The notes beneath the pieces are model-generated. The model was not told where the DNA came from and ran no database searches. It saw only the letters and a list, made by a program, of their open reading frames with translations. Below, one piece after another: positions 1 to 64,000 of a stretch of DNA of 64,000 nt (positions within the stretch are counted from its first letter, which is position 1; the number at the start of each line of letters is the position of its first letter). The stretch comes from an uncultured Veillonellaceae bacterium (lineage in GTDB: Bacteria; Bacillota; Negativicutes; JARBTT01). The stretch is from positions 256,001 to 320,000 of the forward strand of contig CAWDTA010000003.1 in the NCBI GenBank assembly GCA_963805085.1, given 5' to 3'. The position numbers and the translations under genes were made by a program.

Positions 1-572
1 TCGCTTGTCGACCATTTGATAAGCATCATGATGGATTTATTTATGGGGAAGCTTGTGGTGTAGTAGTGATTGAACGAGCTAATTTCGCCGTTAGGCACCA
101 GACAAAGCCATACGCAATTCTTAAAGGCTGGGCTATGGGGATGGATGGAAATCGCAACCCAAACCCTTCGTATGATGGAGAGGTCGGGGTAATAAAAAAA
201 GCATTGGAGCAGGCGAATTTATCTGCTAAGGATATTGATTATATTAATCCTCATGGGACAGGTTCAATAATCGGCGATGAAACAGAGATAAAGGCAATCT
301 GTGATTGTCAATTAACTAATGCCTATATTAATGCGACAAAATCCATTACAGGGCATGGCTTGAGTGCGGCAGGTGCGGTGGAAGTCATTGCAACTCTTTT
401 ACAGATGAAGGGATCACAGCTTCATCCTACACGCAACTTGGAAGATCCCATAGAATCTTCTTGTAACTGGGTGCGGAAAGAAGCTATTTCTCATGTAATT
501 AAACATGCGTTAAGTTTAAGTATGGGATTTGGGGGGATGAACACGGCAATTTGTTTACAAAATACAAAATAA
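1..572 (+). CDS. pksF: PksF-like free-standing ketosynthase (beta-branching decarboxylase), 5' end outside the window
   Basis: Frame is open from base 3 (ACRPFDKHHDGFIYGEACG). Motifs INPHGTGS, TKSITGH and SMGFGG; adjacent to AT and AcpK-like genes. Confidence 0.8.
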   Translation, partial: ACRPFDKHHDGFIYGEACGVVVIERANFAVRHQTKPYAILKGWAMGMDGNRNPNPSYDGEVGVIKKALEQANLSAKDIDYINPHGTGSIIGDETEIKAICDCQLTNAYINATKSITGHGLSAAGAVEVIATLLQMKGSQLHPTRNLEDPIESSCNWVRKEAISHVIKHALSLSMGFGGMNTAICLQNTK

Positions 573-702
573 ATTGTGAAAGGAGAAAGCTTTTGAGTTG
601 TGTTGGATTGAAGCAATGAATGTTTTTTAGAAATTAAAATGAAAGTTAGTCGAGTTAGGTAAAACAAATAAAAATCTATTAAAAGGGAGATATTAATAAA
701 TT

Positions 703-1557
703 ATGAGCGTATACATTTTTCCAGGACAAGGGTCTCAAAGTAAAGGAATGGGTGGAAGTTTTTTTGATGAATTTGAAGAATTAGTATCGCAAGCAGATGA
801 GATTTTAGGATATTCAATAAAGGAACTATGCATGAATGATCCAAATTTAAATTTAAGTCAAACACAATATACTCAACCAGCTTTATATACAGTAAATGCG
901 TTAAGTTATTTAAAAAAAATACAGGAAAATGAAAGAAAACCGGATTTTGTCGCTGGTCACAGTTTGGGAGAATATAATGCATTATTTGCGGCAGGGGCCT
1001 TTGATTTTGGAACAGGCTTAAAATTGGTGAAAAAGCGGGGAGAACTGATGAGCCATGCGATCGGAGGAGGTATGGCTGCGATTATTGGGCTAAATGAAGA
1101 ACAGATAATCGATGTTTTGAAAGAAAATAATTTACAGAGTATCGATTTAGCAAATTTTAATTCCCAAACACAAATTGTCATCTCCGGCTTAAAAGCAGAC
1201 ATAGTAAAGGCTCAGACTATTTTTGAGAAAATTAAGGATGTACAGTTGTTTATCGTTTTAAAAACAAGTGGAGCTTTCCATTCGCGTTATATGAAGGAAT
1301 CGCAAGAAGAATTTACGGTGTTTTTAAATGACTTTACATTTTCTAATTTAACGATTCCCGTAATTTCAAATGTTCATGCTAGACCATATAAACAATCTGA
1401 TGTGAAAAACAATCTGATTGAACAAATCACCCATCCGGTCAAATGGTCAGAGAGCATTCAATATCTAATGGGGGTTGGAGAAACGGAATTTTCAGAGATT
1501 GGCCCTGGTAATGTTTTAACAGGATTAGTCCGGAGAATAAAAAAAGAGGTGGAGTAG
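703..1557 (+). CDS. Malonyl-CoA:ACP transacylase (stand-alone trans-AT, PksC/FabD-like)
   Basis: FPGQGSQ, GHSLGEY catalytic motif, SGAFHS malonyl-specificity motif. Confidence 0.92.
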
Positions 1558-1656
1558 GTTTTTTTCAGATACACTACAGCAAGTAGAGCAAGGAATATTA
1601 AATATTGATCAAGCCGACCAATTACTACATAAATTTAATTTAATAGGAGGAGCAAA

Positions 1657-1905
1657 ATGAATAAAGAAGATATTTTTAAGATTATTGTACGTCATAGTTG
1701 TGAGGTGATTCCAGATTTAGAAGACCGTGAGATTCTGCCTAGTGATCGTTTAGTTGATTTAGGTGCAAATTCGGTGGATCGTGCCGAGATAGTAACAATG
1801 ACAATGGAGGTGTTAGAATTACAAATTCCTCGGGTGGAGTTATTTGGAGCAAAAAATATTGAAGGATTGGTTGAGATATTATATAAGAAAATACAATCAG
1901 CCTGA
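1657..1905 (+). CDS. acpK: Acyl carrier protein, AcpK-like donor ACP
   Basis: LGANSVDRAEI phosphopantetheine site; C-terminal KIQSA resembles Bacillus AcpK; RBS aggagg. Confidence 0.85.
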   Translation: MNKEDIFKIIVRHSCEVIPDLEDREILPSDRLVDLGANSVDRAEIVTMTMEVLELQIPRVELFGAKNIEGLVEILYKKIQSA

Positions 1906-2129
1906 GCTAAAAACGTCATTATAATGGCAACAGGCACCATACATTGCCATTTTAGAATGTGGGGTTTCCTTTGTGGAGATAGTTAATAACAAAGATAATT
2001 TGGGAGACAAGCCATCTAAAGATGATTCCGAATAGTACGTATAAGTGTTTTAATGCTTTAAAAAGTGCTGAACCCTTTTGATTTTAAAGGGTTTCGGCAC
2101 TTTTTTTGCTTGGATTGATAAAAAAGAGG

Positions 2130-2340
2130 TGATTATTGATGTGATTTTCAGCGAAGAGGAACATACCTATACGATTTCTGTAAAAGATAATGGCGTCGGA
2201 TTCGATATGGAGAATTATTCTAAGTTTTTTGGAGAATTAATCCTGTCGATGAATTTGAAGGAACTGGTATCTATAAAGCCTGGATGGCAGGAAAAGTTAA
2301 TGAAAAAGCCACTTTTTTCTTTAGTTTTCCAAAAGGGAAT
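2130..2340 (+). pseudogene. Fragment of a histidine kinase HATPase domain
   Basis: SVKDNGVGFDM (G1 box) in one frame; DEFEGTGI and AWMAGKVNEKATFFFSFP in a shifted frame; no sensor or HisKA part. Confidence 0.65.
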
Positions 2341-2485
2341 AGTAGACTGTCCTCCAGAACCTTATCCGCTTTGCCGGATGTGGTTTGTTAGTACAAACTA
2401 TTTAGCCCCCAAAAATTTGATTCGTAAAAATTAGATCAAGATAAAATTTTTATTAAAACCACTATAATTTGTAATCGGCGTAACG

Positions 2486-2514
2486 TTGACAATGCATATA
2501 TATGATACTATACT
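2486..2514 (+). promoter_or_regulatory. Sigma-A type promoter of the pxp operon
   Basis: TTGACA-17 nt-TATACT. Confidence 0.7.
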
Positions 2515-2617
2515 TATTCGTAGGTAATTAAATGAATTTTGAAGCAATGGCGCTTTAAACAGAGTAAATAGCTTTGTTCATTGCGCCTTTTTGTTTATTA
2601 AAAATGAGGTGTAAGCA

Positions 2618-3394
2618 ATGTGTGTAATTGATTTAAACAGTGATTTAGGTGAAAGTTTTGGTGCCTATAAAATCGGTATGGATGAAAAGGTATTGTCATT
2701 TATTACTTCAGCAAATATTGCCTGTGGTTTTCATGCTGGTGATCCTAGTGTGATGCATAAGACCGTAAAACTCGCAATAGCGAATGGTGTAGCAATTGGT
2801 GCTCATCCAGGTGTGCCTGATTTGATTGGGTTTGGCCGCAGGGAAATGGTAATTTCAGCGCAAGAGGCTTATGATATGGTGGTGTATCAAGTAGGTGCTT
2901 TGTATGGATTTGTAAAAGCAGAGGGTGCGGCCATGCAACATGTAAAACCGCATGGTTCTCTTTATAACATGGCGGCAAGAAGGCCGGAACTTGCTGAAGC
3001 AATTGCTGAGGCAATTTATAAGGTTGATCCAGAACTTACTTTATTTGGACTATCGCACAGCGAGTTGACCAAAGCTGGCAGAAAAATTGGTTTGAAAACA
3101 GCAGAGGAAGTTTTTGCTGATCGAACTTATCAAAAAGATGGTTCACTTACACCACGGAAACTTGCAAATGCAATGATTACTGATCAAGATGAATCAATAA
3201 AGCAAGTATTGCGTATGATTAAAGCCGGTAAGGTCATGACCTGCCAAGGCGAAGAGGTTGCAATTAAAGCTGACACCGTTTGTATCCATGGCGATAGTGA
3301 ACATGCTTTGGCGTTTGCAAATCATATCAATGAAACATTAAAAAAAGAAAAAGTGACTGTCCAAGCAATTGGACGTAAATATATAGAGAAATAA
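2618..3394 (+). CDS. pxpA: 5-oxoprolinase subunit A (LamB/YcsF)
   Basis: [39 protein letters not shown]. Confidence 0.95.
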
Positions 3395-3409
3395 ATTTAA
3401 AATGGAGGG

Positions 3410-4639
3410 GTGCGTTTGAAACCTGTATCTGACATAAACAAGAAAAAAATTGTTACTAAATCTAATTGGAGTTTATTGATGGGTGCGGCCTTTTTAATGG
3501 CAACATCAGCTATCGGTCCAGGATTTTTAACGCAAACAACAGTATTCACACAACAATTAGCGGCGAGTTTTGGCTTTGTTATTTTAATGTCGATTTTTTT
3601 TGATGTTGGTGCGCAATTAAATGTATGGCGTATTATTGCCGTTGCCGAAAAACGTGGTCAAGATATTGCGAATATGGTTTTCCCGGGGCTTGGTTATTTT
3701 GTTACTTTATTGGTTGTTGCCGGCGGATTGGCGTTTAATATTGGTAATATCGCTGGAGCTGGTCTTGGCTTTAACGTATTGTTTGGAATTTCTCCGATTA
3801 CTGGGGCTGTTATCAGTGCTGTGATTGCAATTGCTATCTTCCTCAGTAAAGAAGCTGGTAAGGCGATGGATAGATTTACACAAATTGCTGGGATTGTCAT
3901 GATTGCTCTTACCGTTTATGTAGCTATCGTAGCTTCGCCACCAGTTGGTGAGGCTGTGGCAAAAAGTTTTATGCCTGATAAAATTGATATGATGTCGATT
4001 ATTACGTTAGTTGGTGGTACTGTTGGTGGATACATCACATTTGCCGGCGGACATCGCTTGCTTGATGCAGGGATAAAAGGGGTAGAAGCACTACCGGAAG
4101 TTACGCGTAGTTCGATTATTGGTGTCGTTGTTACAGGAATTATGCGTGTAGTATTATTCTTAGCAGCTTTAGGTGTAGTTGCGAATGGATTGCAAATTGA
4201 TATGGCAAATCCACCAGCATCAGTATTTAAATTGGCATCCGGTGAATTTGGTTATAAAATATTTGGTTTAGTAATGTGGGGGGCTTCAATTACTTCGGTT
4301 ATTGGTGCGGCCTATACTTCGGTGTCGTTTATTCGTACATTCCATATAAGTTTTGAGAAAAATTACAAATGGATTATCATTGGGTTTATAATTATATCAA
4401 CAGTGGTATTTGTAATCGTTGGTCAGCCAGTAAAAATATTGATTTTAGTTGGCGCTTTAAATGGTTTGATTTTACCCATTACGCTAGGAACTTTGTTAAT
4501 AGCGGTTTACAAAAAAAGTATCGTTGGGGATTATCATCATCCACTTTGGATGACAATCTTCGGTGTTATCGTAGTCGTACTGATGACCTATATGGGTGGC
4601 TTTACTTTAATCAATCAGTTGCCAAAATTATTTTCGTAG
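3410..4639 (+). CDS. NRAMP-like membrane transporter (YcsG-like)
   Basis: Multi-TM protein with AFLMATSAIGPGFLTQT; lies inside the pxp operon. Confidence 0.85.
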   Translation: MRLKPVSDINKKKIVTKSNWSLLMGAAFLMATSAIGPGFLTQTTVFTQQLAASFGFVILMSIFFDVGAQLNVWRIIAVAEKRGQDIANMVFPGLGYFVTLLVVAGGLAFNIGNIAGAGLGFNVLFGISPITGAVISAVIAIAIFLSKEAGKAMDRFTQIAGIVMIALTVYVAIVASPPVGEAVAKSFMPDKIDMMSIITLVGGTVGGYITFAGGHRLLDAGIKGVEALPEVTRSSIIGVVVTGIMRVVLFLAALGVVANGLQIDMANPPASVFKLASGEFGYKIFGLVMWGASITSVIGAAYTSVSFIRTFHISFEKNYKWIIIGFIIISTVVFVIVGQPVKILILVGALNGLILPITLGTLLIAVYKKSIVGDYHHPLWMTIFGVIVVVLMTYMGGFTLINQLPKLFS

Positions 4640-4666
4640 TTTGATAAAAATAGAGGGGATGTTTAA

Positions 4667-5458
4667 ATGGCAGATATTTTAAATTTGAGTCCTGAAGCGG
4701 CGCGCTTGATGATTCGTAACAATGAATGGTTAAACCCTACTTCTGGTATGGCAAAGGGGTATACACAAGCGAATTTGGCAATTATGAAGAAGGAGTTGGC
4801 CTTTGACTTTTTGTTATTCTGTCAGAGAAATCCGAAACCATGTCCGATTATTGATGTGACCGAACCAGGCTCACCAATTCCAGCCATGGTTGCACCAACG
4901 GCTGATATTCGCACGGATATTCCAAAATATCGCATCTATCGTCATGGGGTAATGACAGAAGAAGTAACTGATATTAAAAAATATTGGGAAGATGATATGG
5001 TAGCTTTTTTACTAGGGTGTAGCTTTACCTTTGAATTTCCGATGATGAACAACGGGATTAGTGTTCGTCATATTGAAGAAAAATGTAATGTACCAATGTT
5101 TAAAACCAATATAGAGTGTACAAAAGCAGGGCGTTTCTCTGGTCCAATGGTGGTGAGTATGCGCCCGATTCCTGAAAAGGATGTTGTGCGTGCTGTGCAA
5201 GTGACTTCTAGGTTCCCATCGGTTCACGGAGCGCCAGTACATATTGGTAATCCTAGCAGCATTGGAATTAAGGATATTTTTAAACCTGACTTTGGTGATC
5301 CAGTAACCGTAAATCCTGGTGAAGTTCCAGTGTTTTGGGCTTGCGGTGTGACACCACAGGCAGCGGCGATGCGTGTAAAACCAGAACTTATGATTACACA
5401 TGCACCGGGGTATATGTTTATCACAGATGTTCGTGATGAGCAATACGGTGTTTTGTAA
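4667..5458 (+). CDS. YcsI/DUF1445 putative hydro-lyase (D-glutamate cyclase-like)
   Basis: [31 protein letters not shown]. Confidence 0.88.
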
Positions 5459-5529
5459 CAGTTAAAAGTAAATATAACTGACGGTGGAAAAGTTTCTATC
5501 GTCAGTTATTTTCATATGAAAGACGTGAG

Positions 5530-6285
5530 GTGACGATGGTGAGCGTAACAAAAGAGCTATCAGTAGACATGTATCCTTTAGGTGAAAATGCAATTATGGT
5601 CGAGTTTGGCAAGTGCATTCATCCCGATATCAATCGTAAAGTTATGGCCCTTGTGGAGTATCTTGAACAGCATCCATTTGAGGGAATGCTTGAATATATA
5701 TCAGCGTATAAAAATGTAACAATTTTTTATGATCCTTTATTGGTTAATGTAGTACCAATTGAAGTTGAAGCTGGCGAAATGCCGCTTTCTTATCGTAAGA
5801 TGGTGCAGTTTATCGAGGAAGTATTGAAAACGATTGATATGAACAAAGCGGGGCTGGCAAGTATTGTTGAGCTTCCAGTTTGTTACGGCGGTGAATTTGG
5901 CCCAGATCTTGCATTTGTTGCTAAGCATAATCAGTTATCCACACAAGAAGTGATCGATATCCACAGTAGTGGCGAGTATCTTGTGTATATGATCGGTTTT
6001 GCTCCGGGGTTTCCGTTCCTTGGCGGCATGTCGGAAAAGATTGCAACGCCAAGACGTTCCTCGCCACGCCTTGCTATTCCCGTTGGTAGTGTTGGGATTG
6101 CGGGCAGTCAAACGGGGGCGTATCCAATTGAAACACCGGGCGGGTGGCAGTTGATTGGTCGCACGCCGGTAGAACTGTTTTGTCCACAGAATAATCCACC
6201 AACCTTACTACACGCCGGCAATATTATAAAATTTAAGCCGATTACGCTGGAAGAATATCAAGCAATAAAGGGGGCTAACAAATGA
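5530..6285 (+). CDS. pxpB: 5-oxoprolinase subunit B (KipI-like)
   Basis: PVCYGGEFGPDL, GFAPGFPFLG, PGGWQLIGRT. Confidence 0.92.
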   Translation: MTMVSVTKELSVDMYPLGENAIMVEFGKCIHPDINRKVMALVEYLEQHPFEGMLEYISAYKNVTIFYDPLLVNVVPIEVEAGEMPLSYRKMVQFIEEVLKTIDMNKAGLASIVELPVCYGGEFGPDLAFVAKHNQLSTQEVIDIHSSGEYLVYMIGFAPGFPFLGGMSEKIATPRRSSPRLAIPVGSVGIAGSQTGAYPIETPGGWQLIGRTPVELFCPQNNPPTLLHAGNIIKFKPITLEEYQAIKGANK

Positions 6286-7289
6286 GCATCAAAGTCATTA
6301 GCCCAGGTCTTTTGACGACAATACAAGATTACGGTCGTACTGGCTATCAAAAACACGGGATCATTGCGAGTGGCGTTATGGATCGTTATTCCTTTCGAAT
6401 TGCTAATATTTTAGTAGACAATGATGAAAATGAAGGCGTCTTGGAAATAACCTTTATGGGTCCAGCGCTCTCTTTTCAAGCAGATACACTCATTACAATT
6501 ACCGGTGGTGACTTATCGCCAAATATCAATGGTGAATCAGTACCGATGTGGCGACCTGTCCTAGTGAAAAAGGATAGCGTGCTTAGCTTTGGAATGATGA
6601 AAGCTGGCGCAAGGGCGTATTTAGCAGTTGCTGGTGGCTTTGATATTCCTATTGTTATGGGCAGTAAGAGTACCTATATAAGGGCGGGGCTCGGTGGCTT
6701 CAAAGGGCGTGCGCTAGCCAAAGAAGATCTACTTTCAACACTGCAAACTAAGCCTCACCTAGATAAATTTAAAGCAGAGCTTAGCAAACAATCTGAACAG
6801 GGCTCTTTTGTTACCACATCGTGGTTCTTTGCCCCAACGCATATTCCAGCTACGAGTGAAAATATCGCCGTAAGGGTAACGCGGGGGAATCAAATCAATC
6901 ATTTTACGGATGAGTCTATCCATGAATTTTTCCGTAAATCGTATACCGTTACGCCGCAGTCAGATCGCATGGGATATCGCTTAACTGGAGAGGTAGTAAA
7001 ACTTAAGGCGCCACTGGAAATGATTTCGGAAGCAGTTTCCTTTGGTACGATTCAAGCGCCACCAGATGGCAACCCCATTATTTTGCTTGCCGATCGCCAA
7101 ACAGCCGGTGGTTATCCGAAATTTGCGCAAGTAACAGTCTTTGATCTAGCAGTGATTGCGCAGATTTGTCCCGGCAATACAATCGCATTTGTTGAAGTAT
7201 CTTTAAAAGAAGCGGAAGCTTTATATTTGCGAAGAGAAGCCGAGATGAAAGAAATAAAACAGGCAATCAAATTTTATTTAAAAGCGTAA
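6282..7289 (+). CDS. pxpC: 5-oxoprolinase subunit C (KipA-like)
   Basis: TTIQDYGR, SDRMGYRL, DRQTAGGYPK; ATGA overlap with pxpB. Confidence 0.92.
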   Translation: MSIKVISPGLLTTIQDYGRTGYQKHGIIASGVMDRYSFRIANILVDNDENEGVLEITFMGPALSFQADTLITITGGDLSPNINGESVPMWRPVLVKKDSVLSFGMMKAGARAYLAVAGGFDIPIVMGSKSTYIRAGLGGFKGRALAKEDLLSTLQTKPHLDKFKAELSKQSEQGSFVTTSWFFAPTHIPATSENIAVRVTRGNQINHFTDESIHEFFRKSYTVTPQSDRMGYRLTGEVVKLKAPLEMISEAVSFGTIQAPPDGNPIILLADRQTAGGYPKFAQVTVFDLAVIAQICPGNTIAFVEVSLKEAEALYLRREAEMKEIKQAIKFYLKA

Positions 7290-7309
7290 TGCAATATAGT
7301 TCGTTAAAT

Positions 7310-7347
7310 GAAAAGAGCAATCACCGGGCAGAGTGATTGCTCTTTTC
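7310..7347. terminator. Intrinsic terminator after the pxp operon
   Basis: gaaaagagcaatcac ... gtgattgctcttttc inverted repeat. Confidence 0.75.
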
Positions 7348-7569
7348 TCTATACGAGGGGGTATATTATTTTTATCACAAAGCAGCGATAAGAGCAGGGG
7401 ATGCTCACGGGTTTGTGATAAATAATAATCAAAAAGGAATAAAAAATAAAAGATAAAAGATGCCATGAGAGTAGTCTCCCACAGCATCTTTGCTTTTATG
7501 AATATAAGTATAATAATCTATTGGAAAATTGTCAATGAATTCATTGTAAAGTTGTAAACTTTTAATGTG

Positions 7570-8160
7570 CTAACTAATTCGTTTACTCGCTAAAACTTTT
7601 TTGCAGAAATACTTGTGAAAAGATAGATCATCCGTCAATTCTGGATGAAAAGCAGTAACCAGCATATTGTCTTGTTCAGCAGCAACGATTTTATCAGCCA
7701 CTTTGGCAAGGATGGTTACATCACCTTTTATGCTTTTTACATAAGGAGCACGAATGAAGATGAGTGGAATTGGCGTAGCGGCAATCTCTGGTAGGTCAAT
7801 GGTGGTCTGAAAGCTATCAAGTTGACTGCCGTAAGCATTGCGTTTTACAACTGTATCCATCGCTTTAAAATACGTAGTGTCTTGGCCTACGATTTCTTTA
7901 GCGAGTAGAATCATCCCAGCGCAAGTACCCCAGACGGGTAAGCCTTTCTTGATTTTTTCGGCAAGTGGTTCTAACATCTGAAAGTAGTTTAGTATTTTTC
8001 CTATTGCCGTAGATTCGCCACCAGGGAGAATCAATCCATCAATTCGCTCGATTTCTTCCAAGGTTTTGACTTCAATCCCTTTTACATTTTCTATTTTATT
8101 GAGGGCAGCAACATGTTCGGCTACGGCTCCTTGAATTGCTAGTACGCCAACAGTAATCAT
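7570..8160 (-). CDS. pdxT: PLP synthase glutaminase subunit
   Basis: GVLAIQG, PGGEST, GTCAG, FHPE. Confidence 0.96.
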   Translation of the reverse strand: MITVGVLAIQGAVAEHVAALNKIENVKGIEVKTLEEIERIDGLILPGGESTAIGKILNYFQMLEPLAEKIKKGLPVWGTCAGMILLAKEIVGQDTTYFKAMDTVVKRNAYGSQLDSFQTTIDLPEIAATPIPLIFIRAPYVKSIKGDVTILAKVADKIVAAEQDNMLVTAFHPELTDDLSFHKYFCKKVLASKRIS

Positions 8161-8163
8161 TGT

Positions 8164-9042
8164 TTACCAGCCTCTGCTTGCGAGTAATTCCGTTGGTGCT
8201 AATGTATCAATTTCAATACCGACCATTGCTTCCCCAAGGTCTTCGGATATTTTTGCAAGCTTAACAGGATCATTGTAGAATGTCGTTGCTTCGACAATTG
8301 CTTTTGCTCGTTTTACTGGATCGCCAGATTTAAAGATACCAGAGCCAACGAAAACGCCATCAACGCCAAGTTGCATCATAAGTGCTGCATCGGCAGGTGT
8401 TGCAATACCACCAGCGGCAAAATTTACGACTGGTAATTTACCATGTTCATGAATGTACTTGATTAAATCGTATGGTGCACCGTATTCTTTGGCAATTGTC
8501 ATAAGTTCCATTGCGGAAGCAGCTTGTACACGACGCATATCATTGACCATGGTGCGCATATGACGAACTGCTTCGACAACGTTGCCAGTGCCAGCTTCGC
8601 CTTTTGTACGGATCATTGAAGCACCTTCACCGATACGGCGTAAGGCTTCACCAAGATTTCTTGCTCCGCAAACGAAGGGAATTTTAAATTCAGCTTTATT
8701 GATATGATTTACATCATCAGCTGGCGTTAACACTTCGCTTTCATCAATATAATCGACGCTAATCGCTTCAAGAATTTGCGCTTCGACGAAATGACCGATG
8801 CGCACTTTTGCCATTACCGGAATCGATACGGCTGCTTGGATTTCACGAATCATTTTTGGATCAGACATGCGGGCAACGCCGCCTTCTTTACGGATATCAG
8901 CAGGAACGCGTTCTAGGGCCATTACAGCAACAGCACCAGCAGCTTCCGCAATTTTTGCTTGCTCAGCGTTCGTAACATCCATAATTACGCCACCTTTTAA
9001 CATTTGAGCCAAGTTCTTGTTTAATTCATATCTGTTTTCCAT
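8164..9042 (-). CDS. pdxS: PLP synthase lyase subunit
   Basis: [26 protein letters not shown]; start reassigned to ATG 9042 (MENRY) behind RBS gaggt. Confidence 0.97.
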
Positions 9043-9170
9043 GTAAAAATACCTCACTTTAATTTGTAATATTATCGTAAATTTGTTAAAATAAAAATTG
9101 TACCGATACACTTTTGGGTGTTTGGTATGAAATTTTTATTATTCTATCAAAGTCAAATGGAGATTACAAG

Positions 9171-10604
9171 ATGACAGAGCAATTTATCAATTTTGTATCG
9201 ATACAATTAAGCAAAGACAAACAAGAAGCATTATACGTGCAGCTTTATGATCAAATGCGTGAACTGATTGCTACAGGCAAACTCTCACATGGTTATTTAT
9301 TGCCGCCGGTAAGAAAGTTTGCTAAGTTTCTCGAAATTAATGCAGGAACGGTCATGAGCGCTTATAAGCAACTTGAAAAAAATGGCTATATCTTTTCGCG
9401 TGCTGGTAGTGGCAGTTATGTTGCTGAGCTTTCAAGTGTCGTTGACAATGAAGAGTGTGATGATAAAGAAGAAGAAATTGATGCAATCGAAATTCTATCG
9501 CCAAAGTTTGATGATAAATATATTAATTTGGCGAGTATTGCATTAAATCCTGATTTGATATCAGTAGAGGCTTTTAAACAAGTTTTGATTGAGGTACTTG
9601 ATCGGGATCAAGGCTATGCGTTTGGCTATCAAGAAAGTCAGGGCTTTTATCCACTACGCGAATCGATTGCGGAAGATTTAAAACGGTATGGCGTAAAAGC
9701 GGAAGCTAGTAATATGCAAATCATTTCTGGGGCGCAGCAGGGGATCGATATCGTAGCAAAGGCTTTACTCAATTACGGTGATTATGTTTTTACTGAGAAT
9801 CCTACTTATCCGGGGGCGATTGCAGCCTTTCGTTCACGTGGGGCAAAAATTGTGGAAATCGGCATGGAAGAAGACGGCATTCACATTGAAGAGCTCGAAG
9901 CGAAGTTGCGGAAATTTCGTCCGAAACTCATTTATGTTATGCCCAATATTCAAAATCCTACGGGTACTTCTTATTCTGTGGCCAAACGTAATCGTTTGAT
10001 GGGCTTGGCACGTTATTATAATGCGATCATTTTAGAAGATGATTACATCAGTGAACTAAACTATAGCAAAGAACCGATGGCACCGCTCAAGGCGATTGAT
10101 CGTGATGATCGTGTGATTTACTTAAAGAGTTTTTCAAAAATCTTTATGCCTGGGTTACGCTTGGCTTTCTTAACGATGCCACAACGTTTGATTGGTAAGT
10201 TACTTGCGATCAAGCATAACTCTGATATTTCTACCTCAGGACTCACGCAGCGCGCCTTTGATCTGTATTTGCGCAAAGGGATTTGGCATGAGCATATTAC
10301 AGCAATAAGAAAGATGTATTTAGAGCGTTTTCAATTAACAGTAGCAGCCATTGAGGAATTCCTGCCCAAAACGGTGCAGTACATCAAACCGCAGGGGGGC
10401 TTATCGATTTGGTTAACTTTGTCGGCAGGACTATCGGCGAAAGTAGTTGTTGAAGAGGCACGTAAAAGGCAAGTGCTAATCACAGAAGGCACGCCATTTT
10501 TCCCGCGGCAAGCGATTGACAGCCATATCAGAATTAGTTTTGCTACCGCGACATCAGTAGAAATTCATAATGGTGTTCATATTATCGGCAATATCTTAAA
10601 ATAA
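9171..10604 (+). CDS. pdxR: MocR/GabR-family regulator (GntR HTH plus PLP aminotransferase-like domain)
   Basis: HTH LPPVRKFA..AYKQL; SFSKIFMPGLRL PLP-lysine motif; divergent from pdxST; start reassigned to ATG 9171. Confidence 0.85.
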   Translation: MTEQFINFVSIQLSKDKQEALYVQLYDQMRELIATGKLSHGYLLPPVRKFAKFLEINAGTVMSAYKQLEKNGYIFSRAGSGSYVAELSSVVDNEECDDKEEEIDAIEILSPKFDDKYINLASIALNPDLISVEAFKQVLIEVLDRDQGYAFGYQESQGFYPLRESIAEDLKRYGVKAEASNMQIISGAQQGIDIVAKALLNYGDYVFTENPTYPGAIAAFRSRGAKIVEIGMEEDGIHIEELEAKLRKFRPKLIYVMPNIQNPTGTSYSVAKRNRLMGLARYYNAIILEDDYISELNYSKEPMAPLKAIDRDDRVIYLKSFSKIFMPGLRLAFLTMPQRLIGKLLAIKHNSDISTSGLTQRAFDLYLRKGIWHEHITAIRKMYLERFQLTVAAIEEFLPKTVQYIKPQGGLSIWLTLSAGLSAKVVVEEARKRQVLITEGTPFFPRQAIDSHIRISFATATSVEIHNGVHIIGNILK

Positions 10605-10787
10605 AAACTCAAATTTAAAATAATTAGCTCTATAGCGGAATCGTGAGTTTTAACGAGCTAGGTAAAGCAAACATATTTTATTTTTTTACAAATGCATCAT
10701 TTTAAAGGTTTCCTGTTTTAGCGAACTAAAGTATAATCTTATGTATGAGATAGAAAAGGACTAAAATGTGAGTGGGGGATTTTTTAC

Positions 10788-11573
10788 ATGAAGAAATTAG
10801 TTGCATTGCTCTTATTGGTTGTTATGGCTGGGGCATTAGTTGCTGGTTGTGGCGCTGACACTGCTAAAAAAGAAACAGCAAAGAAAAAAATTGTTGTTGG
10901 GCTGGATGATAACTTCCCACCAATGGGCTTTAAAGATGAAAAAAATAACATCGTTGGTTTCGATATTGATATGGCAAAAGAAGTTGCAAAAAGACTTGGC
11001 AGAGAAGTTGAATTTAAAGCGATCGACTGGAGCAGTAAAGAAGCTGAGCTGAAAAGCGGTCGTATTGATGTACTTTGGAATGGCTTAAACATCACTGAAA
11101 AACGTAAAGAAAATATGTTGTTTAGTGAACCGTACATGGAAGCAAAACAATTGATTTTCGTAAAAGTAGATTCGCCTATCAAAGGTGAAGCTGATTTAAC
11201 AGGTAAAGTCATTGGTATGCAAAGTGCAAGTGTAGCAGAAGAAAACCTTGATGCTGATGCAAAATTAAAAGCAGCAATCAAAGAAGCAAAAAAATATCCT
11301 GATTGCATTTCGGCAATGATGGATCTAGAAAATGGTCGTGTGGATGCAATTATTACGGATGAAATCGTTGGTCGTTATTATATGAGTAAAAATAAAGATA
11401 AATTCGTTGCTTTGGAACAACCCGTTGGTCCTGTGGGTAACTTTGGAATCGGCTATCGTAAAGATGACACAGGTTTAAAGACCGAGATTCAAGATGTACT
11501 TAATGAAATGAAAAAAGATGGTACAGCAGCGAAGATTTCAACGCAATGGTTCGGTAAGGATATTACTAAATAA
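10788..11573 (+). CDS. Polar amino-acid ABC transporter substrate-binding lipoprotein
   Basis: Lipobox VAGC; FPPMGF, GFDID SBP family 3 motifs. Confidence 0.92.
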   Translation: MKKLVALLLLVVMAGALVAGCGADTAKKETAKKKIVVGLDDNFPPMGFKDEKNNIVGFDIDMAKEVAKRLGREVEFKAIDWSSKEAELKSGRIDVLWNGLNITEKRKENMLFSEPYMEAKQLIFVKVDSPIKGEADLTGKVIGMQSASVAEENLDADAKLKAAIKEAKKYPDCISAMMDLENGRVDAIITDEIVGRYYMSKNKDKFVALEQPVGPVGNFGIGYRKDDTGLKTEIQDVLNEMKKDGTAAKISTQWFGKDITK

Positions 11574-11690
11574 ACTAGTACGAAGATAGGTTGTCGGTTG
11601 GCGAGAAGTGCTCAGATGCTAGGCGCAGCAACTTGCTGCAACGACGCAGATGGGTGCTTATCGTCTGCCTGCGGCCTATCTGTCCCATAG
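11571..11690. repeat. Dispersed palindromic MITE-like element, short copy
   Basis: taaactagtacgaagatagg...cagatgctaggc...acgacgcagatg...catag matches 15091-15253. Confidence 0.7.
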
Positions 11691-11772
11691 TATGTCTACA
11701 ATTTGAGGCTGCCGCAATGTAATTGCGGCAGCCCCTCTTCGTATAGTAAACTGGGTTTTAAGGAGAATCATC

Positions 11773-12417
11773 ATGGAAAAAATAATAGGAATGATAGTGC
11801 CGATGTTAGATGGTATCACCGTTACCTTGCAAGTCTTTTTTATTACACTGGCATTATCTTTGCCATTAGGATTGTTCTTGGCGCTGGCAAGACTTTCTAA
11901 GTATCGCTCAGTAAGCTTTTTAGTAGAAACTTATATTTGGTTGATGCGTGGGACACCGCTTATGCTACAATTGTTATTTGTTTATTTTGCGTTGCCATCA
12001 ATGGGAATTTTATTGCCTGATTTTGCGGCTGCGCTTTTGGCCTTTACCCTCAACTATGCCGCTTACTTTGCTGAAATTTTCCGCGCGGGGATTCAGTCAA
12101 TTGAGCGTGGACAATATGAAGCGTCCAAAGCTTTGGGGATGACGTATATTCAAACGATGCGCCGGATTATCATTCCGCAAATGATCAAACGTGTATTGCC
12201 ACCAGTAAGCAATGAAACGATCACCTTGGTTAAAGATACTTCTCTCATTTATATTTTAGCGATGAATGACTTGCTTCGTGTTGCCAGAACGATTGTACAA
12301 CGCGAATTTGATATGACCCCATTTGTGATTGCTGGTGTTTTCTACCTAGCAATGACCTTTGTTTTAACGTGGATTTTTAACAAGTTAGAATCACATTATG
12401 CGAAGTATGATGAGTAG
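11773..12417 (+). CDS. Polar amino-acid ABC transporter permease
   Basis: RGTPLMLQL, AEIFRAGI, GQYEAS (EAA loop), KDTSL. Confidence 0.93.
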   Translation: MEKIIGMIVPMLDGITVTLQVFFITLALSLPLGLFLALARLSKYRSVSFLVETYIWLMRGTPLMLQLLFVYFALPSMGILLPDFAAALLAFTLNYAAYFAEIFRAGIQSIERGQYEASKALGMTYIQTMRRIIIPQMIKRVLPPVSNETITLVKDTSLIYILAMNDLLRVARTIVQREFDMTPFVIAGVFYLAMTFVLTWIFNKLESHYAKYDE

Positions 12418-12432
12418 GAAGGAGGCGTTAGC

Positions 12433-13194
12433 ATGAGTGAAACGATGATTGTATTACAAGATATTCATAAAAGTTTTAATCAATTAGACGTATTGAAGGG
12501 AATTAATCTCGAAGTCAGACGCGGTGAGGTCGTTGCGATTATTGGACCATCTGGTTCTGGGAAAAGTACGCTTCTACGTTGCCTAAATCGTCTTGAAACC
12601 ATCGATAAAGGTACTATTACGGTGGAAGGTGAGACTTTAGCCGAAGATGTCAATGGCGCATGCCATTACACGAGCGATGTAAAATCACGAGAAATTTGTG
12701 GAAAGATGGGGATGGTTTTTCAACATTTTAATTTATTTCCCCATATGACTGTACTTGAAAATTTAATCGAAGCACCTATTATGGTAAAAGGTATGAAACG
12801 TGAAGAAATTATACCGGTTGCCGAAGAATTGCTTAAAAAAGTTGGTTTATTTGATAAAAAAGATTGCTACCCTTCTCGTTTATCTGGAGGACAAAAACAA
12901 CGGGTGGCGATTGCCAGAGCGCTTGCAATGAATCCAGCGATTATGCTCTTTGATGAACCAACTTCGGCGCTTGATCCGGAACTTACTGGGGAAGTTCTGA
13001 AAACGATGCGCGAGCTTGCTGAGGAACACATGACCATGATTGTTGTGACGCATGAGATGGCTTTTGCACGTGAAGTAGCGCAAAAAGTGATTTTTATGGC
13101 TGATGGAGATATTGTAGAAGCGGGCGCACCAGTGGAATTATTTACGAATCCAAAGCAAGTGAGAACACAATCTTTTTTAAAGAATATGTTATAA
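12433..13194 (+). CDS. Polar amino-acid ABC transporter ATPase (GlnQ-like)
   Basis: [26 protein letters not shown]. Confidence 0.95.
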
Positions 13195-13350
13195 TTATAA
13201 TTAAAAAAGAAGCCGAATTTGCTAAATGATAGATAAAAATCGAGCTGTTTTTCAAAAACAGTTCGATTTTTTGTCGAAAGGTATTGCAATATGATGCAAC
13301 ATGTTTTATAATAGTGTCCATTCAAGTGTTTCAGACAATTACATATGTAT

Positions 13351-13536
13351 ACCGAATGAAGTCTACGGAAGAGTGGCAATTTTGCCCGCCGAAGGAGTAA
13401 CACTCTCAGGCACTCAATATTTTTTTGAGTAGAACCGTAGATGGACGGGACTCTGGAGAGGACTCTTAAATGAGTCGCCGAAGGTGAAAACAGGTAATGA
13501 ACATTACTTGCAAATCTCTCAGGCAAAAGGACAGAG
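13351..13536 (+). ncRNA. Tandem glycine riboswitch
   Basis: Two aptamers, each with GGA(A)GAG...CGCCGAAGG...CTCTCAGG; P1 stems tctacgg/ccgtaga and ctctg/cagag. Confidence 0.93.
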
Positions 13537-13632
13537 ACAAACGATACTATCTTGATGGATGAAATATTGCGTGTATTTTGAATTCATTATTGTTTATGCT
13601 ATCGTTTTGCCAGTATGCTGCTTCTTAAATTC

Positions 13633-13664
13633 AGAGTCAAGTCATTATGATTTGACTCTTTTTT
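13633..13664 (+). terminator. Leader terminator between the riboswitch and the first LivJ-like gene
   Basis: agagtcaagtcattatgatttgactct followed by a T-run. Confidence 0.65.
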
Positions 13665-13764
13665 ATTTTTAAGTTGTTTGACTGCCCCTCTTAAACGTAC
13701 CTGCATATGTGTTGTTTGGCAAAGAATAGGATTGTATTTATTTGAGAAGAGGGGATTTTTTTTT

Positions 13765-14928
13765 ATGGAAAATAAAAGTAAATTAGTCGCGGTAATGATG
13801 CTGGTCGTTATGTTAGTAATTGTACTCACTGGTTGTGGTGGGGCAGATTCCAATAAAATAAAAATTGGCCTGTTAAATGAAATGACTGGTGGGAATGCGA
13901 CACTCGGAACATCTTCGGCAAATGGCGCAAAATTAGCGTTTAAAGAAGCCAATGCGGATGGTGGTGTTCTAGGAAAGCAAATTGAAGCTGTAGTAGCTGA
14001 TAATAAATCCGAACCAGCCGAGGCTGCGAATGCAATGACGAAATTAATCAGCCAAGATAGAGTCGTTGCAGTTACTGGTACATTCTCAAGTTCCAATGCG
14101 ATTGCTGCTGCAAGTGTTGCGGAAGCAGCAAAAGTTCCGTATCTTGCTTCTGGAGCAACAAATCCAAAAGTAACTGTAGATGAAAAAACCGGTAAAGTAA
14201 ACGATTATGTTTTCCGTGTATGTTTCATCGATCCATTCCAAGGTACAGTTGCAGCAAATTTTGCAGTTGATAGCTTGAAATTAAAGAAAGCTGTTATGTT
14301 AATTGACAATAGCAGTGACTATAGTAAAGGTCTCGGTGATTTCTTCAAAAAAGCTTACACTGCAAAAGGCGGTGAAATTTTAGGCGAAGAAGCCTATTTA
14401 CAAAAAGATCAAGATTTTAAAACAATCTTAACAAAAATTAAAGGCTTAAATGCAGAAGTTATCTATGTTCCTGGTTATTATGAAGAAGTAGGTAAGATTG
14501 CCAAACAAGCGCGTGAACTTGGTATTGAAGCAGTGATCATCGGTGGTGATGGTTGGGATTCTCCTAAGTTAGCGGAAATCGCGGGTAGCGCTGCGCTTAA
14601 TAATACGTATTTTACCAATCATTATTCTGTAGAATCCAACGATCCAAAAGCAAAATCTTTCGTTGATGCTTATACGAAAGAATACGGTCAAAAACCAGAT
14701 GCACTAGCTGTACTTGGCTATGATGCAGCTCGTGTACTAATTGATGCGATCACTCGGGCAAATAGCATTGATCCTAACAAGATTCGTGAAGCATTGGCTG
14801 ATACGAAAAACTTCGATGCAATTAGCGGTGAAACTACCCTGAATGAAACACATGATGCTGTGAAGAATGCGGTTGTTATTGAAATGAAAGATGGCAAACA
14901 AACCTTCAAAACAAGTGTAAAACCTTAA
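13765..14928 (+). CDS. LivJ/LivK-family ABC substrate-binding lipoprotein (paralog 1)
   Basis: Lipobox LTGC; FRVCFIDPFQG, GGDGWDS; start reassigned to ATG 13765. Confidence 0.9.
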   Translation: MENKSKLVAVMMLVVMLVIVLTGCGGADSNKIKIGLLNEMTGGNATLGTSSANGAKLAFKEANADGGVLGKQIEAVVADNKSEPAEAANAMTKLISQDRVVAVTGTFSSSNAIAAASVAEAAKVPYLASGATNPKVTVDEKTGKVNDYVFRVCFIDPFQGTVAANFAVDSLKLKKAVMLIDNSSDYSKGLGDFFKKAYTAKGGEILGEEAYLQKDQDFKTILTKIKGLNAEVIYVPGYYEEVGKIAKQARELGIEAVIIGGDGWDSPKLAEIAGSAALNNTYFTNHYSVESNDPKAKSFVDAYTKEYGQKPDALAVLGYDAARVLIDAITRANSIDPNKIREALADTKNFDAISGETTLNETHDAVKNAVVIEMKDGKQTFKTSVKP

Positions 14929-15090
14929 CGAAACCTAGGATAAAGAATTATCTATGCACAAAGGATATTGCTTATTTTCAGGTATTTTTCTAACGAAAGA
15001 AGAGTGAACCTCTTGGTTCACTCTCAGGCTGTCGACAAAATAAAATATTTGAGTCGATGATTTAGAAAATATCTAAATCCGTTCCACTTA

Positions 15091-15253
15091 TAAACTAGTA
15101 CGAAGATAGGCTGCCGGCTGGTGAGAAGTACGCAGATGCTAGGCACAGTAAAGAGTTGCGAAGGAGTAGTACTTTCGTACGTCGACGAGCAGTACCTTGC
15201 TGTAACGACGCAGATGAGTGCTTCTCGTCGACTCGCGGCCTGTCTGTCCATAG
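15091..15253. repeat. Dispersed palindromic MITE-like element, long copy
   Basis: Same termini as 11571-11690 plus an internal segment (aagagttgcgaaggagtagtactttcgtacgtcgacgagcagtac). Confidence 0.7.
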
Positions 15254-15568
15254 CTTGTGTGTATTTATGCAGGAGTACATTGTACGTTGTATACATAATT
15301 TGTTTTACAGAAAAGTATTGCATATTCAAATTACATGATTTATAATAACATTAGTCTAATAGATAGAAAAATAAATAAATAATTCCTGCAGGTTTATTTT
15401 CGACATCGAAAATAGCAATGTTAGCTATTAAGAGTCAAGTCATTTAAAATGATTTGGCTCTTTTTTATTTATTTTTATATCCTTTAGCTGTAGGAAAGTT
15501 CTAGGTTATATTGTCTGGTAACAGCCAGATGGGTCAAGATTCAATAACGGAAAGTAGAAGGGGGCATT

Positions 15569-16741
15569 TTGGTTATGAAATTTAGTAAAAAGAGATTTTT
15601 AGCAATGGCTCTGGGCGTTTGTTTTAGCGCAACAGCATTGGTTGGTTGTGGTGGCGGTTCCGATTCGAAAGACATTAAAATCGGTATGGTAGCAGAACTA
15701 ACGGGCAGTAATGCTACTTATGGTACTTCACTTGTCAATGGTGCTAAATTGGCCATAAAAGAGAAAAATGCCAAAGGCGGGGTACTTGGTAAACAAGTGT
15801 CAACCGTAGTCGCTGATAATAAAAGCGAACCATCTGAATCAGCAAATGCAATGACGAAAATCATCAATCAAGATAAAGTTGTCGCAGTAACTGGCATTTT
15901 TACAAGTTCTAGTGCAATTGCTGCATCTAGTGTTGCAGAAGCAAGTAAAATACCATTCCTTACTGTTGGTGCTACCAATCCAAAAGTAACAGTAGGCGAT
16001 GATGGCAAAGTTAAAGATTATACATTCCGCGTGTGCTTCATCGATCCTTTCCAAGGAACAGTTGGTGCAAACTTCGTACTTGATGAATTGAAACTTAAGA
16101 AAACTGTTATGTTAATTGATAATAGCAGTGACTATAGTAAAGGATTGGCTTCATTCTTTAAGAAAGCTTACACTGCTAAAGGCGGTGAAATCGTAGGAGA
16201 AGAAGCTTATTTACAAAAAGACCAAGATTTTAAAACAATCTTAACAAAAATTAAAACTATGGGTGCTGAAGTAATTTATGTACCTGGTTATTATGAAGAA
16301 GTAGGTAAAATTGTAAAACAAGCGCGCGAAATTGGAATCACTGCTCCAATCGTTGGTGGTGATGGTTGGGATTCACCTAAACTAGTTGAAATCGCTGGTG
16401 GTGAAGCTCTTAACAATACGTTCTTCACAAATCACTATTCTGTAGATGATCCAAATCCATTATCAAAGACTTTCGTAGATGCTTATACGAAAGAATATGG
16501 TCAAAAACCAGATGCTCCAGCAGTTCTTGGTTATGACGCTATGAATGTAATGATGGATGCAATCGAAAGTGCAAAGAGCACTGATGCAAATAAGATTCGT
16601 GAAGCTTTAGCAGCTACAAAAGACTATAAAGCAGTCACTGGTTCTACTACATTAAATGATACACATGATGCTGTAAAAGGTGCTGCGATTATTGAATTCA
16701 AAGATGGTAAGCAATTATACCGTGCAACTGTTAACCCATGA
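15569..16741 (+). CDS. LivJ/LivK-family ABC substrate-binding lipoprotein (paralog 2)
   Basis: Lipobox LVGC; long stretches identical to paralog 1 (e.g. EEAYLQKDQDFKTILTKIK). Confidence 0.9.
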   Translation: MVMKFSKKRFLAMALGVCFSATALVGCGGGSDSKDIKIGMVAELTGSNATYGTSLVNGAKLAIKEKNAKGGVLGKQVSTVVADNKSEPSESANAMTKIINQDKVVAVTGIFTSSSAIAASSVAEASKIPFLTVGATNPKVTVGDDGKVKDYTFRVCFIDPFQGTVGANFVLDELKLKKTVMLIDNSSDYSKGLASFFKKAYTAKGGEIVGEEAYLQKDQDFKTILTKIKTMGAEVIYVPGYYEEVGKIVKQAREIGITAPIVGGDGWDSPKLVEIAGGEALNNTFFTNHYSVDDPNPLSKTFVDAYTKEYGQKPDAPAVLGYDAMNVMMDAIESAKSTDANKIREALAATKDYKAVTGSTTLNDTHDAVKGAAIIEFKDGKQLYRATVNP

Positions 16742-16792
16742 ATGAATAAAACCTAATTTTATTCACCTCTCTCAAATATAAATATACACAAG

Positions 16793-16841
16793 GCAAAAGC
16801 CCCCAATCATAGGATATAAACCTAAGATTGGGGGCTTTTGC
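16793..16841. terminator. Intrinsic terminator at the left border of the island
   Basis: gcaaaagcccccaatc...gattgggggcttttgc. Confidence 0.8.
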
Positions 16842-17553
16842 TATGCTCATTTGCATATTTAGATCTTAGTTTTTAAATGGTATATCAATAGGTGAGGAGT
16901 ATTCAAAAAATTAATATAAGCACCTATACTTTTTAGAGCTATACTGTACGGATAAATAATAGAAGGACAAGTATACTTAATGTAATAAAAATATATATAA
17001 TTGAAAATATGATAAATATTGACAGAAATTAATAAAATATTTACTCTTTATTTGTTGAGTATTTAATCATCGAGCAGAGTGAAGAAGAGAAAAATCATAT
17101 TTTAAAATGTGGAGGGAGTATATGAATTAAACAAGTGGTTAGTCTAATCTTTTGAAATTTACGGGCGAAGAATGAGGAAAGAGCTAAATTATTATTCTGG
17201 ATGTAAAGTTATGCCAATCGATACAATAAAAGAGAAAATTTCTCATCCTGATCGACGTAGGGAGCTGAAGGTAAAACCTTAGCTCCTTTGTTTTTTTACT
17301 GAACTTATTGAGAGAAAGGGGGCATTGGAACCAAACATCTTTATATTATTATAAGTACAAAATTTCTGACATAAATGACTGCTTGGTAGCAATTTTTTTT
17401 TATTGTCAAAAACGATTTTCGATTCCAGTACCAGACTAACTGAATTAGTCATCTGATTATATTGAATGCTGTTTTTTGGGGGGAATAATTGTTGTCCAAA
17501 GACTGATATGCATGTTTGGTCGGTGCTACCTGTAGTATTAAGGAGGTATTTGC

Positions 17554-17958
17554 ATGCGTAGTAAATCACAAGCAATATTAGATCAGAATTTAGCAGCGCA
17601 ATATGCTTTAAATGAAAATGAATATGACAGTCAAAAAATTTTGAATATTATCCGACGTTATTATGAGCTAAGAAGTTCAGCCGAAATTACTGCTGCACAA
17701 TATGGCTATGTTAGCAGCGGTAGCGATCCTGCTCATGGTAAAGATTATATTATGTGTGTTCTTGCCGATATTGATCAGGGGGTATCTATATTATCAGCAA
17801 GACAATTGGATGTTGTTAAACTTTTAAAAATGGGGTATCTGATTAAGGAAATTAGTAAAATTTTGGGTCTCAGACAGGTGACTGTAAACTTTCATATCCG
17901 TCAGGCGGGCTTACGGTTAGCCGCCTATCTTAATGACTTAAGGGAAGTGATAAGATGA
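17554..17958 (+). CDS. Sigma70-region-4/LuxR-type HTH protein, putative activator of the tail locus
   Basis: C-terminal LSARQLDVVKLLKMGYLIKEISKILGLRQVTVNFHI HTH; RBS aaggagg. Confidence 0.7.
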   Translation: MRSKSQAILDQNLAAQYALNENEYDSQKILNIIRRYYELRSSAEITAAQYGYVSSGSDPAHGKDYIMCVLADIDQGVSILSARQLDVVKLLKMGYLIKEISKILGLRQVTVNFHIRQAGLRLAAYLNDLREVIR

Positions 17959-18149
17959 GACAATATTATACATTGGAAATGCTAGAGGAGTTTTAGCGGT
18001 GTCAAGAACCAAGTATGTCTGAAGAAGTAGTAGAGAAAAAGGCAAAAAATTTAAAGAGGGTATTAAACACTCTGGAAATTAGCTGGTCGCGCAGTAATCA
18101 CCGGTTTTATGAGCACAACCAGCTTCAGGATTTTTCGCAAAAAATTTAA
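17955..18149 (+). pseudogene. Small coupled ORF interrupted by an in-frame TAG
   Basis: ATGA overlap with the upstream stop; MRQYYTLEMLEEF*RCQEPS...FSQKI*, TAG at 17994-17996. Confidence 0.5.
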
Positions 18150-18210
18150 TTGAGGAATCACTATCCTTAGTTGCTGTTTAATGTACGTATAAAAAGTAGG
18201 AGGTGAAAAT

Positions 18211-18378
18211 ATGATTTGTCCACTACTTTATATCAAACCCGATAATACCATGGTTTCAGTTGGTCAATGTATGGAGGAGGCCTGCGCCTGGTGGATTACC
18301 GATAGTAGTACAACAGGTACAAGTACAGGTAAATGTGCAATCTGCCAGCTGGGAGAGTCTGCTGCCAAGCAGGAATAA
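18211..18378 (+). CDS. 55-aa Cys-rich small protein (absent from the ORF track)
   Basis: RBS aggaggtg; MICPLL...CMEEACAWW...KCAIC. Confidence 0.7.
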   Translation: MICPLLYIKPDNTMVSVGQCMEEACAWWITDSSTTGTSTGKCAICQLGESAAKQE

Positions 18379-18399
18379 TAGGAGAAAGGAGATGGCGAT

Positions 18400-18876
18400 A
18401 TGATTTCAACATTGAAATTAAGTGACATTACCAGTAAATGGCGGGATGCTTTAAAGGCAAGTACGGCGATTCAAAACTACTGCACGAGCAAGTACAATCA
18501 GATGCCAAAAATCTATGTTGGCATTAACGGTAAAAAATTGCCGGCAGATACCGACTGTCCATTGATCATCCTTTATCCCGGCGCGAAAACGGAAGGGCTC
18601 GAGCTAAAGGAATACACCTATAAACTTACAGTGGGCTGGATCATACTTCAAGACGCGACGACAACGACTAACAACGTAACAGAGTATTCGGGCGTTGCAG
18701 AATGTGATGAACTTGGCCAACTGATATATCAAGAACTGGCGGGACTGAGTACGGATAATCCGATCAGCGAAATGAAGTACAGTATTGAACCAGTGGCCTA
18801 TTATCCGCGTTTTCCCGGACGTATGGATATTACCATAAAATTAACGCCTGTCAATGGCTATAACATTGAATATTAA
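18400..18876 (+). CDS. Putative tail terminator/completion protein
   Basis: Size, position immediately before the tube gene and an alternating beta pattern; family not recognised with certainty. Confidence 0.55.
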   Translation: MISTLKLSDITSKWRDALKASTAIQNYCTSKYNQMPKIYVGINGKKLPADTDCPLIILYPGAKTEGLELKEYTYKLTVGWIILQDATTTTNNVTEYSGVAECDELGQLIYQELAGLSTDNPISEMKYSIEPVAYYPRFPGRMDITIKLTPVNGYNIEY

Positions 18877-18887
18877 GGAGGTACAAC

Positions 18888-19841
18888 ATGTCAAGAGCAA
18901 AAGGATATAATTCTCAATTAGCCATGGGGTATGAAACTACCTATGGCAAAACGCCAACGTCGATTAAGGGGTATAATATGCCGTTTAATCAGTCGAAAAT
19001 CGGAACTAAACAAAATTTAATCGAATCGAGCACTATTCGTGGACGCCGCGATAAAGAACAACCAGCGGTAGGGAGTATCGATGTATCCGGTAGTATCGTA
19101 GTGCCAATCGATCAGGTTGGCATTGGGTTTTGGTTAGCGGCTATGTTTGGCAGCCCGACGACTACTGGTACTGGTGATCCTTATACCCATGTTTTCAAAA
19201 TAAAAGATGGACAGCCCTCTTTAGTGCTGGAACAGCAATACCCAGATATTACAACCTATGAAATGTTTAACGGCTGCAAAGCAAATAAGTTTTCCTTTAC
19301 GTATGGTGGCGATACCGAGTTGACCGCCCAAATAGATTTAATGGGTGCTAAAAGAACGATTGGGGCAACGTCTTTTACCTCTGATTTGACCGATATCTCG
19401 CTATTAAGATACAGCAATTTTCAAGGGACGATCGAAGAAGGCGGTTCACAACTGGCTACTGTGACCGAAGCGAATCTAAACGTGGATTTTGGCCTAGATG
19501 GCAAGTCCTACACCATTGGTGGAGGCGGCTGTCGAACTGAACTCCCGGAAGGATACGTGCAAGCGTCCGGGAATATCAAGGCATTTTTCGAAGATACGGT
19601 GCTGCTGAATAAGGCGATAAATAACACCAAAACATCGCTGAATTTCAAGTTTGCAAATGGCATGCACAGCTTAGGATTTTTCATGGAAGAAGTAATGCTC
19701 CAGCAAACTTCACCCGGTATAGAAAATGAAAAAGGCATCATAATTAACCTACCGTTTAAGGCATATTACAACAGCGGCACAGGTGGCAGTATCCTTGTTG
19801 CGACACTGGTCAATGATCATGCTTCCTACGCAGTGTCCTAA
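18888..19841 (+). CDS. Phage tail tube (major tail) protein, non-contractile type
   Basis: N-terminal G.NSQLAMGYETTYGKTP; LAAMFG..T..G..PYTH.F and GC(K)AN.FSF patterns typical of siphophage tube proteins; RBS aaggagg. Confidence 0.8.
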   Translation: MSRAKGYNSQLAMGYETTYGKTPTSIKGYNMPFNQSKIGTKQNLIESSTIRGRRDKEQPAVGSIDVSGSIVVPIDQVGIGFWLAAMFGSPTTTGTGDPYTHVFKIKDGQPSLVLEQQYPDITTYEMFNGCKANKFSFTYGGDTELTAQIDLMGAKRTIGATSFTSDLTDISLLRYSNFQGTIEEGGSQLATVTEANLNVDFGLDGKSYTIGGGGCRTELPEGYVQASGNIKAFFEDTVLLNKAINNTKTSLNFKFANGMHSLGFFMEEVMLQQTSPGIENEKGIIINLPFKAYYNSGTGGSILVATLVNDHASYAVS

Positions 19842-19901
19842 ACAAAAATAAAACCAAGTAACAGATTAGCGACAAGACTTTATAAAATGTAAACTATATC
19901 A

Positions 19902-19940
19902 TTCTTTACGCATTGTGCTTATGAAACAATGCGTAAAGAA
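19902..19940. terminator. Perfect 15-bp hairpin after the tube gene
   Basis: ttctttacgcattgt-9 nt-acaatgcgtaaagaa. Confidence 0.7.
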
Positions 19941-19950
19941 ACTTGGATTA

Positions 19951-20046
19951 TTTTCAAAGCATAAAATTATATGGTACATATAACTTTAATTTTTCCGCGA
20001 GAAATAGAAAGAGATAACATAAAAAAGGCCTGTTGGCCTTTTTTTA
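19951..20046 (+). repeat. Conserved element upstream of toxin 1 (copy 1)
   Basis: Matches 22783-22869; ends in aaaaaaggcctgttggcctttttt. Confidence 0.7.
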
Positions 20047-20193
20047 ATGGGATAGTATAAAGAAAATTATATAAATGTGCATTGGATAAATACCTGATAT
20101 TACTTAACCTTTGAATAAAAATTCAAAATGTTGTTGTAAAGAGCATCGTTAGTCCTGAAGGCAAGATAATATGCGGAGGGAGGGGATTGATGG

Positions 20194-21651
20194 GTGGATT
20201 GGAGTATAGATGGTTTAAAAGCTGCGATTATTAATGAGACTACTTATGTGAGTAATAAAATTGATAATGAGCTTACTTATGCGTCTAACCAATTAGATAA
20301 AGGGGAAGCTGCGGTTCTTAATGAGGTTACTTATGCAAAAAATGTAGTGGAGAAAGTCTTTTTTCCAGATGCTTCAAATGATCGTCAATCTGGACAAGAT
20401 GAGAGTGACGATACAGCCAGCGCTGCTTCAACGCAATCGGCAAATGGGGTGCCTGCTCCGAGTGGAGAAGAATGGTACTATCAAAAGGCGCAAGAAATAC
20501 AAAATGAGCATCCAGAAATGAGCCAAGAACAGATAACTAATAAAATGTCGGAGGAAATCTGGAACAACAATTATAATGCATTAATGGATGATATTGCCCA
20601 TAGTAAAACGCCGGAAGAACGGGATCAAAAGATTAAAGACTATCAGGCGGAATTAGATAATTATAAAGCATCTGGAATTAATGTTGATAATGATGTAGAA
20701 TATCTTAGAGATGTGCAAGGTATGCCAAAAGAAACTATTTCAAGTAAAATAATTTCTTTGATGAGTAATTATTCATTTAAAGTTGTAGAGTATCAATATA
20801 GTGTACCTCCTGACAGTTTTGCATTTATTGAAATCCCAAAAGACGGAATCAGTATAGAGAAATATACTGATTACCAAATACAAAAGAATGATGCTGAGAA
20901 TACAGTACATAATAGTTTGCAACAACAGGTTGAGGAGTTACTTGAAAAAGCAAAAAAATTACAGTTTATTAACGGTCGTCAATTAACGGACGCGGATCGT
21001 GAAGCGGGTTATCAACTGATGCCAACTCTTAATGGGCTAACCTACGTAAGAGCGAGATATGAGGATGGTAACTGGGTAATCCATCCTGATGACAGGCAAC
21101 TGGTCCAAGAAAGCAACCAAGATGTTGCTAAAGGTATGCTCTTAGGTGGAGTTTTACCAGGTGTAATTAAAGGAGTAAATGCAAGTGGAAAAAGTCTGCT
21201 TAAGGCTTTTACACAGGAGTCGAGTGAAAATTTTAGATTTAAAGAAGTTAATAGATTTACTGCGGAAGAAACAAATCAATGGTTTGTAGATAACATAAAA
21301 CCGGATTATAAACCACCATATAGACCAGGTACGGTCGTGAAAGAAATTGAGTTAAGCGAAAAAACAACATTTGTACGTGTATATGATAATAATCCGGGTG
21401 GATCTGGTAAGTATGGTAGCTGGGTAATGGATGCTAAAGAGATAGAGGGATTGACACCAAATCAGATTCAAGATAAATTTGCTCTGCCGAATATCCCTAA
21501 ATATGTTTGTGATGTTGAATTAGAGTCAGCTACTCGTATACGGGTAGGTGAAGTAAATCCACTTGATGGTTGGGGGGATGGTGGAGGTACACAATATGAT
21601 TTAATTGGACAAAGAATAGGTAAGTTTATAAATGAAAGATTATTAGAATAG
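20194..21651 (+). CDS. Polymorphic toxin 1: shared N-proximal domain plus TNT-like putative NAD glycohydrolase C-terminus
   Basis: APSGEE..AQEIQNEHP..ITNKMSEEIWNNNY shared with 22938 and 24624; C-terminal RVY..GSW..FALP..G..GGGTQY; small gene follows. Confidence 0.7.
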   Translation: MDWSIDGLKAAIINETTYVSNKIDNELTYASNQLDKGEAAVLNEVTYAKNVVEKVFFPDASNDRQSGQDESDDTASAASTQSANGVPAPSGEEWYYQKAQEIQNEHPEMSQEQITNKMSEEIWNNNYNALMDDIAHSKTPEERDQKIKDYQAELDNYKASGINVDNDVEYLRDVQGMPKETISSKIISLMSNYSFKVVEYQYSVPPDSFAFIEIPKDGISIEKYTDYQIQKNDAENTVHNSLQQQVEELLEKAKKLQFINGRQLTDADREAGYQLMPTLNGLTYVRARYEDGNWVIHPDDRQLVQESNQDVAKGMLLGGVLPGVIKGVNASGKSLLKAFTQESSENFRFKEVNRFTAEETNQWFVDNIKPDYKPPYRPGTVVKEIELSEKTTFVRVYDNNPGGSGKYGSWVMDAKEIEGLTPNQIQDKFALPNIPKYVCDVELESATRIRVGEVNPLDGWGDGGGTQYDLIGQRIGKFINERLLE

Positions 21652-21660
21652 GAGAAAACT

Positions 21661-21999
21661 ATGTATAGTATAAAAGATAATAATCTATTTATTAATTTAA
21701 AATGCGTAAAGTTTGATTTTGACATAAGAAATACGGTAGAATATTCGGGGCGTGTAGTTATTCTTTTGAGTATTCCATTTACAAGCAACGATATTAACAA
21801 TATTTATTGTGTAAGTGAGCTTGGAGAAATAATATGGCAGTCAGAAGATCTGAATTTGCTTTATCCTGACCTCAAAAATCTACCATATGAACAAATGGGA
21901 ATAAAAGATGGTATTTTGTATGCTTCTGATTTTTATGGTAGAAGTTATATGATTGATTTGGATACTGGAAGAATAAAAGGCTGTAACATTGTAAAATAA
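21661..21999 (+). CDS. Putative immunity protein 1
   Basis: Small gene 9 nt after toxin 1 with RBS aggag; NNIYCV..GEIIWQ beta-rich pattern. Confidence 0.65.
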   Translation: MYSIKDNNLFINLKCVKFDFDIRNTVEYSGRVVILLSIPFTSNDINNIYCVSELGEIIWQSEDLNLLYPDLKNLPYEQMGIKDGILYASDFYGRSYMIDLDTGRIKGCNIVK

Positions 22000-22272
22000 T
22001 CAGTGAGTTAACTTTAAAGGAAATGTTCACTTCAAAAATTTGAAAAAATTAGCCGCAAAATGGTGGAAGTAAATCATAATAATGAAAACGATTAGGATAG
22101 TAAAAATTAGAGACAAGAACATATTTATCAACAATAATGGCAGCATCTTACGCAGATGCTGCCATTTCCATTACGACTTATCTTTATAGAAGTTGCGGCA
22201 TCCGTCGCACATGACGCACATTAGATCTAAATGTGAATTTCAAAAGTTATAAAAACAAAGGAGGAAAAAACA

Positions 22273-22635
22273 ATGGCACAATTTCCAAATATTCAACAGC
22301 CAGTATACCCATTTACCACTAAAATCAAAGACCCTTCTCTGCAGTCCGAAATGGAAAACGGGATGGTTCTTTCCCGGGCTAAGTTTACTCGGGTACCGAA
22401 GATCTTTACTCTGAAATGGACGGCTTTACCTGCCGCTGATTATGCAAGCTTGCGTGATTTTTACTGCAATACGGTTTATGGCGGGAGTTTGGCGTTTGAC
22501 TGGTCTTATCCAACCGTTGCGGACGACTCGTATTCCGGTAAGCTGTTCTCCGTTCGCTTCAAAAGCGAAGACATTAGTTTCGATTTAGCAGCACCGGGCT
22601 ACTATTCCGGCAGTATAACAATTCAGGAGGTGTAA
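22273..22635 (+). CDS. Distal tail protein (lambda gpM/Dit-like), copy 1
   Basis: Near-identical to 27104-27466; RAKFTR..FTLKW..L....LRDFY...GG..AFDW. Confidence 0.75.
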   Translation: MAQFPNIQQPVYPFTTKIKDPSLQSEMENGMVLSRAKFTRVPKIFTLKWTALPAADYASLRDFYCNTVYGGSLAFDWSYPTVADDSYSGKLFSVRFKSEDISFDLAAPGYYSGSITIQEV

Positions 22636-22636
22636 T

Positions 22637-22768
22637 ATGTTAAATTTATCAGTTGCCGGTATGCTGGAAAAAAGTCAGCTTTCCAGTGACGGTGTATGGC
22701 TTTTGCTAGTGGAAGTTGCTATCCCGGATAAACATAATAAGAATAGATCGGTCATAACGACTGCATAA
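22637..22768 (+). pseudogene. Truncated 5' duplicate of the gpL-like gene
   Basis: First 27 codons identical to 27468 (MLNLSVAGMLEKSQLSSDGVWLLLVEV), then divergence and a stop. Confidence 0.85.
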
Positions 22769-22782
22769 GACAGAAATAATTC

Positions 22783-22869
22783 TTTTCGAAGTATAAACTT
22801 ATAATATATATAACTTTAAGTTTTCGCGCGAAGTACAAAACGATAAAAAAGGCCTGTTGGCCTTTTTTT
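22783..22869 (+). repeat. Conserved element upstream of toxin 2 (copy 2)
   Basis: Matches 19951-20046. Confidence 0.7.
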
Positions 22870-22937
22870 ATTTGCTGTCGTTTAAACAAAAAGTGTGATA
22901 TGAACTATTCTTATTTTGAGAAAGGATTTAGAGGTTA

Positions 22938-24221
22938 ATGAAGTATACATTACCTAATGGAATGACTGTAGATGAAAATGGGATACAAGTACTCCCTGAT
23001 AATAATCAGCAATCGTCAGAAACTACAGAAACAGTGTCGCAAGTAACTACTGCTAGTGGAATTGACATTGGTGAAGAAGCCAAGAAGGCAATGGCTAGAG
23101 ACAATGCAAACGATCAGGGGAGCGAGAAAGTAGAGGTCGGCTCTGCCTTCGCGCAATCGGGAAACGATGTTCATGCTCCAAGTGGAGAAGAATACTACTA
23201 TCGAAGGGCGCAAGAAATACAAAATGAACATCCCGATTGGACTACTGATCAGATAACGAATAAAATGTCGGAGGAAATTTGGAACAACAATTATCATGCA
23301 TTAATGGAGGATATTGCCCACAGTAAAACGCCCGCAGAGCGAGACGCAAAAATCGAACAGTATAAATCGCAGCTTCTAGAGTATTATGTTTCTGGAATTG
23401 ATGTTGATAATGATGTAGAATATCTTAGAGAAGTACAAGGTGTAGAACCTCAATACAGATTATCACCAGACAATCCCGCGTTTGTTGATGCAATATTAAG
23501 TTTTCAAGATAGGGCAAATGGTTATGATTTAGAGGATAATGAAAATCATATAAAATGGAGAATTAAACCTTCTGGTGCAGTGCATCCTGATGATTGGGAC
23601 AATTATCTGATACAGCAAGAATATAAACAGTCTATACAAACAGTTTCTGATAACAACGTGATAAATTCAGAAAATGTGCATAAATTATTAGATGTAGCAG
23701 GTCTTTTTCCTGCTGCTGGTGCTGTTCCAGATCTAGGAAACTCGGCTTTATATTTGTTTGAGGGTAATTATGAAGAATCGAGAAATAGTGCAATTGCAGC
23801 AGTACCATTTGCTGGAGATTATTTTGCCGTAGCAGTAAAAGGTAGTAAGCTTTTCAAAGGTGTAGATGAAACGCGTAATGCTGTTGTCGAAGCTGAGCGC
23901 ATAGTGTCTCAAGACGTTGGTAAAGCCCCGAATGCCAACAATTATAGAAAATTATTTTTGAAGGAAAACCCAGAGATGCCTAAAACATATCAAGTGCATC
24001 ATACTTTGCCGCAAAAGTACGAAGAAATTCTAAATTTCAAGGAAATTAACATTCATGAGGCGAAGTATCTAGAAGGAATTGATCCAGATATTCATAAACA
24101 GATAACAAAGGAATGGCAGAAGTGGGACAAATCTTTAGGAAGAACTCCCACCTCAGAGGAGGTATTTGACTTTACACAGAAAATAGATAGTAAATATGGT
24201 CAGTTTTGGTACAAAAAATGA
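22938..24221 (+). CDS. Polymorphic toxin 2: shared domain, pre-toxin helical segment and HH-motif (His-Me finger-like) putative nuclease
   Basis: LDVAGLFP..G.VPD..NSALY..EG pre-toxin motif; QVHHTLPQ...IH...H..IT.EW. Confidence 0.72.
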   Translation: MKYTLPNGMTVDENGIQVLPDNNQQSSETTETVSQVTTASGIDIGEEAKKAMARDNANDQGSEKVEVGSAFAQSGNDVHAPSGEEYYYRRAQEIQNEHPDWTTDQITNKMSEEIWNNNYHALMEDIAHSKTPAERDAKIEQYKSQLLEYYVSGIDVDNDVEYLREVQGVEPQYRLSPDNPAFVDAILSFQDRANGYDLEDNENHIKWRIKPSGAVHPDDWDNYLIQQEYKQSIQTVSDNNVINSENVHKLLDVAGLFPAAGAVPDLGNSALYLFEGNYEESRNSAIAAVPFAGDYFAVAVKGSKLFKGVDETRNAVVEAERIVSQDVGKAPNANNYRKLFLKENPEMPKTYQVHHTLPQKYEEILNFKEINIHEAKYLEGIDPDIHKQITKEWQKWDKSLGRTPTSEEVFDFTQKIDSKYGQFWYKK

Positions 24222-24234
24222 AAGGGGAATGCAA

Positions 24235-24588
24235 ATGGAAAAACAAAAATTACTTTTTGAAAATCTAAAACGTATAAAAGATTATTGGGTTACCAACGGG
24301 ATACGAGATATTGAGCCTGATGCTGATTTGAGATTTTCTGATGTTAAGGAGGCCATTCAAGAATTGCAAAAAATAATATCTACTCAAAGTCAAAAAGATG
24401 CCTATAAGAGAGTCTTAAATGATATTATTGAAGGGGTTTTTCACTCTACTTTAGTAATGATTGATGGTGGAGATGCTTTAGCTGATAATATGAAAATTGA
24501 TTTAGTGGATTTTGATACTGGTGAGTCGTTAAAGGGCAAAACAGCCTTGCATGAAGAGTTTTTCGGCTATTTGCTGGATAATGAATGA
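24235..24588 (+). CDS. Putative immunity protein 2
   Basis: Follows toxin 2, RBS aaagggga; FHS.LVMIDG...LHE.F pattern. Confidence 0.65.
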   Translation: MEKQKLLFENLKRIKDYWVTNGIRDIEPDADLRFSDVKEAIQELQKIISTQSQKDAYKRVLNDIIEGVFHSTLVMIDGGDALADNMKIDLVDFDTGESLKGKTALHEEFFGYLLDNE

Positions 24589-24647
24589 AATTAAGATAAT
24601 TACTAACAACGTGGCAGCATCTCATGAGATGCTGCTATTTCCATTAC

Positions 24648-25586
24648 TGGACTACTGATCAGATAACGAATAAAATGTCGGAGAAAATCTGGAACAATAA
24701 TTATAATGCATTAATGGAGGAGATTGCCCACAGTAAAACGCCCGCAGAGCGAGACGAAAAAATCGAACAGTATAAATCGCAGCTTCTAGAGTATTATGTT
24801 TCTGGAATTGATGTTGATAATGATGTAGAATATCTTAGAGAAGTACAAGGCGTAGAACCTCAATACAGATTATCACCGGATAATCCCGCGTTTATTGATG
24901 CAATATTAAGTTTTCAAGATAGGGCGAATGATTATGATTTAAAGTATAATGAAAATTATGTAAAATGGAGAATTAAACCTTCAGGGGCAGTGCATCCTGA
25001 TGATTGGGACAACTATCTGATACAGCAAGAATATAAACAGTCTATTTCAGATAATATGGTAGCGAAAGCTAGTATGGTTGTTGGTGGCCCTATAGCAGGA
25101 AAGGCATCCCAAGAGGTTAGCGTAGTTACAAAAGAAATAGCTGAGACTGAAAGTACTTTTGTGCAGGAATCAAGTAATGCTGTTGCTCGTGATACATATG
25201 ATGGAGTAAAGGAAGCTTCAGAATATTTGAAGTCTCAGGGAGTTTCTAGGCAATTCCGCAAACAAATATTAGAATCATTTGATGCAGGGACTATTAAATT
25301 GCAAGTTGCAGATGAAAATACTTATGGATTAAGATTTTATGATGGAGTAAATGCTGAAGCTAGGGGGAGATATCTGTTTGAAAGTTTTAACAATTTAACT
25401 AATCGTCAAAATTTAGCACTTCCACCAGAATGGAATGAAATGAGTGGGATTAAACAGTGGCGAATTGAACCCGATACAACAATGATAACAGGAGAAGCTG
25501 CTTCACAGTTTCAATTTGGATTTCGATATGTCGGAGGTGAAAAACAATGGTATATAACGGATCTAAAAAATCTTCTAGAACCATAA
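24648..25586 (+). pseudogene. Orphan (5'-truncated) toxin 3 cassette with a TNT/Tse6-like putative NADase C-terminus
   Basis: 24648-25045 is near-identical to 23238-23635 of toxin 2, then a different C-terminus (RFYD..GRYL..LALPP.WN..G.AA.Q..GG..QW); no RBS, and the track ATG lies in a hairpin loop. Confidence 0.72.
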
Positions 25587-25852
25587 TTTTAAAAAATCAA
25601 GTATTAATACTTATGGATAAGGCTATAGAGGATATTCAAAGTGAGATAAATAAACATAAATGTGGGATAATGGCTAATGGAACGATTGCCCAACTAGAAC
25701 ATATATGTAAAGAAGTTGAAAAAATGAAATCTACACTAAATTCCAAAATATTTCTCCCATCATATCCAGTGATTATTGTAGATTCATGGGATTTCAAATC
25801 TACTTTAGGGAATGATTTATTAAACTTATTGGAAAAATATAAAGAACTGTGA
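25583..25852 (+). CDS. Putative immunity protein 3 (helical); start uncertain (ATA 25583 or ATG 25613)
   Basis: Directly overlaps the toxin 3 stop; IAQLEHI and IVDSWDF.S.LG motifs. Confidence 0.6.
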   Translation: MILKNQVLILMDKAIEDIQSEINKHKCGIMANGTIAQLEHICKEVEKMKSTLNSKIFLPSYPVIIVDSWDFKSTLGNDLLNLLEKYKEL

Positions 25853-25959
25853 GAAAAAATAAAAAATGATTATATCAAAAACTAATTGAGAAAAAGTGAC
25901 GCGTGTGCTTTTGTCTCAACTAAAATGTAATTAAAGAGCAAAATGGCTAGCAGAGATGC

Positions 25960-26908
25960 CAATGTCATTAAGTTAAGGGTAGAGGATAAATCTCTAAAAG
26001 AATTGAGTACAAAAAATGCGTACCCGGTTCTTTTTTTTGTAGAAAAAGGTTGACAAACAGACAAAAATATGTGGCGCAGCCCCTTGAATGAATACATTTT
26101 GGGAGGTTTCGCTTATGAATTTCTCTGAAAGCGTGAAACAGGTATTGTTGGGAAAAATACAGGAGATGGCAACTTGTCCTAGATCGTTTGTACGCAATCC
26201 CGACAGTGATTTTACAAGAAAGCGAAAGCTTGATCTTGAAACAACTATTCGGTGTCTGATTGCCATGGAAAGCGGTAGCCTGAAGAAAGAACTGTTGGAG
26301 CTTTTCCATTACAATCTTGACACCGCGACGGCATCGGCTTTTAATCAGCAACGGGAAAAGATACTGCCGGAAGCGTTGGAATTTCTTTTTCGTGAGTTCA
26401 GCAAAGCTTTTGCACAATATCAAACATATCGTGGATATCGATTGCTAGCCTGTGACGGCACTGCCTTGAACATAGCTCGAAATTCAACCGATCAGGAAAC
26501 TTATTTTCAGTCAATTCCCGGAGATAAGGGGTTTAATCAACTCCATCTAAATTCTCTATACGATTTATGCAGCAGACGCTACGTAGATGCCATAATCCAG
26601 CCGGAAAGAAAAAAGAATGAGTGCCGTGCCATGACGGACATGATCGACCGGTGCGTTTCCGAACACAAGACAATATTTATTGCCGATCGCGGTTATGAAG
26701 CTTACAACACCTTTGCCCACGCAGAGCAAAGAGATATGTATTATCTTATACGCGTAAGAGAATCCGGGCATAGCATGGTAGCTAGCTTTGGGTTGCCACT
26801 AACCAATTCATTCGATACACGAGTACAATTGACACTGACCCATAAACAGACAACTCAGGCAAGAGCCTGTCCCAGTTATAAATTCCTTCCCTTAACTTAA
26901 TGACATTG
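25960..26908 (+). mobile_element. Internally deleted IS4-family insertion sequence
   Basis: 20-bp IRs caatgtcattaagttaaggg / cccttaacttaatgacattg; 10-bp target duplication gcagagatgc at 25950-25959 and 26909-26918. Confidence 0.9.
26115..26900 (+). pseudogene. Truncated IS4-family DDE transposase
   Basis: DFTRKRKL, LACDGT and IADRGY present; the C-terminal Y-x2-R-x3-E segment is absent; ORF ends within the right IR. Confidence 0.85.
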
Positions 26909-27103
26909 GCAGAGATGCTAGTCATTTTTGTTGAGCTGAACAAGCAAATCCGAAAGCACAAGCGACAGCAAAACAATAGCTACCAAAGAAAATAATATGT
27001 GACCTTCGGGATGTTCCATGGATTGTTAGACAAGTTAACCATGACGTATAACAATCCCTAAATGTAAATTTCGAAAACCATAAAAACAAAGGAGGAAAAA
27101 ACA

Positions 27104-27466
27104 ATGGCACAATTTCCAGATATCCAACAGCCAGTATACCCATTTACCACTAAAATCAAAGACCCTTCTCTGCAGTCCGAAATGGAAAACGGGATGGTTC
27201 TTTCCCGGGCTAAGTTTACTCGGGTACCGAAGACTTTTACTCTGAAATGGACGGCCCTGCCTGCCGCTGATTACGCGAGTTTGCGTGATTTTTACTGTAA
27301 TACGGTTTATGGTGGGAGTTTGGCATTTGACTGGTATTATCCAACTGTTGCGGACGACTCGTATTCTGGTAAGCTGTTCTCCGTTCGCTTCAAAAGCGAA
27401 GACATTAGTTTCGATTTAGCAGCACCGGGCTACTATTCCGGCAGTATAACAATTCAGGAGGTGTAA
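27104..27466 (+). CDS. Distal tail protein (lambda gpM/Dit-like), copy 2
   Basis: Heads the intact M-L-K-J-like run; RBS ggagg. Confidence 0.75.
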   Translation: MAQFPDIQQPVYPFTTKIKDPSLQSEMENGMVLSRAKFTRVPKTFTLKWTALPAADYASLRDFYCNTVYGGSLAFDWYYPTVADDSYSGKLFSVRFKSEDISFDLAAPGYYSGSITIQEV

Positions 27467-27467
27467 T

Positions 27468-28085
27468 ATGTTAAATTTATCAGTTGCCGGTATGCTGGAA
27501 AAAAGTCAGCTTTCCAGTGACGGTGTATGGCTTTTGCTAGTGGAAGTTACCATTCCAGAATCTGCTGAGCCTTTGCGACTTGTGCGCAATAATGAGGACA
27601 TCAGTTGGAATGGCTATACTTGGACAGCGTTTAATTTTAAACTCGGTGACATTACAGAGGATAGCAAAGGCAGGCCGCAGTCCGTACCGCTGCAGGTTTC
27701 AAACCTAACGCAAACTGTCCAGGCCTATGTAGAGGAAAATAGCGGTCTGACGGGTACGACGGTAGCACTGCGGGTGGTCCATTCCGAGCATTTGGACAAT
27801 GCTTCACCTGAATTGGAAGAAATCTTTACTGTGCAGTCTACGACCTGTGATAGTAAATGGATTACTTTTTACCTTGGCTGTGAAATATCCATTCAGCGGA
27901 GATTTCCTGCTCGGCGGGTACTGAAGAATTTCTGTGCTTGGCGCGATCAATACAAGGGAATCGAATGCGGGTATAACGGATCGCTCGCGGAGTGTGACGG
28001 CACGCTAGAGTCCTGCCGTGATCGAGGCAATGCGGCTCGCTACGGCGGCGAACCTAGCATTCCGGAAGGAGGTTTGTATGCCTAG
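27468..28085 (+). CDS. Tail tip protein, lambda gpL-like
   Basis: C-terminal four-Cys motif CAW...ECGY.G...CD.TL..C..RGN..RYGG.P. Confidence 0.8.
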   Translation: MLNLSVAGMLEKSQLSSDGVWLLLVEVTIPESAEPLRLVRNNEDISWNGYTWTAFNFKLGDITEDSKGRPQSVPLQVSNLTQTVQAYVEENSGLTGTTVALRVVHSEHLDNASPELEEIFTVQSTTCDSKWITFYLGCEISIQRRFPARRVLKNFCAWRDQYKGIECGYNGSLAECDGTLESCRDRGNAARYGGEPSIPEGGLYA

Positions 28086-28482
28086 TATGAAGAGAACATT
28101 TACGGATATCATCGGCTTACCATTTGTTGATGGTGGGCGAGACCCAACTACTGGTTTTGATTGCTGGGGACTCTCTACTGAAGTTTTCCGACGCTACGGG
28201 CTTAAGCTGCCCGACTACAAAATATCTTGTGAAGAGGCTAGTTCGATTCACAGTGAAGTGCATAAGCAAAAACAATTTTGGCGCAGGTGTGAGGGAGAAA
28301 TCCCCGTTCCTGCGCTTGTTGTTATCCGCTTTACCGTGTACTGTGACCATACTGGGGTGTACATTGGTAACGGTCGGTTTATCCATACCCGCAAAGGAAT
28401 TGGTGTCAACATCGACCGCATTGACAGCCCCGCTTGGGCGAAACGTATTGAAGGATTCTATGTACCGGAGGTGATGGCATGA
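28078..28482 (+). CDS. NlpC/P60 tail assembly protein, lambda gpK-like
   Basis: GLPFVDGGRD...DCWGL, HTGVYIG..RFIH; RBS aaggagg before ATG 28078. Confidence 0.85.
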   Translation: MPSMKRTFTDIIGLPFVDGGRDPTTGFDCWGLSTEVFRRYGLKLPDYKISCEEASSIHSEVHKQKQFWRRCEGEIPVPALVVIRFTVYCDHTGVYIGNGRFIHTRKGIGVNIDRIDSPAWAKRIEGFYVPEVMA

Positions 28483-31400
28483 TTACAATAACGATTATAA
28501 AAAACCCGTTTGATCATAGTGAAAAAGAAGTCTATACGTTAGAATACATCCCTGAAAAAACGGCATTTGAGTATGTTCAGCCTTATATTATGGGATTGGA
28601 GGACTATATTGTCAGTATCAACGGCGACGTTGCGGAGGATGCAAAAGTACAGGTGGTAAATTGTGATGACTGGCTGGCCGTTTGTCCAATTGTCGGTAAA
28701 AGTGGCCGGGACTGGTTTAGAACTATTGGAACGATGGCAATGGGATACGCTGTTAGCGGGTTGGGAAATGCGAAGGCTTGGAGAGCCTTTTGGGGAGAAA
28801 GTAAATTCTGGGCTAATATGGCCGCTGGGGCTGTTGGCTTAGTCGGCGGAACATTAATCAACCATTGGTTCCCTGCGGCCAAAGCAGATCAGGTCGAAAC
28901 CAAATCATCCTACAACTGGAGCAACGCGCAATCACAAACCGGTCAGGGCAATGCTCTGGCCGTTACGTATGGTACCATGCGGACAGCGGGGCAGATACTT
29001 GCACAGCATGTGTCAAGTAATGACGAAGATCAGTATCTGAATATCCTGCTGTGCGGCGGCGAAGGGCCGATTGACAGTATTAACGATATTCGGATTAATG
29101 ACAATCCCATTTCTTACTATAAAGGCGTAACTGTTGAAACCAGACTAGGTGCTAATGATCAAGCAGCGATTGCCAATTTTAACGATACCTATGATGATCA
29201 GTCGTTAGCCTACGAACTCAATACCGACGGCAGTTGGGCCACGCAGCAAACTGAGGGGAATGCGGTAGAGGGACTGGAAATCACGTTGCAGTTTCCCGGC
29301 GGTTTATACTATGTCAATGATGACAGCGGCCTAGGAAATGCCTCTGTTACTGTAATCATGCAGTACCGTAAAGTCGGTGATACGGATTGGAATAGTGTTA
29401 CTACCGCCACCATTACGGCAGCGAAAAACACCGCTTTTTTCCGAACCTATCGCCTAGATAATTTTACTGCCAATCAATATGAAGTAAGAGCCCAGTGTAC
29501 ATCTAAAAGTGGTACAAGTACTCGGTATTCCACCCACGTGTATTGGACGCAGCTATCGAGCATCATGTATGACGATTTTGCCCGTCCCGGCAAGGTACTT
29601 GTCGGCATCAAGGCGCTCGCAACCAACCAGTTGAGTGGAGGCACGCCGAGTATAACCTGGCTGCAGACTCGCGATAAGGTTTGGGTCTGGAATTCTGAAA
29701 CCAGCAAATATGAACAAAAATCTGCTGCGAATCCGGCTTGGGCGGCCTATGATATGATTCACCGTTGCCGACAGATTAAAAATATCCACACCGGTGGCTA
29801 CGAGTTTGTTGTCCAAGGCGCTCCGGCATCGCGAGCAGTGTATCAGGATTTCGTCCGATGGGCGACGTTTTGCGATGATCGAAGTTTAACCTTCAATTAT
29901 ATCTTCGATACGGCGAATGATCTCTGGACATTGCTGCAGAAACCAGAGGGCGTTGGGCGGGGCAAAGTTATCATGCGGGGTACAAAGTTTGGTTGTGTCT
30001 GCGATGCTCCCGGTGATCCAGTGCAACTATTTACTGTTGGCAATATCCTTACCGATAAATTCAAGGAAAGCTTCGTCAGCCTGAAGGATCGGGCCAACGC
30101 GATAGAAGTTTCCTTTCCTAATAAAAACAAAGCCTATGAAAAGGAAGTTATTACGGTTTATGCTGACGATTATGACGAGTCGACAGAACCCAATATCACC
30201 CAGATTACCTTGGATGGCGCTACCACTGTCGAACAGGCTTACCGGGAAGCCAAATATCGGTTAAGGCTAAATCAATACCTAGTGCGGACGGTGGAACACA
30301 GCGCAGATATTGATGCAATCGCCTGCCAAATTAACGATGTTGTCCTATTGGCGCATGATGTGCCACAGTGGGGCTTTTCCGGACGCCTGCTTGCTGCAAC
30401 GGCGACGACACTGCAGCTTGATCGCGAGGTAACGCTCGAACCGGACAAATCCTACGCTGTGGCGCTTCAGATTACCAATTTGGCGGCAACGGCGAATCAA
30501 GACGTCCAAACTATTGTAACTGTCGGTGTGCAGGGGGTAACAGAGGAAACTACCACCGATACGATCACCGTTATTGATTCGTTGTCTACAGTTCCACTAA
30601 AGTGGGATCTCTATAGCTTTGGTGAAACGAACAAAGTTGTTAAGCCGTTTAGAGTACTCAATATCAGTCGTGATCAGGACCTAAGGCGCAAAATTTCTTG
30701 CCTTGAATATATTGAGGAAATCTACACGGAGGCAACAGATATACCTGAAATAAATTATAGCGAGCTGGATACGATGCCTGAGGCTAGTAGTCTAAGTGTC
30801 GCTGAAGAAACCTACCGACAAAAAGATGGCACTATGGTTTCTGATCTTAATGTTTCTTGGCGCATCCCGCGTACGAATGAGATCAGTGGTTATAAAGTAC
30901 TGTATAGTAGCGACAATGGCACGACCTGGACGGAGTGGTGCAGAGGTATAAAAGTGCTAAGTACTTCAATTGTCGGCGTAAAAACGGCGACTACGTATTT
31001 GGTAAAGGTTTGCACCATCAATATTCTTAACAACGTATCGAATGGAATTCAGGCTTCAATATATGTTACCGGGAAAGATCGTCCGCCATCCGATGTTGCC
31101 AGTTTGGCGGCCTCGTTTGATACTACAGATTTATCAAAAGTCATTCTGTCATGGTCAGCGGTTGATGATATTGATCTAGCTGGATACCGAATTCGAGAAG
31201 GTACGAAGATTATCGAAAATCTGGCTCAGATTACGACCTATACCTATGCTGCAACTGAAAGCCGTGCGCACACCTTCGCGGTTACGGCTGTCGATAATTC
31301 TGGCAATGAGTCTGCTGCGGCAGCTACGGTAACTGTAAAGGTAACCGTTGAGCCAGCCGATGTTCAAGATTTTGCTATTAAGCAGCGAGCGTCCGACCGT

Positions 31401-33422
31401 TGCTATGTGGACATGTCCTGGACGGCAATTGCCGATACCAGTCTATCGCACTACGAAATTCGTATGGCAACGAATGATGACTGGAGTTCAGCCACCGTTA
31501 TTGCCAGTCAACTAAAAGCCACTAGTTATAGTTATCAGCTGATGTCAGAAGGCTATATCTATTTCTTTATCAAGGCAGTAAATTCCGGTGGTTATTACAG
31601 CACAGCGGCGGCTGAAGATGCGCTGCAAGTAGTTTTGAAGCCGGATGCTGTTGCCAATCTCTCAGCTACTCAAAGCTCCAAAGATAAAAGTATCGTCATT
31701 TTAACCTGGGATGCGGTAAGTGGGGATGACATTGCCGGATATAAAGTTACGGTAGACGACGGCACATATATTACTAAAGAGCTTACCCATAGCTATGAGG
31801 CAAGTGAGAATAAGACGTATACTTTCTCGGTGCAGTCTATAACTACAGCGGGATATTGTTCTAAGGCCACAAGCTGCAGTATTGCTGTGACAATCTCGGC
31901 GATAGACGTTACCGGATTTTCCGTCAGACAATCCTCGACTGACCGGACGAAGATCATTTTAACGTGGGATACTCCGATAGAGCTTGATGTATCGTACTAT
32001 ATTATCAAGCTTGGCACGTCATGGGAGACGGCTGCGATCTTAGGCAGCCGGGTAACTGGTACAACATATGAAACGACGATAACCACTGAGACGAAACATT
32101 CATTTTTGATTAAAGCGGTTACCTTGGCCGGAAATGAGAGTCAATATCCAGCAGAAGTCAATTGCGTATTTGACCTTAATCCCGTCCCGGTAACGAACAT
32201 CATTTTGTCGCAATCGTCCGCTGATAAATCGGTGCTGAACATATCCTGGACAGGCATCTTGGAGAGTGATCTAGCCTACTATGATGTGCGAGTAGGCTCT
32301 TCCTGGGACGATGCAACGCAAATTGTAACTACCAAGGAAACTAGTTGCACATACACTTTGAGTGCAAGTGGTACGGTAAAAATTCTCATAAAATCAATGA
32401 ACGTAGCCGAGTATTATTCGGAAGAAGCTACGGCAGCCCTCTATTGTACGATAGAGCCAGCAACAGTATCCAATTTTCGGGTGTACCAAAACGGTGAATA
32501 TGTGGAATTGTATTGGGATAAAGCGGTTGAGGCCGATGTGGTAAGCTACGAAATCCGGGAAGGGTCAAGCTTCAGCATCGGTTCATTGGTGGTGACAGGA
32601 CAGACGACAACAAACTATAAGTATATCGTGGATACCGAGCGAAAGTACCAGTATCACATTAAAGCAATTAATAAAAGCGGGTTTTATAGTTCGTCGGCTA
32701 CCAGTGGCAGTGTGATTGTGAGTGATCTTTCAGCAAGAAATGTGATTGAATCCTTTAATGAACTTACGCTACAATCCGGTACACACGCCAATACGGCTAT
32801 TGGCACGTCGCAGTATAAATTTAGCAATCTAGGCGGTAAGTTTAGTGATTATACGACAACGAAATATAGTGAAATTGGTGGAGCAACTGTGCTTAAATTA
32901 GCGATGAATGATGCAGTGTATTATTCTTCCGGCGTATATACGGGCGAGCAGATAGACATCGGTCAGATTATCACCGCCAATATAACGGCTTATTTTGTTT
33001 CAACAGTACTTTTTGTGGCGGGAACTTCGGCTGCGCTCGAATATAGGACGAGCCAGGATGGCAGCACGTTTACAGACTGGCAGGATTTTAAGGCTGTACA
33101 GGCAACCTTCCGCTATTTGGAATTTCGGGCGATCTTGGCTACGACGGATACAACCAAAACACCGGAGGTTAACCATTTTACTATTTCGGTGGATGTGCCG
33201 GACACAGATTTGAGCTTAACGGCTACCGTAGCCGCTGGTGGGACTACAATTAACTATGGACAGACATTTTATATGATTCCGGTGGTTACGCCAACAGCGA
33301 TAGGTGAGAACCTATATGCACAGGTAATATCAAAAACGAAATCCAGCGTAACACTTAAGGTGAAAGACTCGTCAAGTAATGACGTTGGTGGAATGGTAGA
33401 TTTACGAGTTAAAGGATATTAA
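28479..33422 (+). CDS. Central tail fibre / tip attachment protein (lambda gpI+gpJ-like) with tandem FN3-like repeats
   Basis: YG..RTAGQ, GEGPIDSI, NPAWAAYD, NAIEVSF motifs; about seven P..V..[FL]....W....D...Y repeats. Confidence 0.85.
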   Translation: MITITIIKNPFDHSEKEVYTLEYIPEKTAFEYVQPYIMGLEDYIVSINGDVAEDAKVQVVNCDDWLAVCPIVGKSGRDWFRTIGTMAMGYAVSGLGNAKAWRAFWGESKFWANMAAGAVGLVGGTLINHWFPAAKADQVETKSSYNWSNAQSQTGQGNALAVTYGTMRTAGQILAQHVSSNDEDQYLNILLCGGEGPIDSINDIRINDNPISYYKGVTVETRLGANDQAAIANFNDTYDDQSLAYELNTDGSWATQQTEGNAVEGLEITLQFPGGLYYVNDDSGLGNASVTVIMQYRKVGDTDWNSVTTATITAAKNTAFFRTYRLDNFTANQYEVRAQCTSKSGTSTRYSTHVYWTQLSSIMYDDFARPGKVLVGIKALATNQLSGGTPSITWLQTRDKVWVWNSETSKYEQKSAANPAWAAYDMIHRCRQIKNIHTGGYEFVVQGAPASRAVYQDFVRWATFCDDRSLTFNYIFDTANDLWTLLQKPEGVGRGKVIMRGTKFGCVCDAPGDPVQLFTVGNILTDKFKESFVSLKDRANAIEVSFPNKNKAYEKEVITVYADDYDESTEPNITQITLDGATTVEQAYREAKYRLRLNQYLVRTVEHSADIDAIACQINDVVLLAHDVPQWGFSGRLLAATATTLQLDREVTLEPDKSYAVALQITNLAATANQDVQTIVTVGVQGVTEETTTDTITVIDSLSTVPLKWDLYSFGETNKVVKPFRVLNISRDQDLRRKISCLEYIEEIYTEATDIPEINYSELDTMPEASSLSVAEETYRQKDGTMVSDLNVSWRIPRTNEISGYKVLYSSDNGTTWTEWCRGIKVLSTSIVGVKTATTYLVKVCTINILNNVSNGIQASIYVTGKDRPPSDVASLAASFDTTDLSKVILSWSAVDDIDLAGYRIREGTKIIENLAQITTYTYAATESRAHTFAVTAVDNSGNESAAAATVTVKVTVEPADVQDFAIKQRASDRCYVDMSWTAIADTSLSHYEIRMATNDDWSSATVIASQLKATSYSYQLMSEGYIYFFIKAVNSGGYYSTAAAEDALQVVLKPDAVANLSATQSSKDKSIVILTWDAVSGDDIAGYKVTVDDGTYITKELTHSYEASENKTYTFSVQSITTAGYCSKATSCSIAVTISAIDVTGFSVRQSSTDRTKIILTWDTPIELDVSYYIIKLGTSWETAAILGSRVTGTTYETTITTETKHSFLIKAVTLAGNESQYPAEVNCVFDLNPVPVTNIILSQSSADKSVLNISWTGILESDLAYYDVRVGSSWDDATQIVTTKETSCTYTLSASGTVKILIKSMNVAEYYSEEATAALYCTIEPATVSNFRVYQNGEYVELYWDKAVEADVVSYEIREGSSFSIGSLVVTGQTTTNYKYIVDTERKYQYHIKAINKSGFYSSSATSGSVIVSDLSARNVIESFNELTLQSGTHANTAIGTSQYKFSNLGGKFSDYTTTKYSEIGGATVLKLAMNDAVYYSSGVYTGEQIDIGQIITANITAYFVSTVLFVAGTSAALEYRTSQDGSTFTDWQDFKAVQATFRYLEFRAILATTDTTKTPEVNHFTISVDVPDTDLSLTATVAAGGTTINYGQTFYMIPVVTPTAIGENLYAQVISKTKSSVTLKVKDSSSNDVGGMVDLRVKGY

Positions 33423-33434
33423 ATATTTTGTGGG

Positions 33435-34751
33435 GTGAATTATATGTCATACAATAGCAAACTACCTATGGATGATGAATATATCGCGGCAGGTCCAACG
33501 GATATTCGCGAAAATCTTAGGGCATTAAAAGAGGATCAAATCGTCGATGCAGGAACGTTGGCTGGCTTGCCGGTGGGGAACGCCAGTGGCAATATTCCAG
33601 AAGCAAATGGAATCGTAAATAAGAATTTAAACGCCGACCTATTAGATGGGTATGAGGCAAGTGATTTTGCTACAGCGAGTCACAATCATTCGGCATCTAC
33701 AGCCTCAACCGCCGGATTTATGAGTGCTGCCGATAAAACCAAGCTGGACGGCATAGCCACCGGCGCCCAAGTTAACCAAAACGCCTTCGGAAATGTGGTG
33801 GTGGGTGGTACAACTCTTCAGGCTGATTCGATGACTGACACATTAACGTTAACAGCAGGAACAAACATTTCTCTTACTCCCGATGCCACCAATGACGCGG
33901 TAACGATTGCTGTATCAGGGACAGTACCTTCAGCCACTACGGCCACCACTTGCTCTGGTAATGCCGATACGGCTACGAAGTGGGCGACCGCCCGGACGCT
34001 GAGTTTTACTGGCGATGCCACAGGATCGATGTCTGTAGACGGAACAGCTGCGGCTAACGCTGAGCTAACCCTTAAGTCTACCGGTGTAACTGCAGGAACC
34101 TATCGAAGTGTTACCGTCGATGCCCAAGGCAGGGTGATAGCTGGGGCGAGTCCCACTTCTGAGGCTATTGATATAACAGGTAATGCGGCGACGGCTACTT
34201 CATGTAGTAGCGTAGCAAATGATAGCGGTAATATGCAATTCCATTGGAATGGACAAAGTGGGCAGCCAACTTGGCTGTGGGGTGGAAATGATTTTGGTAA
34301 TATGTATGTATATAAACCAAGTAATTTTAGGGTGAATTATGCGGATACTGCTGGAAACGCAAATACGCTTAATGGCAAAACTATTGCTGATTTAGGAACA
34401 GTTAAATTTAACACACAATATAGTGCTTCTTTTGACGGTAAGATTCTTAAAATAGTTGGCGAATTAACTAAATCTACTACTGCAACCGGTAAAGTTGCCC
34501 ATGGCGCGATTATAGCTGTACCAAGTGGATATACAAGAAGTCAAATTTATAGAGTGGATTTAACCCCTGTGTCTGGAAGTGCTGATAGCTATTATACTCC
34601 GGATGTTTGCAGTTATGATTATTCTAGCGGTCAGGTAACTTGCTATGTAGATATTACAACTACAAGTGGTGGCGGTATTTGTTCTGGACCAAGCACATAT
34701 ACAAAACGGCATTATGGTTCTGCTACTTATACGTTATATGCCGCACAATAA
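33435..34751 (+). CDS. Tail fibre / receptor-binding protein
   Basis: NADLLDG, AGFMSAADKTKLDGI, GNA.TAT.W.TAR, GV.AGTY.SVTVD..GRV fibre motifs. Confidence 0.8.
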   Translation: MNYMSYNSKLPMDDEYIAAGPTDIRENLRALKEDQIVDAGTLAGLPVGNASGNIPEANGIVNKNLNADLLDGYEASDFATASHNHSASTASTAGFMSAADKTKLDGIATGAQVNQNAFGNVVVGGTTLQADSMTDTLTLTAGTNISLTPDATNDAVTIAVSGTVPSATTATTCSGNADTATKWATARTLSFTGDATGSMSVDGTAAANAELTLKSTGVTAGTYRSVTVDAQGRVIAGASPTSEAIDITGNAATATSCSSVANDSGNMQFHWNGQSGQPTWLWGGNDFGNMYVYKPSNFRVNYADTAGNANTLNGKTIADLGTVKFNTQYSASFDGKILKIVGELTKSTTATGKVAHGAIIAVPSGYTRSQIYRVDLTPVSGSADSYYTPDVCSYDYSSGQVTCYVDITTTSGGGICSGPSTYTKRHYGSATYTLYAAQ

Positions 34752-34769
34752 TAATTGGGAGATGATCAC

Positions 34770-35033
34770 ATGTTTATTATATTAAGAGATAATAAAGTTG
34801 TAAGTACGGCTAGTAGTAAGCCTTGTGAAGAAGATCTAAAAAATAGAAATGAATTTAGCCTGGAAAAGGATACTGATACGAGAATTTCTATTGGGGATAT
34901 TTATGCCAATGGTAAATTTTCACCATCGGAAGAACCGATTAAGGAACCTGAGGAAATTCCATTAGAAGAGTTATCTAATGAATCGCTTATGCAGTTAATT
35001 CGTGCAATGTATCAAAATAGTTATTATTATTAA
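34770..35033 (+). CDS. Putative tail fibre assembly/chaperone protein
   Basis: Small acidic protein after the fibre gene, with IGD.Y.NG.F..P motif. Confidence 0.55.
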   Translation: MFIILRDNKVVSTASSKPCEEDLKNRNEFSLEKDTDTRISIGDIYANGKFSPSEEPIKEPEEIPLEELSNESLMQLIRAMYQNSYYY

Positions 35034-35280
35034 GGCGGAGTTGATAGGATAGTTGTTCGTAATAACTGGACTAAGCTGCTCTATATAAAAGTTTTTATTA
35101 GAAATAGTTCTTCCGATGGTGAATTTTCACCATCGGAAGAACCAATTAAAGAGCCTAAAAAAGTTCCATTAGAAGAATTATCTAATGAATCGCTTTTACA
35201 TTTTATTCGTACGTTGTATCAAGATAGTTATTATTAAGGAGGCGTTGACATGCTAGCTATTCATAGTAACTGGACTAAGC
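34909..35280 (+). repeat. Imperfect tandem duplication (period about 205 bp) of the chaperone 3' end plus the next gene's 5' end
   Basis: 34909-35076 matches 35116-35280. Confidence 0.85.
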
Positions 35281-36101
35281 CGTTTTATACAAAAAAAGCT
35301 TTGAATACAGAATATCGGCTAGAAGATTATGATGTTATAACAACGATATTATCCGCTTTAAAATGGCGACAACATAATGGCAGCATAAGAATGGTAACGG
35401 ATAATAGGGGGTTAGAATATTATAAAAAATTGGGGATAACGGATATATGGGATTTAGGAGTAGATACGTTTTTAGAAAGTATAACAATCAACCAGGATTT
35501 ATTTTGGTCTGCTGGTAAAATATATGCATTAAAAAATCAATTGTTACCCTGTGTAATCATGGATACTGATTTTATCGTGTGGGAGAAAATCGAAGATGAA
35601 TGGTGGAGTCATAAAATAGCTGCTATTCATGCTGAACCGGCTGTTTTCGCTAAAGAACTTTTTAAGATGAAACCAGGCTATGTATTTGATTCGCGTTTGG
35701 ATTGGAATATTACGCCGTTTAATGCTGGATTTGTTTTCTTTAATGATCAAGAGTTTGTTAGTTATTATTTAGATGAAGTTATTACATTTATGGAGAATGT
35801 AGAACCAGAGAACAAAAAAAGTTTATGTACTCCTTTTGCTGATGAGCACATTTTAGCGATGTGTGCTAAGAAAGAAGAAATAGAAATAAGAGCATTTATA
35901 GAATTGGCAAAAGCCAGAGAACAAAAGAGATTTAGCCATATTTGGATGTATAAAAATGTATTAAGGATGAATCCTGTTCTAAGAAAAGATTTTTGTATTA
36001 AGTTTTTAAATCGTATCATAACTGAGTTTCCGGAATATAAAGATATGATTTATAATATCGAAATGTTTCATGTATATTTGAAAGATGGTGATATAGTATG
36101 A
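35250..36101 (+). CDS. DUF6734-like putative glycosyltransferase-fold protein (paralog 1)
   Basis: HSNWTKPF, LSAL.WR, TD..G, FWS.GK, MDTD (DxD), NAG. Confidence 0.6.
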   Translation: MLAIHSNWTKPFYTKKALNTEYRLEDYDVITTILSALKWRQHNGSIRMVTDNRGLEYYKKLGITDIWDLGVDTFLESITINQDLFWSAGKIYALKNQLLPCVIMDTDFIVWEKIEDEWWSHKIAAIHAEPAVFAKELFKMKPGYVFDSRLDWNITPFNAGFVFFNDQEFVSYYLDEVITFMENVEPENKKSLCTPFADEHILAMCAKKEEIEIRAFIELAKAREQKRFSHIWMYKNVLRMNPVLRKDFCIKFLNRIITEFPEYKDMIYNIEMFHVYLKDGDIV

Positions 36102-37015
36102 TCGCTAATCACACGAATTGGACTAAGCCCTTTTATGTAAAAAATGGTTTAGATGTAGAATATACAATGGAAGATTATGATGTTATAACAACTATATTAT
36201 CTGCTTTAAAGTGGAGAGAATTTAATGGTAGTATAAGGATGATAACAGACAATATCGGTTTAGAATATTATAAAAAATTAGGCATAACGTCTATATGGGA
36301 TTTAGGCGTAGATGCTTCTTTGGAACAATTTAATGAAAAATCGTATATTGACTATAGTGCTTTTTGGTCGATTGGGAAGGTGTTATCATTAAAAACACAA
36401 CAATTACCCTATGTAATGATGGACACAGATCTCTTGGTATGGGAAACCATTGAAGATACATGGTGGGAAAACGAATTGGTTGCCATTCACACCGAACCTC
36501 TGGCAGGCTTCTATTTTGATAAAAATAAAATGCAAGAACACATGAAACCAGAATATAATTTTGATTCTGAATGGGATTGGGATCTGTTGCCGTTCAATAC
36601 AGGATTTACATTTTTCAACAATAAAAAATTCGTAGAGTATTATTTGAACGAAGTGATAAGGTTTATGAAAAACATAAATCCATCAAAAGAATGTACACCG
36701 ACAGAGAAAAGAGTAATATATTCTATATTTACAGACCAAAGATTGTTTTCTATGTGTGCGAAAAAAATAGGGATAGAAATAAAACCATTCATGAACTTGA
36801 AAAATGCCAGAAGGCAAACGAGATTTTCACACATTTGGATGTATAAAGATAGATTAAAAAGTGATCCTGCTATCCGCAAAGATTTTTGCGTTAAGTTTTT
36901 AAATCGTATAGTAACAGAGTTTCCCGAATATGAAGCTATGATTTATAACATCGAAATGTTTCATAAATATTTAAAACTTAAGCTTTCCAGCACAAGTCTG
37001 CAAGAAAAATTGTAA
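36098..37015 (+). CDS. DUF6734-like putative glycosyltransferase-fold protein (paralog 2)
   Basis: Clear paralog of 35250 with the same motifs; ATGA overlap. Confidence 0.6.
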   Translation: MIANHTNWTKPFYVKNGLDVEYTMEDYDVITTILSALKWREFNGSIRMITDNIGLEYYKKLGITSIWDLGVDASLEQFNEKSYIDYSAFWSIGKVLSLKTQQLPYVMMDTDLLVWETIEDTWWENELVAIHTEPLAGFYFDKNKMQEHMKPEYNFDSEWDWDLLPFNTGFTFFNNKKFVEYYLNEVIRFMKNINPSKECTPTEKRVIYSIFTDQRLFSMCAKKIGIEIKPFMNLKNARRQTRFSHIWMYKDRLKSDPAIRKDFCVKFLNRIVTEFPEYEAMIYNIEMFHKYLKLKLSSTSLQEKL

Positions 37016-37313
37016 CAAGTAAGAGCCTAGGGGCTCTATTTTATTTTGAGGTAATTTATGCGATGGTTCAAAAGGGCATCTTTAGTTTATCTTCTAGTAT
37101 TGCACTGACCGAAATCTTAGTACTGAAACTGTAAAATTCTACCGAAGTTTTAATGAGACCAATTTGAAAGTCAAGTTGGTCTAGTTGTCATGGAAAAATC
37201 TAATACGATTTTTCAAAAAATAGCAAAAATTATCTTGATCTTTTTAGCGAGTTTTTTATGCCGTTTAAAAAGTGCTTTATATTGAATGTATATCAATGAA
37301 GAGGGGGGAGGAT

Positions 37314-37487
37314 GTGGGAGATGATACTGTTCTTAGATTAATCAACAAAATAGACGATTTAAGTGATCGGTTGGCTAGAGTTGAAACATTGCTGGAAGAA
37401 CGGGAGAAAAGCAAAGTAAGTATTGTTGGATTACTCGCGTGGTTAACAACTACCGTAATAGCAGTTTATGGGGTGTCACATAAATAG
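37314..37487 (+). CDS. Holin-like / XhlA-like small membrane protein
   Basis: Coiled coil RLARVE followed by one C-terminal TM helix; precedes the endolysin; GTG start after strong RBS. Confidence 0.6.
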   Translation: MGDDTVLRLINKIDDLSDRLARVETLLEEREKSKVSIVGLLAWLTTTVIAVYGVSHK

Positions 37488-37503
37488 AGAGGAGGGACTA
37501 GAG

Positions 37504-38064
37504 TTGAGAAAAGTAACACTAGAAGAATTGCGACAGCTTGCTTTAAATAGCAAAGAATCGCTTTGGCAAGCGGCGCACAGCGTAGACCGTGATATAAAGC
37601 TATACCTTCATTGGTCAGCTGGCCATTATGGACAATTTTTTGATGACTATCATATCAATATTGATCAAGATGGTAGTATTCATATCAGCACTGAAGATTT
37701 AAGCACTGTATTAGCGCATACTTGGCATAGAAATACCGGGGGTGTGGGGATTGCTTTAGCTTGTTGCGTAGGTGCTGCTACGAATGGTCTAGGACTCGAA
37801 CCGCCTACAACCAGACAAATTGAAGTTATGGCGCAGGTGGTCAGTGTATTAGCAGATGCCTTAGATTTAACCATCGATCTTCAGCGTGTCATGACGCATG
37901 GGGAGGCTGGTGATAACATGGATGGCTTAGATTTAACCGAAAAATATGGTATGAACAGCACTTGTGAACGCTGGGATGCTGCTATATTGCACAATGGTGA
38001 CACTTGGGGCTCCGGTGGAGATATTTTAAGAGGTAAGGCCATTTGGTATCAAAATAACCCATAA
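37504..38064 (+). CDS. Endolysin, N-acetylmuramoyl-L-alanine amidase (Amidase_2-like)
   Basis: LYLHWSAG, YHINID, AHTWHRN..GIA, THGE zinc-amidase motifs; TTG start after gaggagg. Confidence 0.8.
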   Translation: MRKVTLEELRQLALNSKESLWQAAHSVDRDIKLYLHWSAGHYGQFFDDYHINIDQDGSIHISTEDLSTVLAHTWHRNTGGVGIALACCVGAATNGLGLEPPTTRQIEVMAQVVSVLADALDLTIDLQRVMTHGEAGDNMDGLDLTEKYGMNSTCERWDAAILHNGDTWGSGGDILRGKAIWYQNNP

Positions 38065-38075
38065 GGAGGGCTGAA

Positions 38076-38927
38076 ATGCTTACTATAATTTTCGTTAGGG
38101 GAGACCCAGAAAATATTATTGACCGTACAATTGAGACATTCAGCAAGGGTGATTATTGCCATGTGGCCATTAAATTTCCTTGGGGAATTGTTGAATCACT
38201 GGGGGTACCGGAACTTGGCTTTATGCCGGGTGTAAGGCTGTCTCCAATAAATAAGTATGACGATGCCAATATTTTAGCAATTGACATAAAAATGCCAGAT
38301 CAGGTCGCAGCCGAACGGAAGGCGCAAAACCTAATTGGTAGGTTGTATAGTTATATCGGCTGCTTCGAAGGTGGAACGTATGATATAACCGGTATAAAAT
38401 TGCATCCATGGATTGTTAAAATACTCAACTGGTTTTTAACTAGATTTCTTGGTGTACCACTGAGCATCGATACTGGCGAATGGACAATGAATTGCTCTGA
38501 AACCGTCACCAGAATTTTAAGGGCTGGCGGTCTTGAGGTTTTACCTGGTGTAGATGCCGATTGTATTACGCCAATGGATTTAGTTAGATATTTCAATAAA
38601 AATAATGAGGGGGACTTACAAATGAGTGAAGAAACTACAATATCCACAAATATTCCAACTGACACAGTACCTAGCGAAAGTATTTCTGATGTATTAGCGG
38701 ATTCTGCAAGTACAATAATCGACACCGCTGCAGCTTCTGGCAACACTTCCGTAACCAACTGGGTCACAGAGGAAATCGCAAAACTGAGAGCAGAAATTAA
38801 CTCAACCTCGAACCTTACGGTAGCTGCAAGGGATAAAATTGAAATTGCGGCTTTGGAAGCCATGTCAGTTGTAGCTTTGACTGAGTTAAAAAATCTTACT
38901 GCAAAACTTAAAGACAAAGTATCCTAA
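38076..38927 (+). CDS. Permuted papain-like (YaeF/YiiX-type) amidase fused in frame to a ~100-aa helical protein
   Basis: YCHVAI (His) precedes MNCSE (Cys); internal RBS gaggggg plus ATG at 38622. Confidence 0.65.
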   Translation: MLTIIFVRGDPENIIDRTIETFSKGDYCHVAIKFPWGIVESLGVPELGFMPGVRLSPINKYDDANILAIDIKMPDQVAAERKAQNLIGRLYSYIGCFEGGTYDITGIKLHPWIVKILNWFLTRFLGVPLSIDTGEWTMNCSETVTRILRAGGLEVLPGVDADCITPMDLVRYFNKNNEGDLQMSEETTISTNIPTDTVPSESISDVLADSASTIIDTAAASGNTSVTNWVTEEIAKLRAEINSTSNLTVAARDKIEIAALEAMSVVALTELKNLTAKLKDKVS

Positions 38928-38934
38928 GGAACAT

Positions 38935-38980
38935 AAGAGCAGGCAAATTTACCGTTCGCGGTAAATCTGCCTGCTCTGTT
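38935..38980 (+). terminator. Terminator closing the tail/lysis operon
   Basis: agagcaggcaaatttacc...ggtaaatctgcctgctct. Confidence 0.8.
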
Positions 38981-39161
38981 TAGGTTAAAACTATATGCTA
39001 TATATTTTTGTTTATTGCAAATTTCAAACTTCTTGATATGCAGTATAAAACCAAATAAATTTATTTCTGGGAATAAAGGGATATTATACAATAGAGCGAA
39101 TGAAATAAATTTAGAAAGTCAGCTTGTTAAATAAAGAGTAATGAAATGAGGAAGTGAAAGA

Positions 39162-39416
39162 ATGGTAAATTTCATTCGTGCGATTTTGGCAATAGCGGTT
39201 ATTCCTATTGGTCTGCCTGTGATGCTTATTTCATTTGATATTGTTGGTTCTTCCGGTTTAGATAATGTGTTTACCCAAATGATATTTTGGTCAATGTTTC
39301 TATTCCCTGTCTTTCTTCTGCTTGCATTTGGATTGTCTTATCGTAATACAAAATTTCTGTATTTGCCTTTAATCAATATTATTGGTTTTATAATCGGATT
39401 TTTAGGGGTGCAATAA
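39162..39416 (+). CDS. Small multi-TM membrane protein, possible immunity
   Basis: Three hydrophobic stretches. Confidence 0.6.
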   Translation: MVNFIRAILAIAVIPIGLPVMLISFDIVGSSGLDNVFTQMIFWSMFLFPVFLLLAFGLSYRNTKFLYLPLINIIGFIIGFLGVQ

Positions 39417-39538
39417 TTTATATAGAACGGATAATTAACGCTGTAAAAGAATTAGTTATTTTGAGGAAGTCTTTAATAGGAGTTAATAAAGAATCAGATA
39501 AATAGAGTATTTTTGAAACACTTTAAGGAGGAGAAAGT

Positions 39539-40105
39539 ATGAACAACCAGCAGGATCGTTATGGGGATAAATTTATACGACAGTTGATTAATTTTTTTTC
39601 TCAAGGATATATTTACTATGCCCTATTCATTTTTACAAGTACTGCTTGCTTATTATTACTTGAAGTCTCGCTAGTACTTCCAGGTCTCTTTTATAAACTT
39701 GATTCTATATTTCCTGTAAACAAACTTAGCGCAATATTCAGTGTACTATCCCTCGGATCAGCAATACTTGTATATTTTAGCACAAATATACCCAGTTCAT
39801 TTTACCAAAGCAGACTTTTTAAAAATATTTTAAAATGCTTTCGTTATTTAGTAATATTATTACTAATATGCTCGTGCCTTTTTGCCTTAGTTTCGTGTAT
39901 ACTTATGTTTTATTTTATTTACTCTCCTGTCTATTCAAAGAGTGGAAGTGAATTGACAACTATTGTATTAGGGATACTATCTCCTTTTATAGTACTTTTT
40001 TCATATATTAGTTCTTTTACATCTCAAGACAAAAATAAAATAATTTTTTTGTTATTGCCAATGGTTTTTATGGTTTTTGTATTTTCCATTGTTTCACTTG
40101 TCTAA
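39539..40105 (+). CDS. Multi-TM membrane protein, possible immunity to the lipase effector
   Basis: About five hydrophobic stretches, very AT-rich, RBS aaggagg, directly upstream of the lipase. Confidence 0.6.
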   Translation: MNNQQDRYGDKFIRQLINFFSQGYIYYALFIFTSTACLLLLEVSLVLPGLFYKLDSIFPVNKLSAIFSVLSLGSAILVYFSTNIPSSFYQSRLFKNILKCFRYLVILLLICSCLFALVSCILMFYFIYSPVYSKSGSELTTIVLGILSPFIVLFSYISSFTSQDKNKIIFLLLPMVFMVFVFSIVSLV

Positions 40106-40209
40106 TTAGGTTTTGCATCTCTAAGTCTGGAATTCAATGAGTTTATGTTAACCATTTATAAATGAAAAAAATTAAGCAGGTAATGCTGAAAGAAAAGGAG
40201 TTAAGGAGT

Positions 40210-41778
40210 ATGAACATTAGTTTTAAAGATGCTGCGCAGCTTGCGTATGCTGGCTATCAAGGTCATAGTGATCAAGTCGATGGATGGCAACTTGGTTTGC
40301 TAAATCATCCAAGTATAAAATCTACTTTTGATGATGGTGACGGTAATGGATTTTTCGGAAGCGGTACTGGTGCGTATGCAAGAGTTTATTCAAATGAAGC
40401 TATTGTGGTCATAACATTTTCTGGGACAAATACCAAAAATGACGTAAGGGATTGGCCTACTTTTGGGGCCTATCAACAAGCTGCCATGAGAAATTGGACA
40501 GATCGTATTGTACACCAAGCTATGGCAGATGGGAAAAATATAGTATTTACGGGAGATAGTCTAGGTGGGCTACTTGCTCAACGGGAACAAAGATTATACG
40601 GCGGAGACAGTATTGCTTTTAATACAGCAGGCCTCTTAAAATCTGATATAGATAAAATAAGTCAACAAAGAGATGCGTGGATTAATGGTGGAGGAGCAGC
40701 TTATGAAGGTGGCGCGCGTATATATGTGAATGCAGATGGTCAAATACTGGAGAATTTTGGCGGATACACTGGGACTGTTTATACTGTTCCAACACAAATG
40801 GGATATCAGCTACAGAGCTTATATGAAGACATGAAGATATATGGTTACGACGACGTTAGAATGGGACAAATATCAGAGCTTCAATTACGAGCACATATCG
40901 AGGGAATGGCTGAAGTAGCAAATTATATCAATATTTTTGGTGAGCCGATACTTGGCAAGTTAGATTTATCTTGGTATAAAGAACATGGATATCCAGGTGA
41001 AGGCGGTGGTACTGAAAAAGACACTGCAGATGTTTCGTTACTTATAGTAAAAGGGGAAGTGTCAGTAAAGGATTATCATAATGCCGCGGGAATAGTAGCT
41101 GCTATGAAGTTAGAGGGCAATCCAGAAGCACAAAAAGCTGTTGATACTTTTTTCGGTATGGATCGTGACAAATATAGCTTTAACCAAAACAATCTAAATA
41201 CCTTGGGCAATCTTAGAAGTATTCAAGGTGTAGCTCATGAATACCTATTGGCACCAGATGATCCAACTTTTATTGATGCAACATTAAGTTTTCAGGATAT
41301 GGCTAACGGTTATGCTTTGGAAGAGAATGAATTTGGAGTATGGTGGAGGATTACTGCATCTGGACAAGTGCATCCAGATGATGTAGACAAGTATCAGAAA
41401 CAGTATGAATATTATGAAAGATTGCATTCTGGCACCATACTTAGAGCGCTACCGCCAGAAGAAGCGTTTAAGTTTAAAAGGAAGGAACACGAAAATTCTG
41501 ATTATATTCATATAGCAGACTTGCCCAATTCTATCAAGAAAGAGAGTATTGGTACTGACTTTGAAGATATTGTAGCAGCTCTAGGAGGAATAAAGGATAC
41601 ACGGAATAATGTTTTTGGAAATTTTGCCAGTTTCGGAGCAGATATACCAAAAGGAGTAGGTTTAGGAAAGATGGGAGTCAGTATTCTTGGTGAAGAAGCT
41701 GACCTATTTAAGGATGCTATTAATACTGGAGAATTTAAGGCGTTATTTGAGTCTATGCAATTAAGAAATGACGAATAA
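40210..41778 (+). CDS. Alpha/beta-hydrolase (lipase) effector carrying the shared HPDD module
   Basis: VITFSGT, FTGDSLGG nucleophile elbow, AFN.AG; 41212-41412 homologous to toxins 2 and 3; start ATG 40210 after aaggag. Confidence 0.72.
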   Translation: MNISFKDAAQLAYAGYQGHSDQVDGWQLGLLNHPSIKSTFDDGDGNGFFGSGTGAYARVYSNEAIVVITFSGTNTKNDVRDWPTFGAYQQAAMRNWTDRIVHQAMADGKNIVFTGDSLGGLLAQREQRLYGGDSIAFNTAGLLKSDIDKISQQRDAWINGGGAAYEGGARIYVNADGQILENFGGYTGTVYTVPTQMGYQLQSLYEDMKIYGYDDVRMGQISELQLRAHIEGMAEVANYINIFGEPILGKLDLSWYKEHGYPGEGGGTEKDTADVSLLIVKGEVSVKDYHNAAGIVAAMKLEGNPEAQKAVDTFFGMDRDKYSFNQNNLNTLGNLRSIQGVAHEYLLAPDDPTFIDATLSFQDMANGYALEENEFGVWWRITASGQVHPDDVDKYQKQYEYYERLHSGTILRALPPEEAFKFKRKEHENSDYIHIADLPNSIKKESIGTDFEDIVAALGGIKDTRNNVFGNFASFGADIPKGVGLGKMGVSILGEEADLFKDAINTGEFKALFESMQLRNDE

Positions 41779-41802
41779 TGCTAAAATAAAGCAATGTAAC
41801 TT

Positions 41803-41848
41803 TACCCTCTATATCTGATTAGACAGAGATGTAGAGGGTATTTTTTTA
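41803..41848 (+). terminator. Terminator at the right border of the island
   Basis: taccctctatatct...agatgtagagggta followed by a T-run. Confidence 0.75.
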
Positions 41849-41982
41849 TTAGATATTTAGGTACAGTTAACATACAAAAAACTTCCTAACAGGTTTGAAT
41901 TTTTATAGTTCAATGCTTACCTGTTAGGAAGTTTTTTTATTTTTACATAAATTTTTATAGAGTATTTGGTGTGAGAGGTCGA

Positions 41983-42690
41983 TTATCCTAAGATGTAATC
42001 AATATCCTGCGTTAAATCGGCGACTGTACCGACGTAATCAGCTTGGACTTTTATGTTTTGACGATTGAGTATATAGTCAGTTAATAGATAAGTTTTCATC
42101 CCTATTTTGCCAGCGGCTAGGTCTTCAGAGACATCGTTGCCTATCATTAGGCATTCTTCTGGTTTTACACCGAGGGTATCGGCTATTTCCTGAAAATATT
42201 GTAGGCTCGGTTTGCAATAATGACTACTTTCGTAGGTGGTGATCAATTGGAAATCAATATCTTGTAAACCAGCCCAAGCAAGACGGTTTTTTACAGCTTT
42301 GATTGGAAAGACTGGATTGGTAGCAACAGTGATGGGAATATTTTTGCTAATAATTTTGCGGATGATTGGTAGAATTTCCGGAACGCTAACCATTTCTTTT
42401 AATTGTTCAAAATCGTTATCGTAGAAACTTTCAATTAGTGGATCAAGAGTCTCTTTAGGTAGTTTTGCATTTGTATTTAAGTATTCCCAAAAGACTTCAG
42501 CATTTGTTTTACTGCCATCCGTACTTTGAATCATAAGGCCTGTGGCGGTAAGAAGTTGCTCGCTAAATTTTATCGGATCAGTAAGGTGCGCTAACTTTTT
42601 GCTAAGTAAGCTAACATAGTTTTTTACAAATAAGACATGATCAAAGTGTATGAGTGTGCCATCTAAATCAAATAGAACATGTTTAATCAT
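41983..42690 (-). CDS. HAD-superfamily hydrolase
   Basis: FDLDGTL, ATNP, KP, IGND..ED. Confidence 0.92.
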   Translation of the reverse strand: MIKHVLFDLDGTLIHFDHVLFVKNYVSLLSKKLAHLTDPIKFSEQLLTATGLMIQSTDGSKTNAEVFWEYLNTNAKLPKETLDPLIESFYDNDFEQLKEMVSVPEILPIIRKIISKNIPITVATNPVFPIKAVKNRLAWAGLQDIDFQLITTYESSHYCKPSLQYFQEIADTLGVKPEECLMIGNDVSEDLAAGKIGMKTYLLTDYILNRQNIKVQADYVGTVADLTQDIDYILG

Positions 42691-42719
42691 AAGGCTCCTC
42701 CAGAAAATAAATTTACCAT

Positions 42720-43475
42720 TTAATAAATAATTTTAATGTTATGCTTTTTGAAAAATTCTAGCCATTCTAGAGAGGGTTCTATATCTGTTACAACATAGTG
42801 AATAGAGCTAAAGTCTAATGTTTTAGTGAAAGCTGTTTTGTTGAATTTCGAATGATCGGCTAATAATAGCACTTTTTCTGCTTGGTTCACCATTTTTTGT
42901 TTTAGTTCACTTTCGGCTTCGTTAGACTCCATAATACCTTTATCCATACACAAACCCTTACAACTAATAATTGCAATATCAACAAAATAATTGGATAAAG
43001 CAGAACTAGCTGCCGCGCCTGTTAAAGCAAAAGAATGCGAGCGAAGGGATCCACCACTAGAGATGATATTAAAGTTTGAATTGATAAAATCATAAACCAG
43101 TTTAACAGAATTGGTAATGATCGTCAGATCCTGTTTACTTGTTAATAGATTCATTAATACTAAGCTAGTCGTACTAGAATCGACCATGAGTGTATCTCCA
43201 TCATTGATTAAGTTTGCGGCTTTATTAGCAATTTTTTGCTTACTTTGTAAGTTAATGGATGTACGTTTAGGAAATGAAATATCTTCAATTGTATGTTCTT
43301 TTAAAACTGCTCCACCATAACTTCGGTTTAGTTTACCTTCTTTTTCTAGTTTTTCTAAATCGCGACGAACTGTTTCTTCAGTTACTTGAAAAAGTTCACT
43401 TAGCGCAGAAACATATACCTTACGGTCTTGCTGCAGATACTCCATGATTTTTTGGCGACGCTCTATTCCTAAAAT
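42720..43475 (-). CDS. DeoR/GlpR-family regulator of the rhamnose locus (probable ATT start)
   Basis: VTEETVRRDL HTH, DSSTT, TNS, DHSKF; frame extends to (I)LGIERRQKI behind AAGGAGG. Confidence 0.88.
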   Translation of the reverse strand: MLGIERRQKIMEYLQQDRKVYVSALSELFQVTEETVRRDLEKLEKEGKLNRSYGGAVLKEHTIEDISFPKRTSINLQSKQKIANKAANLINDGDTLMVDSSTTSLVLMNLLTSKQDLTIITNSVKLVYDFINSNFNIISSGGSLRSHSFALTGAAASSALSNYFVDIAIISCKGLCMDKGIMESNEAESELKQKMVNQAEKVLLLADHSKFNKTAFTKTLDFSSIHYVVTDIEPSLEWLEFFKKHNIKIIY

Positions 43476-43902
43476 AAGAATTCCTCCTTGATATCCAGAT
43501 AAACAAAGAAAAACAAAAGTTCTACTTCTTTATGGAGTTAATCATAATAAAAACGATAAAATCTTTATAATTTTAGTATACAATCAATTGAATAAAAAGA
43601 CAAATGAACAAAAATAAAGAAATTATAAATAAATTTTTATAATAATGTAAACCGATAAAAGGTTTTTATTATAACAACAGACGACAATAAAGAAAAAAAT
43701 AAAGAGAAACACAGAAAAAAATATTGTTTTATCTTTATTGCTGTGGTAATATTAAAACAACAAAGCAAATAACAGTAAATCAAAGATAAAAACATAACTG
43801 ATTTTAAACAAATCAACATAAACTAACAAAGTTATAATAAATCAGTTAAATATTTTGTTAAATCATCGCTTTGTAACGATATTTACGGATGGGGAGGTTC
43901 GA

Positions 43903-45306
43903 ATGAAAACATGTTATTTGGCAATTGATATAGGAGCATCGAGTGGACGGCATATTTTAGGATGGCTTGAAAATGGCAAGGTATGTATTGAAGAAATTTA
44001 TCGTTTTGAAAATAAATTGATAGAACGAAATGAACATCTTTGTTGGGATTTAGAAAAGCTATTTGCTGAAGTTGTTGAAGGAATCAAATGTTGTAAAAAA
44101 TATCATCGGATTCCCGTAAGTGTTGGTATTGATACTTGGGGAGTAGATTTTGTCTTACTTGATGGAGAAAACAAAATCTTAGGTGATACAGTAGCCTATC
44201 GTGATAAACGGACCAATGGTATTGATGTTGAAGTTTATAAAATTATCAAAGAAGCAGATATTTATAGCCGAAATGGCATCCAAAAGCAATTATTTAATTC
44301 AATATATCAATTATATGCAATAAAATTGCAAAATTCAGAATTTTTAGCTAGGGCAAACAGTTTCTTGATGATTCCAGACTATTTAAATTTTTTATTAACA
44401 GGTAAAAAGGTCAATGAATATACCAATGCGACGACCACGCAGTTGGTGCATGCGGATACGCAGGATTGGGATTGGAATTTGATTGATCAACTTGGCTTGC
44501 CAAGAAAAATTTTTGGGGCGCTTAAATTACCGAAAGATTCGGTTGGCAATTTCTCAGCACAAATTCAGAGTAAGGTTGGCTTCGATGCTGAAGTAGTACT
44601 TCCTGCGACACATGATACAGGTTCAGCAGTATTATCTGTTCCAGCCAATGATGATGATTATATTTATTTAAGTTCGGGAACCTGGTCCTTGATGGGCGTT
44701 GAACGTAAAATACCAGATTGTACAGAAAAAAGCAGAGTAAGAAACTTTACGAATGAAGGTGGCTACCATTATCGCTACCGTTATTTGAAAAATATTATGG
44801 GGCTATGGATGATGCAGTCTATCCGTAAAGAATTTAAGCATAACTATAGTTTTTCGGATCTATTTACTTTAGCAAAAATAGGGGATTACTTTACATCGGT
44901 TGTTGATGTAAATGATCCACTTTTCTTGGCACCAAAGTCTATGATTGAAGCACTGCAAGAATATTGTGAACGTACGAAACAAGAAAAGCCAGAAACGGAA
45001 TGTGAGATACTAGCGTGTGTTTATCGGAGTCTAGCAAAGAGTTATGCGGAAACTGTAAAAGAAATTGAGCATATTACAGGAAAAAAATATACGAGAATTC
45101 ACATTGTCGGTGGTGGATCACAAGACCTTTATCTCAATAAACTGACGGCACTTTACACGGAAAAAGAAGTATATGCAGGTCCTGTGGAAGCAACCGCATT
45201 AGGGAATATTATGGCGCAAATGTTAAAAAACAAAGAGTTAGAAAATCTTATCGAAGCTAGAGAAACAATCAAAAGATCCTTTGATATTAAAAAAGTTGGA
45301 GTGTGA
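43903..45306 (+). CDS. rhaB: Rhamnulokinase
   Basis: AIDIGASSGR, IDTWGVDF, THDTGSAV, SSGTWSL, GPVEATALGN. Confidence 0.93.
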   Translation: MKTCYLAIDIGASSGRHILGWLENGKVCIEEIYRFENKLIERNEHLCWDLEKLFAEVVEGIKCCKKYHRIPVSVGIDTWGVDFVLLDGENKILGDTVAYRDKRTNGIDVEVYKIIKEADIYSRNGIQKQLFNSIYQLYAIKLQNSEFLARANSFLMIPDYLNFLLTGKKVNEYTNATTTQLVHADTQDWDWNLIDQLGLPRKIFGALKLPKDSVGNFSAQIQSKVGFDAEVVLPATHDTGSAVLSVPANDDDYIYLSSGTWSLMGVERKIPDCTEKSRVRNFTNEGGYHYRYRYLKNIMGLWMMQSIRKEFKHNYSFSDLFTLAKIGDYFTSVVDVNDPLFLAPKSMIEALQEYCERTKQEKPETECEILACVYRSLAKSYAETVKEIEHITGKKYTRIHIVGGGSQDLYLNKLTALYTEKEVYAGPVEATALGNIMAQMLKNKELENLIEARETIKRSFDIKKVGV

Positions 45307-45309
45307 TAC

Positions 45310-46554
45310 ATGATGACAAGATTTGAATCAGCAAAAGAAATGTATAAAAATATTGGTGTCGATGTGGATGCCGCACTTGAAAAATTAGCAAAAGTAAAAA
45401 TTTCGATGCATTGTTGGCAAGGCGATGATGTTGCAGGTTTTGAACACGCAGCAAGTTTATCCGGTGGGATTCAGGCAACAGGAAATTATCCAGGTAAAGC
45501 AAGAAATCCAGAAGAGTTAATGGCCGATATTGATAAAGCATTGAGTTTAATTCCAGGAAAACATAGAATTAATCTTCATGCATGCTATGCGATTACTGAT
45601 GAAAAAGTAGATCGTGATAAATTAGAACCAAAACATTTCGCGAAATGGGTTGAATTTGCTAAAACAAGAGGCTTGGGACTAGACTTCAATCCAACGCTGT
45701 TTTCACATCAAAAAGCAGCAGATGGGTTAACTCTATCACATCCAAACCCTGAAATTCGCAAATTTTGGATAGAACATTGCAAAGCTTCTAGAAGAATTGC
45801 CGCATATATAGGAAAAGAACTTGGATCACCTTGTTTAAATAATATTTGGATTCCAGACGGCTATAAAGATGTTCCAGCAGATCGTTTTAGCCCTAGAAAA
45901 CGTTTAAAAGAGTCTTTGGATGAAATATTTGCTGAAAAGCTCGATGCGAGATATATCGTTGACAGTGTAGAATCAAAAGTATTTGGTATCGGCGTAGAAT
46001 CTTATACTGTAGGTTCACATGAATTCTATATGAATTATGCAGCAAAAAATAATGTGCTTTGCTTATTGGATAATGGTCATTATCATCCAACAGAAATGGT
46101 TTCTGATAAAATTCCTTCCATGTTACTATTTGCTGATCAATTAGCCTTGCATGTAACCCGCCCAGTACGTTGGGATAGTGATCATGTTGTATTATTCAAT
46201 GATGAATTAAAAGAAATTGCCAAAGAAATTGTGCGATGCGATGCGTTAGATCGTGTGCTGATTGGTCTAGATTTCTTCGATGCTAGTATCAACCGTATTT
46301 CTGCATGGGTTGTTGGTATGCGCAATATGCAAAAAGCATTGCTTGCGGCACTATTAACACCATATGCTGAATTTGCTAAATTTCAAAATGATGGTAGATT
46401 CTATGAACTGATGGCCTTGCAAGAAGAAATAAAAATTTATCCAATCGGTGACATTTGGAATCATTTCTGTGAAATGAACAAAGTACCAGAGATGCAAAAC
46501 TGGCTCCCAGAAATCAGAAAATATGAAGAAAATGTGCAGATGAAAAGAGGGTAA
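45310..46554 (+). CDS. rhaA: L-rhamnose isomerase
   Basis: [32 protein letters not shown]. Confidence 0.96.
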
Positions 46555-47379
46555 TTGGATATGAAAGTAACTGAAGCTAAATTTGTTGAAGGATTTATCA
46601 GAGTAACAGATGATGCATTTAAAAAAGGCTGGCATGAAAGAAATGGTGGAAATTTTAGTTACAGAATCAAGCCAGAAGAAATTGAAGTAATAAGAGGAGA
46701 TTTAAAACCAGCAAGGTCTTGGCAGCCCATTGGTGTAGATGTACCAAATTTAGCTGGTGAATACTTTTTGGTAACCGGTAGCGGTAAATATATGCGCAAT
46801 GTAATCCTTTGTCCAGAAGATAATATCGCAATTGCGTTAATTGATGAAAAAGGTGAAAACTACAGTATTGTTTGGGGCCTGGAACATGGCGGCTCTCCAA
46901 CAAGTGAGTTTCCAACACATTTGATGAATCACAGCATCAAAAAAGATTTAACTGGTGGCAAACATCGCGTTATTTATCATTCGCATCCAGTCAATATCAT
47001 CGCATTGACCTTTGTATTGCCATTAGAAGATAAAGTATTTACACGTGAGATGTGGGAGATGATGACAGAATGTCCTGTGATCTTCCCGCGTGGTATCGGT
47101 GTGGTGTCTTGGATGGTACCTGGCGGTCGTGATATCGCGATTGCAACGAGTGAATTGATGAAAAAATACGATGTGGTAATTTGGGCACATCATGGAATAT
47201 TCTGCTCTGGTGAAGATTTTGATTTGACCTTTGGCTTAATGGATACCGTAGAAAAGTCAGCTGAAATCTGCATAAAAGTATTGTCTATGGGAGGGAAAAA
47301 ACAGACGATTAGCAGCCAAAACTTCCGGGATTTAGCGAAAGAGTTTAAGATTGATTTAAATGAAGAATTTTTAGATTAA
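46555..47379 (+). CDS. rhaD: Rhamnulose-1-phosphate aldolase
   Basis: GWHERNGGN, PTSE.PTH, W.HHG. Confidence 0.95.
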   Translation: MDMKVTEAKFVEGFIRVTDDAFKKGWHERNGGNFSYRIKPEEIEVIRGDLKPARSWQPIGVDVPNLAGEYFLVTGSGKYMRNVILCPEDNIAIALIDEKGENYSIVWGLEHGGSPTSEFPTHLMNHSIKKDLTGGKHRVIYHSHPVNIIALTFVLPLEDKVFTREMWEMMTECPVIFPRGIGVVSWMVPGGRDIAIATSELMKKYDVVIWAHHGIFCSGEDFDLTFGLMDTVEKSAEICIKVLSMGGKKQTISSQNFRDLAKEFKIDLNEEFLD

Positions 47380-47507
47380 TGAGATAGCCTGCTGGATTAT
47401 TCGAAAGAATATCTGGTAAGGCTACCTTTCCAAATGTGAATTATCTGTAAATTTGCTATTTTTTGAATTATATAAATAAATTTATAAAGAATGGAAGGGA
47501 TTTTACA

Positions 47508-48836
47508 ATGACAACAAAAGAACCTTCAGCGTGGAAAAAGACGATTATAGCTGCAATGACAAGTTATATTGATGCTGGTTCAATCGTAGCTGGAGCTGCA
47601 GGCTTAAGTTTATGGCAGGCGTATCTCGGCATGGATGGGGCTCAGATTGGTTGGCTAGGTGCTTTAAGTTCAAATGCCGGATCAGCAGCTGTTGGTGCGT
47701 TGATCGGTGGTCGTCTCTGCGATAAATATGGGCGTAAGTTTGTTTATACGTATGACTTATTGGTTTATATCCTTGGTATGTTATTGATTGTATTTGGTGT
47801 GAATTATGCAATGTTAATTGGGGGTTATATTATTGTAGGCCTTGGAGTAGGTGCTGATGTAGTAGCTTCATGGACAATGATTGCAGAACAGGCTCCAGCA
47901 GAAGATCGGGCTAAGCATTGTGGTAGTGCGCAATTTGCCTGGGCGCTTGGGCCAGCAGTTGTATTGCTATTATCCGTACTTTTAAGTGATTATGGACTTC
48001 TTGGTAATCGTATTGTTTTTGGACATTTAATTTTAGTAGCACTTTGGGTATGGTACCAACGTCTACAGATGCCTGAGTCGGATGATTGGAAAGCAGCAAA
48101 ATTAAAAGAACAACAAATGATTGCAGAGGGGAAGATTGAGAAAATTTCTTATAGCGTGTTGCTTAAAGGGGTAAATCTCAAAACTGTACTTTTTCTTTGC
48201 GGGGTATATGTAATTTGGAATATGTGTGCTGGAACATGGGGATTTTTTATGCCATATATTTTTGAAAATGTTGGTAAGTTAACCAATGCACAATCGAATA
48301 CGATGCAAATTGGATCTTTTGTGATTTCCACTTTATCCACGTATTTTATTTTCATGAAATTGGGTGACCGAGTAAATCGTCGCTGGTTATACTTTATTAT
48401 TGGAGCGTTATATGTGATTGGTTGGTCTGTATGGTTATTACCAGCATCCGCTATGTCGATGAGTCTACTCATTATGTTTACTGTATTTTCTGGAATTAAT
48501 AATGGTTCTGGACAGCAGGCTTTTTATCAATTATGGTGTAGCGAATTATTTCCGGCACGTTATAGAGCAACAGCACAAGGACTTACGTTTTTTGCAGCTC
48601 GTATTTTGGTTGCGGTCTGGGCATATTGCGTACCTGTAATTATGGAGTCTGTAGGCTTTGGTCTGGCAGCTGGTATCATCGTTGCTTTCGCGACAATAAG
48701 CTTACTAATCGGTACAATATGGACACCAGATACCAGTGGTAAAACGCTTGAACAAATTGAATTTGAGCGATATGGAACACTTGAACAGCAAGATAAAGAC
48801 AGTGTGAATGGTCAGGCAGCTGCTAACTTAAAATAA
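47508..48836 (+). CDS. MFS sugar transporter, probable L-rhamnose uptake (IolF-like)
   Basis: DKYGRK motif A, ELFP..YRATAQG; inside the rha cluster. Confidence 0.85.
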   Translation: MTTKEPSAWKKTIIAAMTSYIDAGSIVAGAAGLSLWQAYLGMDGAQIGWLGALSSNAGSAAVGALIGGRLCDKYGRKFVYTYDLLVYILGMLLIVFGVNYAMLIGGYIIVGLGVGADVVASWTMIAEQAPAEDRAKHCGSAQFAWALGPAVVLLLSVLLSDYGLLGNRIVFGHLILVALWVWYQRLQMPESDDWKAAKLKEQQMIAEGKIEKISYSVLLKGVNLKTVLFLCGVYVIWNMCAGTWGFFMPYIFENVGKLTNAQSNTMQIGSFVISTLSTYFIFMKLGDRVNRRWLYFIIGALYVIGWSVWLLPASAMSMSLLIMFTVFSGINNGSGQQAFYQLWCSELFPARYRATAQGLTFFAARILVAVWAYCVPVIMESVGFGLAAGIIVAFATISLLIGTIWTPDTSGKTLEQIEFERYGTLEQQDKDSVNGQAAANLK

Positions 48837-48941
48837 TACTGCATTTTAAGGAAGAGGAAGAGACGATTTTAAATTTATTAAGTTAGAACGGCTTTTTCTG
48901 ATATAAGTAAAATTAAAAATCGTAAAATAGGGGAGATTTAT

Positions 48942-49259
48942 ATGGAAAGGTATGCTTGGAAGGCAATTGTACACGATAATAAGTTGCTAGAATATAAGAA
49001 ACGTCACGATGAAATTTGGCCAGAAATGAAAGAGCTATTGAAATCAGCCGGGATTTGTAATTATTCCATTTGGAATGTTGGCCATGAATTATTTGGCTAC
49101 TACGAATGTGAAAAGGGGGCTGATTATGCCGCGAAAGTGCAGTCGGAAAGTCAGATTGTTGATAAATGGAATGAATATATGAAAGATGTTATGACGATGG
49201 AGATGGATACAGAGACTGGTGCGCAACCTCAATTGAAAGAAATGTTTTATTTAAAATAA
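48942..49259 (+). CDS. rhaM: L-rhamnose mutarotase
   Basis: EYKKRHDEIWPE, NYSIW, W.EYM.D.M. Confidence 0.93.
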   Translation: MERYAWKAIVHDNKLLEYKKRHDEIWPEMKELLKSAGICNYSIWNVGHELFGYYECEKGADYAAKVQSESQIVDKWNEYMKDVMTMEMDTETGAQPQLKEMFYLK

Positions 49260-49284
49260 TAAGAAAGAACCTCGTTGCCATAAA

Positions 49285-49336
49285 AAACCTGACCCCCATA
49301 AGCTAGATTTAGGTCTAACTTATGGGGGTCAGTTCA
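49285..49336. mobile_element. Miniature IS3-like inverted-repeat remnant nested in a terminator hairpin
   Basis: cctgacccccataagctag ... ctaacttatgggggtcagttca, flanked by gaacctcgttg / cgacgaggttc. Confidence 0.5.
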
Positions 49337-49523
49337 GCGACGAGGTTCTTTTCGTAGTAGGCACAAAAACTAAATTAAGAAAAAAATGTGACGGTATTTT
49401 TAGGAATATTGTAGGAAAGTCTTGCATTTTTTTGACAAAACATTAATAATAAAGGATACACCTTTTTATTTTTATCGAGTGATTGAATGAAAAATTTACA
49501 TATTTAGTAAGTGGAGGATAGAA

Positions 49524-50648
49524 ATGCGTAAGTCTATTATTTTATGGCTGGTATTGGTGTGTTTTATCGCTAGTCCAGAGATTGTCTTTGCATCAGATTT
49601 TAGTGATCGAATAAGCGGTTTGGTAAAGGTGCAAGGCGTGCGAGTTTACAGTAATGGTGATCGTAAAGTAAGAGTGGTTTTGGATAGTTCAGGACCTGTT
49701 GAATATAAAACGTTTGTCTTATCGAATCCAAGCAGAATCGCGGTGGATATTAAAGGAGCTTGGCTTGGTCCGAATGTAGATAAAGTGACAATGGTCGATG
49801 GTGGCTTGGTAGGTAAAGTAAGAATCAGCCAATTCGATCCGACGACGGTACGTGTCGTTGTGGAAGCGAATGTATCAAAAGACCGTTATAAGGTTTTTCA
49901 ATTGAAAGAAAATCCCGCAGCAGACAAATCAAATCGAATTGTAATGGACTTTGGTGATTTGGCGCAAGATGATGATACACCTAAGGCAGCAACGGTGGAA
50001 GAAGCGGCCATTGCAACTGTGCCAGATGCCGATAAGGTTGTGACGAAGACGATTAAACTTTTCGATGCCCCTGGTTTAAAGGATAAGATTATTGCAATTG
50101 ATCCAGGGCATGGCGGTAGTGATCCTGGAGCAGTTGGACCGCATGGTATTACAGAAAAAGAAATTACGTTAGCCGTGGGATTAGAACTGAAAAAAATGCT
50201 TGAAAATGAAGGCGCAAAGGTTATTATGACCAGAATATCGGATGTAGATGTTGCTTATGCCAATGCGACGGCAAAAGATGAATTACAGGCGCGCGCTGAT
50301 ATTGCGAATAATGCAAAAGCAGATGTCTTTGTTAGTATCCATATGAACGCCTTTGTGAATACACAAGTAAAAGGAACTGCTACCTATTATTATCCGAAGA
50401 CCAATGGTGATGAACGGATAGCAAGATTTGTTCGTGAAGGATTAATCAGTCAATTAGGAACAGATGATCGAGCTATGCAGACTTGTAACTTTTATGTTGT
50501 CAAACATACGACGATGCCAGCGACACTTGCAGAAGTTGCTTTTGTATCCAACCCGGTGGAAGAGCAATTGCTAAAATCTACCGAAGGTACTAAAAAAGCG
50601 GCAACTGGTATTTTTAGAGGGTTAGATCGATATTTTTCTTATGAATAA
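49524..50648 (+). CDS. N-acetylmuramoyl-L-alanine amidase (AMIN plus Amidase_3), secreted
   Basis: Signal peptide; IDPGHGG.DPGA, TEKE, VSIHMN, LAEVAF. Confidence 0.92.
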   Translation: MRKSIILWLVLVCFIASPEIVFASDFSDRISGLVKVQGVRVYSNGDRKVRVVLDSSGPVEYKTFVLSNPSRIAVDIKGAWLGPNVDKVTMVDGGLVGKVRISQFDPTTVRVVVEANVSKDRYKVFQLKENPAADKSNRIVMDFGDLAQDDDTPKAATVEEAAIATVPDADKVVTKTIKLFDAPGLKDKIIAIDPGHGGSDPGAVGPHGITEKEITLAVGLELKKMLENEGAKVIMTRISDVDVAYANATAKDELQARADIANNAKADVFVSIHMNAFVNTQVKGTATYYYPKTNGDERIARFVREGLISQLGTDDRAMQTCNFYVVKHTTMPATLAEVAFVSNPVEEQLLKSTEGTKKAATGIFRGLDRYFSYE

Positions 50649-50803
50649 TTTTTACATATTTTAGTAAAATAAACTTGACGATTGGGAATTGTTCATTATA
50701 AAATAATGTAGGTTTATAAATTTAATAATAAAAGCCCTGTTTGTGGCGAAGTCTACAAATGGGGTTTTCTTTTGTAGAGAATTTTAATAAGTGAGGTAGT
50801 AGT

Positions 50804-52024
50804 ATGATTGAGAAAAACGATAATGATGAAGTCATGACTCAGCTGGATGAAGAACTTGAAGAACAAATGGAAAAGCGGAAAAAGATACTTTGGCGTTATG
50901 ATGTTCCAGAAGAACGCACCTTGCTTGCAGCTCTTGCTACGCTAACCAAGGCGGAACTTGATGATATTCGTTATAACTTATGTGTACAAGGTATTAGTTC
51001 TTTAAAGAAACAAGAAATGGCAGTAGCATTGGTGCCTGCTATTATTGATTTTTCTCATAAATGGATGCTTACGATTGGCATTGAACAATACAATATTTTA
51101 ACGCATATGAGTAGAAAAAATGGGATTAGTACTGTTGTTGATATGAACGATGTTCGTATGGATTATATGCGTAGTATGGGCATGTTGTTTAGTGGTATGT
51201 ATGAGGGCAAAGAAGCTTGGTATCTTCCGAATGATTTGCTAAATGTATATGCGAGCTTGGACAATGCTAAATTTAGAAAAGAGATTTCCTTTAATGATGA
51301 AGCGAGTCGGTTGGCCACAGGTCTGTTATTTTATTACGGTTATTTAACCTATGATCAATTGCACAAACGGGTGAGTGGCTTCTTAAAAGATAGAAAGCTA
51401 GAATTTATTGATTTCATGGGGATTATGATTAATGCAGGTTGTTGGCAAGGAAATATCGTTGCTCTTGAGGTCGGCATGCACTATTATACTGTTCTGGATC
51501 CAGAGGCTTTATCTACAGAACAAATTGTTCGTGAAGATATCGACTATCATGAATTTACTTATGAAGAGGTTTATCAAGCAGGCGAGAGCGAATATGTAGA
51601 AGAAACAGATGCTTATTTTGAATTGCTAAAATTTTTTAAAGATGAATTGTCACTAGCTCACCATGAAGCTGTCGATATCGTTGGTGAAATATTAATCATG
51701 ATATTAAATAATGAACAATTTAATGAAATTTTAGAGTATATACAAAACATGATGGAAATACCAGAGATGGAAGAAGTACAGTATTTAGCTGATAATATCG
51801 ATGAGATGAACGATACAACTCATTTATGGATGCTGAAAGGTAATAGTCCTAGGGATTTATCACTAGGCAGAAAAAAATCCTCAACGAAATATCAATCGCA
51901 GAAAAACCGTGATAATGTGGTGAAATTTGTTCCAAGGACTTCTAATATCGGTAGAAATGATCCTTGCCCTTGTGGTAGCGGAAAAAAATATAAAAAATGT
52001 TGCTTAGATAAAGACTGCGAATGA
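50804..52024 (+). CDS. SEC-C motif domain protein
   Basis: C-terminal [18 protein letters not shown]. Confidence 0.85.
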
Positions 52025-53370
52025 GGCAAACGTACAGCTATAAAGAAAAGATTAGAGAATTTATCATCGTCTTGTTGCCGATCTTTATTACGCAGATTGC
52101 GCTGATATCAACGGGTTTTTTTGATACGATTATGGCGGGAAATGCTGGTGATTACGATTTGGCAGGGGTTGCGGTTGCGGTTAATATTTTCATGCCAGTA
52201 TTCTGCGGCGTTTTGGGGGTTATTTCTGGATTAACTCCGATTATTGCTCAGTTACACGGTGCTGGCCAAAGAGGAAAATTACCGTTTATTGTCGTGCAAG
52301 GAATGTATCTTTCGTTGGCTATCAGCGTTATTTTTATTTTGTTTGGTTATTTGAGCATTGAGCCTTTACTTCGTTACATGGAGCTTGAACCGCAAGTGGC
52401 AAGCATTTCTATTGGCTTTTTAAAAGCAATTGCCTGGGGAATTTGTCCGATTCTTATTGGATCGACGCTAAGAAATTTTATTGATGCATTAGGTTATACA
52501 AGGGTTACGATGCTCATTACAGTAGGCTCGGTTCCGATGAATATATTGATGAATTACTTTTTTATCTTTGGTAAATGTGGTTTTCCTAAATTAGGTGGTA
52601 TTGGTGCCGGGGTTGGTTCGGCGATTACCTATTGGCTGGTTTTGCTGCTGAATATTTTCGTGGTTTACTATCTTAAACCATTTAAAGAGTATAAAATATT
52701 TTCGCGGGTTTATCCCGCCTCTTTCAAGGTCTGGCGACAACAACTTTCGATTGGAATCCCGATAGGTAGTGCGATTTTTTGCGAGCAAAGTATTTTTGGT
52801 GCGGTTGGCTTATTTATGGCAGTTTATGGAACGGAAGTGATTGCTGCCCATCAGGCCGCGCTCAATTTTTCTACGATGGTTTATATGATTCCGCTCAGCA
52901 TTAGCATGACGCTGACGATTCTAATCGGTTTTGAAATTGGTGCGAAACGCTATCAAGATGCTAACCTTTATACGAATATAGGCATGTTGATATCCCTTTC
53001 GTTTTCAGGCATACTTACGATAATATTAATCATCTTTAAAGCTCAAATCGCTGCTCTTTATACGCATAATGCGCTTGTGGTTCAGTTGATTCAAATGTTT
53101 TTTGTTTATGTAATTTTTTTACAGTTGGCGGATTCGATCAACGCGCCTATGCAAGGTGCGTTGAGAGGCTATAAAGATGTTAAGGTAACATTATTTTTGG
53201 CAATTATATCATATTGGATCATCGGACTACCAGTGGGGTATGGTCTTGCAAATTATGTTCATACTGGACCAGCTGGTTACTGGCTTGGTTTGATCACAGG
53301 TGTCATTGTCGGGGCAGTATTATTATTTACGCGCCTACGGTATGTTCGAAAAATGAATTTTCAGCCATGA
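52021..53370 (+). CDS. MATE-family efflux transporter (NorM-like)
   Basis: [28 protein letters not shown]. Confidence 0.92.
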
Positions 53371-53501
53371 AATAACTCCCATCTGTACTATGATGGGAGT
53401 TATTTTTAGTAGTCTGTAGGTTAATAAATGGTGTATAATAACTTTGTGTTTTGATACATATGTTATATGATAATAGATATAGATTTATTTTAGGAGTGAG
53501 A

Positions 53502-54740
53502 ATGATGAAGAGTCTCGCGTATCGCATTATATTAACTATTTTAATGTGCTTTTCGTTGGTTATGCCAGCTGGTTTAGCAAGTCCAGGGGTACAAGACATT
53601 ACGCTTACCTGGGTGGATGATGCAAAGACATCGCAGACAATCACTTGGCGGACGGATAGTGAAAATAGTATGTTATGTGTAGAATATAGTGAAGCGGATG
53701 CGCCAGATGCTGAAATTTCCGCGGCAAAAACGAAACAAGCAGAGACGACTTTATTTGCTACTGACGATGGCAATGTCTATATGCATACAGTAACACTACG
53801 CAATTTAAAGCCAGGGACACGTTATGTATATCGAATTGGCGATGGACAAAATTGGGTAGCGGATGGTATGTTTCGTACGGAAAAACTTGCAAGTGATTTA
53901 AAATTCTTGTTATTTGGTGATTCACAAAGTTATGATTACAACGTGTGGAAGACAACGTTTATGAATGCTTATCAACAAAATCGTGATGCTGATTTCTTTG
54001 TCAATGCTGGTGATTTGGTTGACAATGGGCAGAAATATCAAGAATGGAAAAATTGGTTTGCTGGTATTGCTGGTGTTTCCAATCGTTTGCCCGTTGTTCC
54101 TGTGGTTGGTAATCATGAAACGTATACACCAGAACATCAGTTTTCTATGCCAGAGTTTTTTACTAAACAGTTTATGCTGCCACAAAATGGGCCAGCTAAT
54201 TTAGAAGGTCAAGTATATTCTTTTGATTATGGTGATGTACATTTTGTTATTTTAGATAGCCAATTTGGTGAAGAACGGAAATTTTTACCAGATTCATTGG
54301 AACGGCAAAAAGCTTGGCTTGCAAATGATTTGGCAGTGACCAATAAACTTTGGAAGGTTGTCTTTATGCATAAACCTCCTTATCATAATCGGATAGCGCA
54401 AGATCAACCAGATGTAACAGAAAGCTTTGTACCGATTTTTGATCAATATGGTGTTGACGCGGTATTTAGCGGACATGATCATGTCAATGCCCGGACCTTT
54501 GCTATGGTGGGGGGGGAAAGAGTAAAAGAAGCAGGTACTATTTACAGCACGGTAGGACGTAGTGGCACAAAATATTATGATACCGTTGGCGCGAAATCTT
54601 GGGATGAACAATTTGCCAATGTCACTGATATGCCAACGTATTCAGTTGTAAAGGTTGCCAAAGGCTTGCTCTACGTCCAAGTGTTTAAACAAAATGGAGA
54701 ATTGCTTGATGAATGGTCGTTGGTTAAGATACATAAATAA
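53502..54740 (+). CDS. Secreted purple-acid-phosphatase-like metallophosphoesterase
   Basis: GDSQ, GDLVD, GNHE, SGHDH; N-terminal FN3-like domain. Confidence 0.88.
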   Translation: MMKSLAYRIILTILMCFSLVMPAGLASPGVQDITLTWVDDAKTSQTITWRTDSENSMLCVEYSEADAPDAEISAAKTKQAETTLFATDDGNVYMHTVTLRNLKPGTRYVYRIGDGQNWVADGMFRTEKLASDLKFLLFGDSQSYDYNVWKTTFMNAYQQNRDADFFVNAGDLVDNGQKYQEWKNWFAGIAGVSNRLPVVPVVGNHETYTPEHQFSMPEFFTKQFMLPQNGPANLEGQVYSFDYGDVHFVILDSQFGEERKFLPDSLERQKAWLANDLAVTNKLWKVVFMHKPPYHNRIAQDQPDVTESFVPIFDQYGVDAVFSGHDHVNARTFAMVGGERVKEAGTIYSTVGRSGTKYYDTVGAKSWDEQFANVTDMPTYSVVKVAKGLLYVQVFKQNGELLDEWSLVKIHK

Positions 54741-54813
54741 GTATGCTCAATAGAGTAGTTACAGATCAATCTATGTTTTCGTAAGATAACATAGATACTG
54801 GAGGGGAAAATCG

Positions 54814-56142
54814 TTGCAAAAAATGGTGAAGCTAGTGGCAATTTGTTTATGCTTGATATTTCATAGTAATATTGTGCAGGCGGGGATGTTAGAAGATTAT
54901 CAGAACGCCAAACTAGAATATATCAATGCTGTCGTTTGTTTAGCTACCTATAGTGATCGAGTTGGCCAAATTGCTAGAAATGAGCTTATTGAGGAAGGTT
55001 GGCGGATCAAGCCTTATAAGAAATTTGATAATGGTGCTGATGCCAAGTTTTTCTTTGTTGAAAATGATGCTTTTGAGTCAGATCATGATATATATATATT
55101 AGCAATCACTGGTACTGAAAGTTTAAAAGATGTTGAAATTGATTTGAACTTTCATAAAGTTTATTTTGGTGGAAATTCGCCAGCGAAATTTATTGAAAGT
55201 GCAAAAAAACAAAATTTAACCAGTAAAGACCCAATGATCCATAGTGGTTTTAATAAGTATACGCAAACAGCTTTATTTACAAAAGAAGATGATGGAACAA
55301 CCTACGGCGAATATATCGCGAAAGTATTAAAAGAAGATAGTAAGCGAAAGATGTATTTGGTTGGGCATAGCTTAGGTGGTGCAGTAGCAACGATTGGTGC
55401 CGCGCGATTGGTAAGCTTGGGGGTAGATCCCCAGCAACTTGAAGTAATTACGTTTGGTGCTCCAGCTGTAGGAAATCAAGCATTTGCTGATGAATATGGC
55501 AGTAAGATTAACTTAAGGCGTGTCGTGATACAAGGTGACCAAGTGAAAAGTGTACTGCAAAGTATCTCTGATGGGTATTCGCAATTTGGCGATCAAAAAG
55601 TCTGGCAGAAAAACAGAAATATTGCTAAACAGCGCCATGCGATCACCGTATATTTAGATGCGGCAACGCGAAATTTTTATGATATTCGTAAAGAAGCGAT
55701 TAAGGCTGGCGTTGTTGAAGAAAAACAAAGTACAAAGCAAGCTATGGTCTATGTTGCACCAATTGTGATCAATCTGCCCAAAGAAATTGCTGAAGATAAG
55801 TTTTATATGGAAGAAAATTTAAAATTTGTTTTACGCAATAGTTTACATAGTTATTTTTTTGTTGAAGGACAGCGAGGTAGTTTGCAAGAAGAGCTAGATA
55901 AAGCAAAGCAAGCTGGTTGCAAGTGGCTACTATTGCCAGGAATAACTGCTAGTAAACTTCAGGATAAACACAATGAATTTTATCTTAGCTTTCAGGAAGA
56001 TATTTACTTAGCCGATGAAGGAACTTTACTAGGATCGTTTTCCAATGCGAGTAGTAGTAAAGATTTTACGCCGATAGAAGCTTCAATGCATAATGTAGCA
56101 GCGGTCAAACATCAACAGCAAGAGAGTTTGGGATATTTATAA
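54814..56142 (+). CDS. Secreted class 3 lipase family protein
   Basis: Signal peptide; ITGT, HSGF, GHSLGG, TFGAP.VG. Confidence 0.88.
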   Translation: MQKMVKLVAICLCLIFHSNIVQAGMLEDYQNAKLEYINAVVCLATYSDRVGQIARNELIEEGWRIKPYKKFDNGADAKFFFVENDAFESDHDIYILAITGTESLKDVEIDLNFHKVYFGGNSPAKFIESAKKQNLTSKDPMIHSGFNKYTQTALFTKEDDGTTYGEYIAKVLKEDSKRKMYLVGHSLGGAVATIGAARLVSLGVDPQQLEVITFGAPAVGNQAFADEYGSKINLRRVVIQGDQVKSVLQSISDGYSQFGDQKVWQKNRNIAKQRHAITVYLDAATRNFYDIRKEAIKAGVVEEKQSTKQAMVYVAPIVINLPKEIAEDKFYMEENLKFVLRNSLHSYFFVEGQRGSLQEELDKAKQAGCKWLLLPGITASKLQDKHNEFYLSFQEDIYLADEGTLLGSFSNASSSKDFTPIEASMHNVAAVKHQQQESLGYL

Positions 56143-56236
56143 TGAATAGTCAGCATTTCATAGGAATGCTGGCTGTTTTTATGCTTTTAGGGTAAAATAG
56201 TAGGAAATAGAAAATAATTCTAGGGATTGGTGACTC

Positions 56237-59014
56237 ATGAAACGTATTGATAAAATCTATGAGTATATTAAAGCAAAATCAAATGAATTCAAAATTGCTG
56301 ATTTACAAGGTCGTGTTGGCGTAGATGCAGCGCAGATTGCCGACACCTTAAATATTTTGCGTAATAATGTTAGCATGGAGCTAAATACATTACATCGTCA
56401 GGATAAGATTGTGAAAATAACTGGCAGACCAGTACTGTTTTTTGATAAAGAAGTCCTGGGAACTTTAGCTGGCGAACCGATTGATCTTGGCCCGATTCAA
56501 GTCAATGCGATTGAAGAGTGTCTGCCAAAATCTAATCTGGCACAAAAAGGCCCCTTTGATTATTTAATTGGTGCGGACAGTAGCTTAAAAAAGCAAGTGG
56601 AACAAGCAAAAGCGGCGATATTATATCCTCCTGATGGGTTACATACGCTCATTGTTGGACAAACTGGCGTTGGTAAGACTCTATTTGCCCATATGATGTA
56701 TGAATACGGTAAAACAGTTCATAAACTTGCCCCTGATGCACCATTTATTACTTTTAATTGTGCGGATTACTATAATAATTCGCAGCTTTTGATATCTCAT
56801 ATTTTTGGCCATATCAAAGGTGCATTTACCGGAGCGGACAATTCTAAAGCTGGCTTAGTAGAAGCGGCTGACCAAGGAATTTTATTTCTTGATGAAATCC
56901 ATCGGTTACCACCAGAAGGTCAGGAAATGATTTTTTATTTTATTGATACTGGTACTTTTAATCGGCTTGGTGAAACGGCTAGAACAAGAAAAGCCAAGGT
57001 GCTGATCATTTGTGCAACAACTGAGGACCCAACCTCAGCATTAACGAGGACTTTTGTTCGACGTATTCCAAATATTATTACGATTAAACCATTGATTGAA
57101 CGATCGCTACAAGAAAAAATTACAATTATTCGGTTATTATTATCCGATGAAGTGCAAAGAATCAATAAGCCCGTAAAGATTACAGTGGAATCTATTAAAG
57201 CATTAATTGGTAGTATTGGCTCAGGCAATGTTGGACAGTTAAAGTCAAATATTAAGTTACTATGTGCCAAAGCATTTTTAAATGGTATCGATAACCCGAG
57301 TTATATAGAAATTGATTTTAAAATATTACCATCAAAAATAAAGACAGGACTACTGACGCTCAGTGCGAATCGTAAAGAACTTTCTGAACTTAGTACGTAC
57401 ATTGACGAACCATTGTTTATTATGCCAGAAGGTGAAAAATTGCTCGTCGATGAAGAAGTTGATAAAGATTCCTTTAACTTATATCAAGTAGTAGAAGATA
57501 AAGTTGATTTATTAAAAGGTGAAGGTATCAGTAATGAACTGATTAAACAAATTGTGGCTACCGATGTGAACGTCTATATTAAATCATTTTATAATAAGCA
57601 AGATTCTCATATGACAGCGAGGCAAAGGTTGCTCAAAATCGTTGATAAAGATTTGGTGGATTTTACGGAAGCAATCAACATCTTAGCACAAAAGCGTTTG
57701 AATAGAGAGTATCGTGACAGATTTTTATATGCATTTAGTCTTCATTTAAGTGCGTTTTTAAAACGGGTAAAAGCAAAGCAAGAACTATCATATAGCAAAA
57801 TAGAAGGGGCATTGCCTGCAGATTCGCTTGAATTTCAGGTGGCATTAGAGATTAAGGATAAGATCGAGGCACATTATCATATTGAAGTTCCCAAGGCGGA
57901 AATAGAATATTTTGCTTTGCTGCTAAGCTCAGTGAAGGAAGATGAAAAAGAAGAAAAAGTTGTGATCATTGTTGCAACGCATGGGAAAAGTACAGCCTCT
58001 TCGATGGTAGAGGTGGCACAAAAATTGTTTAGTACCAATGATACAAATTTGATGGCGATTGATATGCCTTTAGATGTAAGCCCACAAGAGATCTTGGATA
58101 AAATGATTGAAAAATTGGAAGATTTAAATTATCAAAAGGGTGCCTTATTACTTGTCGATATGGGATCATTGTGTAATTTTGGTACATTGATTATGGAAAG
58201 ATTAAAAGTGCAAGTAAAAACAATCGATATGGTATCGACACCGCTTATCTTGGAGGCGATGCGTAAAGCCGATATTGTTGGGATGGATTTGAATAGTATT
58301 TATGAGTCTCTCCTCAATTTTAAAGGGTATGAGGTTGCCCTTGTCGATGGGAAACATGTGAGAACAGCTCATGAAGTTATTGTCACGATTTGCACTTCGG
58401 GAGAAGGGGCAGCGCTGAAATTGAAAGAATTGGTCGAAGATATTTTGGCCAATGCCATCGATCGAGATATTGAAGTAGTCCCAGTCGGGGTTAAAGATCT
58501 TGATCATACCTTAGAAGAATTATTAAAACAGCATACAATCGTTGCTACTGTCGGTATGATAAAACCCAAAATAGATGTTCCCTTTATCCCATTAGAGAAA
58601 TTAATCAATGGTGAAGGTGAAAATATTATTCGTAATATTATAAAATTAGATAATAAAATGATTGCAAAGGAAAAGAATGTTGTTGTTCGCAATCTTTGTG
58701 AAGAAAGTTTGCAAAAATTCTTAACATATTTAAATCCAAGCAAGGTTATTAGTGTATTACTTGAATTTGAAAGTGTATTAGAAAAAGAATTAAATCGTAA
58801 ATTGAGCAATCCAATTCAAATTCGTTTAATTGTACATTGTGGTTGTGCATTAGAACGAATGGTCATTAACAATCCACTTCACTACGAGGGAAAACCAGAT
58901 GTAATTGATACAGAGAAGTTTGAAGCAGTGAAAAAAGCAACTAGTGTATTTAAAAATACGCTAAAAATTACTTTAACTGATGATGAAATGTTATTAATTA
59001 CCGAAATGTTGTAA
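56237..59014 (+). CDS. Sigma54-dependent PRD/PTS-regulated activator (LevR/ManR-like)
   Basis: [27 protein letters not shown]-like ATHG, EIIB-like ICTSG.G. Confidence 0.93.
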
Positions 59015-59188
59015 AATTTAAAATACACTATTGTAACTTAGTTTACAATAGTGTATTTTTATTATTTGATAATTAGTGTATTAGATGAAATAAAATAGTG
59101 TATTGTTATGTGTAATAGTGTATTTGAAATCTGGTGAATAGTAGAAAAATAATCGAAACTTATACTATTATAAACTGATACACATAAT

Positions 59189-59204
59189 TGGCACGCTGCT
59201 TGCA
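59189..59204 (+). promoter_or_regulatory. Sigma54 (-24/-12) promoter of the PTS operon
   Basis: TGGCAC-N5-TTGCA. Confidence 0.9.
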
Positions 59205-59268
59205 TATGAATATAGGCGAGTAATGATCCCAGAGAAGAAGTTGAATTGATGTAAGAGGAGGTCAAAGG

Positions 59269-59706
59269 ATGTTAGCGATTATTGTTGGAACACATGGTAA
59301 TTTTGCAAGTGAACTTGTTAAAACTTGTGAAATGATTTGTGGAGCCACGACAAATGTAAAAGCAGTTACTTTAGTACCAGGTGAGGGAGCTGACGATTTG
59401 ATGGTTAAATATAGCGCAGCTTTAAAAGAACTTGATACAAAAGATGGCGTTATATTTTTAAATGATCTATTTGGTGGTAGTCCTTATAATGCAGCTTGCC
59501 GTATTGCCATTCAAGAAGAGAAATACGGAATTGTAACGGGTGTTAGCTTGCCAATGTTAATTGAGATGGTTAGCTATCAACTATGCAATCCAGAAGTTGG
59601 CGATATTAAAGAAGTGATGCAAAAAGCTGTTGAAGCAGGTCAAGCTGGAACACAAATATTTCATTTAAGTACTATAAATAATGACGAAGAGGAGGACGAT
59701 CTATAA
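59269..59706 (+). CDS. Mannose-family PTS EIIA
   Basis: IVGTHG, DLFGGSPYN. Confidence 0.93.
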   Translation: MLAIIVGTHGNFASELVKTCEMICGATTNVKAVTLVPGEGADDLMVKYSAALKELDTKDGVIFLNDLFGGSPYNAACRIAIQEEKYGIVTGVSLPMLIEMVSYQLCNPEVGDIKEVMQKAVEAGQAGTQIFHLSTINNDEEEDDL

Positions 59707-60182
59707 TGAATATCGTATTAGCTAGAATTGATGATCGCTTAATCCATGGGCAAGTGGCAACGATCTGGGCAAAAGTAACAAACTGTGAACGCATTATCGT
59801 CTGTGATGATGAGGTGGCTGCTGATTCAATTAGATCTACATTGTTAAAACAAGTAGCACCTCCAGGAATTAAATCAAGTGTAGTTGACATTGATAAAGCG
59901 GTGCGTGCTTACAATAGTCCAAAGTATGAAACAGCTAAATGTCTATTGTTATTTACCAACCCTACAAGCGTATTACGCATGGTAGAAGCTGGGGTAAACA
60001 TCACGAGTGTTAACATTGGTGGTATGAGTTTTAAAGAAGGTAAAAGACAACTTACGCAAGCTGTATCAGTAAATGATGCAGATGTAGAAGCTTTTAAAGC
60101 ACTCAATGCAAAAGGTATCGAACTTGAAATTAGAAAAGTTGATAGCGATTCAAAAGTAAATTTAATGAGTGTATTAAAGTAA
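59706..60182 (+). CDS. Mannose-family PTS EIIB
   Basis: RIDDRLIHGQV. Confidence 0.95.
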   Translation: MNIVLARIDDRLIHGQVATIWAKVTNCERIIVCDDEVAADSIRSTLLKQVAPPGIKSSVVDIDKAVRAYNSPKYETAKCLLLFTNPTSVLRMVEAGVNITSVNIGGMSFKEGKRQLTQAVSVNDADVEAFKALNAKGIELEIRKVDSDSKVNLMSVLK

Positions 60183-60273
60183 ATCATAGTTAGTGATAAG
60201 TTGAGATTTTTATTCATATTATTAAGGGTTATATAAAATGTAATCATAAATATCATAATTGGAGGGATGACTT

Positions 60274-61083
60274 ATGGAACTTAGTACTTTACAAATTATT
60301 GCGGTATTCCTAATGTCTTGCGTTTGTGGTATGGGTAGTATATTGGATGAATTCCAAACACATCGTCCATTGATCGCGTGTACTCTAACTGGTCTAATTT
60401 TAGGTGACATGACAACAGGTATTATTATCGGTGGTACATTAGAAATGATTGCTCTTGGTTGGATGAATATTGGGGCAGCAGTTGCGCCAGATGCAGCGTT
60501 GGCATCCGTTATTTCCACAATCTTAGTAATCGCTGGTAAACAAAGTATTGGTGCTGGTATCGCAATTGCGATGCCGCTTGCAGCTGCAGGTCAAGTACTT
60601 ACAATTATCGTGAGGACAATAACAATTTTCTTCCAGCATAAAGCTGATGATTATGCAAGAGAAGGTAACTTAAATGGCATTGATATGTGTCATATATTGG
60701 CTTTATTTATCCAAGCATTACGTATTTCCATTCCTGCTGTTTTAGTAGCAATGTTCGTTGGTACTGGCGCAGTTCAATCCATGCTTGCAGCAATTCCACC
60801 TGTAATCACTGGTGGTTTACAAGTAGCTGGTGGTTTCATCGTGGTTGTAGGGTATGCAATGGTTATTAACATGATGGGTGCGAAATATCTAATGCCTTTC
60901 TTCTTCTTAGGTTTTGTTTGCGCAGCATTTACAAACTTCAACTTGGTTGCATTTGGGGTAATTGGTGTTGTACTGGCAATTGTTTACATTCAATTAAATC
61001 CTAAATATCAAGCAGTAAGTATTGCAACAGCTGGTGTTGCTGCTACAAAAGCAGACGATTTAGACGACGATTTAGACGACTAA
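60274..61083 (+). CDS. manY: Mannose-family PTS EIIC
   Basis: LDEFQTHRPLIACTL, NIGAAVAPD. Confidence 0.93.
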   Translation: MELSTLQIIAVFLMSCVCGMGSILDEFQTHRPLIACTLTGLILGDMTTGIIIGGTLEMIALGWMNIGAAVAPDAALASVISTILVIAGKQSIGAGIAIAMPLAAAGQVLTIIVRTITIFFQHKADDYAREGNLNGIDMCHILALFIQALRISIPAVLVAMFVGTGAVQSMLAAIPPVITGGLQVAGGFIVVVGYAMVINMMGAKYLMPFFFLGFVCAAFTNFNLVAFGVIGVVLAIVYIQLNPKYQAVSIATAGVAATKADDLDDDLDD

Positions 61084-61111
61084 TAATTTAATTTGAAGGA
61101 GGAAGATTACA

Positions 61112-61939
61112 ATGGCAAATCAAACGAAAAAATTAACCAAAGGTGACATGTTTAGTGCATTTATTCGCTCGAACTTCTTGCAAGGTTCTTGGAACTTTGA
61201 AAGAATGCAAGCGTTAGGATATTGTTTCGGTATGGTACCAATTATTAAAAGACTATATGAAGGTCAAGAACGTAAAGATGCGATTAAAAGACATTTAGAG
61301 TTCTATAACACACAGCCGTTCGTTACAGCACCGATCATTGGGATTACAGCTGCAATGGAAGAACAAAGAGCCAATGGTGCTGATATTCCAGATAGTGTTA
61401 TCAATGGTATCAAGGTAGGTATGATGGGACCTTTAGCTGGTGTTGGTGACCCGATTTTCTGGGGTACATTAAGACCAATGACAGCTGCACTTGGTGCTTC
61501 TATCGCTTTAACTGGTAGTTTATTGGGACCAATTCTTTTCTTCGTACTATTTAATGTAATTCGTTTAGCTGTTAGATGGTATGGCATACAATATGGTTAC
61601 AGCAAAGGTACTGACGTCGTTAAAGATGTTGCTGGTAATAAACTTCAAAAAATTACAGAAGGTGCTTCAATACTAGGGCTATTTGTAATGGGTGCTTTAG
61701 TTTGTAAATGGACATCAGTAAATGTACCACTTGTAGTATCAACAATCACAATGCAAGATGGTAAAATTGCCGTAACAACTGTCCAAGATATTTTCAATCA
61801 ATTGATGCCTGGTTTAATACCATTGATCTTAACCTTTATTTGCATGGACTTACTCAAAAAGAAAGTCAATGCACTTTGGATTATCTTCGGCTTATTTGCT
61901 GTAGGGATTGCTGGTTTCGCAATGGGAGTTTTAAAATAG
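61112..61939 (+). CDS. manZ: Mannose-family PTS EIID
   Basis: SWNFERMQALG, MGPLAGVGDP.FWGT. Confidence 0.93.
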   Translation: MANQTKKLTKGDMFSAFIRSNFLQGSWNFERMQALGYCFGMVPIIKRLYEGQERKDAIKRHLEFYNTQPFVTAPIIGITAAMEEQRANGADIPDSVINGIKVGMMGPLAGVGDPIFWGTLRPMTAALGASIALTGSLLGPILFFVLFNVIRLAVRWYGIQYGYSKGTDVVKDVAGNKLQKITEGASILGLFVMGALVCKWTSVNVPLVVSTITMQDGKIAVTTVQDIFNQLMPGLIPLILTFICMDLLKKKVNALWIIFGLFAVGIAGFAMGVLK

Positions 61940-62220
61940 TTTTTATATAGTATATGTAAAAACTATAACTGTAAAAATGGTTAGACTGTAAAAGAAACAG
62001 GCTATTAATACTTAAACTATTAATAGCCTGTTCTCTATTTGAATTGATATATTTATCACTGAATCAATATAAATGATTTTGTTAGGTTAATTTTATTAAA
62101 AATAAGCTATACTTATAATAAGTAGGACTTTACAATAATTGAAGTAATAGATAGAATAAGACTATAGTATATTGTTTTTATTTTCACAATTATATTTACT
62201 TGGTAAGGGGAAGTGACTGT

Positions 62221-63180
62221 ATGTTAAAATGTATTGCAGTAATGACTAGTGGTGGCGATAGCCCAGGAATGAACGCGGCAGCTCGTGCTGTTGTTAGAAC
62301 AGCATTATATGAAGGTGCTGAAGTATATGGTATTTATAATGGTTACCAAGGTATTTTAGAGGATGATATGAAAAAATTGGCGTCTCGTGATGTTGGGGAT
62401 ATTATCCAACGTGGTGGTACTTTCCTTGGTACAGCGCGTTGTGATGAATTCAGAACGGAAGCGGGACGTAAAAAAGCATTAGAAAATTTAAAGAAACGTG
62501 GGATTCAAGGGGTCGTTATCATTGGTGGTGATGGTAGTTTAACTGGTGGTAAATTATTAAGTGAGATGGGTATGCCGGTTGTTGGTCTGCCTGGAACAAT
62601 TGATAATGATGTATGGGGTACAGATTATACGATTGGCTGTGATACTGCTGCCAATACGATCGTTGATGCAATTAACAAATTGCGTGATACCGCATCCGCA
62701 CATCGCCGGATTATTATTATCGAAGTTATGGGACGTAAATCTGGCTGGCTTGCAATGCAGGCAGGTATTTCAGGTGGCGCTGAACATATACTAGTGCCAG
62801 AAGCGAAATTTGACATTGATGAAATTTGTGAAGAATTGAAAGCAGCTTATGAACGCGGCAAACGTTACAGCATTGTAGTTGTTGCCGAAGGTGCAGGCAA
62901 TGCGATTGATATTGGTAAACAAGTAGCTGAAAAAACTGGTATTGATACTAGAGTATCGGTATTGGGACATATTCAGCGTGGTGGCTCACCAAGTGTTGAA
63001 GATCGTATCAAAGCAAGTATGCTCGGCGAAAAAGCTGCGCTTGCGCTTCTTTCTGGTTTATCCAACGTAGTCTTTGGCTTTGAGGCTGGAAAACCAGTTA
63101 GTATTGATTTAGCAGATGCCGTAGGCAACACAAAAACATTGGATCCAGAACTGATTCGCTTAGCGAAAGTATTGGCATAA
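62221..63180 (+). CDS. pfkA: ATP-dependent 6-phosphofructokinase
   Basis: TSGGDSPGMNAA, GGDGS, PGTIDND, EVMGR, LGHIQRGG. Confidence 0.97.
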   Translation: MLKCIAVMTSGGDSPGMNAAARAVVRTALYEGAEVYGIYNGYQGILEDDMKKLASRDVGDIIQRGGTFLGTARCDEFRTEAGRKKALENLKKRGIQGVVIIGGDGSLTGGKLLSEMGMPVVGLPGTIDNDVWGTDYTIGCDTAANTIVDAINKLRDTASAHRRIIIIEVMGRKSGWLAMQAGISGGAEHILVPEAKFDIDEICEELKAAYERGKRYSIVVVAEGAGNAIDIGKQVAEKTGIDTRVSVLGHIQRGGSPSVEDRIKASMLGEKAALALLSGLSNVVFGFEAGKPVSIDLADAVGNTKTLDPELIRLAKVLA

Positions 63181-63470
63181 AAATAAAAATGACTGAGAAT
63201 TTTATTCTCAGTCATTTTTGTTATCTATTATAATTTTACACCGTCTAAAGATGAGTAATTTTTAAAATCATATTTTCCCATTTTATCATAAAAATCGACA
63301 ATGTAAATGGAGACTATATAGTCTCTTCTTCAGTTACTGAATTTTAGTATTCATTTATTTTTTTTTGTAACAATAAGATAATAAAAAGAAAAGTAGGAAA
63401 TAGAGTGGCAATGACGAATGTTATTAACTTGTCTAGTATAGTAAAGGAAAGTTGTTGGAGGAATTGTTTT

Positions 63471-63995
63471 ATGCAGAAAAAAAGAAAATTAGAATTGCGT
63501 GATATGGTTATGATTGGTATGCTAGCGGCAATTTGCGTAATTGCAACATTGATTAAAATACCATTTGGTGTTGGGGCTATGGTGCATTTAGGGACAGCGG
63601 CAGTGTTTATAATTGGTATTTTGTTTGGCGGGATTTATGCAGGTTTGGCTGCGGCAATCGGCTCCGCGTTTTTTGACTTATTGTTAGGTTTTTCACCCTA
63701 TACGATTTGGTCTTTTGTAATCAAGGGGGCGGCTGGTTTCACCATAGGGGTTGTTGCCCGTGGATTATGGCCAGAACTTATTGTCGGTCCCAAATGGTTG
63801 TTTCGTTCATGTTTAGGGATGGCCTTAGCAGCATCTTGTACGCTTGGTGGCTATGTGATTGCTTGGTGGGCTGTAACTGGCAGTGTAAGTGTAGCGATCA
63901 GTAATATGCCTAGTTCGTTATTGACTTCCGGCGTAGGATTTGTCGTAGCAATCATCATTGCGCCCAAATTACGTCAAATATTACATAAACAATAA
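63471..63995 (+). CDS. ECF transporter S component
   Basis: AA...AT.I.IP...VHLG, A.IGS..FDLL.G....W...IKG; RBS ggagg before ATG 63471. Confidence 0.85.
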   Translation: MQKKRKLELRDMVMIGMLAAICVIATLIKIPFGVGAMVHLGTAAVFIIGILFGGIYAGLAAAIGSAFFDLLLGFSPYTIWSFVIKGAAGFTIGVVARGLWPELIVGPKWLFRSCLGMALAASCTLGGYVIAWWAVTGSVSVAISNMPSSLLTSGVGFVVAIIIAPKLRQILHKQ

Positions 63996-64000
63996 ATGAT

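Follow-up and report, generated by a model that had tools for sequence, protein, structure and literature searches.

A headless siphophage-tail locus with polymorphic toxin genes in the chaperone and tape measure slot of a Veillonellaceae bacterium

Positions 17554-41778 of the window (the whole 64,000-nucleotide stretch that was analysed) form a single co-oriented island of 26 ORFs on the + strand, the strand of all features described below. Cellular genes lie on both flanks (two Peripla_BP_6 genes upstream; HAD and DeoR genes downstream). The host is a soil bacterium, and a hairpin with 26-nt arms is found downstream of the island (41876-41937). The gene order is: sigma-like regulator, Cys-rich ORF, tail terminator, tube, toxin/immunity cassettes, M, L, K, an I-J fusion, fibre, lysis genes and a lipase-like gene. 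In Pfam and PHROG profile searches none of the 26 ORFs matched capsid, portal, terminase, integrase, sheath, chaperone or tape measure protein (TMP) families, and in the genome itself (assembly 83% complete) there was neither a GpA terminase nor any homologue of head or TMP genes from the prophages compared below. The initial annotation had proposed such an island between core genes, lacking capsid, portal, terminase, integrase, sheath and tape measure genes. Its layout held, with the parts where it had placed them, and its HTH regulator, terminator-like, tube, L/K/J-like, fibre and endolysin genes were matched by families or folds.

The first gene of the locus (17554..17958) encodes a 134-aa regulator with a LuxR/GerE-type HTH resembling sigma-70 region 4 (GerE/LuxR HTH 1.4e-6; phrog_3512 'sigma factor' 6.2e-5); homologues with 35-81% identity are also the first gene in related loci (dN/dS 0.25). 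A conserved leader precedes the conserved 55-aa Cys-rich ORF (18211..18378), which lies upstream of the terminator gene in 13/13 aligned loci and matched no family in Pfam or PHROG profile searches. The 158-aa product of 18400..18876 is predicted to be a tail terminator with a gpU-like fold: it belongs to a family without assigned function (phrog_17431, 7.2e-44), and an AF2 model of low confidence (mean pLDDT 61.5, pTM 0.65) had as best Foldseek matches lambda gpU (3fz2_E, E 3.4e-5), the lambda tail cap (8iyd_K), T5 p142 and the monocin cap. The 317-aa tail tube (18888..19841; PF18906 1.8e-57; phrog_290; PDB 8xan_B 4.9e-13) is encoded by a single-copy gene.

Between the tube and the first toxin lies a terminator-like leader (19947..20046), made of a G+C-rich hairpin and a T run and repeated at 22779-22870, the two copies sharing an identical 28-nt stretch (20019-20046 and 22843-22870); a strong hairpin is present in 12 of 15 tube-to-toxin spacers. 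Toxin 1 (20194..21651, 485 aa) has a variable N-terminus, module A (~86-186) and a variable C-terminal domain, with a weak Ntox10 match (0.0034, below the cut-off). Both module A (79-170) and module B (157-240) are present in toxin 2 (22938..24221, 427 aa), together with a PT-TG-like stretch and a C-terminal domain that varies; Pfam and PDB searches gave no match for it. The two are 63-86% identical over residues 78-167 only. Compared to the toxin of the same-genus relative L003, toxin 2 is 73-100% identical up to about residue 297 and 6-36% identical beyond. Toxin 3 (24624..25586, 320 aa) is an orphan truncated at the N-terminus, with its start within module A; it retains module B (65-148) and has a C-terminal domain of its own. 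Its identity to toxin 2 is 63-100% over residues 91-240 of the latter and 13-23% beyond. A conserved N-terminus followed by an abrupt fall to 6-36% identity at the C-terminus is found across the toxins and is a polymorphic-toxin architecture. Most of them lack an N-terminal hydrophobic stretch in a crude hydropathy scan; they measure 244-674 aa, have globular enzyme domains and show no similarity to prophage TMPs.

A small candidate immunity ORF follows each toxin. The first (21661..21999, 112 aa) starts 10 nt past the toxin stop, has no Pfam or PHROG match and is dissimilar to the eight other candidates compared. The second (24196..24588, 130 aa) overlaps the end of toxin 2 and resembles neither a known family nor the other candidates, and the third (25547..25852, 101 aa) overlaps the end of toxin 3 and weakly matches phrog_11728. 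All nine such ORFs compared are mutually unrelated. Of the three toxin-immunity pairs originally annotated, the third contains a truncated toxin.

The M/L/K/J-like tip genes were also rightly recognised, but M is present twice, as copy 1 among the cassettes (22273..22635, 120 aa; phrog_384 2.4e-9) and copy 2 behind them (27104..27466, 120 aa; phrog_384 9.2e-10). The copies are 95% identical in DNA over 443 nt (second copy region 27058-27500; dS 0.18, dN/dS 0.06), and about 94 nt of the L gene 5' end (22636-22729) lie directly behind copy 1. An IS remnant (25940..26928) consists of 43-nt inverted repeats flanking a truncated DDE transposase ORF (26088-26900; DDE_Tnp_1 2.2e-11); the stretch 25970-26908 is missing in L003. 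Cassette turnover, the orphan copy, the duplicated M and the IS remnant mark active recombination at this site.

The rest of the tip comprises a 205-aa gpL-like protein (27468..28085; PF05100 3.1e-18; phrog_18 9.8e-35), whose four cysteines (Cys156/167/176/183) are retained in 17-18 of 18 homologues, and a gpK-like NlpC/P60 protein (28087..28482; NlpC/P60 5.4e-15; phrog_329). The longest K ORF begins at 28018, and the start at 28087 is probable because alignment with relatives begins there, at residue 23-24. Next comes a 1647-aa central fibre or hub (28479..33422), in which a gpI-like N-terminus is fused to gpJ and followed by FN3 repeats (GpJ FNIII-A 2.4e-25; Phage-tail_3; fn3; phrog_31 3.9e-162; phrog_32), matching in the PDB lambda gpJ (8iyk_J, 2.2e-15) and, at residues 74-189, lambda gpI (8iyk_I, 6.6e-4). 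A 438-aa side or tail fibre (33435..34751; phrog_7389 tail fibre 1.3e-30) has, across loci, a conserved N-terminus and a variable C-terminus. Median dN/dS of the tail genes is 0.08-0.13 (terminator 0.086, tube 0.092, M 0.077, L 0.082, J 0.127), which places them under strong purifying selection, and all tail ORFs are intact.

Downstream, two tandem DUF6734 paralogues (35250..37015; 283 and 305 aa; PF20508 4.9e-14 and 2.8e-15; direct repeats D4 and D5) were not found in the other loci read. In the lysis pair (37272..38064), the 198-aa endolysin (37468-38064) is confirmed by phrog_5867 (7.2e-33), with Amidase_2 at 24.2 bits, under the 26-bit cut-off, while the annotated holin (37272-37487, 71 aa) is a candidate by position and one C-terminal hydrophobic stretch. 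Lysis genes are non-orthologous among loci and were not observed in every locus. A 283-aa ORF and two membrane proteins of 84 and 188 aa follow (38076..40105; weak PHROG match; hydrophobic stretches); the membrane proteins may confer immunity to the neighbouring lipase-like effector, a 538-aa protein at the outer end of the island (40162..41778) with an N-terminal GDSLGG motif, module B (345-428; 1.2e-41) and DNA repeat D2. Annotated at first as a lipase, it had no match in Pfam or PDB searches; the label comes only from the motif and the shared module B, and 4 of 84 module-B family representatives match Lipase_3.

We read whole the tube-to-M interval in 14 cases (the window, L003, L004, two in L006, L008, L010, L012, L013, L016, L039, L041, L043 and L044) from Massilibacillus, Pelosinus, Sporomusa and other Negativicutes. 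The succession tube, toxin, immunity, M recurs throughout the 14, which are filled with ORFs of 100-674 aa; a toxin-family ORF lies directly behind the tube gene in 13, the exception being L012 with a 233-aa membrane protein there. Among the C-terminal domains of proteins encoded in this slot are EndoU, Ntox10, Colicin-DNase, WHH and Phage_lysozyme, and the same slot is in use in at least nine GTDB families. Toxins can also sit elsewhere: L012 has one between L and K, L036 has one behind K, and in L025 and L039 one follows the fibre. In the hybrid locus L036 M lies directly behind the tube, and L009 and L015 lack M and L. Chromosomal position varies between genera, and in Sporomusa silvacetica the locus is multiplied in tandem to three copies.

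The nearest tube relatives (43-55% identical) belong to full prophages with lambda-type heads, ordered terminator, tube, chaperone, TMP of 896-1187 aa and distal tail genes. The distal genes are M-L-K-J in L033 and L035 and others in L031 and L037. Scans of the upstream side showed lambda-type terminase, portal or protease-capsid genes in L032 and L034, and in L035 the capsid gene. When 188 head, connector, chaperone and TMP ORFs of these prophages were searched against 25 tail loci (414 kb), there was no match, setting aside lysis and fibre parts and one shadow ORF. The 18 tubes of the lineage form one clade (support 100/99) against five prophage or hybrid tubes. Of the six components compared, M differs most from its prophage counterparts (25-32% identity; terminator, tube, L, K and J 41-58%), yet it is 72-88% identical within the lineage. 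By these comparisons the tail genes have their origin in a lineage of lambda-like prophages.

The lineage tube (at least 68% identity; next best 54%) occurs in 16 of 401 sampled Negativicutes genomes, all 16 of which have toxins with module A (8 genomes), module B (14 genomes) or both, in most cases on the contig that holds the tube gene. Among the other 385 genomes module A appears once, weakly, and module B in five. Module-B toxins without this tail lineage were found in G010, G034, G132 and, weakly, G019, and orphans far from tail genes, amid housekeeping genes, in L021, L022, L023 and L029. With 90 representatives among 1.84 billion proteins, module B is rare; it is also short (~60-80 aa), can be N-terminal, middle or C-terminal, and is fused to Amidase_6, Lipase_3, CHAP, Mbeg1-like, NlpC/P60, SLT, Tlde1, M23, AHH, Ntox44 and EndoU domains, a repertoire resembling that of T6SS effectors. 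Neither module is universal, some toxins having only A and others only B. According to the initial annotation, its reading would fall if orthologous loci were full prophages, if the tail genes evolved neutrally or if the toxins were mostly unlinked to tails. These three of its four refuting conditions were run, and all three outcomes favour that reading.

We put at about 0.5 the probability that a lambda-like siphophage tail without a head was domesticated here, lost its TMP and chaperone genes and gained polymorphic antibacterial toxin cassettes in their slot, and that this tail is released by lysis and would carry the slot toxins as cargo. The strongest clue, which the initial annotation passed over, is that the toxins occupy the chaperone/TMP slot, filled in the nearest prophages by the 896-1187 aa TMP. 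The available text of an F-pyocin study presents the TMP as the central scaffold of assembly (10.64898/2026.02.24.707460); a conserved tail without one would therefore need a substitute. In the mechanism we propose, the sigma-like regulator would switch on the operon, the tip would be built from the I-J fusion, L, K and M, and the tube protein would polymerise on it and be capped by the gpU-like protein. Toxins with modules A and/or B would replace the TMP in the lumen of the tube or the cavity of the tip. The producer would be protected by the cognate immunity proteins, and its lysis by holin and endolysin would free the particles. J and the fibre would then attach to related diderm Negativicutes at the outer membrane, and the tip would open, so that peptidoglycan hydrolases, lipases and nucleases pass into the target. 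Several observations weigh against this reading: module-B toxins occur without this tail, also as orphans amid housekeeping genes; M directly follows the tube in L036 and is absent, with L, from L009 and L015; toxin lengths and globular domains are unlike a TMP, and neither module is universal; lysis genes are non-orthologous and not seen everywhere; and the assembly is incomplete and the terminator model of low confidence.

A less probable explanation, though the best of the others, is that the toxins act as soluble bacteriocins of the colicin or S-pyocin kind, set free together with the tail and sharing with it only regulator and lysis cassette; modules A and B would serve receptor binding or translocation, and the tail would act alone or as an adhesin. 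Lysis release fits the general lack of signal peptides, the lipase-like effector does lie at the outer end of the island, and module-B toxins exist in three or four genomes without this tail and as orphans. There is also precedent in the bacteriocin cargo genes of Pseudomonas tailocin clusters; in the accessible text of that study (Ghequire 2015, PMC4684702), however, cargo lies in outer regions and the tail module is intact, whereas here toxins are inside the module, chaperone and TMP genes being replaced in 14/14 intervals. Moreover, going by the available F-pyocin text, a TMP-less tail has no known means to assemble or kill alone, yet this one is under strong purifying selection. Module A is found almost exclusively beside tubes, and module B sits at either protein end. 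Colicins have translocation and receptor-binding domains in a fixed order, unlike module B.

It is unlikely that the cassettes are selfish or defence modules (addiction or abortive infection) in a recombination hot spot, with the tail-derived element serving another function. Recombination at the site and the varying toxin position (L012, L036, L025, L039) would suit this idea, but the C-terminal domains and fused enzymes are typical of secreted interbacterial toxins and include peptidoglycan hydrolases and lipases, which act outside the cytoplasm; the same slot is used across those GTDB families, and toxins with module A or B are retained in 16/16 genomes of the lineage. The alternative raised in the initial annotation, a prophage in decay that picked up toxin cassettes, is very improbable: its lambda-like ancestry, IS remnant, truncated toxin and varying chromosomal position are set against a headless, TMP-less order in 25 loci of several genera, intact tail ORFs, a single tube clade and tandem triplication, and we therefore reject it on the headless orthologous loci, the low dN/dS and the toxin-tail linkage.

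We found no paper describing such a TMP-less, toxin-carrying tail system. A headless tail locus with swappable antibacterial toxin genes in the place of the TMP gene may be an undescribed route of toxin delivery.

The island (window 17554-41778, forward strand) comprises 26 co-oriented ORFs, established from our own ORF calls and BLAST against the window proteins, and is flanked by two periplasmic-binding-protein genes on one side and a convergent HAD/DeoR pair on the other. Family scans backed the tail-gene assignments of the initial annotation. The first gene encodes a GerE/LuxR-type, sigma-like regulator, matching the HTH regulator proposed; the tube protein belongs to PF18906 (1.8e-57; nearest solved relative 8xan_B); in the tip, L is homologous to gpL (PF05100), with four Cys conserved across 17-18 of 18 homologues, K is a gpK-like NlpC/P60 protein, and J (1647 aa) matches lambda gpJ, with its first 190 residues matching lambda gpI. 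A tail fibre (PHROG-type family) and an endolysin were recovered in the same way. The terminator (158 aa, 5' of the tube gene) belongs to no named family and is backed by a low-confidence AF2 fold (pLDDT 61.5, pTM 0.65), whose structural matches are nearly all tail terminators (lambda gpU, E 3.4e-5; the lambda tail cap; T5 p142; the monocin cap); in the ESM Atlas a Phage_tail_terminator cluster appears at rank 16 (0.94). Terminator and M profiles found no match among PDB sequences, and hhalign on shallow alignments gave probabilities below 1% for M against lambda gpM and for the terminator against lambda gpU and the Baskent_P4_1 terminator. The proposal of a headless tail held: no capsid, portal, terminase, integrase, sheath, chaperone or tape measure protein (TMP) family was found among the 26 ORFs by family scans. 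As these also contain no baseplate wedge or spike family, and the tip is lambda-like, a contractile system (eCIS/PVC, T6SS or R-type tailocin) was rejected.

Some features had escaped the initial annotation. The M-like gene is present in two copies (22273-22635 and 27104-27466), the first of which carries along the first ~94 nt of an L gene; differences between the copies are mostly synonymous (dS 0.18, dN/dS 0.06). The block at 19853-22868 (leader, toxin 1, immunity 1 and M) is a gain of the window relative to L003, the locus of a same-genus relative. An internally deleted IS (25940-26928), with 43-nt inverted repeats and a truncated DDE_Tnp_1 ORF, lies between an orphan cassette and M, and is absent from L003. 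Also missed were the orphan start of toxin 3 and the presence of a shared toxin module in lip538, a lipase-like effector at the far end of the island (40162-41778, 538 aa).

Other sequence features stand beside these genes. A 55-aa Cys-rich ORF of no known family (18211-18378; CPLLC..QC..E.C.WW..GKCAIC) lies 5' of the terminator gene in 13/13 aligned loci, accompanied by a conserved leader, ATGTACG.ATAAAG (alignment A9, 13 loci). Of 15 tube-to-toxin spacers (two from the window, 19842-20193 and 22636-22937, and 13 from other loci), 12 have a strong G+C-rich hairpin after the tube gene, and the three from Sporomusa silvacetica do not; it may be an attenuator setting the tube:toxin ratio. G+C content is 44-48% in the tip and fibre genes (26000-34000) against 34-38% in the toxin cassettes and flanks, and the tail backbone may come from a lineage richer in G+C. 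The 92-aa ORF after the fibre and its downstream spacer (34755-35250) hold a 162-nt tandem duplication and nested inverted repeats (D6, D7, I2, I7). Two tandem DUF6734 paralogues (35250-37015), not found in the other loci read, separate the fibre from the lysis genes and could serve to modify the fibre or the receptor of the producing cell itself.

The three toxins (20194-21651, 22938-24221 and 24624-25586; 485, 427 and 320 aa) have up to two modules in common: module A, of ~95 aa, and module B, of ~80 aa, with the motif P.N.AF..A.LS..D..NGY.L......W R....G..HPDD. Module B is the one also found in lip538. A shared domain had been proposed from the outset, and modules A and B bear it out: across six pairs of toxins, identity is 63-100% in the shared part and falls to 6-36% past a sharp breakpoint. 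A small ORF overlapping or abutting the 3' end of each toxin gene is the candidate immunity gene, and nine such downstream ORFs from different loci gave 0 non-self matches among themselves. Three toxin-immunity pairs had been annotated; all three toxins do have candidate immunity ORFs, and toxin 3 begins within the shared region and is therefore an N-truncated orphan. The C-terminal domains of the window toxins belong to no named family (toxin 1 has a sub-threshold Ntox10 match), and Pfam on 21 slot proteins of related loci, i.e.: those encoded between tube and M, identified EndoU (2), Ntox10 (2), Colicin-DNase, WHH, DUF6883 and Phage_lysozyme. No Pfam family for a known trafficking domain (T5SS, T6SS, T7SS, Sec and the like) was detected on the N-terminal parts, and a crude hydropathy scan showed no N-terminal hydrophobic stretch in most slot toxins. 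Searches of PDB sequences found no relatives of modules A and B and no meaningful match for toxin 1, toxin 2 or lip538; for a toxin homologue (P0003), the ESM Atlas gave only leads, to the polymorphic-toxin clusters TNT, PT-TG, Ntox46 and RHS. Other loci have additional shuffled N-terminal modules: a repeat (GDW(L)YR.YG ... DADG..Y.RFGGGDWY) common to the toxins of L005 and L011, and a doubled module A in those of L005 and L041.

Judged from sequence, the cassette architecture is that of a polymorphic toxin system without a known trafficking domain. As in CDI, Rhs, LXG, MafB and MuF toxins, a conserved N-terminus gives way sharply to a variable C-terminal toxin, an adjacent candidate immunity gene changes along with it, and a truncated orphan cassette is present; known C-terminal toxin families occur in the relatives. 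The known N-terminal trafficking domain of such toxins is lacking from those of the island. MuF toxins are linked to phage heads, not tails. Polymorphic toxin systems are the subject of Zhang et al. (2012, PMC3482391) and of Jamet et al. (2017, PMC5576092), and the terms 'tape measure' and 'tail tube' are absent from the first 300,000 characters of the text of Zhang et al. (2012). A literature search, supplements aside, found nothing on toxin-carrying non-contractile tails, nor on tailocins in Negativicutes or Sporomusa.

Searching with the tube protein retrieved 14 loci in Massilibacillus, Pelosinus, Sporomusa, Lucifera and other Negativicutes, and 25 further regions from sampled genomes were read. 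The loci generally share one gene order, namely regulator, Cys-rich ORF, terminator, tube, toxin, small ORF, M, L, K, J and fibre. It is kept in all 14 tube-to-M intervals that could be read whole (the window, L003, L004, two in L006, L008, L010, L012, L013, L016, L039, L041, L043 and L044), in which the largest slot ORF is at most 674 aa. Together with 25 loci devoid of head or TMP matches, this bears out the synteny in Negativicutes on which the idea of a headless tail was to be judged. Departures from the order were also seen. On the Sporomusa silvacetica chromosome (273-309 kb; L006 and L008), terminator, tube and toxin are repeated three times in tandem over ~20 kb, the toxin C-termini being all different; unit 1 is without L, K and J, and unit 3 lacks a J homologue, its K being shortened to 116 aa. 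Two loci of a Sporomusa MAG (L009 and L015) have tube, toxin, small ORFs/immunity, K and J without M and L, and may borrow components from sister units. The Lucifera locus is rearranged (toxin, toxin, immunity, M, L, K, terminator, tube, J), and in L012 one more toxin separates L from K. L036 (G051:C261) is a hybrid, with a prophage-type tube (50% identical) next to M, L and K of lineage type (76-80%), i.e.: the type found with tubes at least 68% identical to that of the window; there M lies directly 3' of the tube gene, and the contig ends in a module-B toxin located after K. Loci in other genera are flanked by housekeeping genes that map elsewhere in the window's own genome (GCA_963805085.1), so that the position on the chromosome differs from genus to genus. 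Other loci have holin, GH25 or lysin genes that are not orthologous, although lysis genes were not seen in every one. Among the public sequencing runs listed, small DNA shares appeared in soil and groundwater metagenomes only, and no RNA run was present.

The linkage between toxins and tails was surveyed in 401 Negativicutes genomes, in which carriers are kin, so that the counts describe the sample and do not amount to a statistical test. A tube homologue is present in 48/401, 16 of them at 68% identity or more, the next best being at 54%; module B occurs in 19/401 and module A in 9/401. All 16 lineage genomes carry A (8) and/or B (14), mostly on the same contig as the tube, in agreement with the proposed linkage. 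Outside the lineage, module A was found in one genome, weakly (G172, 8.8e-4), and module B in five: G051, with the hybrid locus; G010, as a 106-aa remnant; G019, weakly and within a 2531-aa ORF; and G034 and G132, whose L homologues are only at prophage level (41-43% identity). In carriers, orphan module-B proteins also lie among housekeeping genes, e.g. B with Amidase_6 in L022, or B with Lipase_3 adjoining a WD40 protein in L029; no other secretion genes were found nearby.

At large, the module B profile retrieved 90 matches from 1.84 billion representative proteins, 69 of them at 1e-10 or below. Carriers are 84-1600 aa long, with the module at the N-terminus, in the middle or at the C-terminus. 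A Pfam scan of 84 of the 90 (leaving out window toxin 2, two multi-stretch weak matches and three of the weakest or shortest) found Amidase_6 in five, Lipase_3, CHAP and Mbeg1-like in four each, NlpC/P60, SLT, Tlde1 and LysM in two each, and AHH, M23, DUF4329, Ntox44, Phage_lysozyme, EndoU and YkuD in one each; eight more families had weaker matches in one protein each. A locus search with a narrowed module-B alignment returned only four loci, all already known. Among T6SS effectors, too, a small movable module carries enzymes that attack peptidoglycan, membranes and nucleic acids, and the repertoire here is shared in kind with that of cargo-loading contractile systems: amidases, lipases, Tlde1, lysozymes and nucleases with a small common module.

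Tail genes of the lineage are under strong constraint. Median pairwise dN/dS (Nei-Gojobori) was 0.086 for the terminator, 0.092 for the tube, 0.077 for M, 0.082 for L and 0.127 for J, and 0.25 for the regulator. In the tube tree, 18 lineage sequences form one group (support 100/99; midpoint root only) apart from five prophage or hybrid tubes. Tube relatives at 43-55% identity are located in ordinary prophages, ordered as terminator, tube, a small ORF in the chaperone position, an ORF of 896-1187 aa and distal tail genes, which are M, L, K and J in L033 and L035 and others in L031 and L037. Three of the four long ORFs match PHROG tape-measure families (the exception being that of L031), and one has a tail lysozyme domain. 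Lambda-type head genes lie directly upstream of these prophage tails: a terminase and a protease-capsid fusion in L032, the same with a Phage_portal_2 portal in L034, and a protease-capsid fusion in L035. M has diverged most, at 25-32% identity to prophage M against 41-58% for other tail parts, and is tightly conserved inside the lineage.

We compared 188 prophage ORFs (head, connector, chaperone and TMP) with 25 tail loci (414 kb), and only lysis genes, fibre parts and one shadow ORF matched. The window's own genome (assembly 83% complete) has a single tube gene and no homologue of the related prophages' head or TMP genes. GpA terminase, the only terminase family searched for, is absent from it, from G216 (one contig) and from G006, and lies 0.6-0.9 Mb from the tail loci in G160 and G040. 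A gene transfer agent was rejected, as neither a head homologue of the related lineages nor a GpA terminase is present in the own genome (83% complete). A prophage, intact or decaying, was also rejected, given the lack of head, packaging, integration and replication genes and of neutral decay in the rest. Weak matches to prophage baseplate-region and lysis-region proteins occur outside the island, at C5:819-829 kb of the own genome and at window 50091-50633, and may represent another phage-derived element or cell-wall hydrolase paralogues.

Among known systems, the island is like F-type tailocins (the F-pyocin of Pseudomonas aeruginosa, the monocin of Listeria) in everything but the tape measure, a defining feature. 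Both are headless siphophage tail clusters on the chromosome, without packaging or replication genes, with terminator, tube, fibres, a regulator, lysis genes and a tip of lambda type that includes M/L/K/I/J homologues. In contrast, tape measure and chaperone genes were found neither in the island, nor in 25 loci searched with four related TMPs, nor in the own genome, and the lineage has polymorphic toxins in that slot. We know of no enzymatic cargo described for the F-pyocin. Its TMP is the central scaffold of assembly for tube, cap and tip, according to 10.64898/2026.02.24.707460. The island descends from, and works like, a lambda-like tail: it shares with the lambda module (U-V-G-T-H-M-L-K-I-J) the gene order, U by fold, homology in L, K, I and J, and the four gpL Cys. 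It differs in that toxin/immunity cassettes replace G, T and H, the tube is PF18906 and not of the gpV family, I is fused to J, and M has no similarity to gpM detectable by hhalign. T6SS (with Hcp-, VgrG- or PAAR-bound effectors), eCIS/PVC and Streptomyces SLP are also tail-derived devices with varied effectors, yet all are contractile, with a sheath and baseplate, and no sheath gene is present here. The nearest published idea is Sle1, a TMP-related effector of the contractile SLP, in which a TMP-type protein is reported to have become a reconfigurable packed effector (PMC13277306); the island toxins, unlike Sle1 as described there, lack TMP similarity. Comparing toxins with four related prophage TMPs (blastp plus module A and B profiles) gave nothing significant (the best was E 0.002, for module A with the TMP of L031, the database holding 4 sequences), so that descent of the toxins from the TMP has no evidence behind it.

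The simplest account of these genomic comparisons, to which we assign a probability of about 0.5, is that toxins now stand in for the TMP within the particle, in killing, or in both respects, since a lineage without TMP keeps its other tail genes under strong constraint and always has toxins in the slot left empty. Modules A and B resemble adaptors more than they do a full machinery for translocation; this points to toxins replacing the TMP, as do the position of M, the part most changed relative to prophages, next to the slot, and the hairpin after the tube gene, which would fit a large excess of tube subunits over toxin. Release by lysis is in keeping with the holin and endolysin of the island and with the non-orthologous lysis genes of other loci. 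We infer all steps after transcription: the tube or tip would be filled, in the TMP's stead, by interchangeable toxins tagged with module A or B, and opening of the tip would release them into target cells. Tentatively, the particle could be a non-contractile protein-injection device, a siphophage-derived counterpart of eCIS/T6SS with the TMP slot as cargo bay.

The main rival, which we consider rather unlikely, is that the toxins are soluble bacteriocins having only regulation and lysis in common with the tail. Module-B toxins without tails and orphan copies speak for it, as does the resemblance to Pseudomonas R-tailocin clusters, in which embedded bacteriocin 'cargo' genes are co-induced and LlpA was detected in purified particles (Ghequire et al. 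2015, PMC4684702). As described there, however, the Pseudomonas cargo genes lie at the outer regions of a contractile tail cluster, outside an intact tail module, and encode unrelated bacteriocins without a common adaptor module, whereas here the TMP is gone. That the toxins are hitchhiking or defence modules fits the data poorly and is improbable. Least probable by far is the decayed prophage that the initial annotation held as main alternative, given dN/dS of 0.077-0.127 in tail genes and the headless order of related loci.

To our knowledge, every phage-tail-derived machine that delivers protein cargo is contractile, and killing by non-contractile tailocins is attributed to the tail and its tape measure alone. 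If toxins did replace the TMP, the island would represent a new interbacterial toxin delivery route in diderm Firmicutes; a conserved, selected tail lacking the TMP would be a natural experiment in how a tube is assembled and opened without a tape measure, and modules A and B could tag proteins for loading into a simple, re-targetable particle. Should the toxins turn out only to be co-released, two findings would stay new and testable: an entire lineage of tails that lack a tape measure yet are under purifying selection, and, among polymorphic toxins, a previously undescribed module of trafficking type.

Follow-up and report, generated by a model that had tools for sequence, protein, structure and literature searches.

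A chromosomal tail cluster with toxin genes in the tape measure slot

In the window (the whole 64,000-nt stretch of DNA analysed) we found a chromosomal cluster of siphophage tail genes without head genes, lying between housekeeping genes, in which a toxin gene and its immunity gene occupy the slot of the tail chaperones and the tape measure protein (TMP). We favour, with some reserve, a reading of positions 17554 to ~41778 as a domesticated, head-less, lambda-like, non-contractile tail element, encoding a tailocin-like particle that carries these effectors and has no tape measure. A sequence-only reading of the same DNA had already seen this slot taken by a toxin and immunity pair, and our analysis bore it out. 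The tail genes and other general parts of the cluster are as follows.

17554..17958, + strand: LuxR/sigma-region-4-like regulator at the head of the cluster (PF00196 GerE, E 1.4e-6; phrog_3512, sigma factor)
18400..18876, + strand: 158-aa tail protein, by position a probable tail terminator (phrog_17431, E 7e-44)
18888..19841, + strand: tail tube protein (PF18906 Phage_tube_2, E 1.8e-57; phrog_290; PDB 8xan_B, E 4.9e-13)
22273..22753, + strand: duplicate of the gpM-like gene (22273-22635) and of the first 39 codons of gpL (22637-22753)
26088..26900, + strand: IS4-type DDE transposase (PF01609, E 2e-11)
27104..27466, + strand: gpM-like gene at the distal tail protein position (phrog_384), the copy in line with gpL
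27468..28085, + strand: gpL-like hub protein (PF05100, E 3e-18)
28018..28482, + strand: gpK-like NlpC/P60 protein (PF00877, E 5e-15)
28479..33422, + strand: gpI-gpJ fusion of 1647 aa, tip plug and central fibre (phrog_31, E 4e-162; phrog_32, residues 60-184; PF24801)
33435..34751, + strand: tail fibre (phrog_7389, E 1e-30)
37468..38064, + strand: N-acetylmuramoyl-L-alanine amidase, probably a lysis enzyme (PF01510 Amidase_2, E 4.6e-5, slightly below the curated threshold)

The cluster is flanked by ABC-transporter genes upstream and HAD/DeoR genes downstream, as is the corresponding cluster of genome G006. Homologues of the regulator have the same place in relatives. The gene for the 158-aa tail protein always lies directly upstream of the tube gene (dN/dS 0.07-0.10 where computable), and its counterpart by place in phage PP992516 is annotated as a putative tail terminator. 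The PDB chain matched by the tube protein is titled 'Major tail structural protein'; sequence searches of the PDB with gpM and the 158-aa protein gave no match. The gpM-like gene is found upstream of gpL in all relatives, with a dN/dS of 0.04-0.10. Its duplicate in the window and that of gpL are 97.5% and 79% identical in amino acid sequence to the copies at 27104 and 27468, respectively, and at the DNA level positions 22227-22526 repeat 27058-27357 (93%). The transposase has a 93% identical copy on contig C4. No holin was identified in the window; loci L025 and L047 have holin- and amidase-sized ORFs at the equivalent place.

When the six tail genes were compared with those of six relatives, dN/dS was 0.036-0.135 where computable, and internal stops were absent. 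The tail genes are under strong purifying selection. The cluster contains no contractile sheath family, and neither VipB nor a WXG100 match was found in the source genome, which is 83% complete, so that such within-genome absences are provisional.

The interval between the tube and gpM genes

The effector genes of the cluster, with the leader of the first, are listed here.

19842..20193, + strand: non-coding leader that folds into two hairpins, one of 15 bp and one terminator-like; its 3' part recurs ahead of toxin 2
20194..21651, + strand: toxin 1 (485 aa), with a repeat-bearing N-terminal helix, then shared domains 1 and 2, and the toxin domain at the C-terminus
21661..21999, + strand: toxin 1 immunity gene (112 aa), with homologues behind toxin-domain homologues in metagenome loci
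22938..24221, + strand: toxin 2 (427 aa), with shared domains 1 and 2 and an HNH-like C-terminus (motif by eye)
24196..24588, + strand: putative toxin 2 immunity gene, assigned by position, with no family match
24624..25586, + strand: toxin 3, an N-terminally truncated orphan cassette with partial domain 1, domain 2 and a different C-terminus
25547..25852, + strand: putative toxin 3 immunity gene, assigned by position
39539..40105, + strand: hydrophobic membrane protein upstream of effector 4, by position a possible immunity gene
40162..41778, + strand: effector 4 (538 aa), with a lipase-like N-terminal part (GDSLGG, by eye) and domain 2 in its C-terminal half

Between the end of the tube gene at 19841 and the start of the first gpM-like gene at 22273 lie a structured leader of 352 nt, toxin 1 and its immunity gene, and nothing else, in agreement in coordinates and content with the sequence-only reading. 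Positions 19842-20193 hold no credible ORF. As RNA, this leader has a predicted free energy of -45.6 kcal/mol (z -5.8 against 200 shuffles), with the 15-bp hairpin at ~19902-19940 and the terminator-like hairpin, followed by a U-run, at ~20018-20050; a search of Rfam returned no family at the gathering score. The same leader precedes toxin 2, including an identical hairpin, AAAAAAGGCCTGTTGGCCTTTTTT (20019-20046 and 22843-22870). The terminator-like hairpin between the tube gene and toxin 1, together with the toxins' own leader, suggests that toxin expression is partly separate from that of the tube gene. Toxin 1 itself starts with a GTG codon after GGAGGGAGGGG, and a TGA at 20188 closes the frame upstream.

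Tape measure and chaperones are missing throughout a clade

We scanned 401 genomes from across the class for the tube protein (E <= 1e-20) and detected it in 47, with an identity of at least 68% in 16 genomes and of 55% or less in the remainder. Of the 16 genomes of the closer group, 15 had a readable region (the G192 contig was too short), and none of these 15 contained a chaperone or TMP ORF. Fourteen of them have effector-like ORFs, placed between tube and gpM or, in the permuted G184, ahead of gpM; G208 is missing gpM and gpL, and its tube gene is followed by a possibly split ORF ending in a domain-2-like motif (by eye). Gene order is the same in most clade genomes that were read; L052 (without gpM and gpL), L060 (tube joined straight to gpM) and G184 look damaged or rearranged. 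No TMP family match was obtained within the cluster of the window.

All nine loci examined among those with a tube of at most 55% identity (L020, L021, L056-L059 and L061-L063) possess chaperone-like ORFs and a TMP of 353-1248 aa. Chaperones of the DUF1799 type occur in these sister loci only, the sister TMP of L062 has a tail lysozyme domain, and real phages with this tube have one or more chaperones and a TMP after it. A tblastn search that used TMPs and chaperones of L020 and L021 as queries failed to match even other TMP-bearing loci and is uninformative on absence. In a tree of the tube protein, 16 toxin-slot rows formed one clade together with L053 and L029 (SH-aLRT 84), and the TMP-bearing prophage L056 branched just outside it, after the long-branched row L012. 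The clade, one of soil bacteria, belongs to the Negativicutes, with relatives recorded as Massilibacillus, Pelosinus and Sporomusa.

The absence of TMP and chaperones is thus a conserved state of the clade, in which two tail chaperones and the TMP have been lost. Because this absence is clade-wide, it is not a deletion specific to one strain. Relatives with a normal TMP at this place had been named as evidence against the sequence-only reading; the clade relatives that could be read turned out to have none, an outcome in its favour.

Two N-terminal domains mark the effectors

The toxins share two domains: domain 1, a helical bundle of roughly 90 aa, and domain 2, of roughly 65 aa with the motif 'GYxL..WRV..G.VHPDD'. 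In toxin 1 these span residues 87-176 and ~247-312, followed by the toxin domain at ~345-485. Domain 1 was detected in 8 of the 401 genomes, all eight with the tube of the clade, and each of its 16 places is on a contig with clade tail genes or fragments thereof; a library of 1.84 billion representatives held 56 matching clusters. Domain 2 was detected in 18 of the 401 genomes, 14 of them with this tube, and the proteins bearing it are all of 260-555 aa (48/48). Six-frame scans with both domains matched 16 of 18 clade-type loci versus none of the nine TMP-bearing loci. Domain-2 effectors were also seen away from tail genes (G053:C1, and a weak match in G006:C12) and in genomes in which no clade tail was found (a 495-aa amidase-type effector in G034, a fragment in G010 and a weak match in G132). 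In effector 4, domain 2 is found at position 41245 (E 3.6e-28), and relatives bear PF01764 Lipase_3 and PF26363. The two domains are new N-terminal effector markers that are almost confined to these clusters.

Pfam, NCBIfam and structural searches of the N-terminal domains gave no match. With a model of domains 1 and 2, the best Z in the VIA wide search was 6.5 and a search of BFVD returned nothing at E <= 0.001, domain 2 alone being barely covered by these fold lists. The AF2 model of toxin 2 residues 79-240 had a mean pLDDT of 79, and a complex prediction of this segment with three copies of gpJ residues 1-200, the gpI-like plug, scored 0.02 (mark 0.32), which speaks neither for nor against an interaction.

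Toxin and immunity cassettes are exchangeable

The C-terminal domain of toxin 1 shares 65-80% identity with the C-terminal ends of LXG (PF04740), RHS-type (PF25023) and PT-TG (PF14449) toxins. In metagenome loci, a homologue of the immunity gene lies downstream of the toxin-domain homologue wherever there is room (34/34), starting at most ~160 nt past the toxin match in 33 of the 34 and ~1 kb away in L104; the 35 metagenome toxin-domain loci contained no tube, gpM or domain 1. The toxins are polymorphic effectors, and the toxin 1 C-terminus with its immunity gene is a cassette also found with T7SS LXG toxins. The LXG domain PF04740 itself is absent from toxins 1-3, and an NCBIfam search of the toxins and immunity proteins gave no match. 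The cassettes have a GC content of 0.33-0.35 and are AT-richer than the tail genes (0.41-0.48). Toxin 3, which has neither an N-terminus nor the start of domain 1, is 83% identical to toxin 2 over 161 aa.

Among Pfam toxin domains, the slots of the clade contain Colicin-DNase/WHH, EndoU, Ntox10 and lysozyme, as well as DUF6883, of unassigned function; the immunity families there are Imm42, CdiI_ImmP, Tdi1/SUKH and DUF6985. Slot toxins span 283-674 aa and have at least four unrelated N-terminal types. The slot of L054 encodes a 643-aa protein with a lysozyme domain, and that of L051 a toxin of 283 aa with only ~125 residues ahead of its toxin domain. Marked effectors are also encoded outside the slot: between gpL and gpK in L054, behind gpK in L060, and downstream of the lysis genes both at 40162-41778 of the window and in L018. 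Since effectors with the same domains occupy other sites of the cluster, position in the slot does not by itself imply a TMP function.

A proposed mechanism and the passenger alternative

In the clade, effector and immunity cassettes occupy the place of the lost chaperones and TMP and a few other sites. Each effector is built from a variable N-terminus, domain 1 and/or domain 2, and an exchangeable toxin domain, the families seen in the clade being nucleases, a lipase type and cell-wall hydrolases. The analysis shows the gene content and its conservation, the loss of the TMP, the cassettes, the linkage of the two domains to these clusters and the purifying selection, whereas physical loading and ejection of the effectors, and the way in which tube length is set, are inferred. 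In the proposed mechanism, domains 1 and 2 would recruit the effectors into the tail, where they would take over the space and role of the TMP, and the particle would be released by lysis. Binding of gpJ and the fibre to a target cell would then lead to expulsion of the effectors into it, much as a TMP is expelled, and the immunity proteins would shield kin. Cassettes may pile up by recombination between the repeated gpM-gpL ends and the repeated leaders, which would account for the gpM and gpL duplication, for toxin 2 and truncated toxin 3, and for the IS element. According to the part of a preprint cited here, deletion of the F-pyocin TMP yields tubes without tips and abolishes killing (bioRxiv 10.64898/2026.02.24.707460); on that account, a conserved tail without a TMP would need a substitute.

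An alternative is that the cassettes are passengers, encoding soluble bacteriocin-like toxins that enter target cells by themselves and use the tail cluster only for induction and lysis. Domains 1 and 2 would then serve in receptor binding or translocation, and the particle would work or fail independently of the toxins. The toxins' own leader with its terminator-like hairpins is consistent with this, as are the effectors at several positions, some far from tail genes, the three genomes with domain 2 in which no clade tail was found, and the sharing of a toxin/immunity cassette with other delivery routes. However, passengers would leave unexplained that the clade with the effectors is precisely the one that has no TMP or chaperones, and that its tail genes are still strongly selected for although the TMP is gone. 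The presence of tail genes or fragments on the contigs of all 16 domain-1 places also argues against this alternative, which we regard as unlikely while taking it seriously.

Toxin 1 and tape measure proteins

Tape measure proteins show an aromatic periodicity with 11/18 spacing. The sequence-only reading had pointed to three NE.TY..N repeats near the start of toxin 1, with Tyr at residues 18, 29 and 47, and to their absence from toxin 2. A motif scan confirmed both points: NE.[TS]Y..N begins at residues 14, 25 and 43, giving spacings of 11 and 18, and toxins 2 and 3 have no NE.TY..N. A count over 232 proteins (112,821 residues, duplicate entries included) gave 15 instances of the strict motif, all of them in toxin 1, P0002 and L017/P0122; L017 has three exact 11-residue repeats. 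The confinement of the motif to these three among 232 proteins indicates that the repeats are not due to chance. The three carriers are distinct proteins of one N-terminal subtype, so the repeats are not a general property of slot toxins, and the conservation among toxin homologues that the earlier reading had looked to did not extend beyond them. Tandem Repeats Finder detected no DNA-level tandem repeat in 19800-22300.

The AF2 model of toxin 1 (mean pLDDT 59) comprises one long helix at residues 5-56 (pLDDT ~50) and a pair of small folded domains, with linkers that are disordered and a toxin domain that is globular. Foldseek found no match to this model in the PDB at E <= 0.001, and the VIA wide search gave a best Z of 7.8, with generic helical matches. 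In the protein atlas, the neighbours of residues 1-320 were N-termini of polymorphic toxins, with scores of at most 0.81 that serve as leads only.

Could toxin 1 itself be the tape measure, or descend from a TMP-toxin fusion, its periodic N-terminus setting the length of the tube? Its place in the TMP slot, the long helix spanning the 11/18-spaced repeats and the exact repeats of L017 would fit, and the sister tail-only elements include short TMPs of 353 and 411 aa, within the size range of the toxins. Against this, hhalign of seven sister TMPs with the toxins returned a probability of 0.12%, Pfam and PHROGs searches of the toxins revealed no TMP relation, and the conserved C-terminal motif of TMPs is absent from them, as are chaperones from the cluster. 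No TMP family was found in 14 scanned domain-1 proteins, the longest of 855-1235 aa included, and the 48 domain-2 proteins do not exceed 555 aa, so the long TMP fused to the shared domain for which the sequence-only reading had proposed a search did not turn up. The repeats are restricted to three proteins, toxin 1 is predicted to consist mostly of small domains set apart by disordered linkers, and the N-termini of slot toxins are of several unrelated types. With only ~125 residues ahead of the toxin domain, slot toxins such as that of L051 cannot measure a tube. We consider a tape measure role or ancestry for toxin 1 very improbable. The suggestion of descent from a TMP-toxin fusion is thus unsupported, as is the tape-measure half of the earlier idea of a lumenal tape-measure-like cargo; the cargo half stands as the best mechanistic guess, with loading as its inferred step.

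Still less probable is a TMP provided in trans, from elsewhere in the genome. A candidate was a 1444-aa TMP-like ORF on contig C5 (805261-809595), with a weak match to two sister TMPs. This ORF belongs to a different tail module, which has a tube-sized, a hub-like and a gpJ-like gene of its own, and PF10145 and PF09718 had no match in the 83% complete genome. A supply in trans would also have to account for the chaperones, which are absent too, and for a loss common to 15 genomes of several families.

That the cluster is a decaying prophage remnant, with non-functional tail genes among which toxin cassettes settled by chance, is hardly credible: the IS element, the gpM and gpL duplication, the truncation of toxin 3 and the damaged variants L052 and L060 fit decay, but the low dN/dS of the tail genes (0.036-0.135), the intact reading frames across several families, including the 1647-aa gpJ, and the recurring gene order do not.

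Comparison with known systems

The tailocin-like particle that we favour has its nearest counterparts in the F-type tailocins, such as the F-pyocin of Pseudomonas aeruginosa and the monocin of Listeria. These too derive from a head-less chromosomal lambda-like tail cluster, and the shared parts are the tube, a gpM-type adapter, the gpL hub, the gpI plug, the gpJ fibre, a side fibre, a regulator and, probably, a lysis enzyme. Killing by F-type tailocins is thought to be due to the tail itself, and a TMP is needed. We know of no polymorphic toxin or immunity cassettes in the F-pyocin. Unlike the cluster of the window, which has effector cassettes and neither a TMP nor chaperones, the F-pyocin has both, and in the part of the preprint cited here they are essential for the joining of tip and tube and for killing (bioRxiv 10.64898/2026.02.24.707460).

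Like the eCIS (PVC, Afp) and T6SS, the cluster would encode a tail-derived machine with exchangeable effectors, marker or loading domains and orphan effector/immunity pairs. Those systems are contractile, with a sheath and a baseplate, whereas the cluster has no sheath gene. The eCIS keep a tape-measure-like protein. To our knowledge, every described phage-tail-derived toxin injector is contractile.

The toxins resemble those of polymorphic toxin systems (T7SS LXG, RHS, CDI, MuF) in their variable C-terminal toxin domain, in the immunity gene that comes immediately after, in the orphan cassettes and in having N-terminal trafficking modules in common. They differ in having new N-terminal domains in place of an LXG, WXG, PAAR, MuF or filamentous haemagglutinin module, and in that the linked machine is a siphophage-type tail. 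The phage-derived routes listed in the part of the survey by Zhang et al. 2012 cited here are T6SS, PVC and MuF (PMC3482391). TMPs with enzymatic domains are likewise encoded between the tube and the distal tail protein, exit via the tip and may carry an enzyme. However, the toxins of the window are much shorter and made of discrete domains, and they have no sequence relation to TMPs, no chaperones and no C-terminal motif. A full-text literature search for a siphophage-type tail that is without a TMP and has toxin cassettes found no description of one.

More tentatively, we propose that the cluster may represent an undescribed class of protein-injection device, a lambda-type tail without TMP and chaperones from which exchangeable effectors bearing two loading domains would be expelled via the tip. 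If so, siphophage tails would be convertible into cargo carriers, and a sharp assembly question would arise, namely how tube assembly would begin and end in the absence of a TMP. The two new effector-marker domains would be a guide to toxins and immunity genes in a group of bacteria that has received little study, and domains 1 and 2 could act as handles with which to load other proteins into such particles.

Gene content and organization of the window element

In the window, the interval between the tail tube gene and the gpM-like gene (the slot) holds a leader, toxin 1 and a 112-aa gene, as the sequence-only reading had described. The features on which the following analysis depends are:

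18888-19841: tail tube gene (PF18906, E 1.8e-57; phrog_290)
20194-21651: toxin 1 (485 aa), GTG start at 20194 with a strong ribosome-binding site upstream; frame closed upstream by a TGA
21661-21999: 112-aa gene, next after toxin 1
22273 (start): gpM-like gene (120 aa)
40162-41778: effector 4

The 352 bases directly 3' of the tube gene are non-coding; their RNA fold (-45.6 kcal/mol, z -5.8) contains a 15-bp hairpin and a second, terminator-like one with a U-run. We preferred the GTG start for toxin 1 because its homolog P0002 begins like this reading. Within 20187-20234, a 14-codon ORF starts from an ATG at 20190, in a frame offset by one base from that of toxin 1, and shares its ribosome-binding site with the GTG.

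The cluster begins with a LuxR/sigma-like regulator and a 158-aa protein (p158; phrog_17431), by position probably the tail terminator, followed by the tube, toxin 1 and its immunity gene. Next are gpM and a gpL fragment (its first 39 codons), then toxin 2 and toxin 3, the latter truncated at its N-terminus, each with a putative immunity gene, and an IS4-type transposase. The remainder consists of gpM again, gpL, gpK (NlpC/P60), a 1647-aa gpI-gpJ fusion, a fiber, two DUF6734 genes (adjacent paralogs, 35250-37015) and an amidase. Downstream of the amidase lie a membrane protein and effector 4, whose N-terminal part is lipase-like and whose C-terminal half carries domain 2, one of two domains shared among the effectors. 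A 283-aa ORF after the amidase (38076-38927) has no family match, and its C-terminal third is alanine-rich and helical-looking by eye. The element is flanked by housekeeping genes, and head genes are absent. The duplicated gpM/gpL' segment is 97.5% and 79% identical in amino acids and 93% in DNA, and the toxin leader is repeated within the cluster, including an identical 28-nt hairpin region, which shows that the cassettes were added by recombination. GC content is 0.33-0.35 in the toxin cassettes versus 0.41-0.48 in the tail genes. Comparison of six tail genes with six relatives gave dN/dS of 0.036-0.135 where computable and no internal stops, indicating that the tail genes are in use.

No tape measure protein or chaperone in the clade genomes read

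In phages with the same tube type, the tube is followed by one or more chaperones and by a tape measure protein (TMP). The sequence-only reading had allowed that their absence might be a simple deletion in this strain, and this did not hold. The tube was found in 47 of 401 genomes of the class, and its identities separated into two sets: 16 genomes from several families at 68% or more (the clade), and the remainder at 55% or less. We read the region in 15 of the 16 clade genomes, leaving out G192, whose contig was too short, and found no chaperone or TMP in any of the 15. Toxin-like ORFs with small downstream ORFs lay between tube and gpM in 13. Gene order in G184 is permuted with the toxins still ahead of gpM; its contig C90 reads regulator, two effectors, gpM, gpL, gpK, 158-aa protein, tube and gpJ, with all parts present. 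G208 is without gpM and gpL and has a possibly split ORF after the tube, with a C-terminal motif that resembles domain 2 by eye and is not matched by the domain 2 HMM at E 1e-3.

All nine sister loci read (tube at most 55% identical) have chaperone-like ORFs of 81-121 aa, matched by DUF1799 in five, and a TMP of 353-1248 aa, which ends in a shared C-terminal motif in six. One further locus (L060, tube 50%) is a hybrid in which gpM directly adjoins the tube and gpK is followed by a fragment of an effector. A single clade in the tube tree (SH-aLRT 84) unites the 16 toxin-slot rows with L053 (from G184) and L029. Just outside it, after the long-branched row L012, branches L056, a complete prophage that bears a TMP and has a capsid, a lambda-type portal and a terminase. 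L021 and L057, by contrast, consist of tail genes only and carry short TMPs. L057 (G068:C6:28000-60000, with L068) is a lambda-like cluster with a 411-aa TMP and two gpJ-like matches, one partial, directly downstream of a contractile-tail cluster (sheath, baseplate J, fiber), a layout that recalls an R- plus F-pyocin tandem.

Pfam matches among slot proteins were Colicin-DNase/WHH, EndoU, Ntox10, DUF6883 and a lysozyme, and among their neighbors Imm42, CdiI_ImmP, Tdi1/SUKH and DUF6985. In G160 (C1:276000-316000; L050, L051), three tube genes lie within 20 kb, each with its own effector/immunity pair and gpM, so whole p158-tube-effector-gpM modules were duplicated in tandem; at the end of the first unit, 23 codons of gpL remain. 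Three proteins are encoded in the slot of G090:C19 (L054): a membrane protein, one of 643 aa with a phage lysozyme domain at its C-terminus, and one of 177 aa whose N-terminus is hydrophobic. This locus also has an effector with domains 1 and 2 (DUF6883), placed between gpL and gpK.

Evidence against toxin 1 as a tape measure protein

From its position and repeats, toxin 1 had been proposed to be a TMP-like cargo or the descendant of a TMP-toxin fusion. A motif scan confirmed three NE.TY..N repeats at residues 14, 25 and 43 (Tyr 18, 29 and 47). The evidence speaks against toxin 1 being, or descending from, a TMP: when seven sister TMPs were compared as a profile with the aligned toxins, the probability was 0.12%, the TMP C-terminal motif is absent from the toxins, and the chaperones are absent too. 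Slot toxins range from 283 to 674 aa with at least four unrelated N-terminal types, and effectors marked by the shared domains also occur at other places: in the gpL-gpK interval, behind gpK and past the lysis genes. No TMP family was found in the 14 domain-1 proteins scanned. The repeats occur in only three distinct proteins, toxin 1, P0002 and P0122 (L017), the last with three exact 11-residue repeats; by eye, the L025/L047 toxin has aromatic residues at 11-residue spacing. AF2 predicted one long helix over the toxin 1 repeat region at low confidence (pLDDT ~50), making a coiled-coil N-terminus plausible for this subtype.

A TMP acting in trans also found little support. PF10145 and PF09718 had no match in the organism's own genome (83% complete), and the sister TMPs matched a single ORF there, of 1444 aa on contig C5 (805261-809595). 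This ORF lies inside a separate phage-tail-like module (796816-822002), with a 389-aa protein upstream, gpJ-like genes downstream and no counterpart of the window tube.

Mobile toxin cassettes and two shared effector domains

Over its last ~140 residues, toxin 1 shares 65-80% identity with the C-terminal ends of T7SS LXG, RHS-type and PT-TG toxins. Among 35 metagenome loci with this C-terminal domain, a homolog of the 112-aa gene follows in all 34 with room for it, and none of the 35 carries tube, gpM or domain 1. This indicates that toxin 1 and its neighbor are a mobile toxin/immunity cassette.

Domains 1 and 2 both lie upstream of toxin domains. Domain 1 (~90 aa, 'APSGEEWYY...IWNNNY...SGIxVDND') is confidently predicted as a helical bundle; in a library of 1.84 billion representative proteins, just 56 clusters match it. 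Eight of the 401 genomes have it, all eight with the clade tube, and all 16 of its places are on contigs also carrying clade tail genes or fragments of them. Domain 2 (~65 aa, 'GYxL..WRV..G.VHPDD'; predicted short helix, hairpin, helix) has 48 matching proteins, 260-555 aa long, in which it is combined with EndoU, Lipase_3, Ntox44, CdiA_C, CHAP, Amidase_6 or Ntox10; the organisms, where named, are Sporomusaceae or unclassified Firmicutes. Of the 401 genomes, 18 contain it, 14 with the clade tube. In six-frame scans for both domains, 16 of 18 clade-type loci were positive versus none of nine TMP-bearing loci. Neither has a relative in Pfam, NCBIfam or structure searches, and by these comparisons both are new modules.

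Three larger proteins (P0136, P0164 and P0167; 855-1235 aa) contain one to seven domain 1 stretches, with P0136 having the seven; an AHH nuclease domain lies mid-protein in two of them, and all have a long helical-looking C-terminal region. G034 encodes a 495-aa domain-2 effector (C5:125018-126505; L071 9218-10705), amidase/CHAP-like at its C-terminus by eye, with a 171-aa gene downstream, no tail genes within 10 kb and no clade tail found in the genome.

A candidate mechanism of effector delivery

According to the available text of a preprint on the F-pyocin (bioRxiv 10.64898/2026.02.24.707460), a gpI-like plug holds the TMP C-terminal coil, and without the TMP or its chaperone tubes are tipless and do not kill. 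It follows that in a selected lambda-like tail something else must do the work of a missing TMP. Effectors with domains 1 and 2 are the sole gain specific to the clade. We suggest that these effectors may replace the TMP through recruitment into tip and tube, and that particles would be released by lysis and the effectors then expelled into target cells. Against tail loading, domain-2 effectors occur far from tail genes, and three genomes have domain 2 without the clade tail (one match weak, one a fragment). With regard to export by other systems, searches of the organism's 83% complete genome returned neither VipB (T6SS) nor WXG100 (T7SS), and the toxins have no LXG domain.

Judged from its genes, the element would come closest in its working to a cross between an F-type tailocin and an injection system that carries cargo. 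It differs from the former in having neither TMP nor chaperone and from the latter in having no sheath, and it has the defining features of a polymorphic toxin system. Passages of Zhang et al. 2012 (PMC3482391) list T6SS, PVC and MuF as phage-derived routes, and our full-text literature searches found no description of such a TMP-less tail with toxin cassettes. Should effector loading be shown, there is a substantial chance that these elements would constitute a new class of device.
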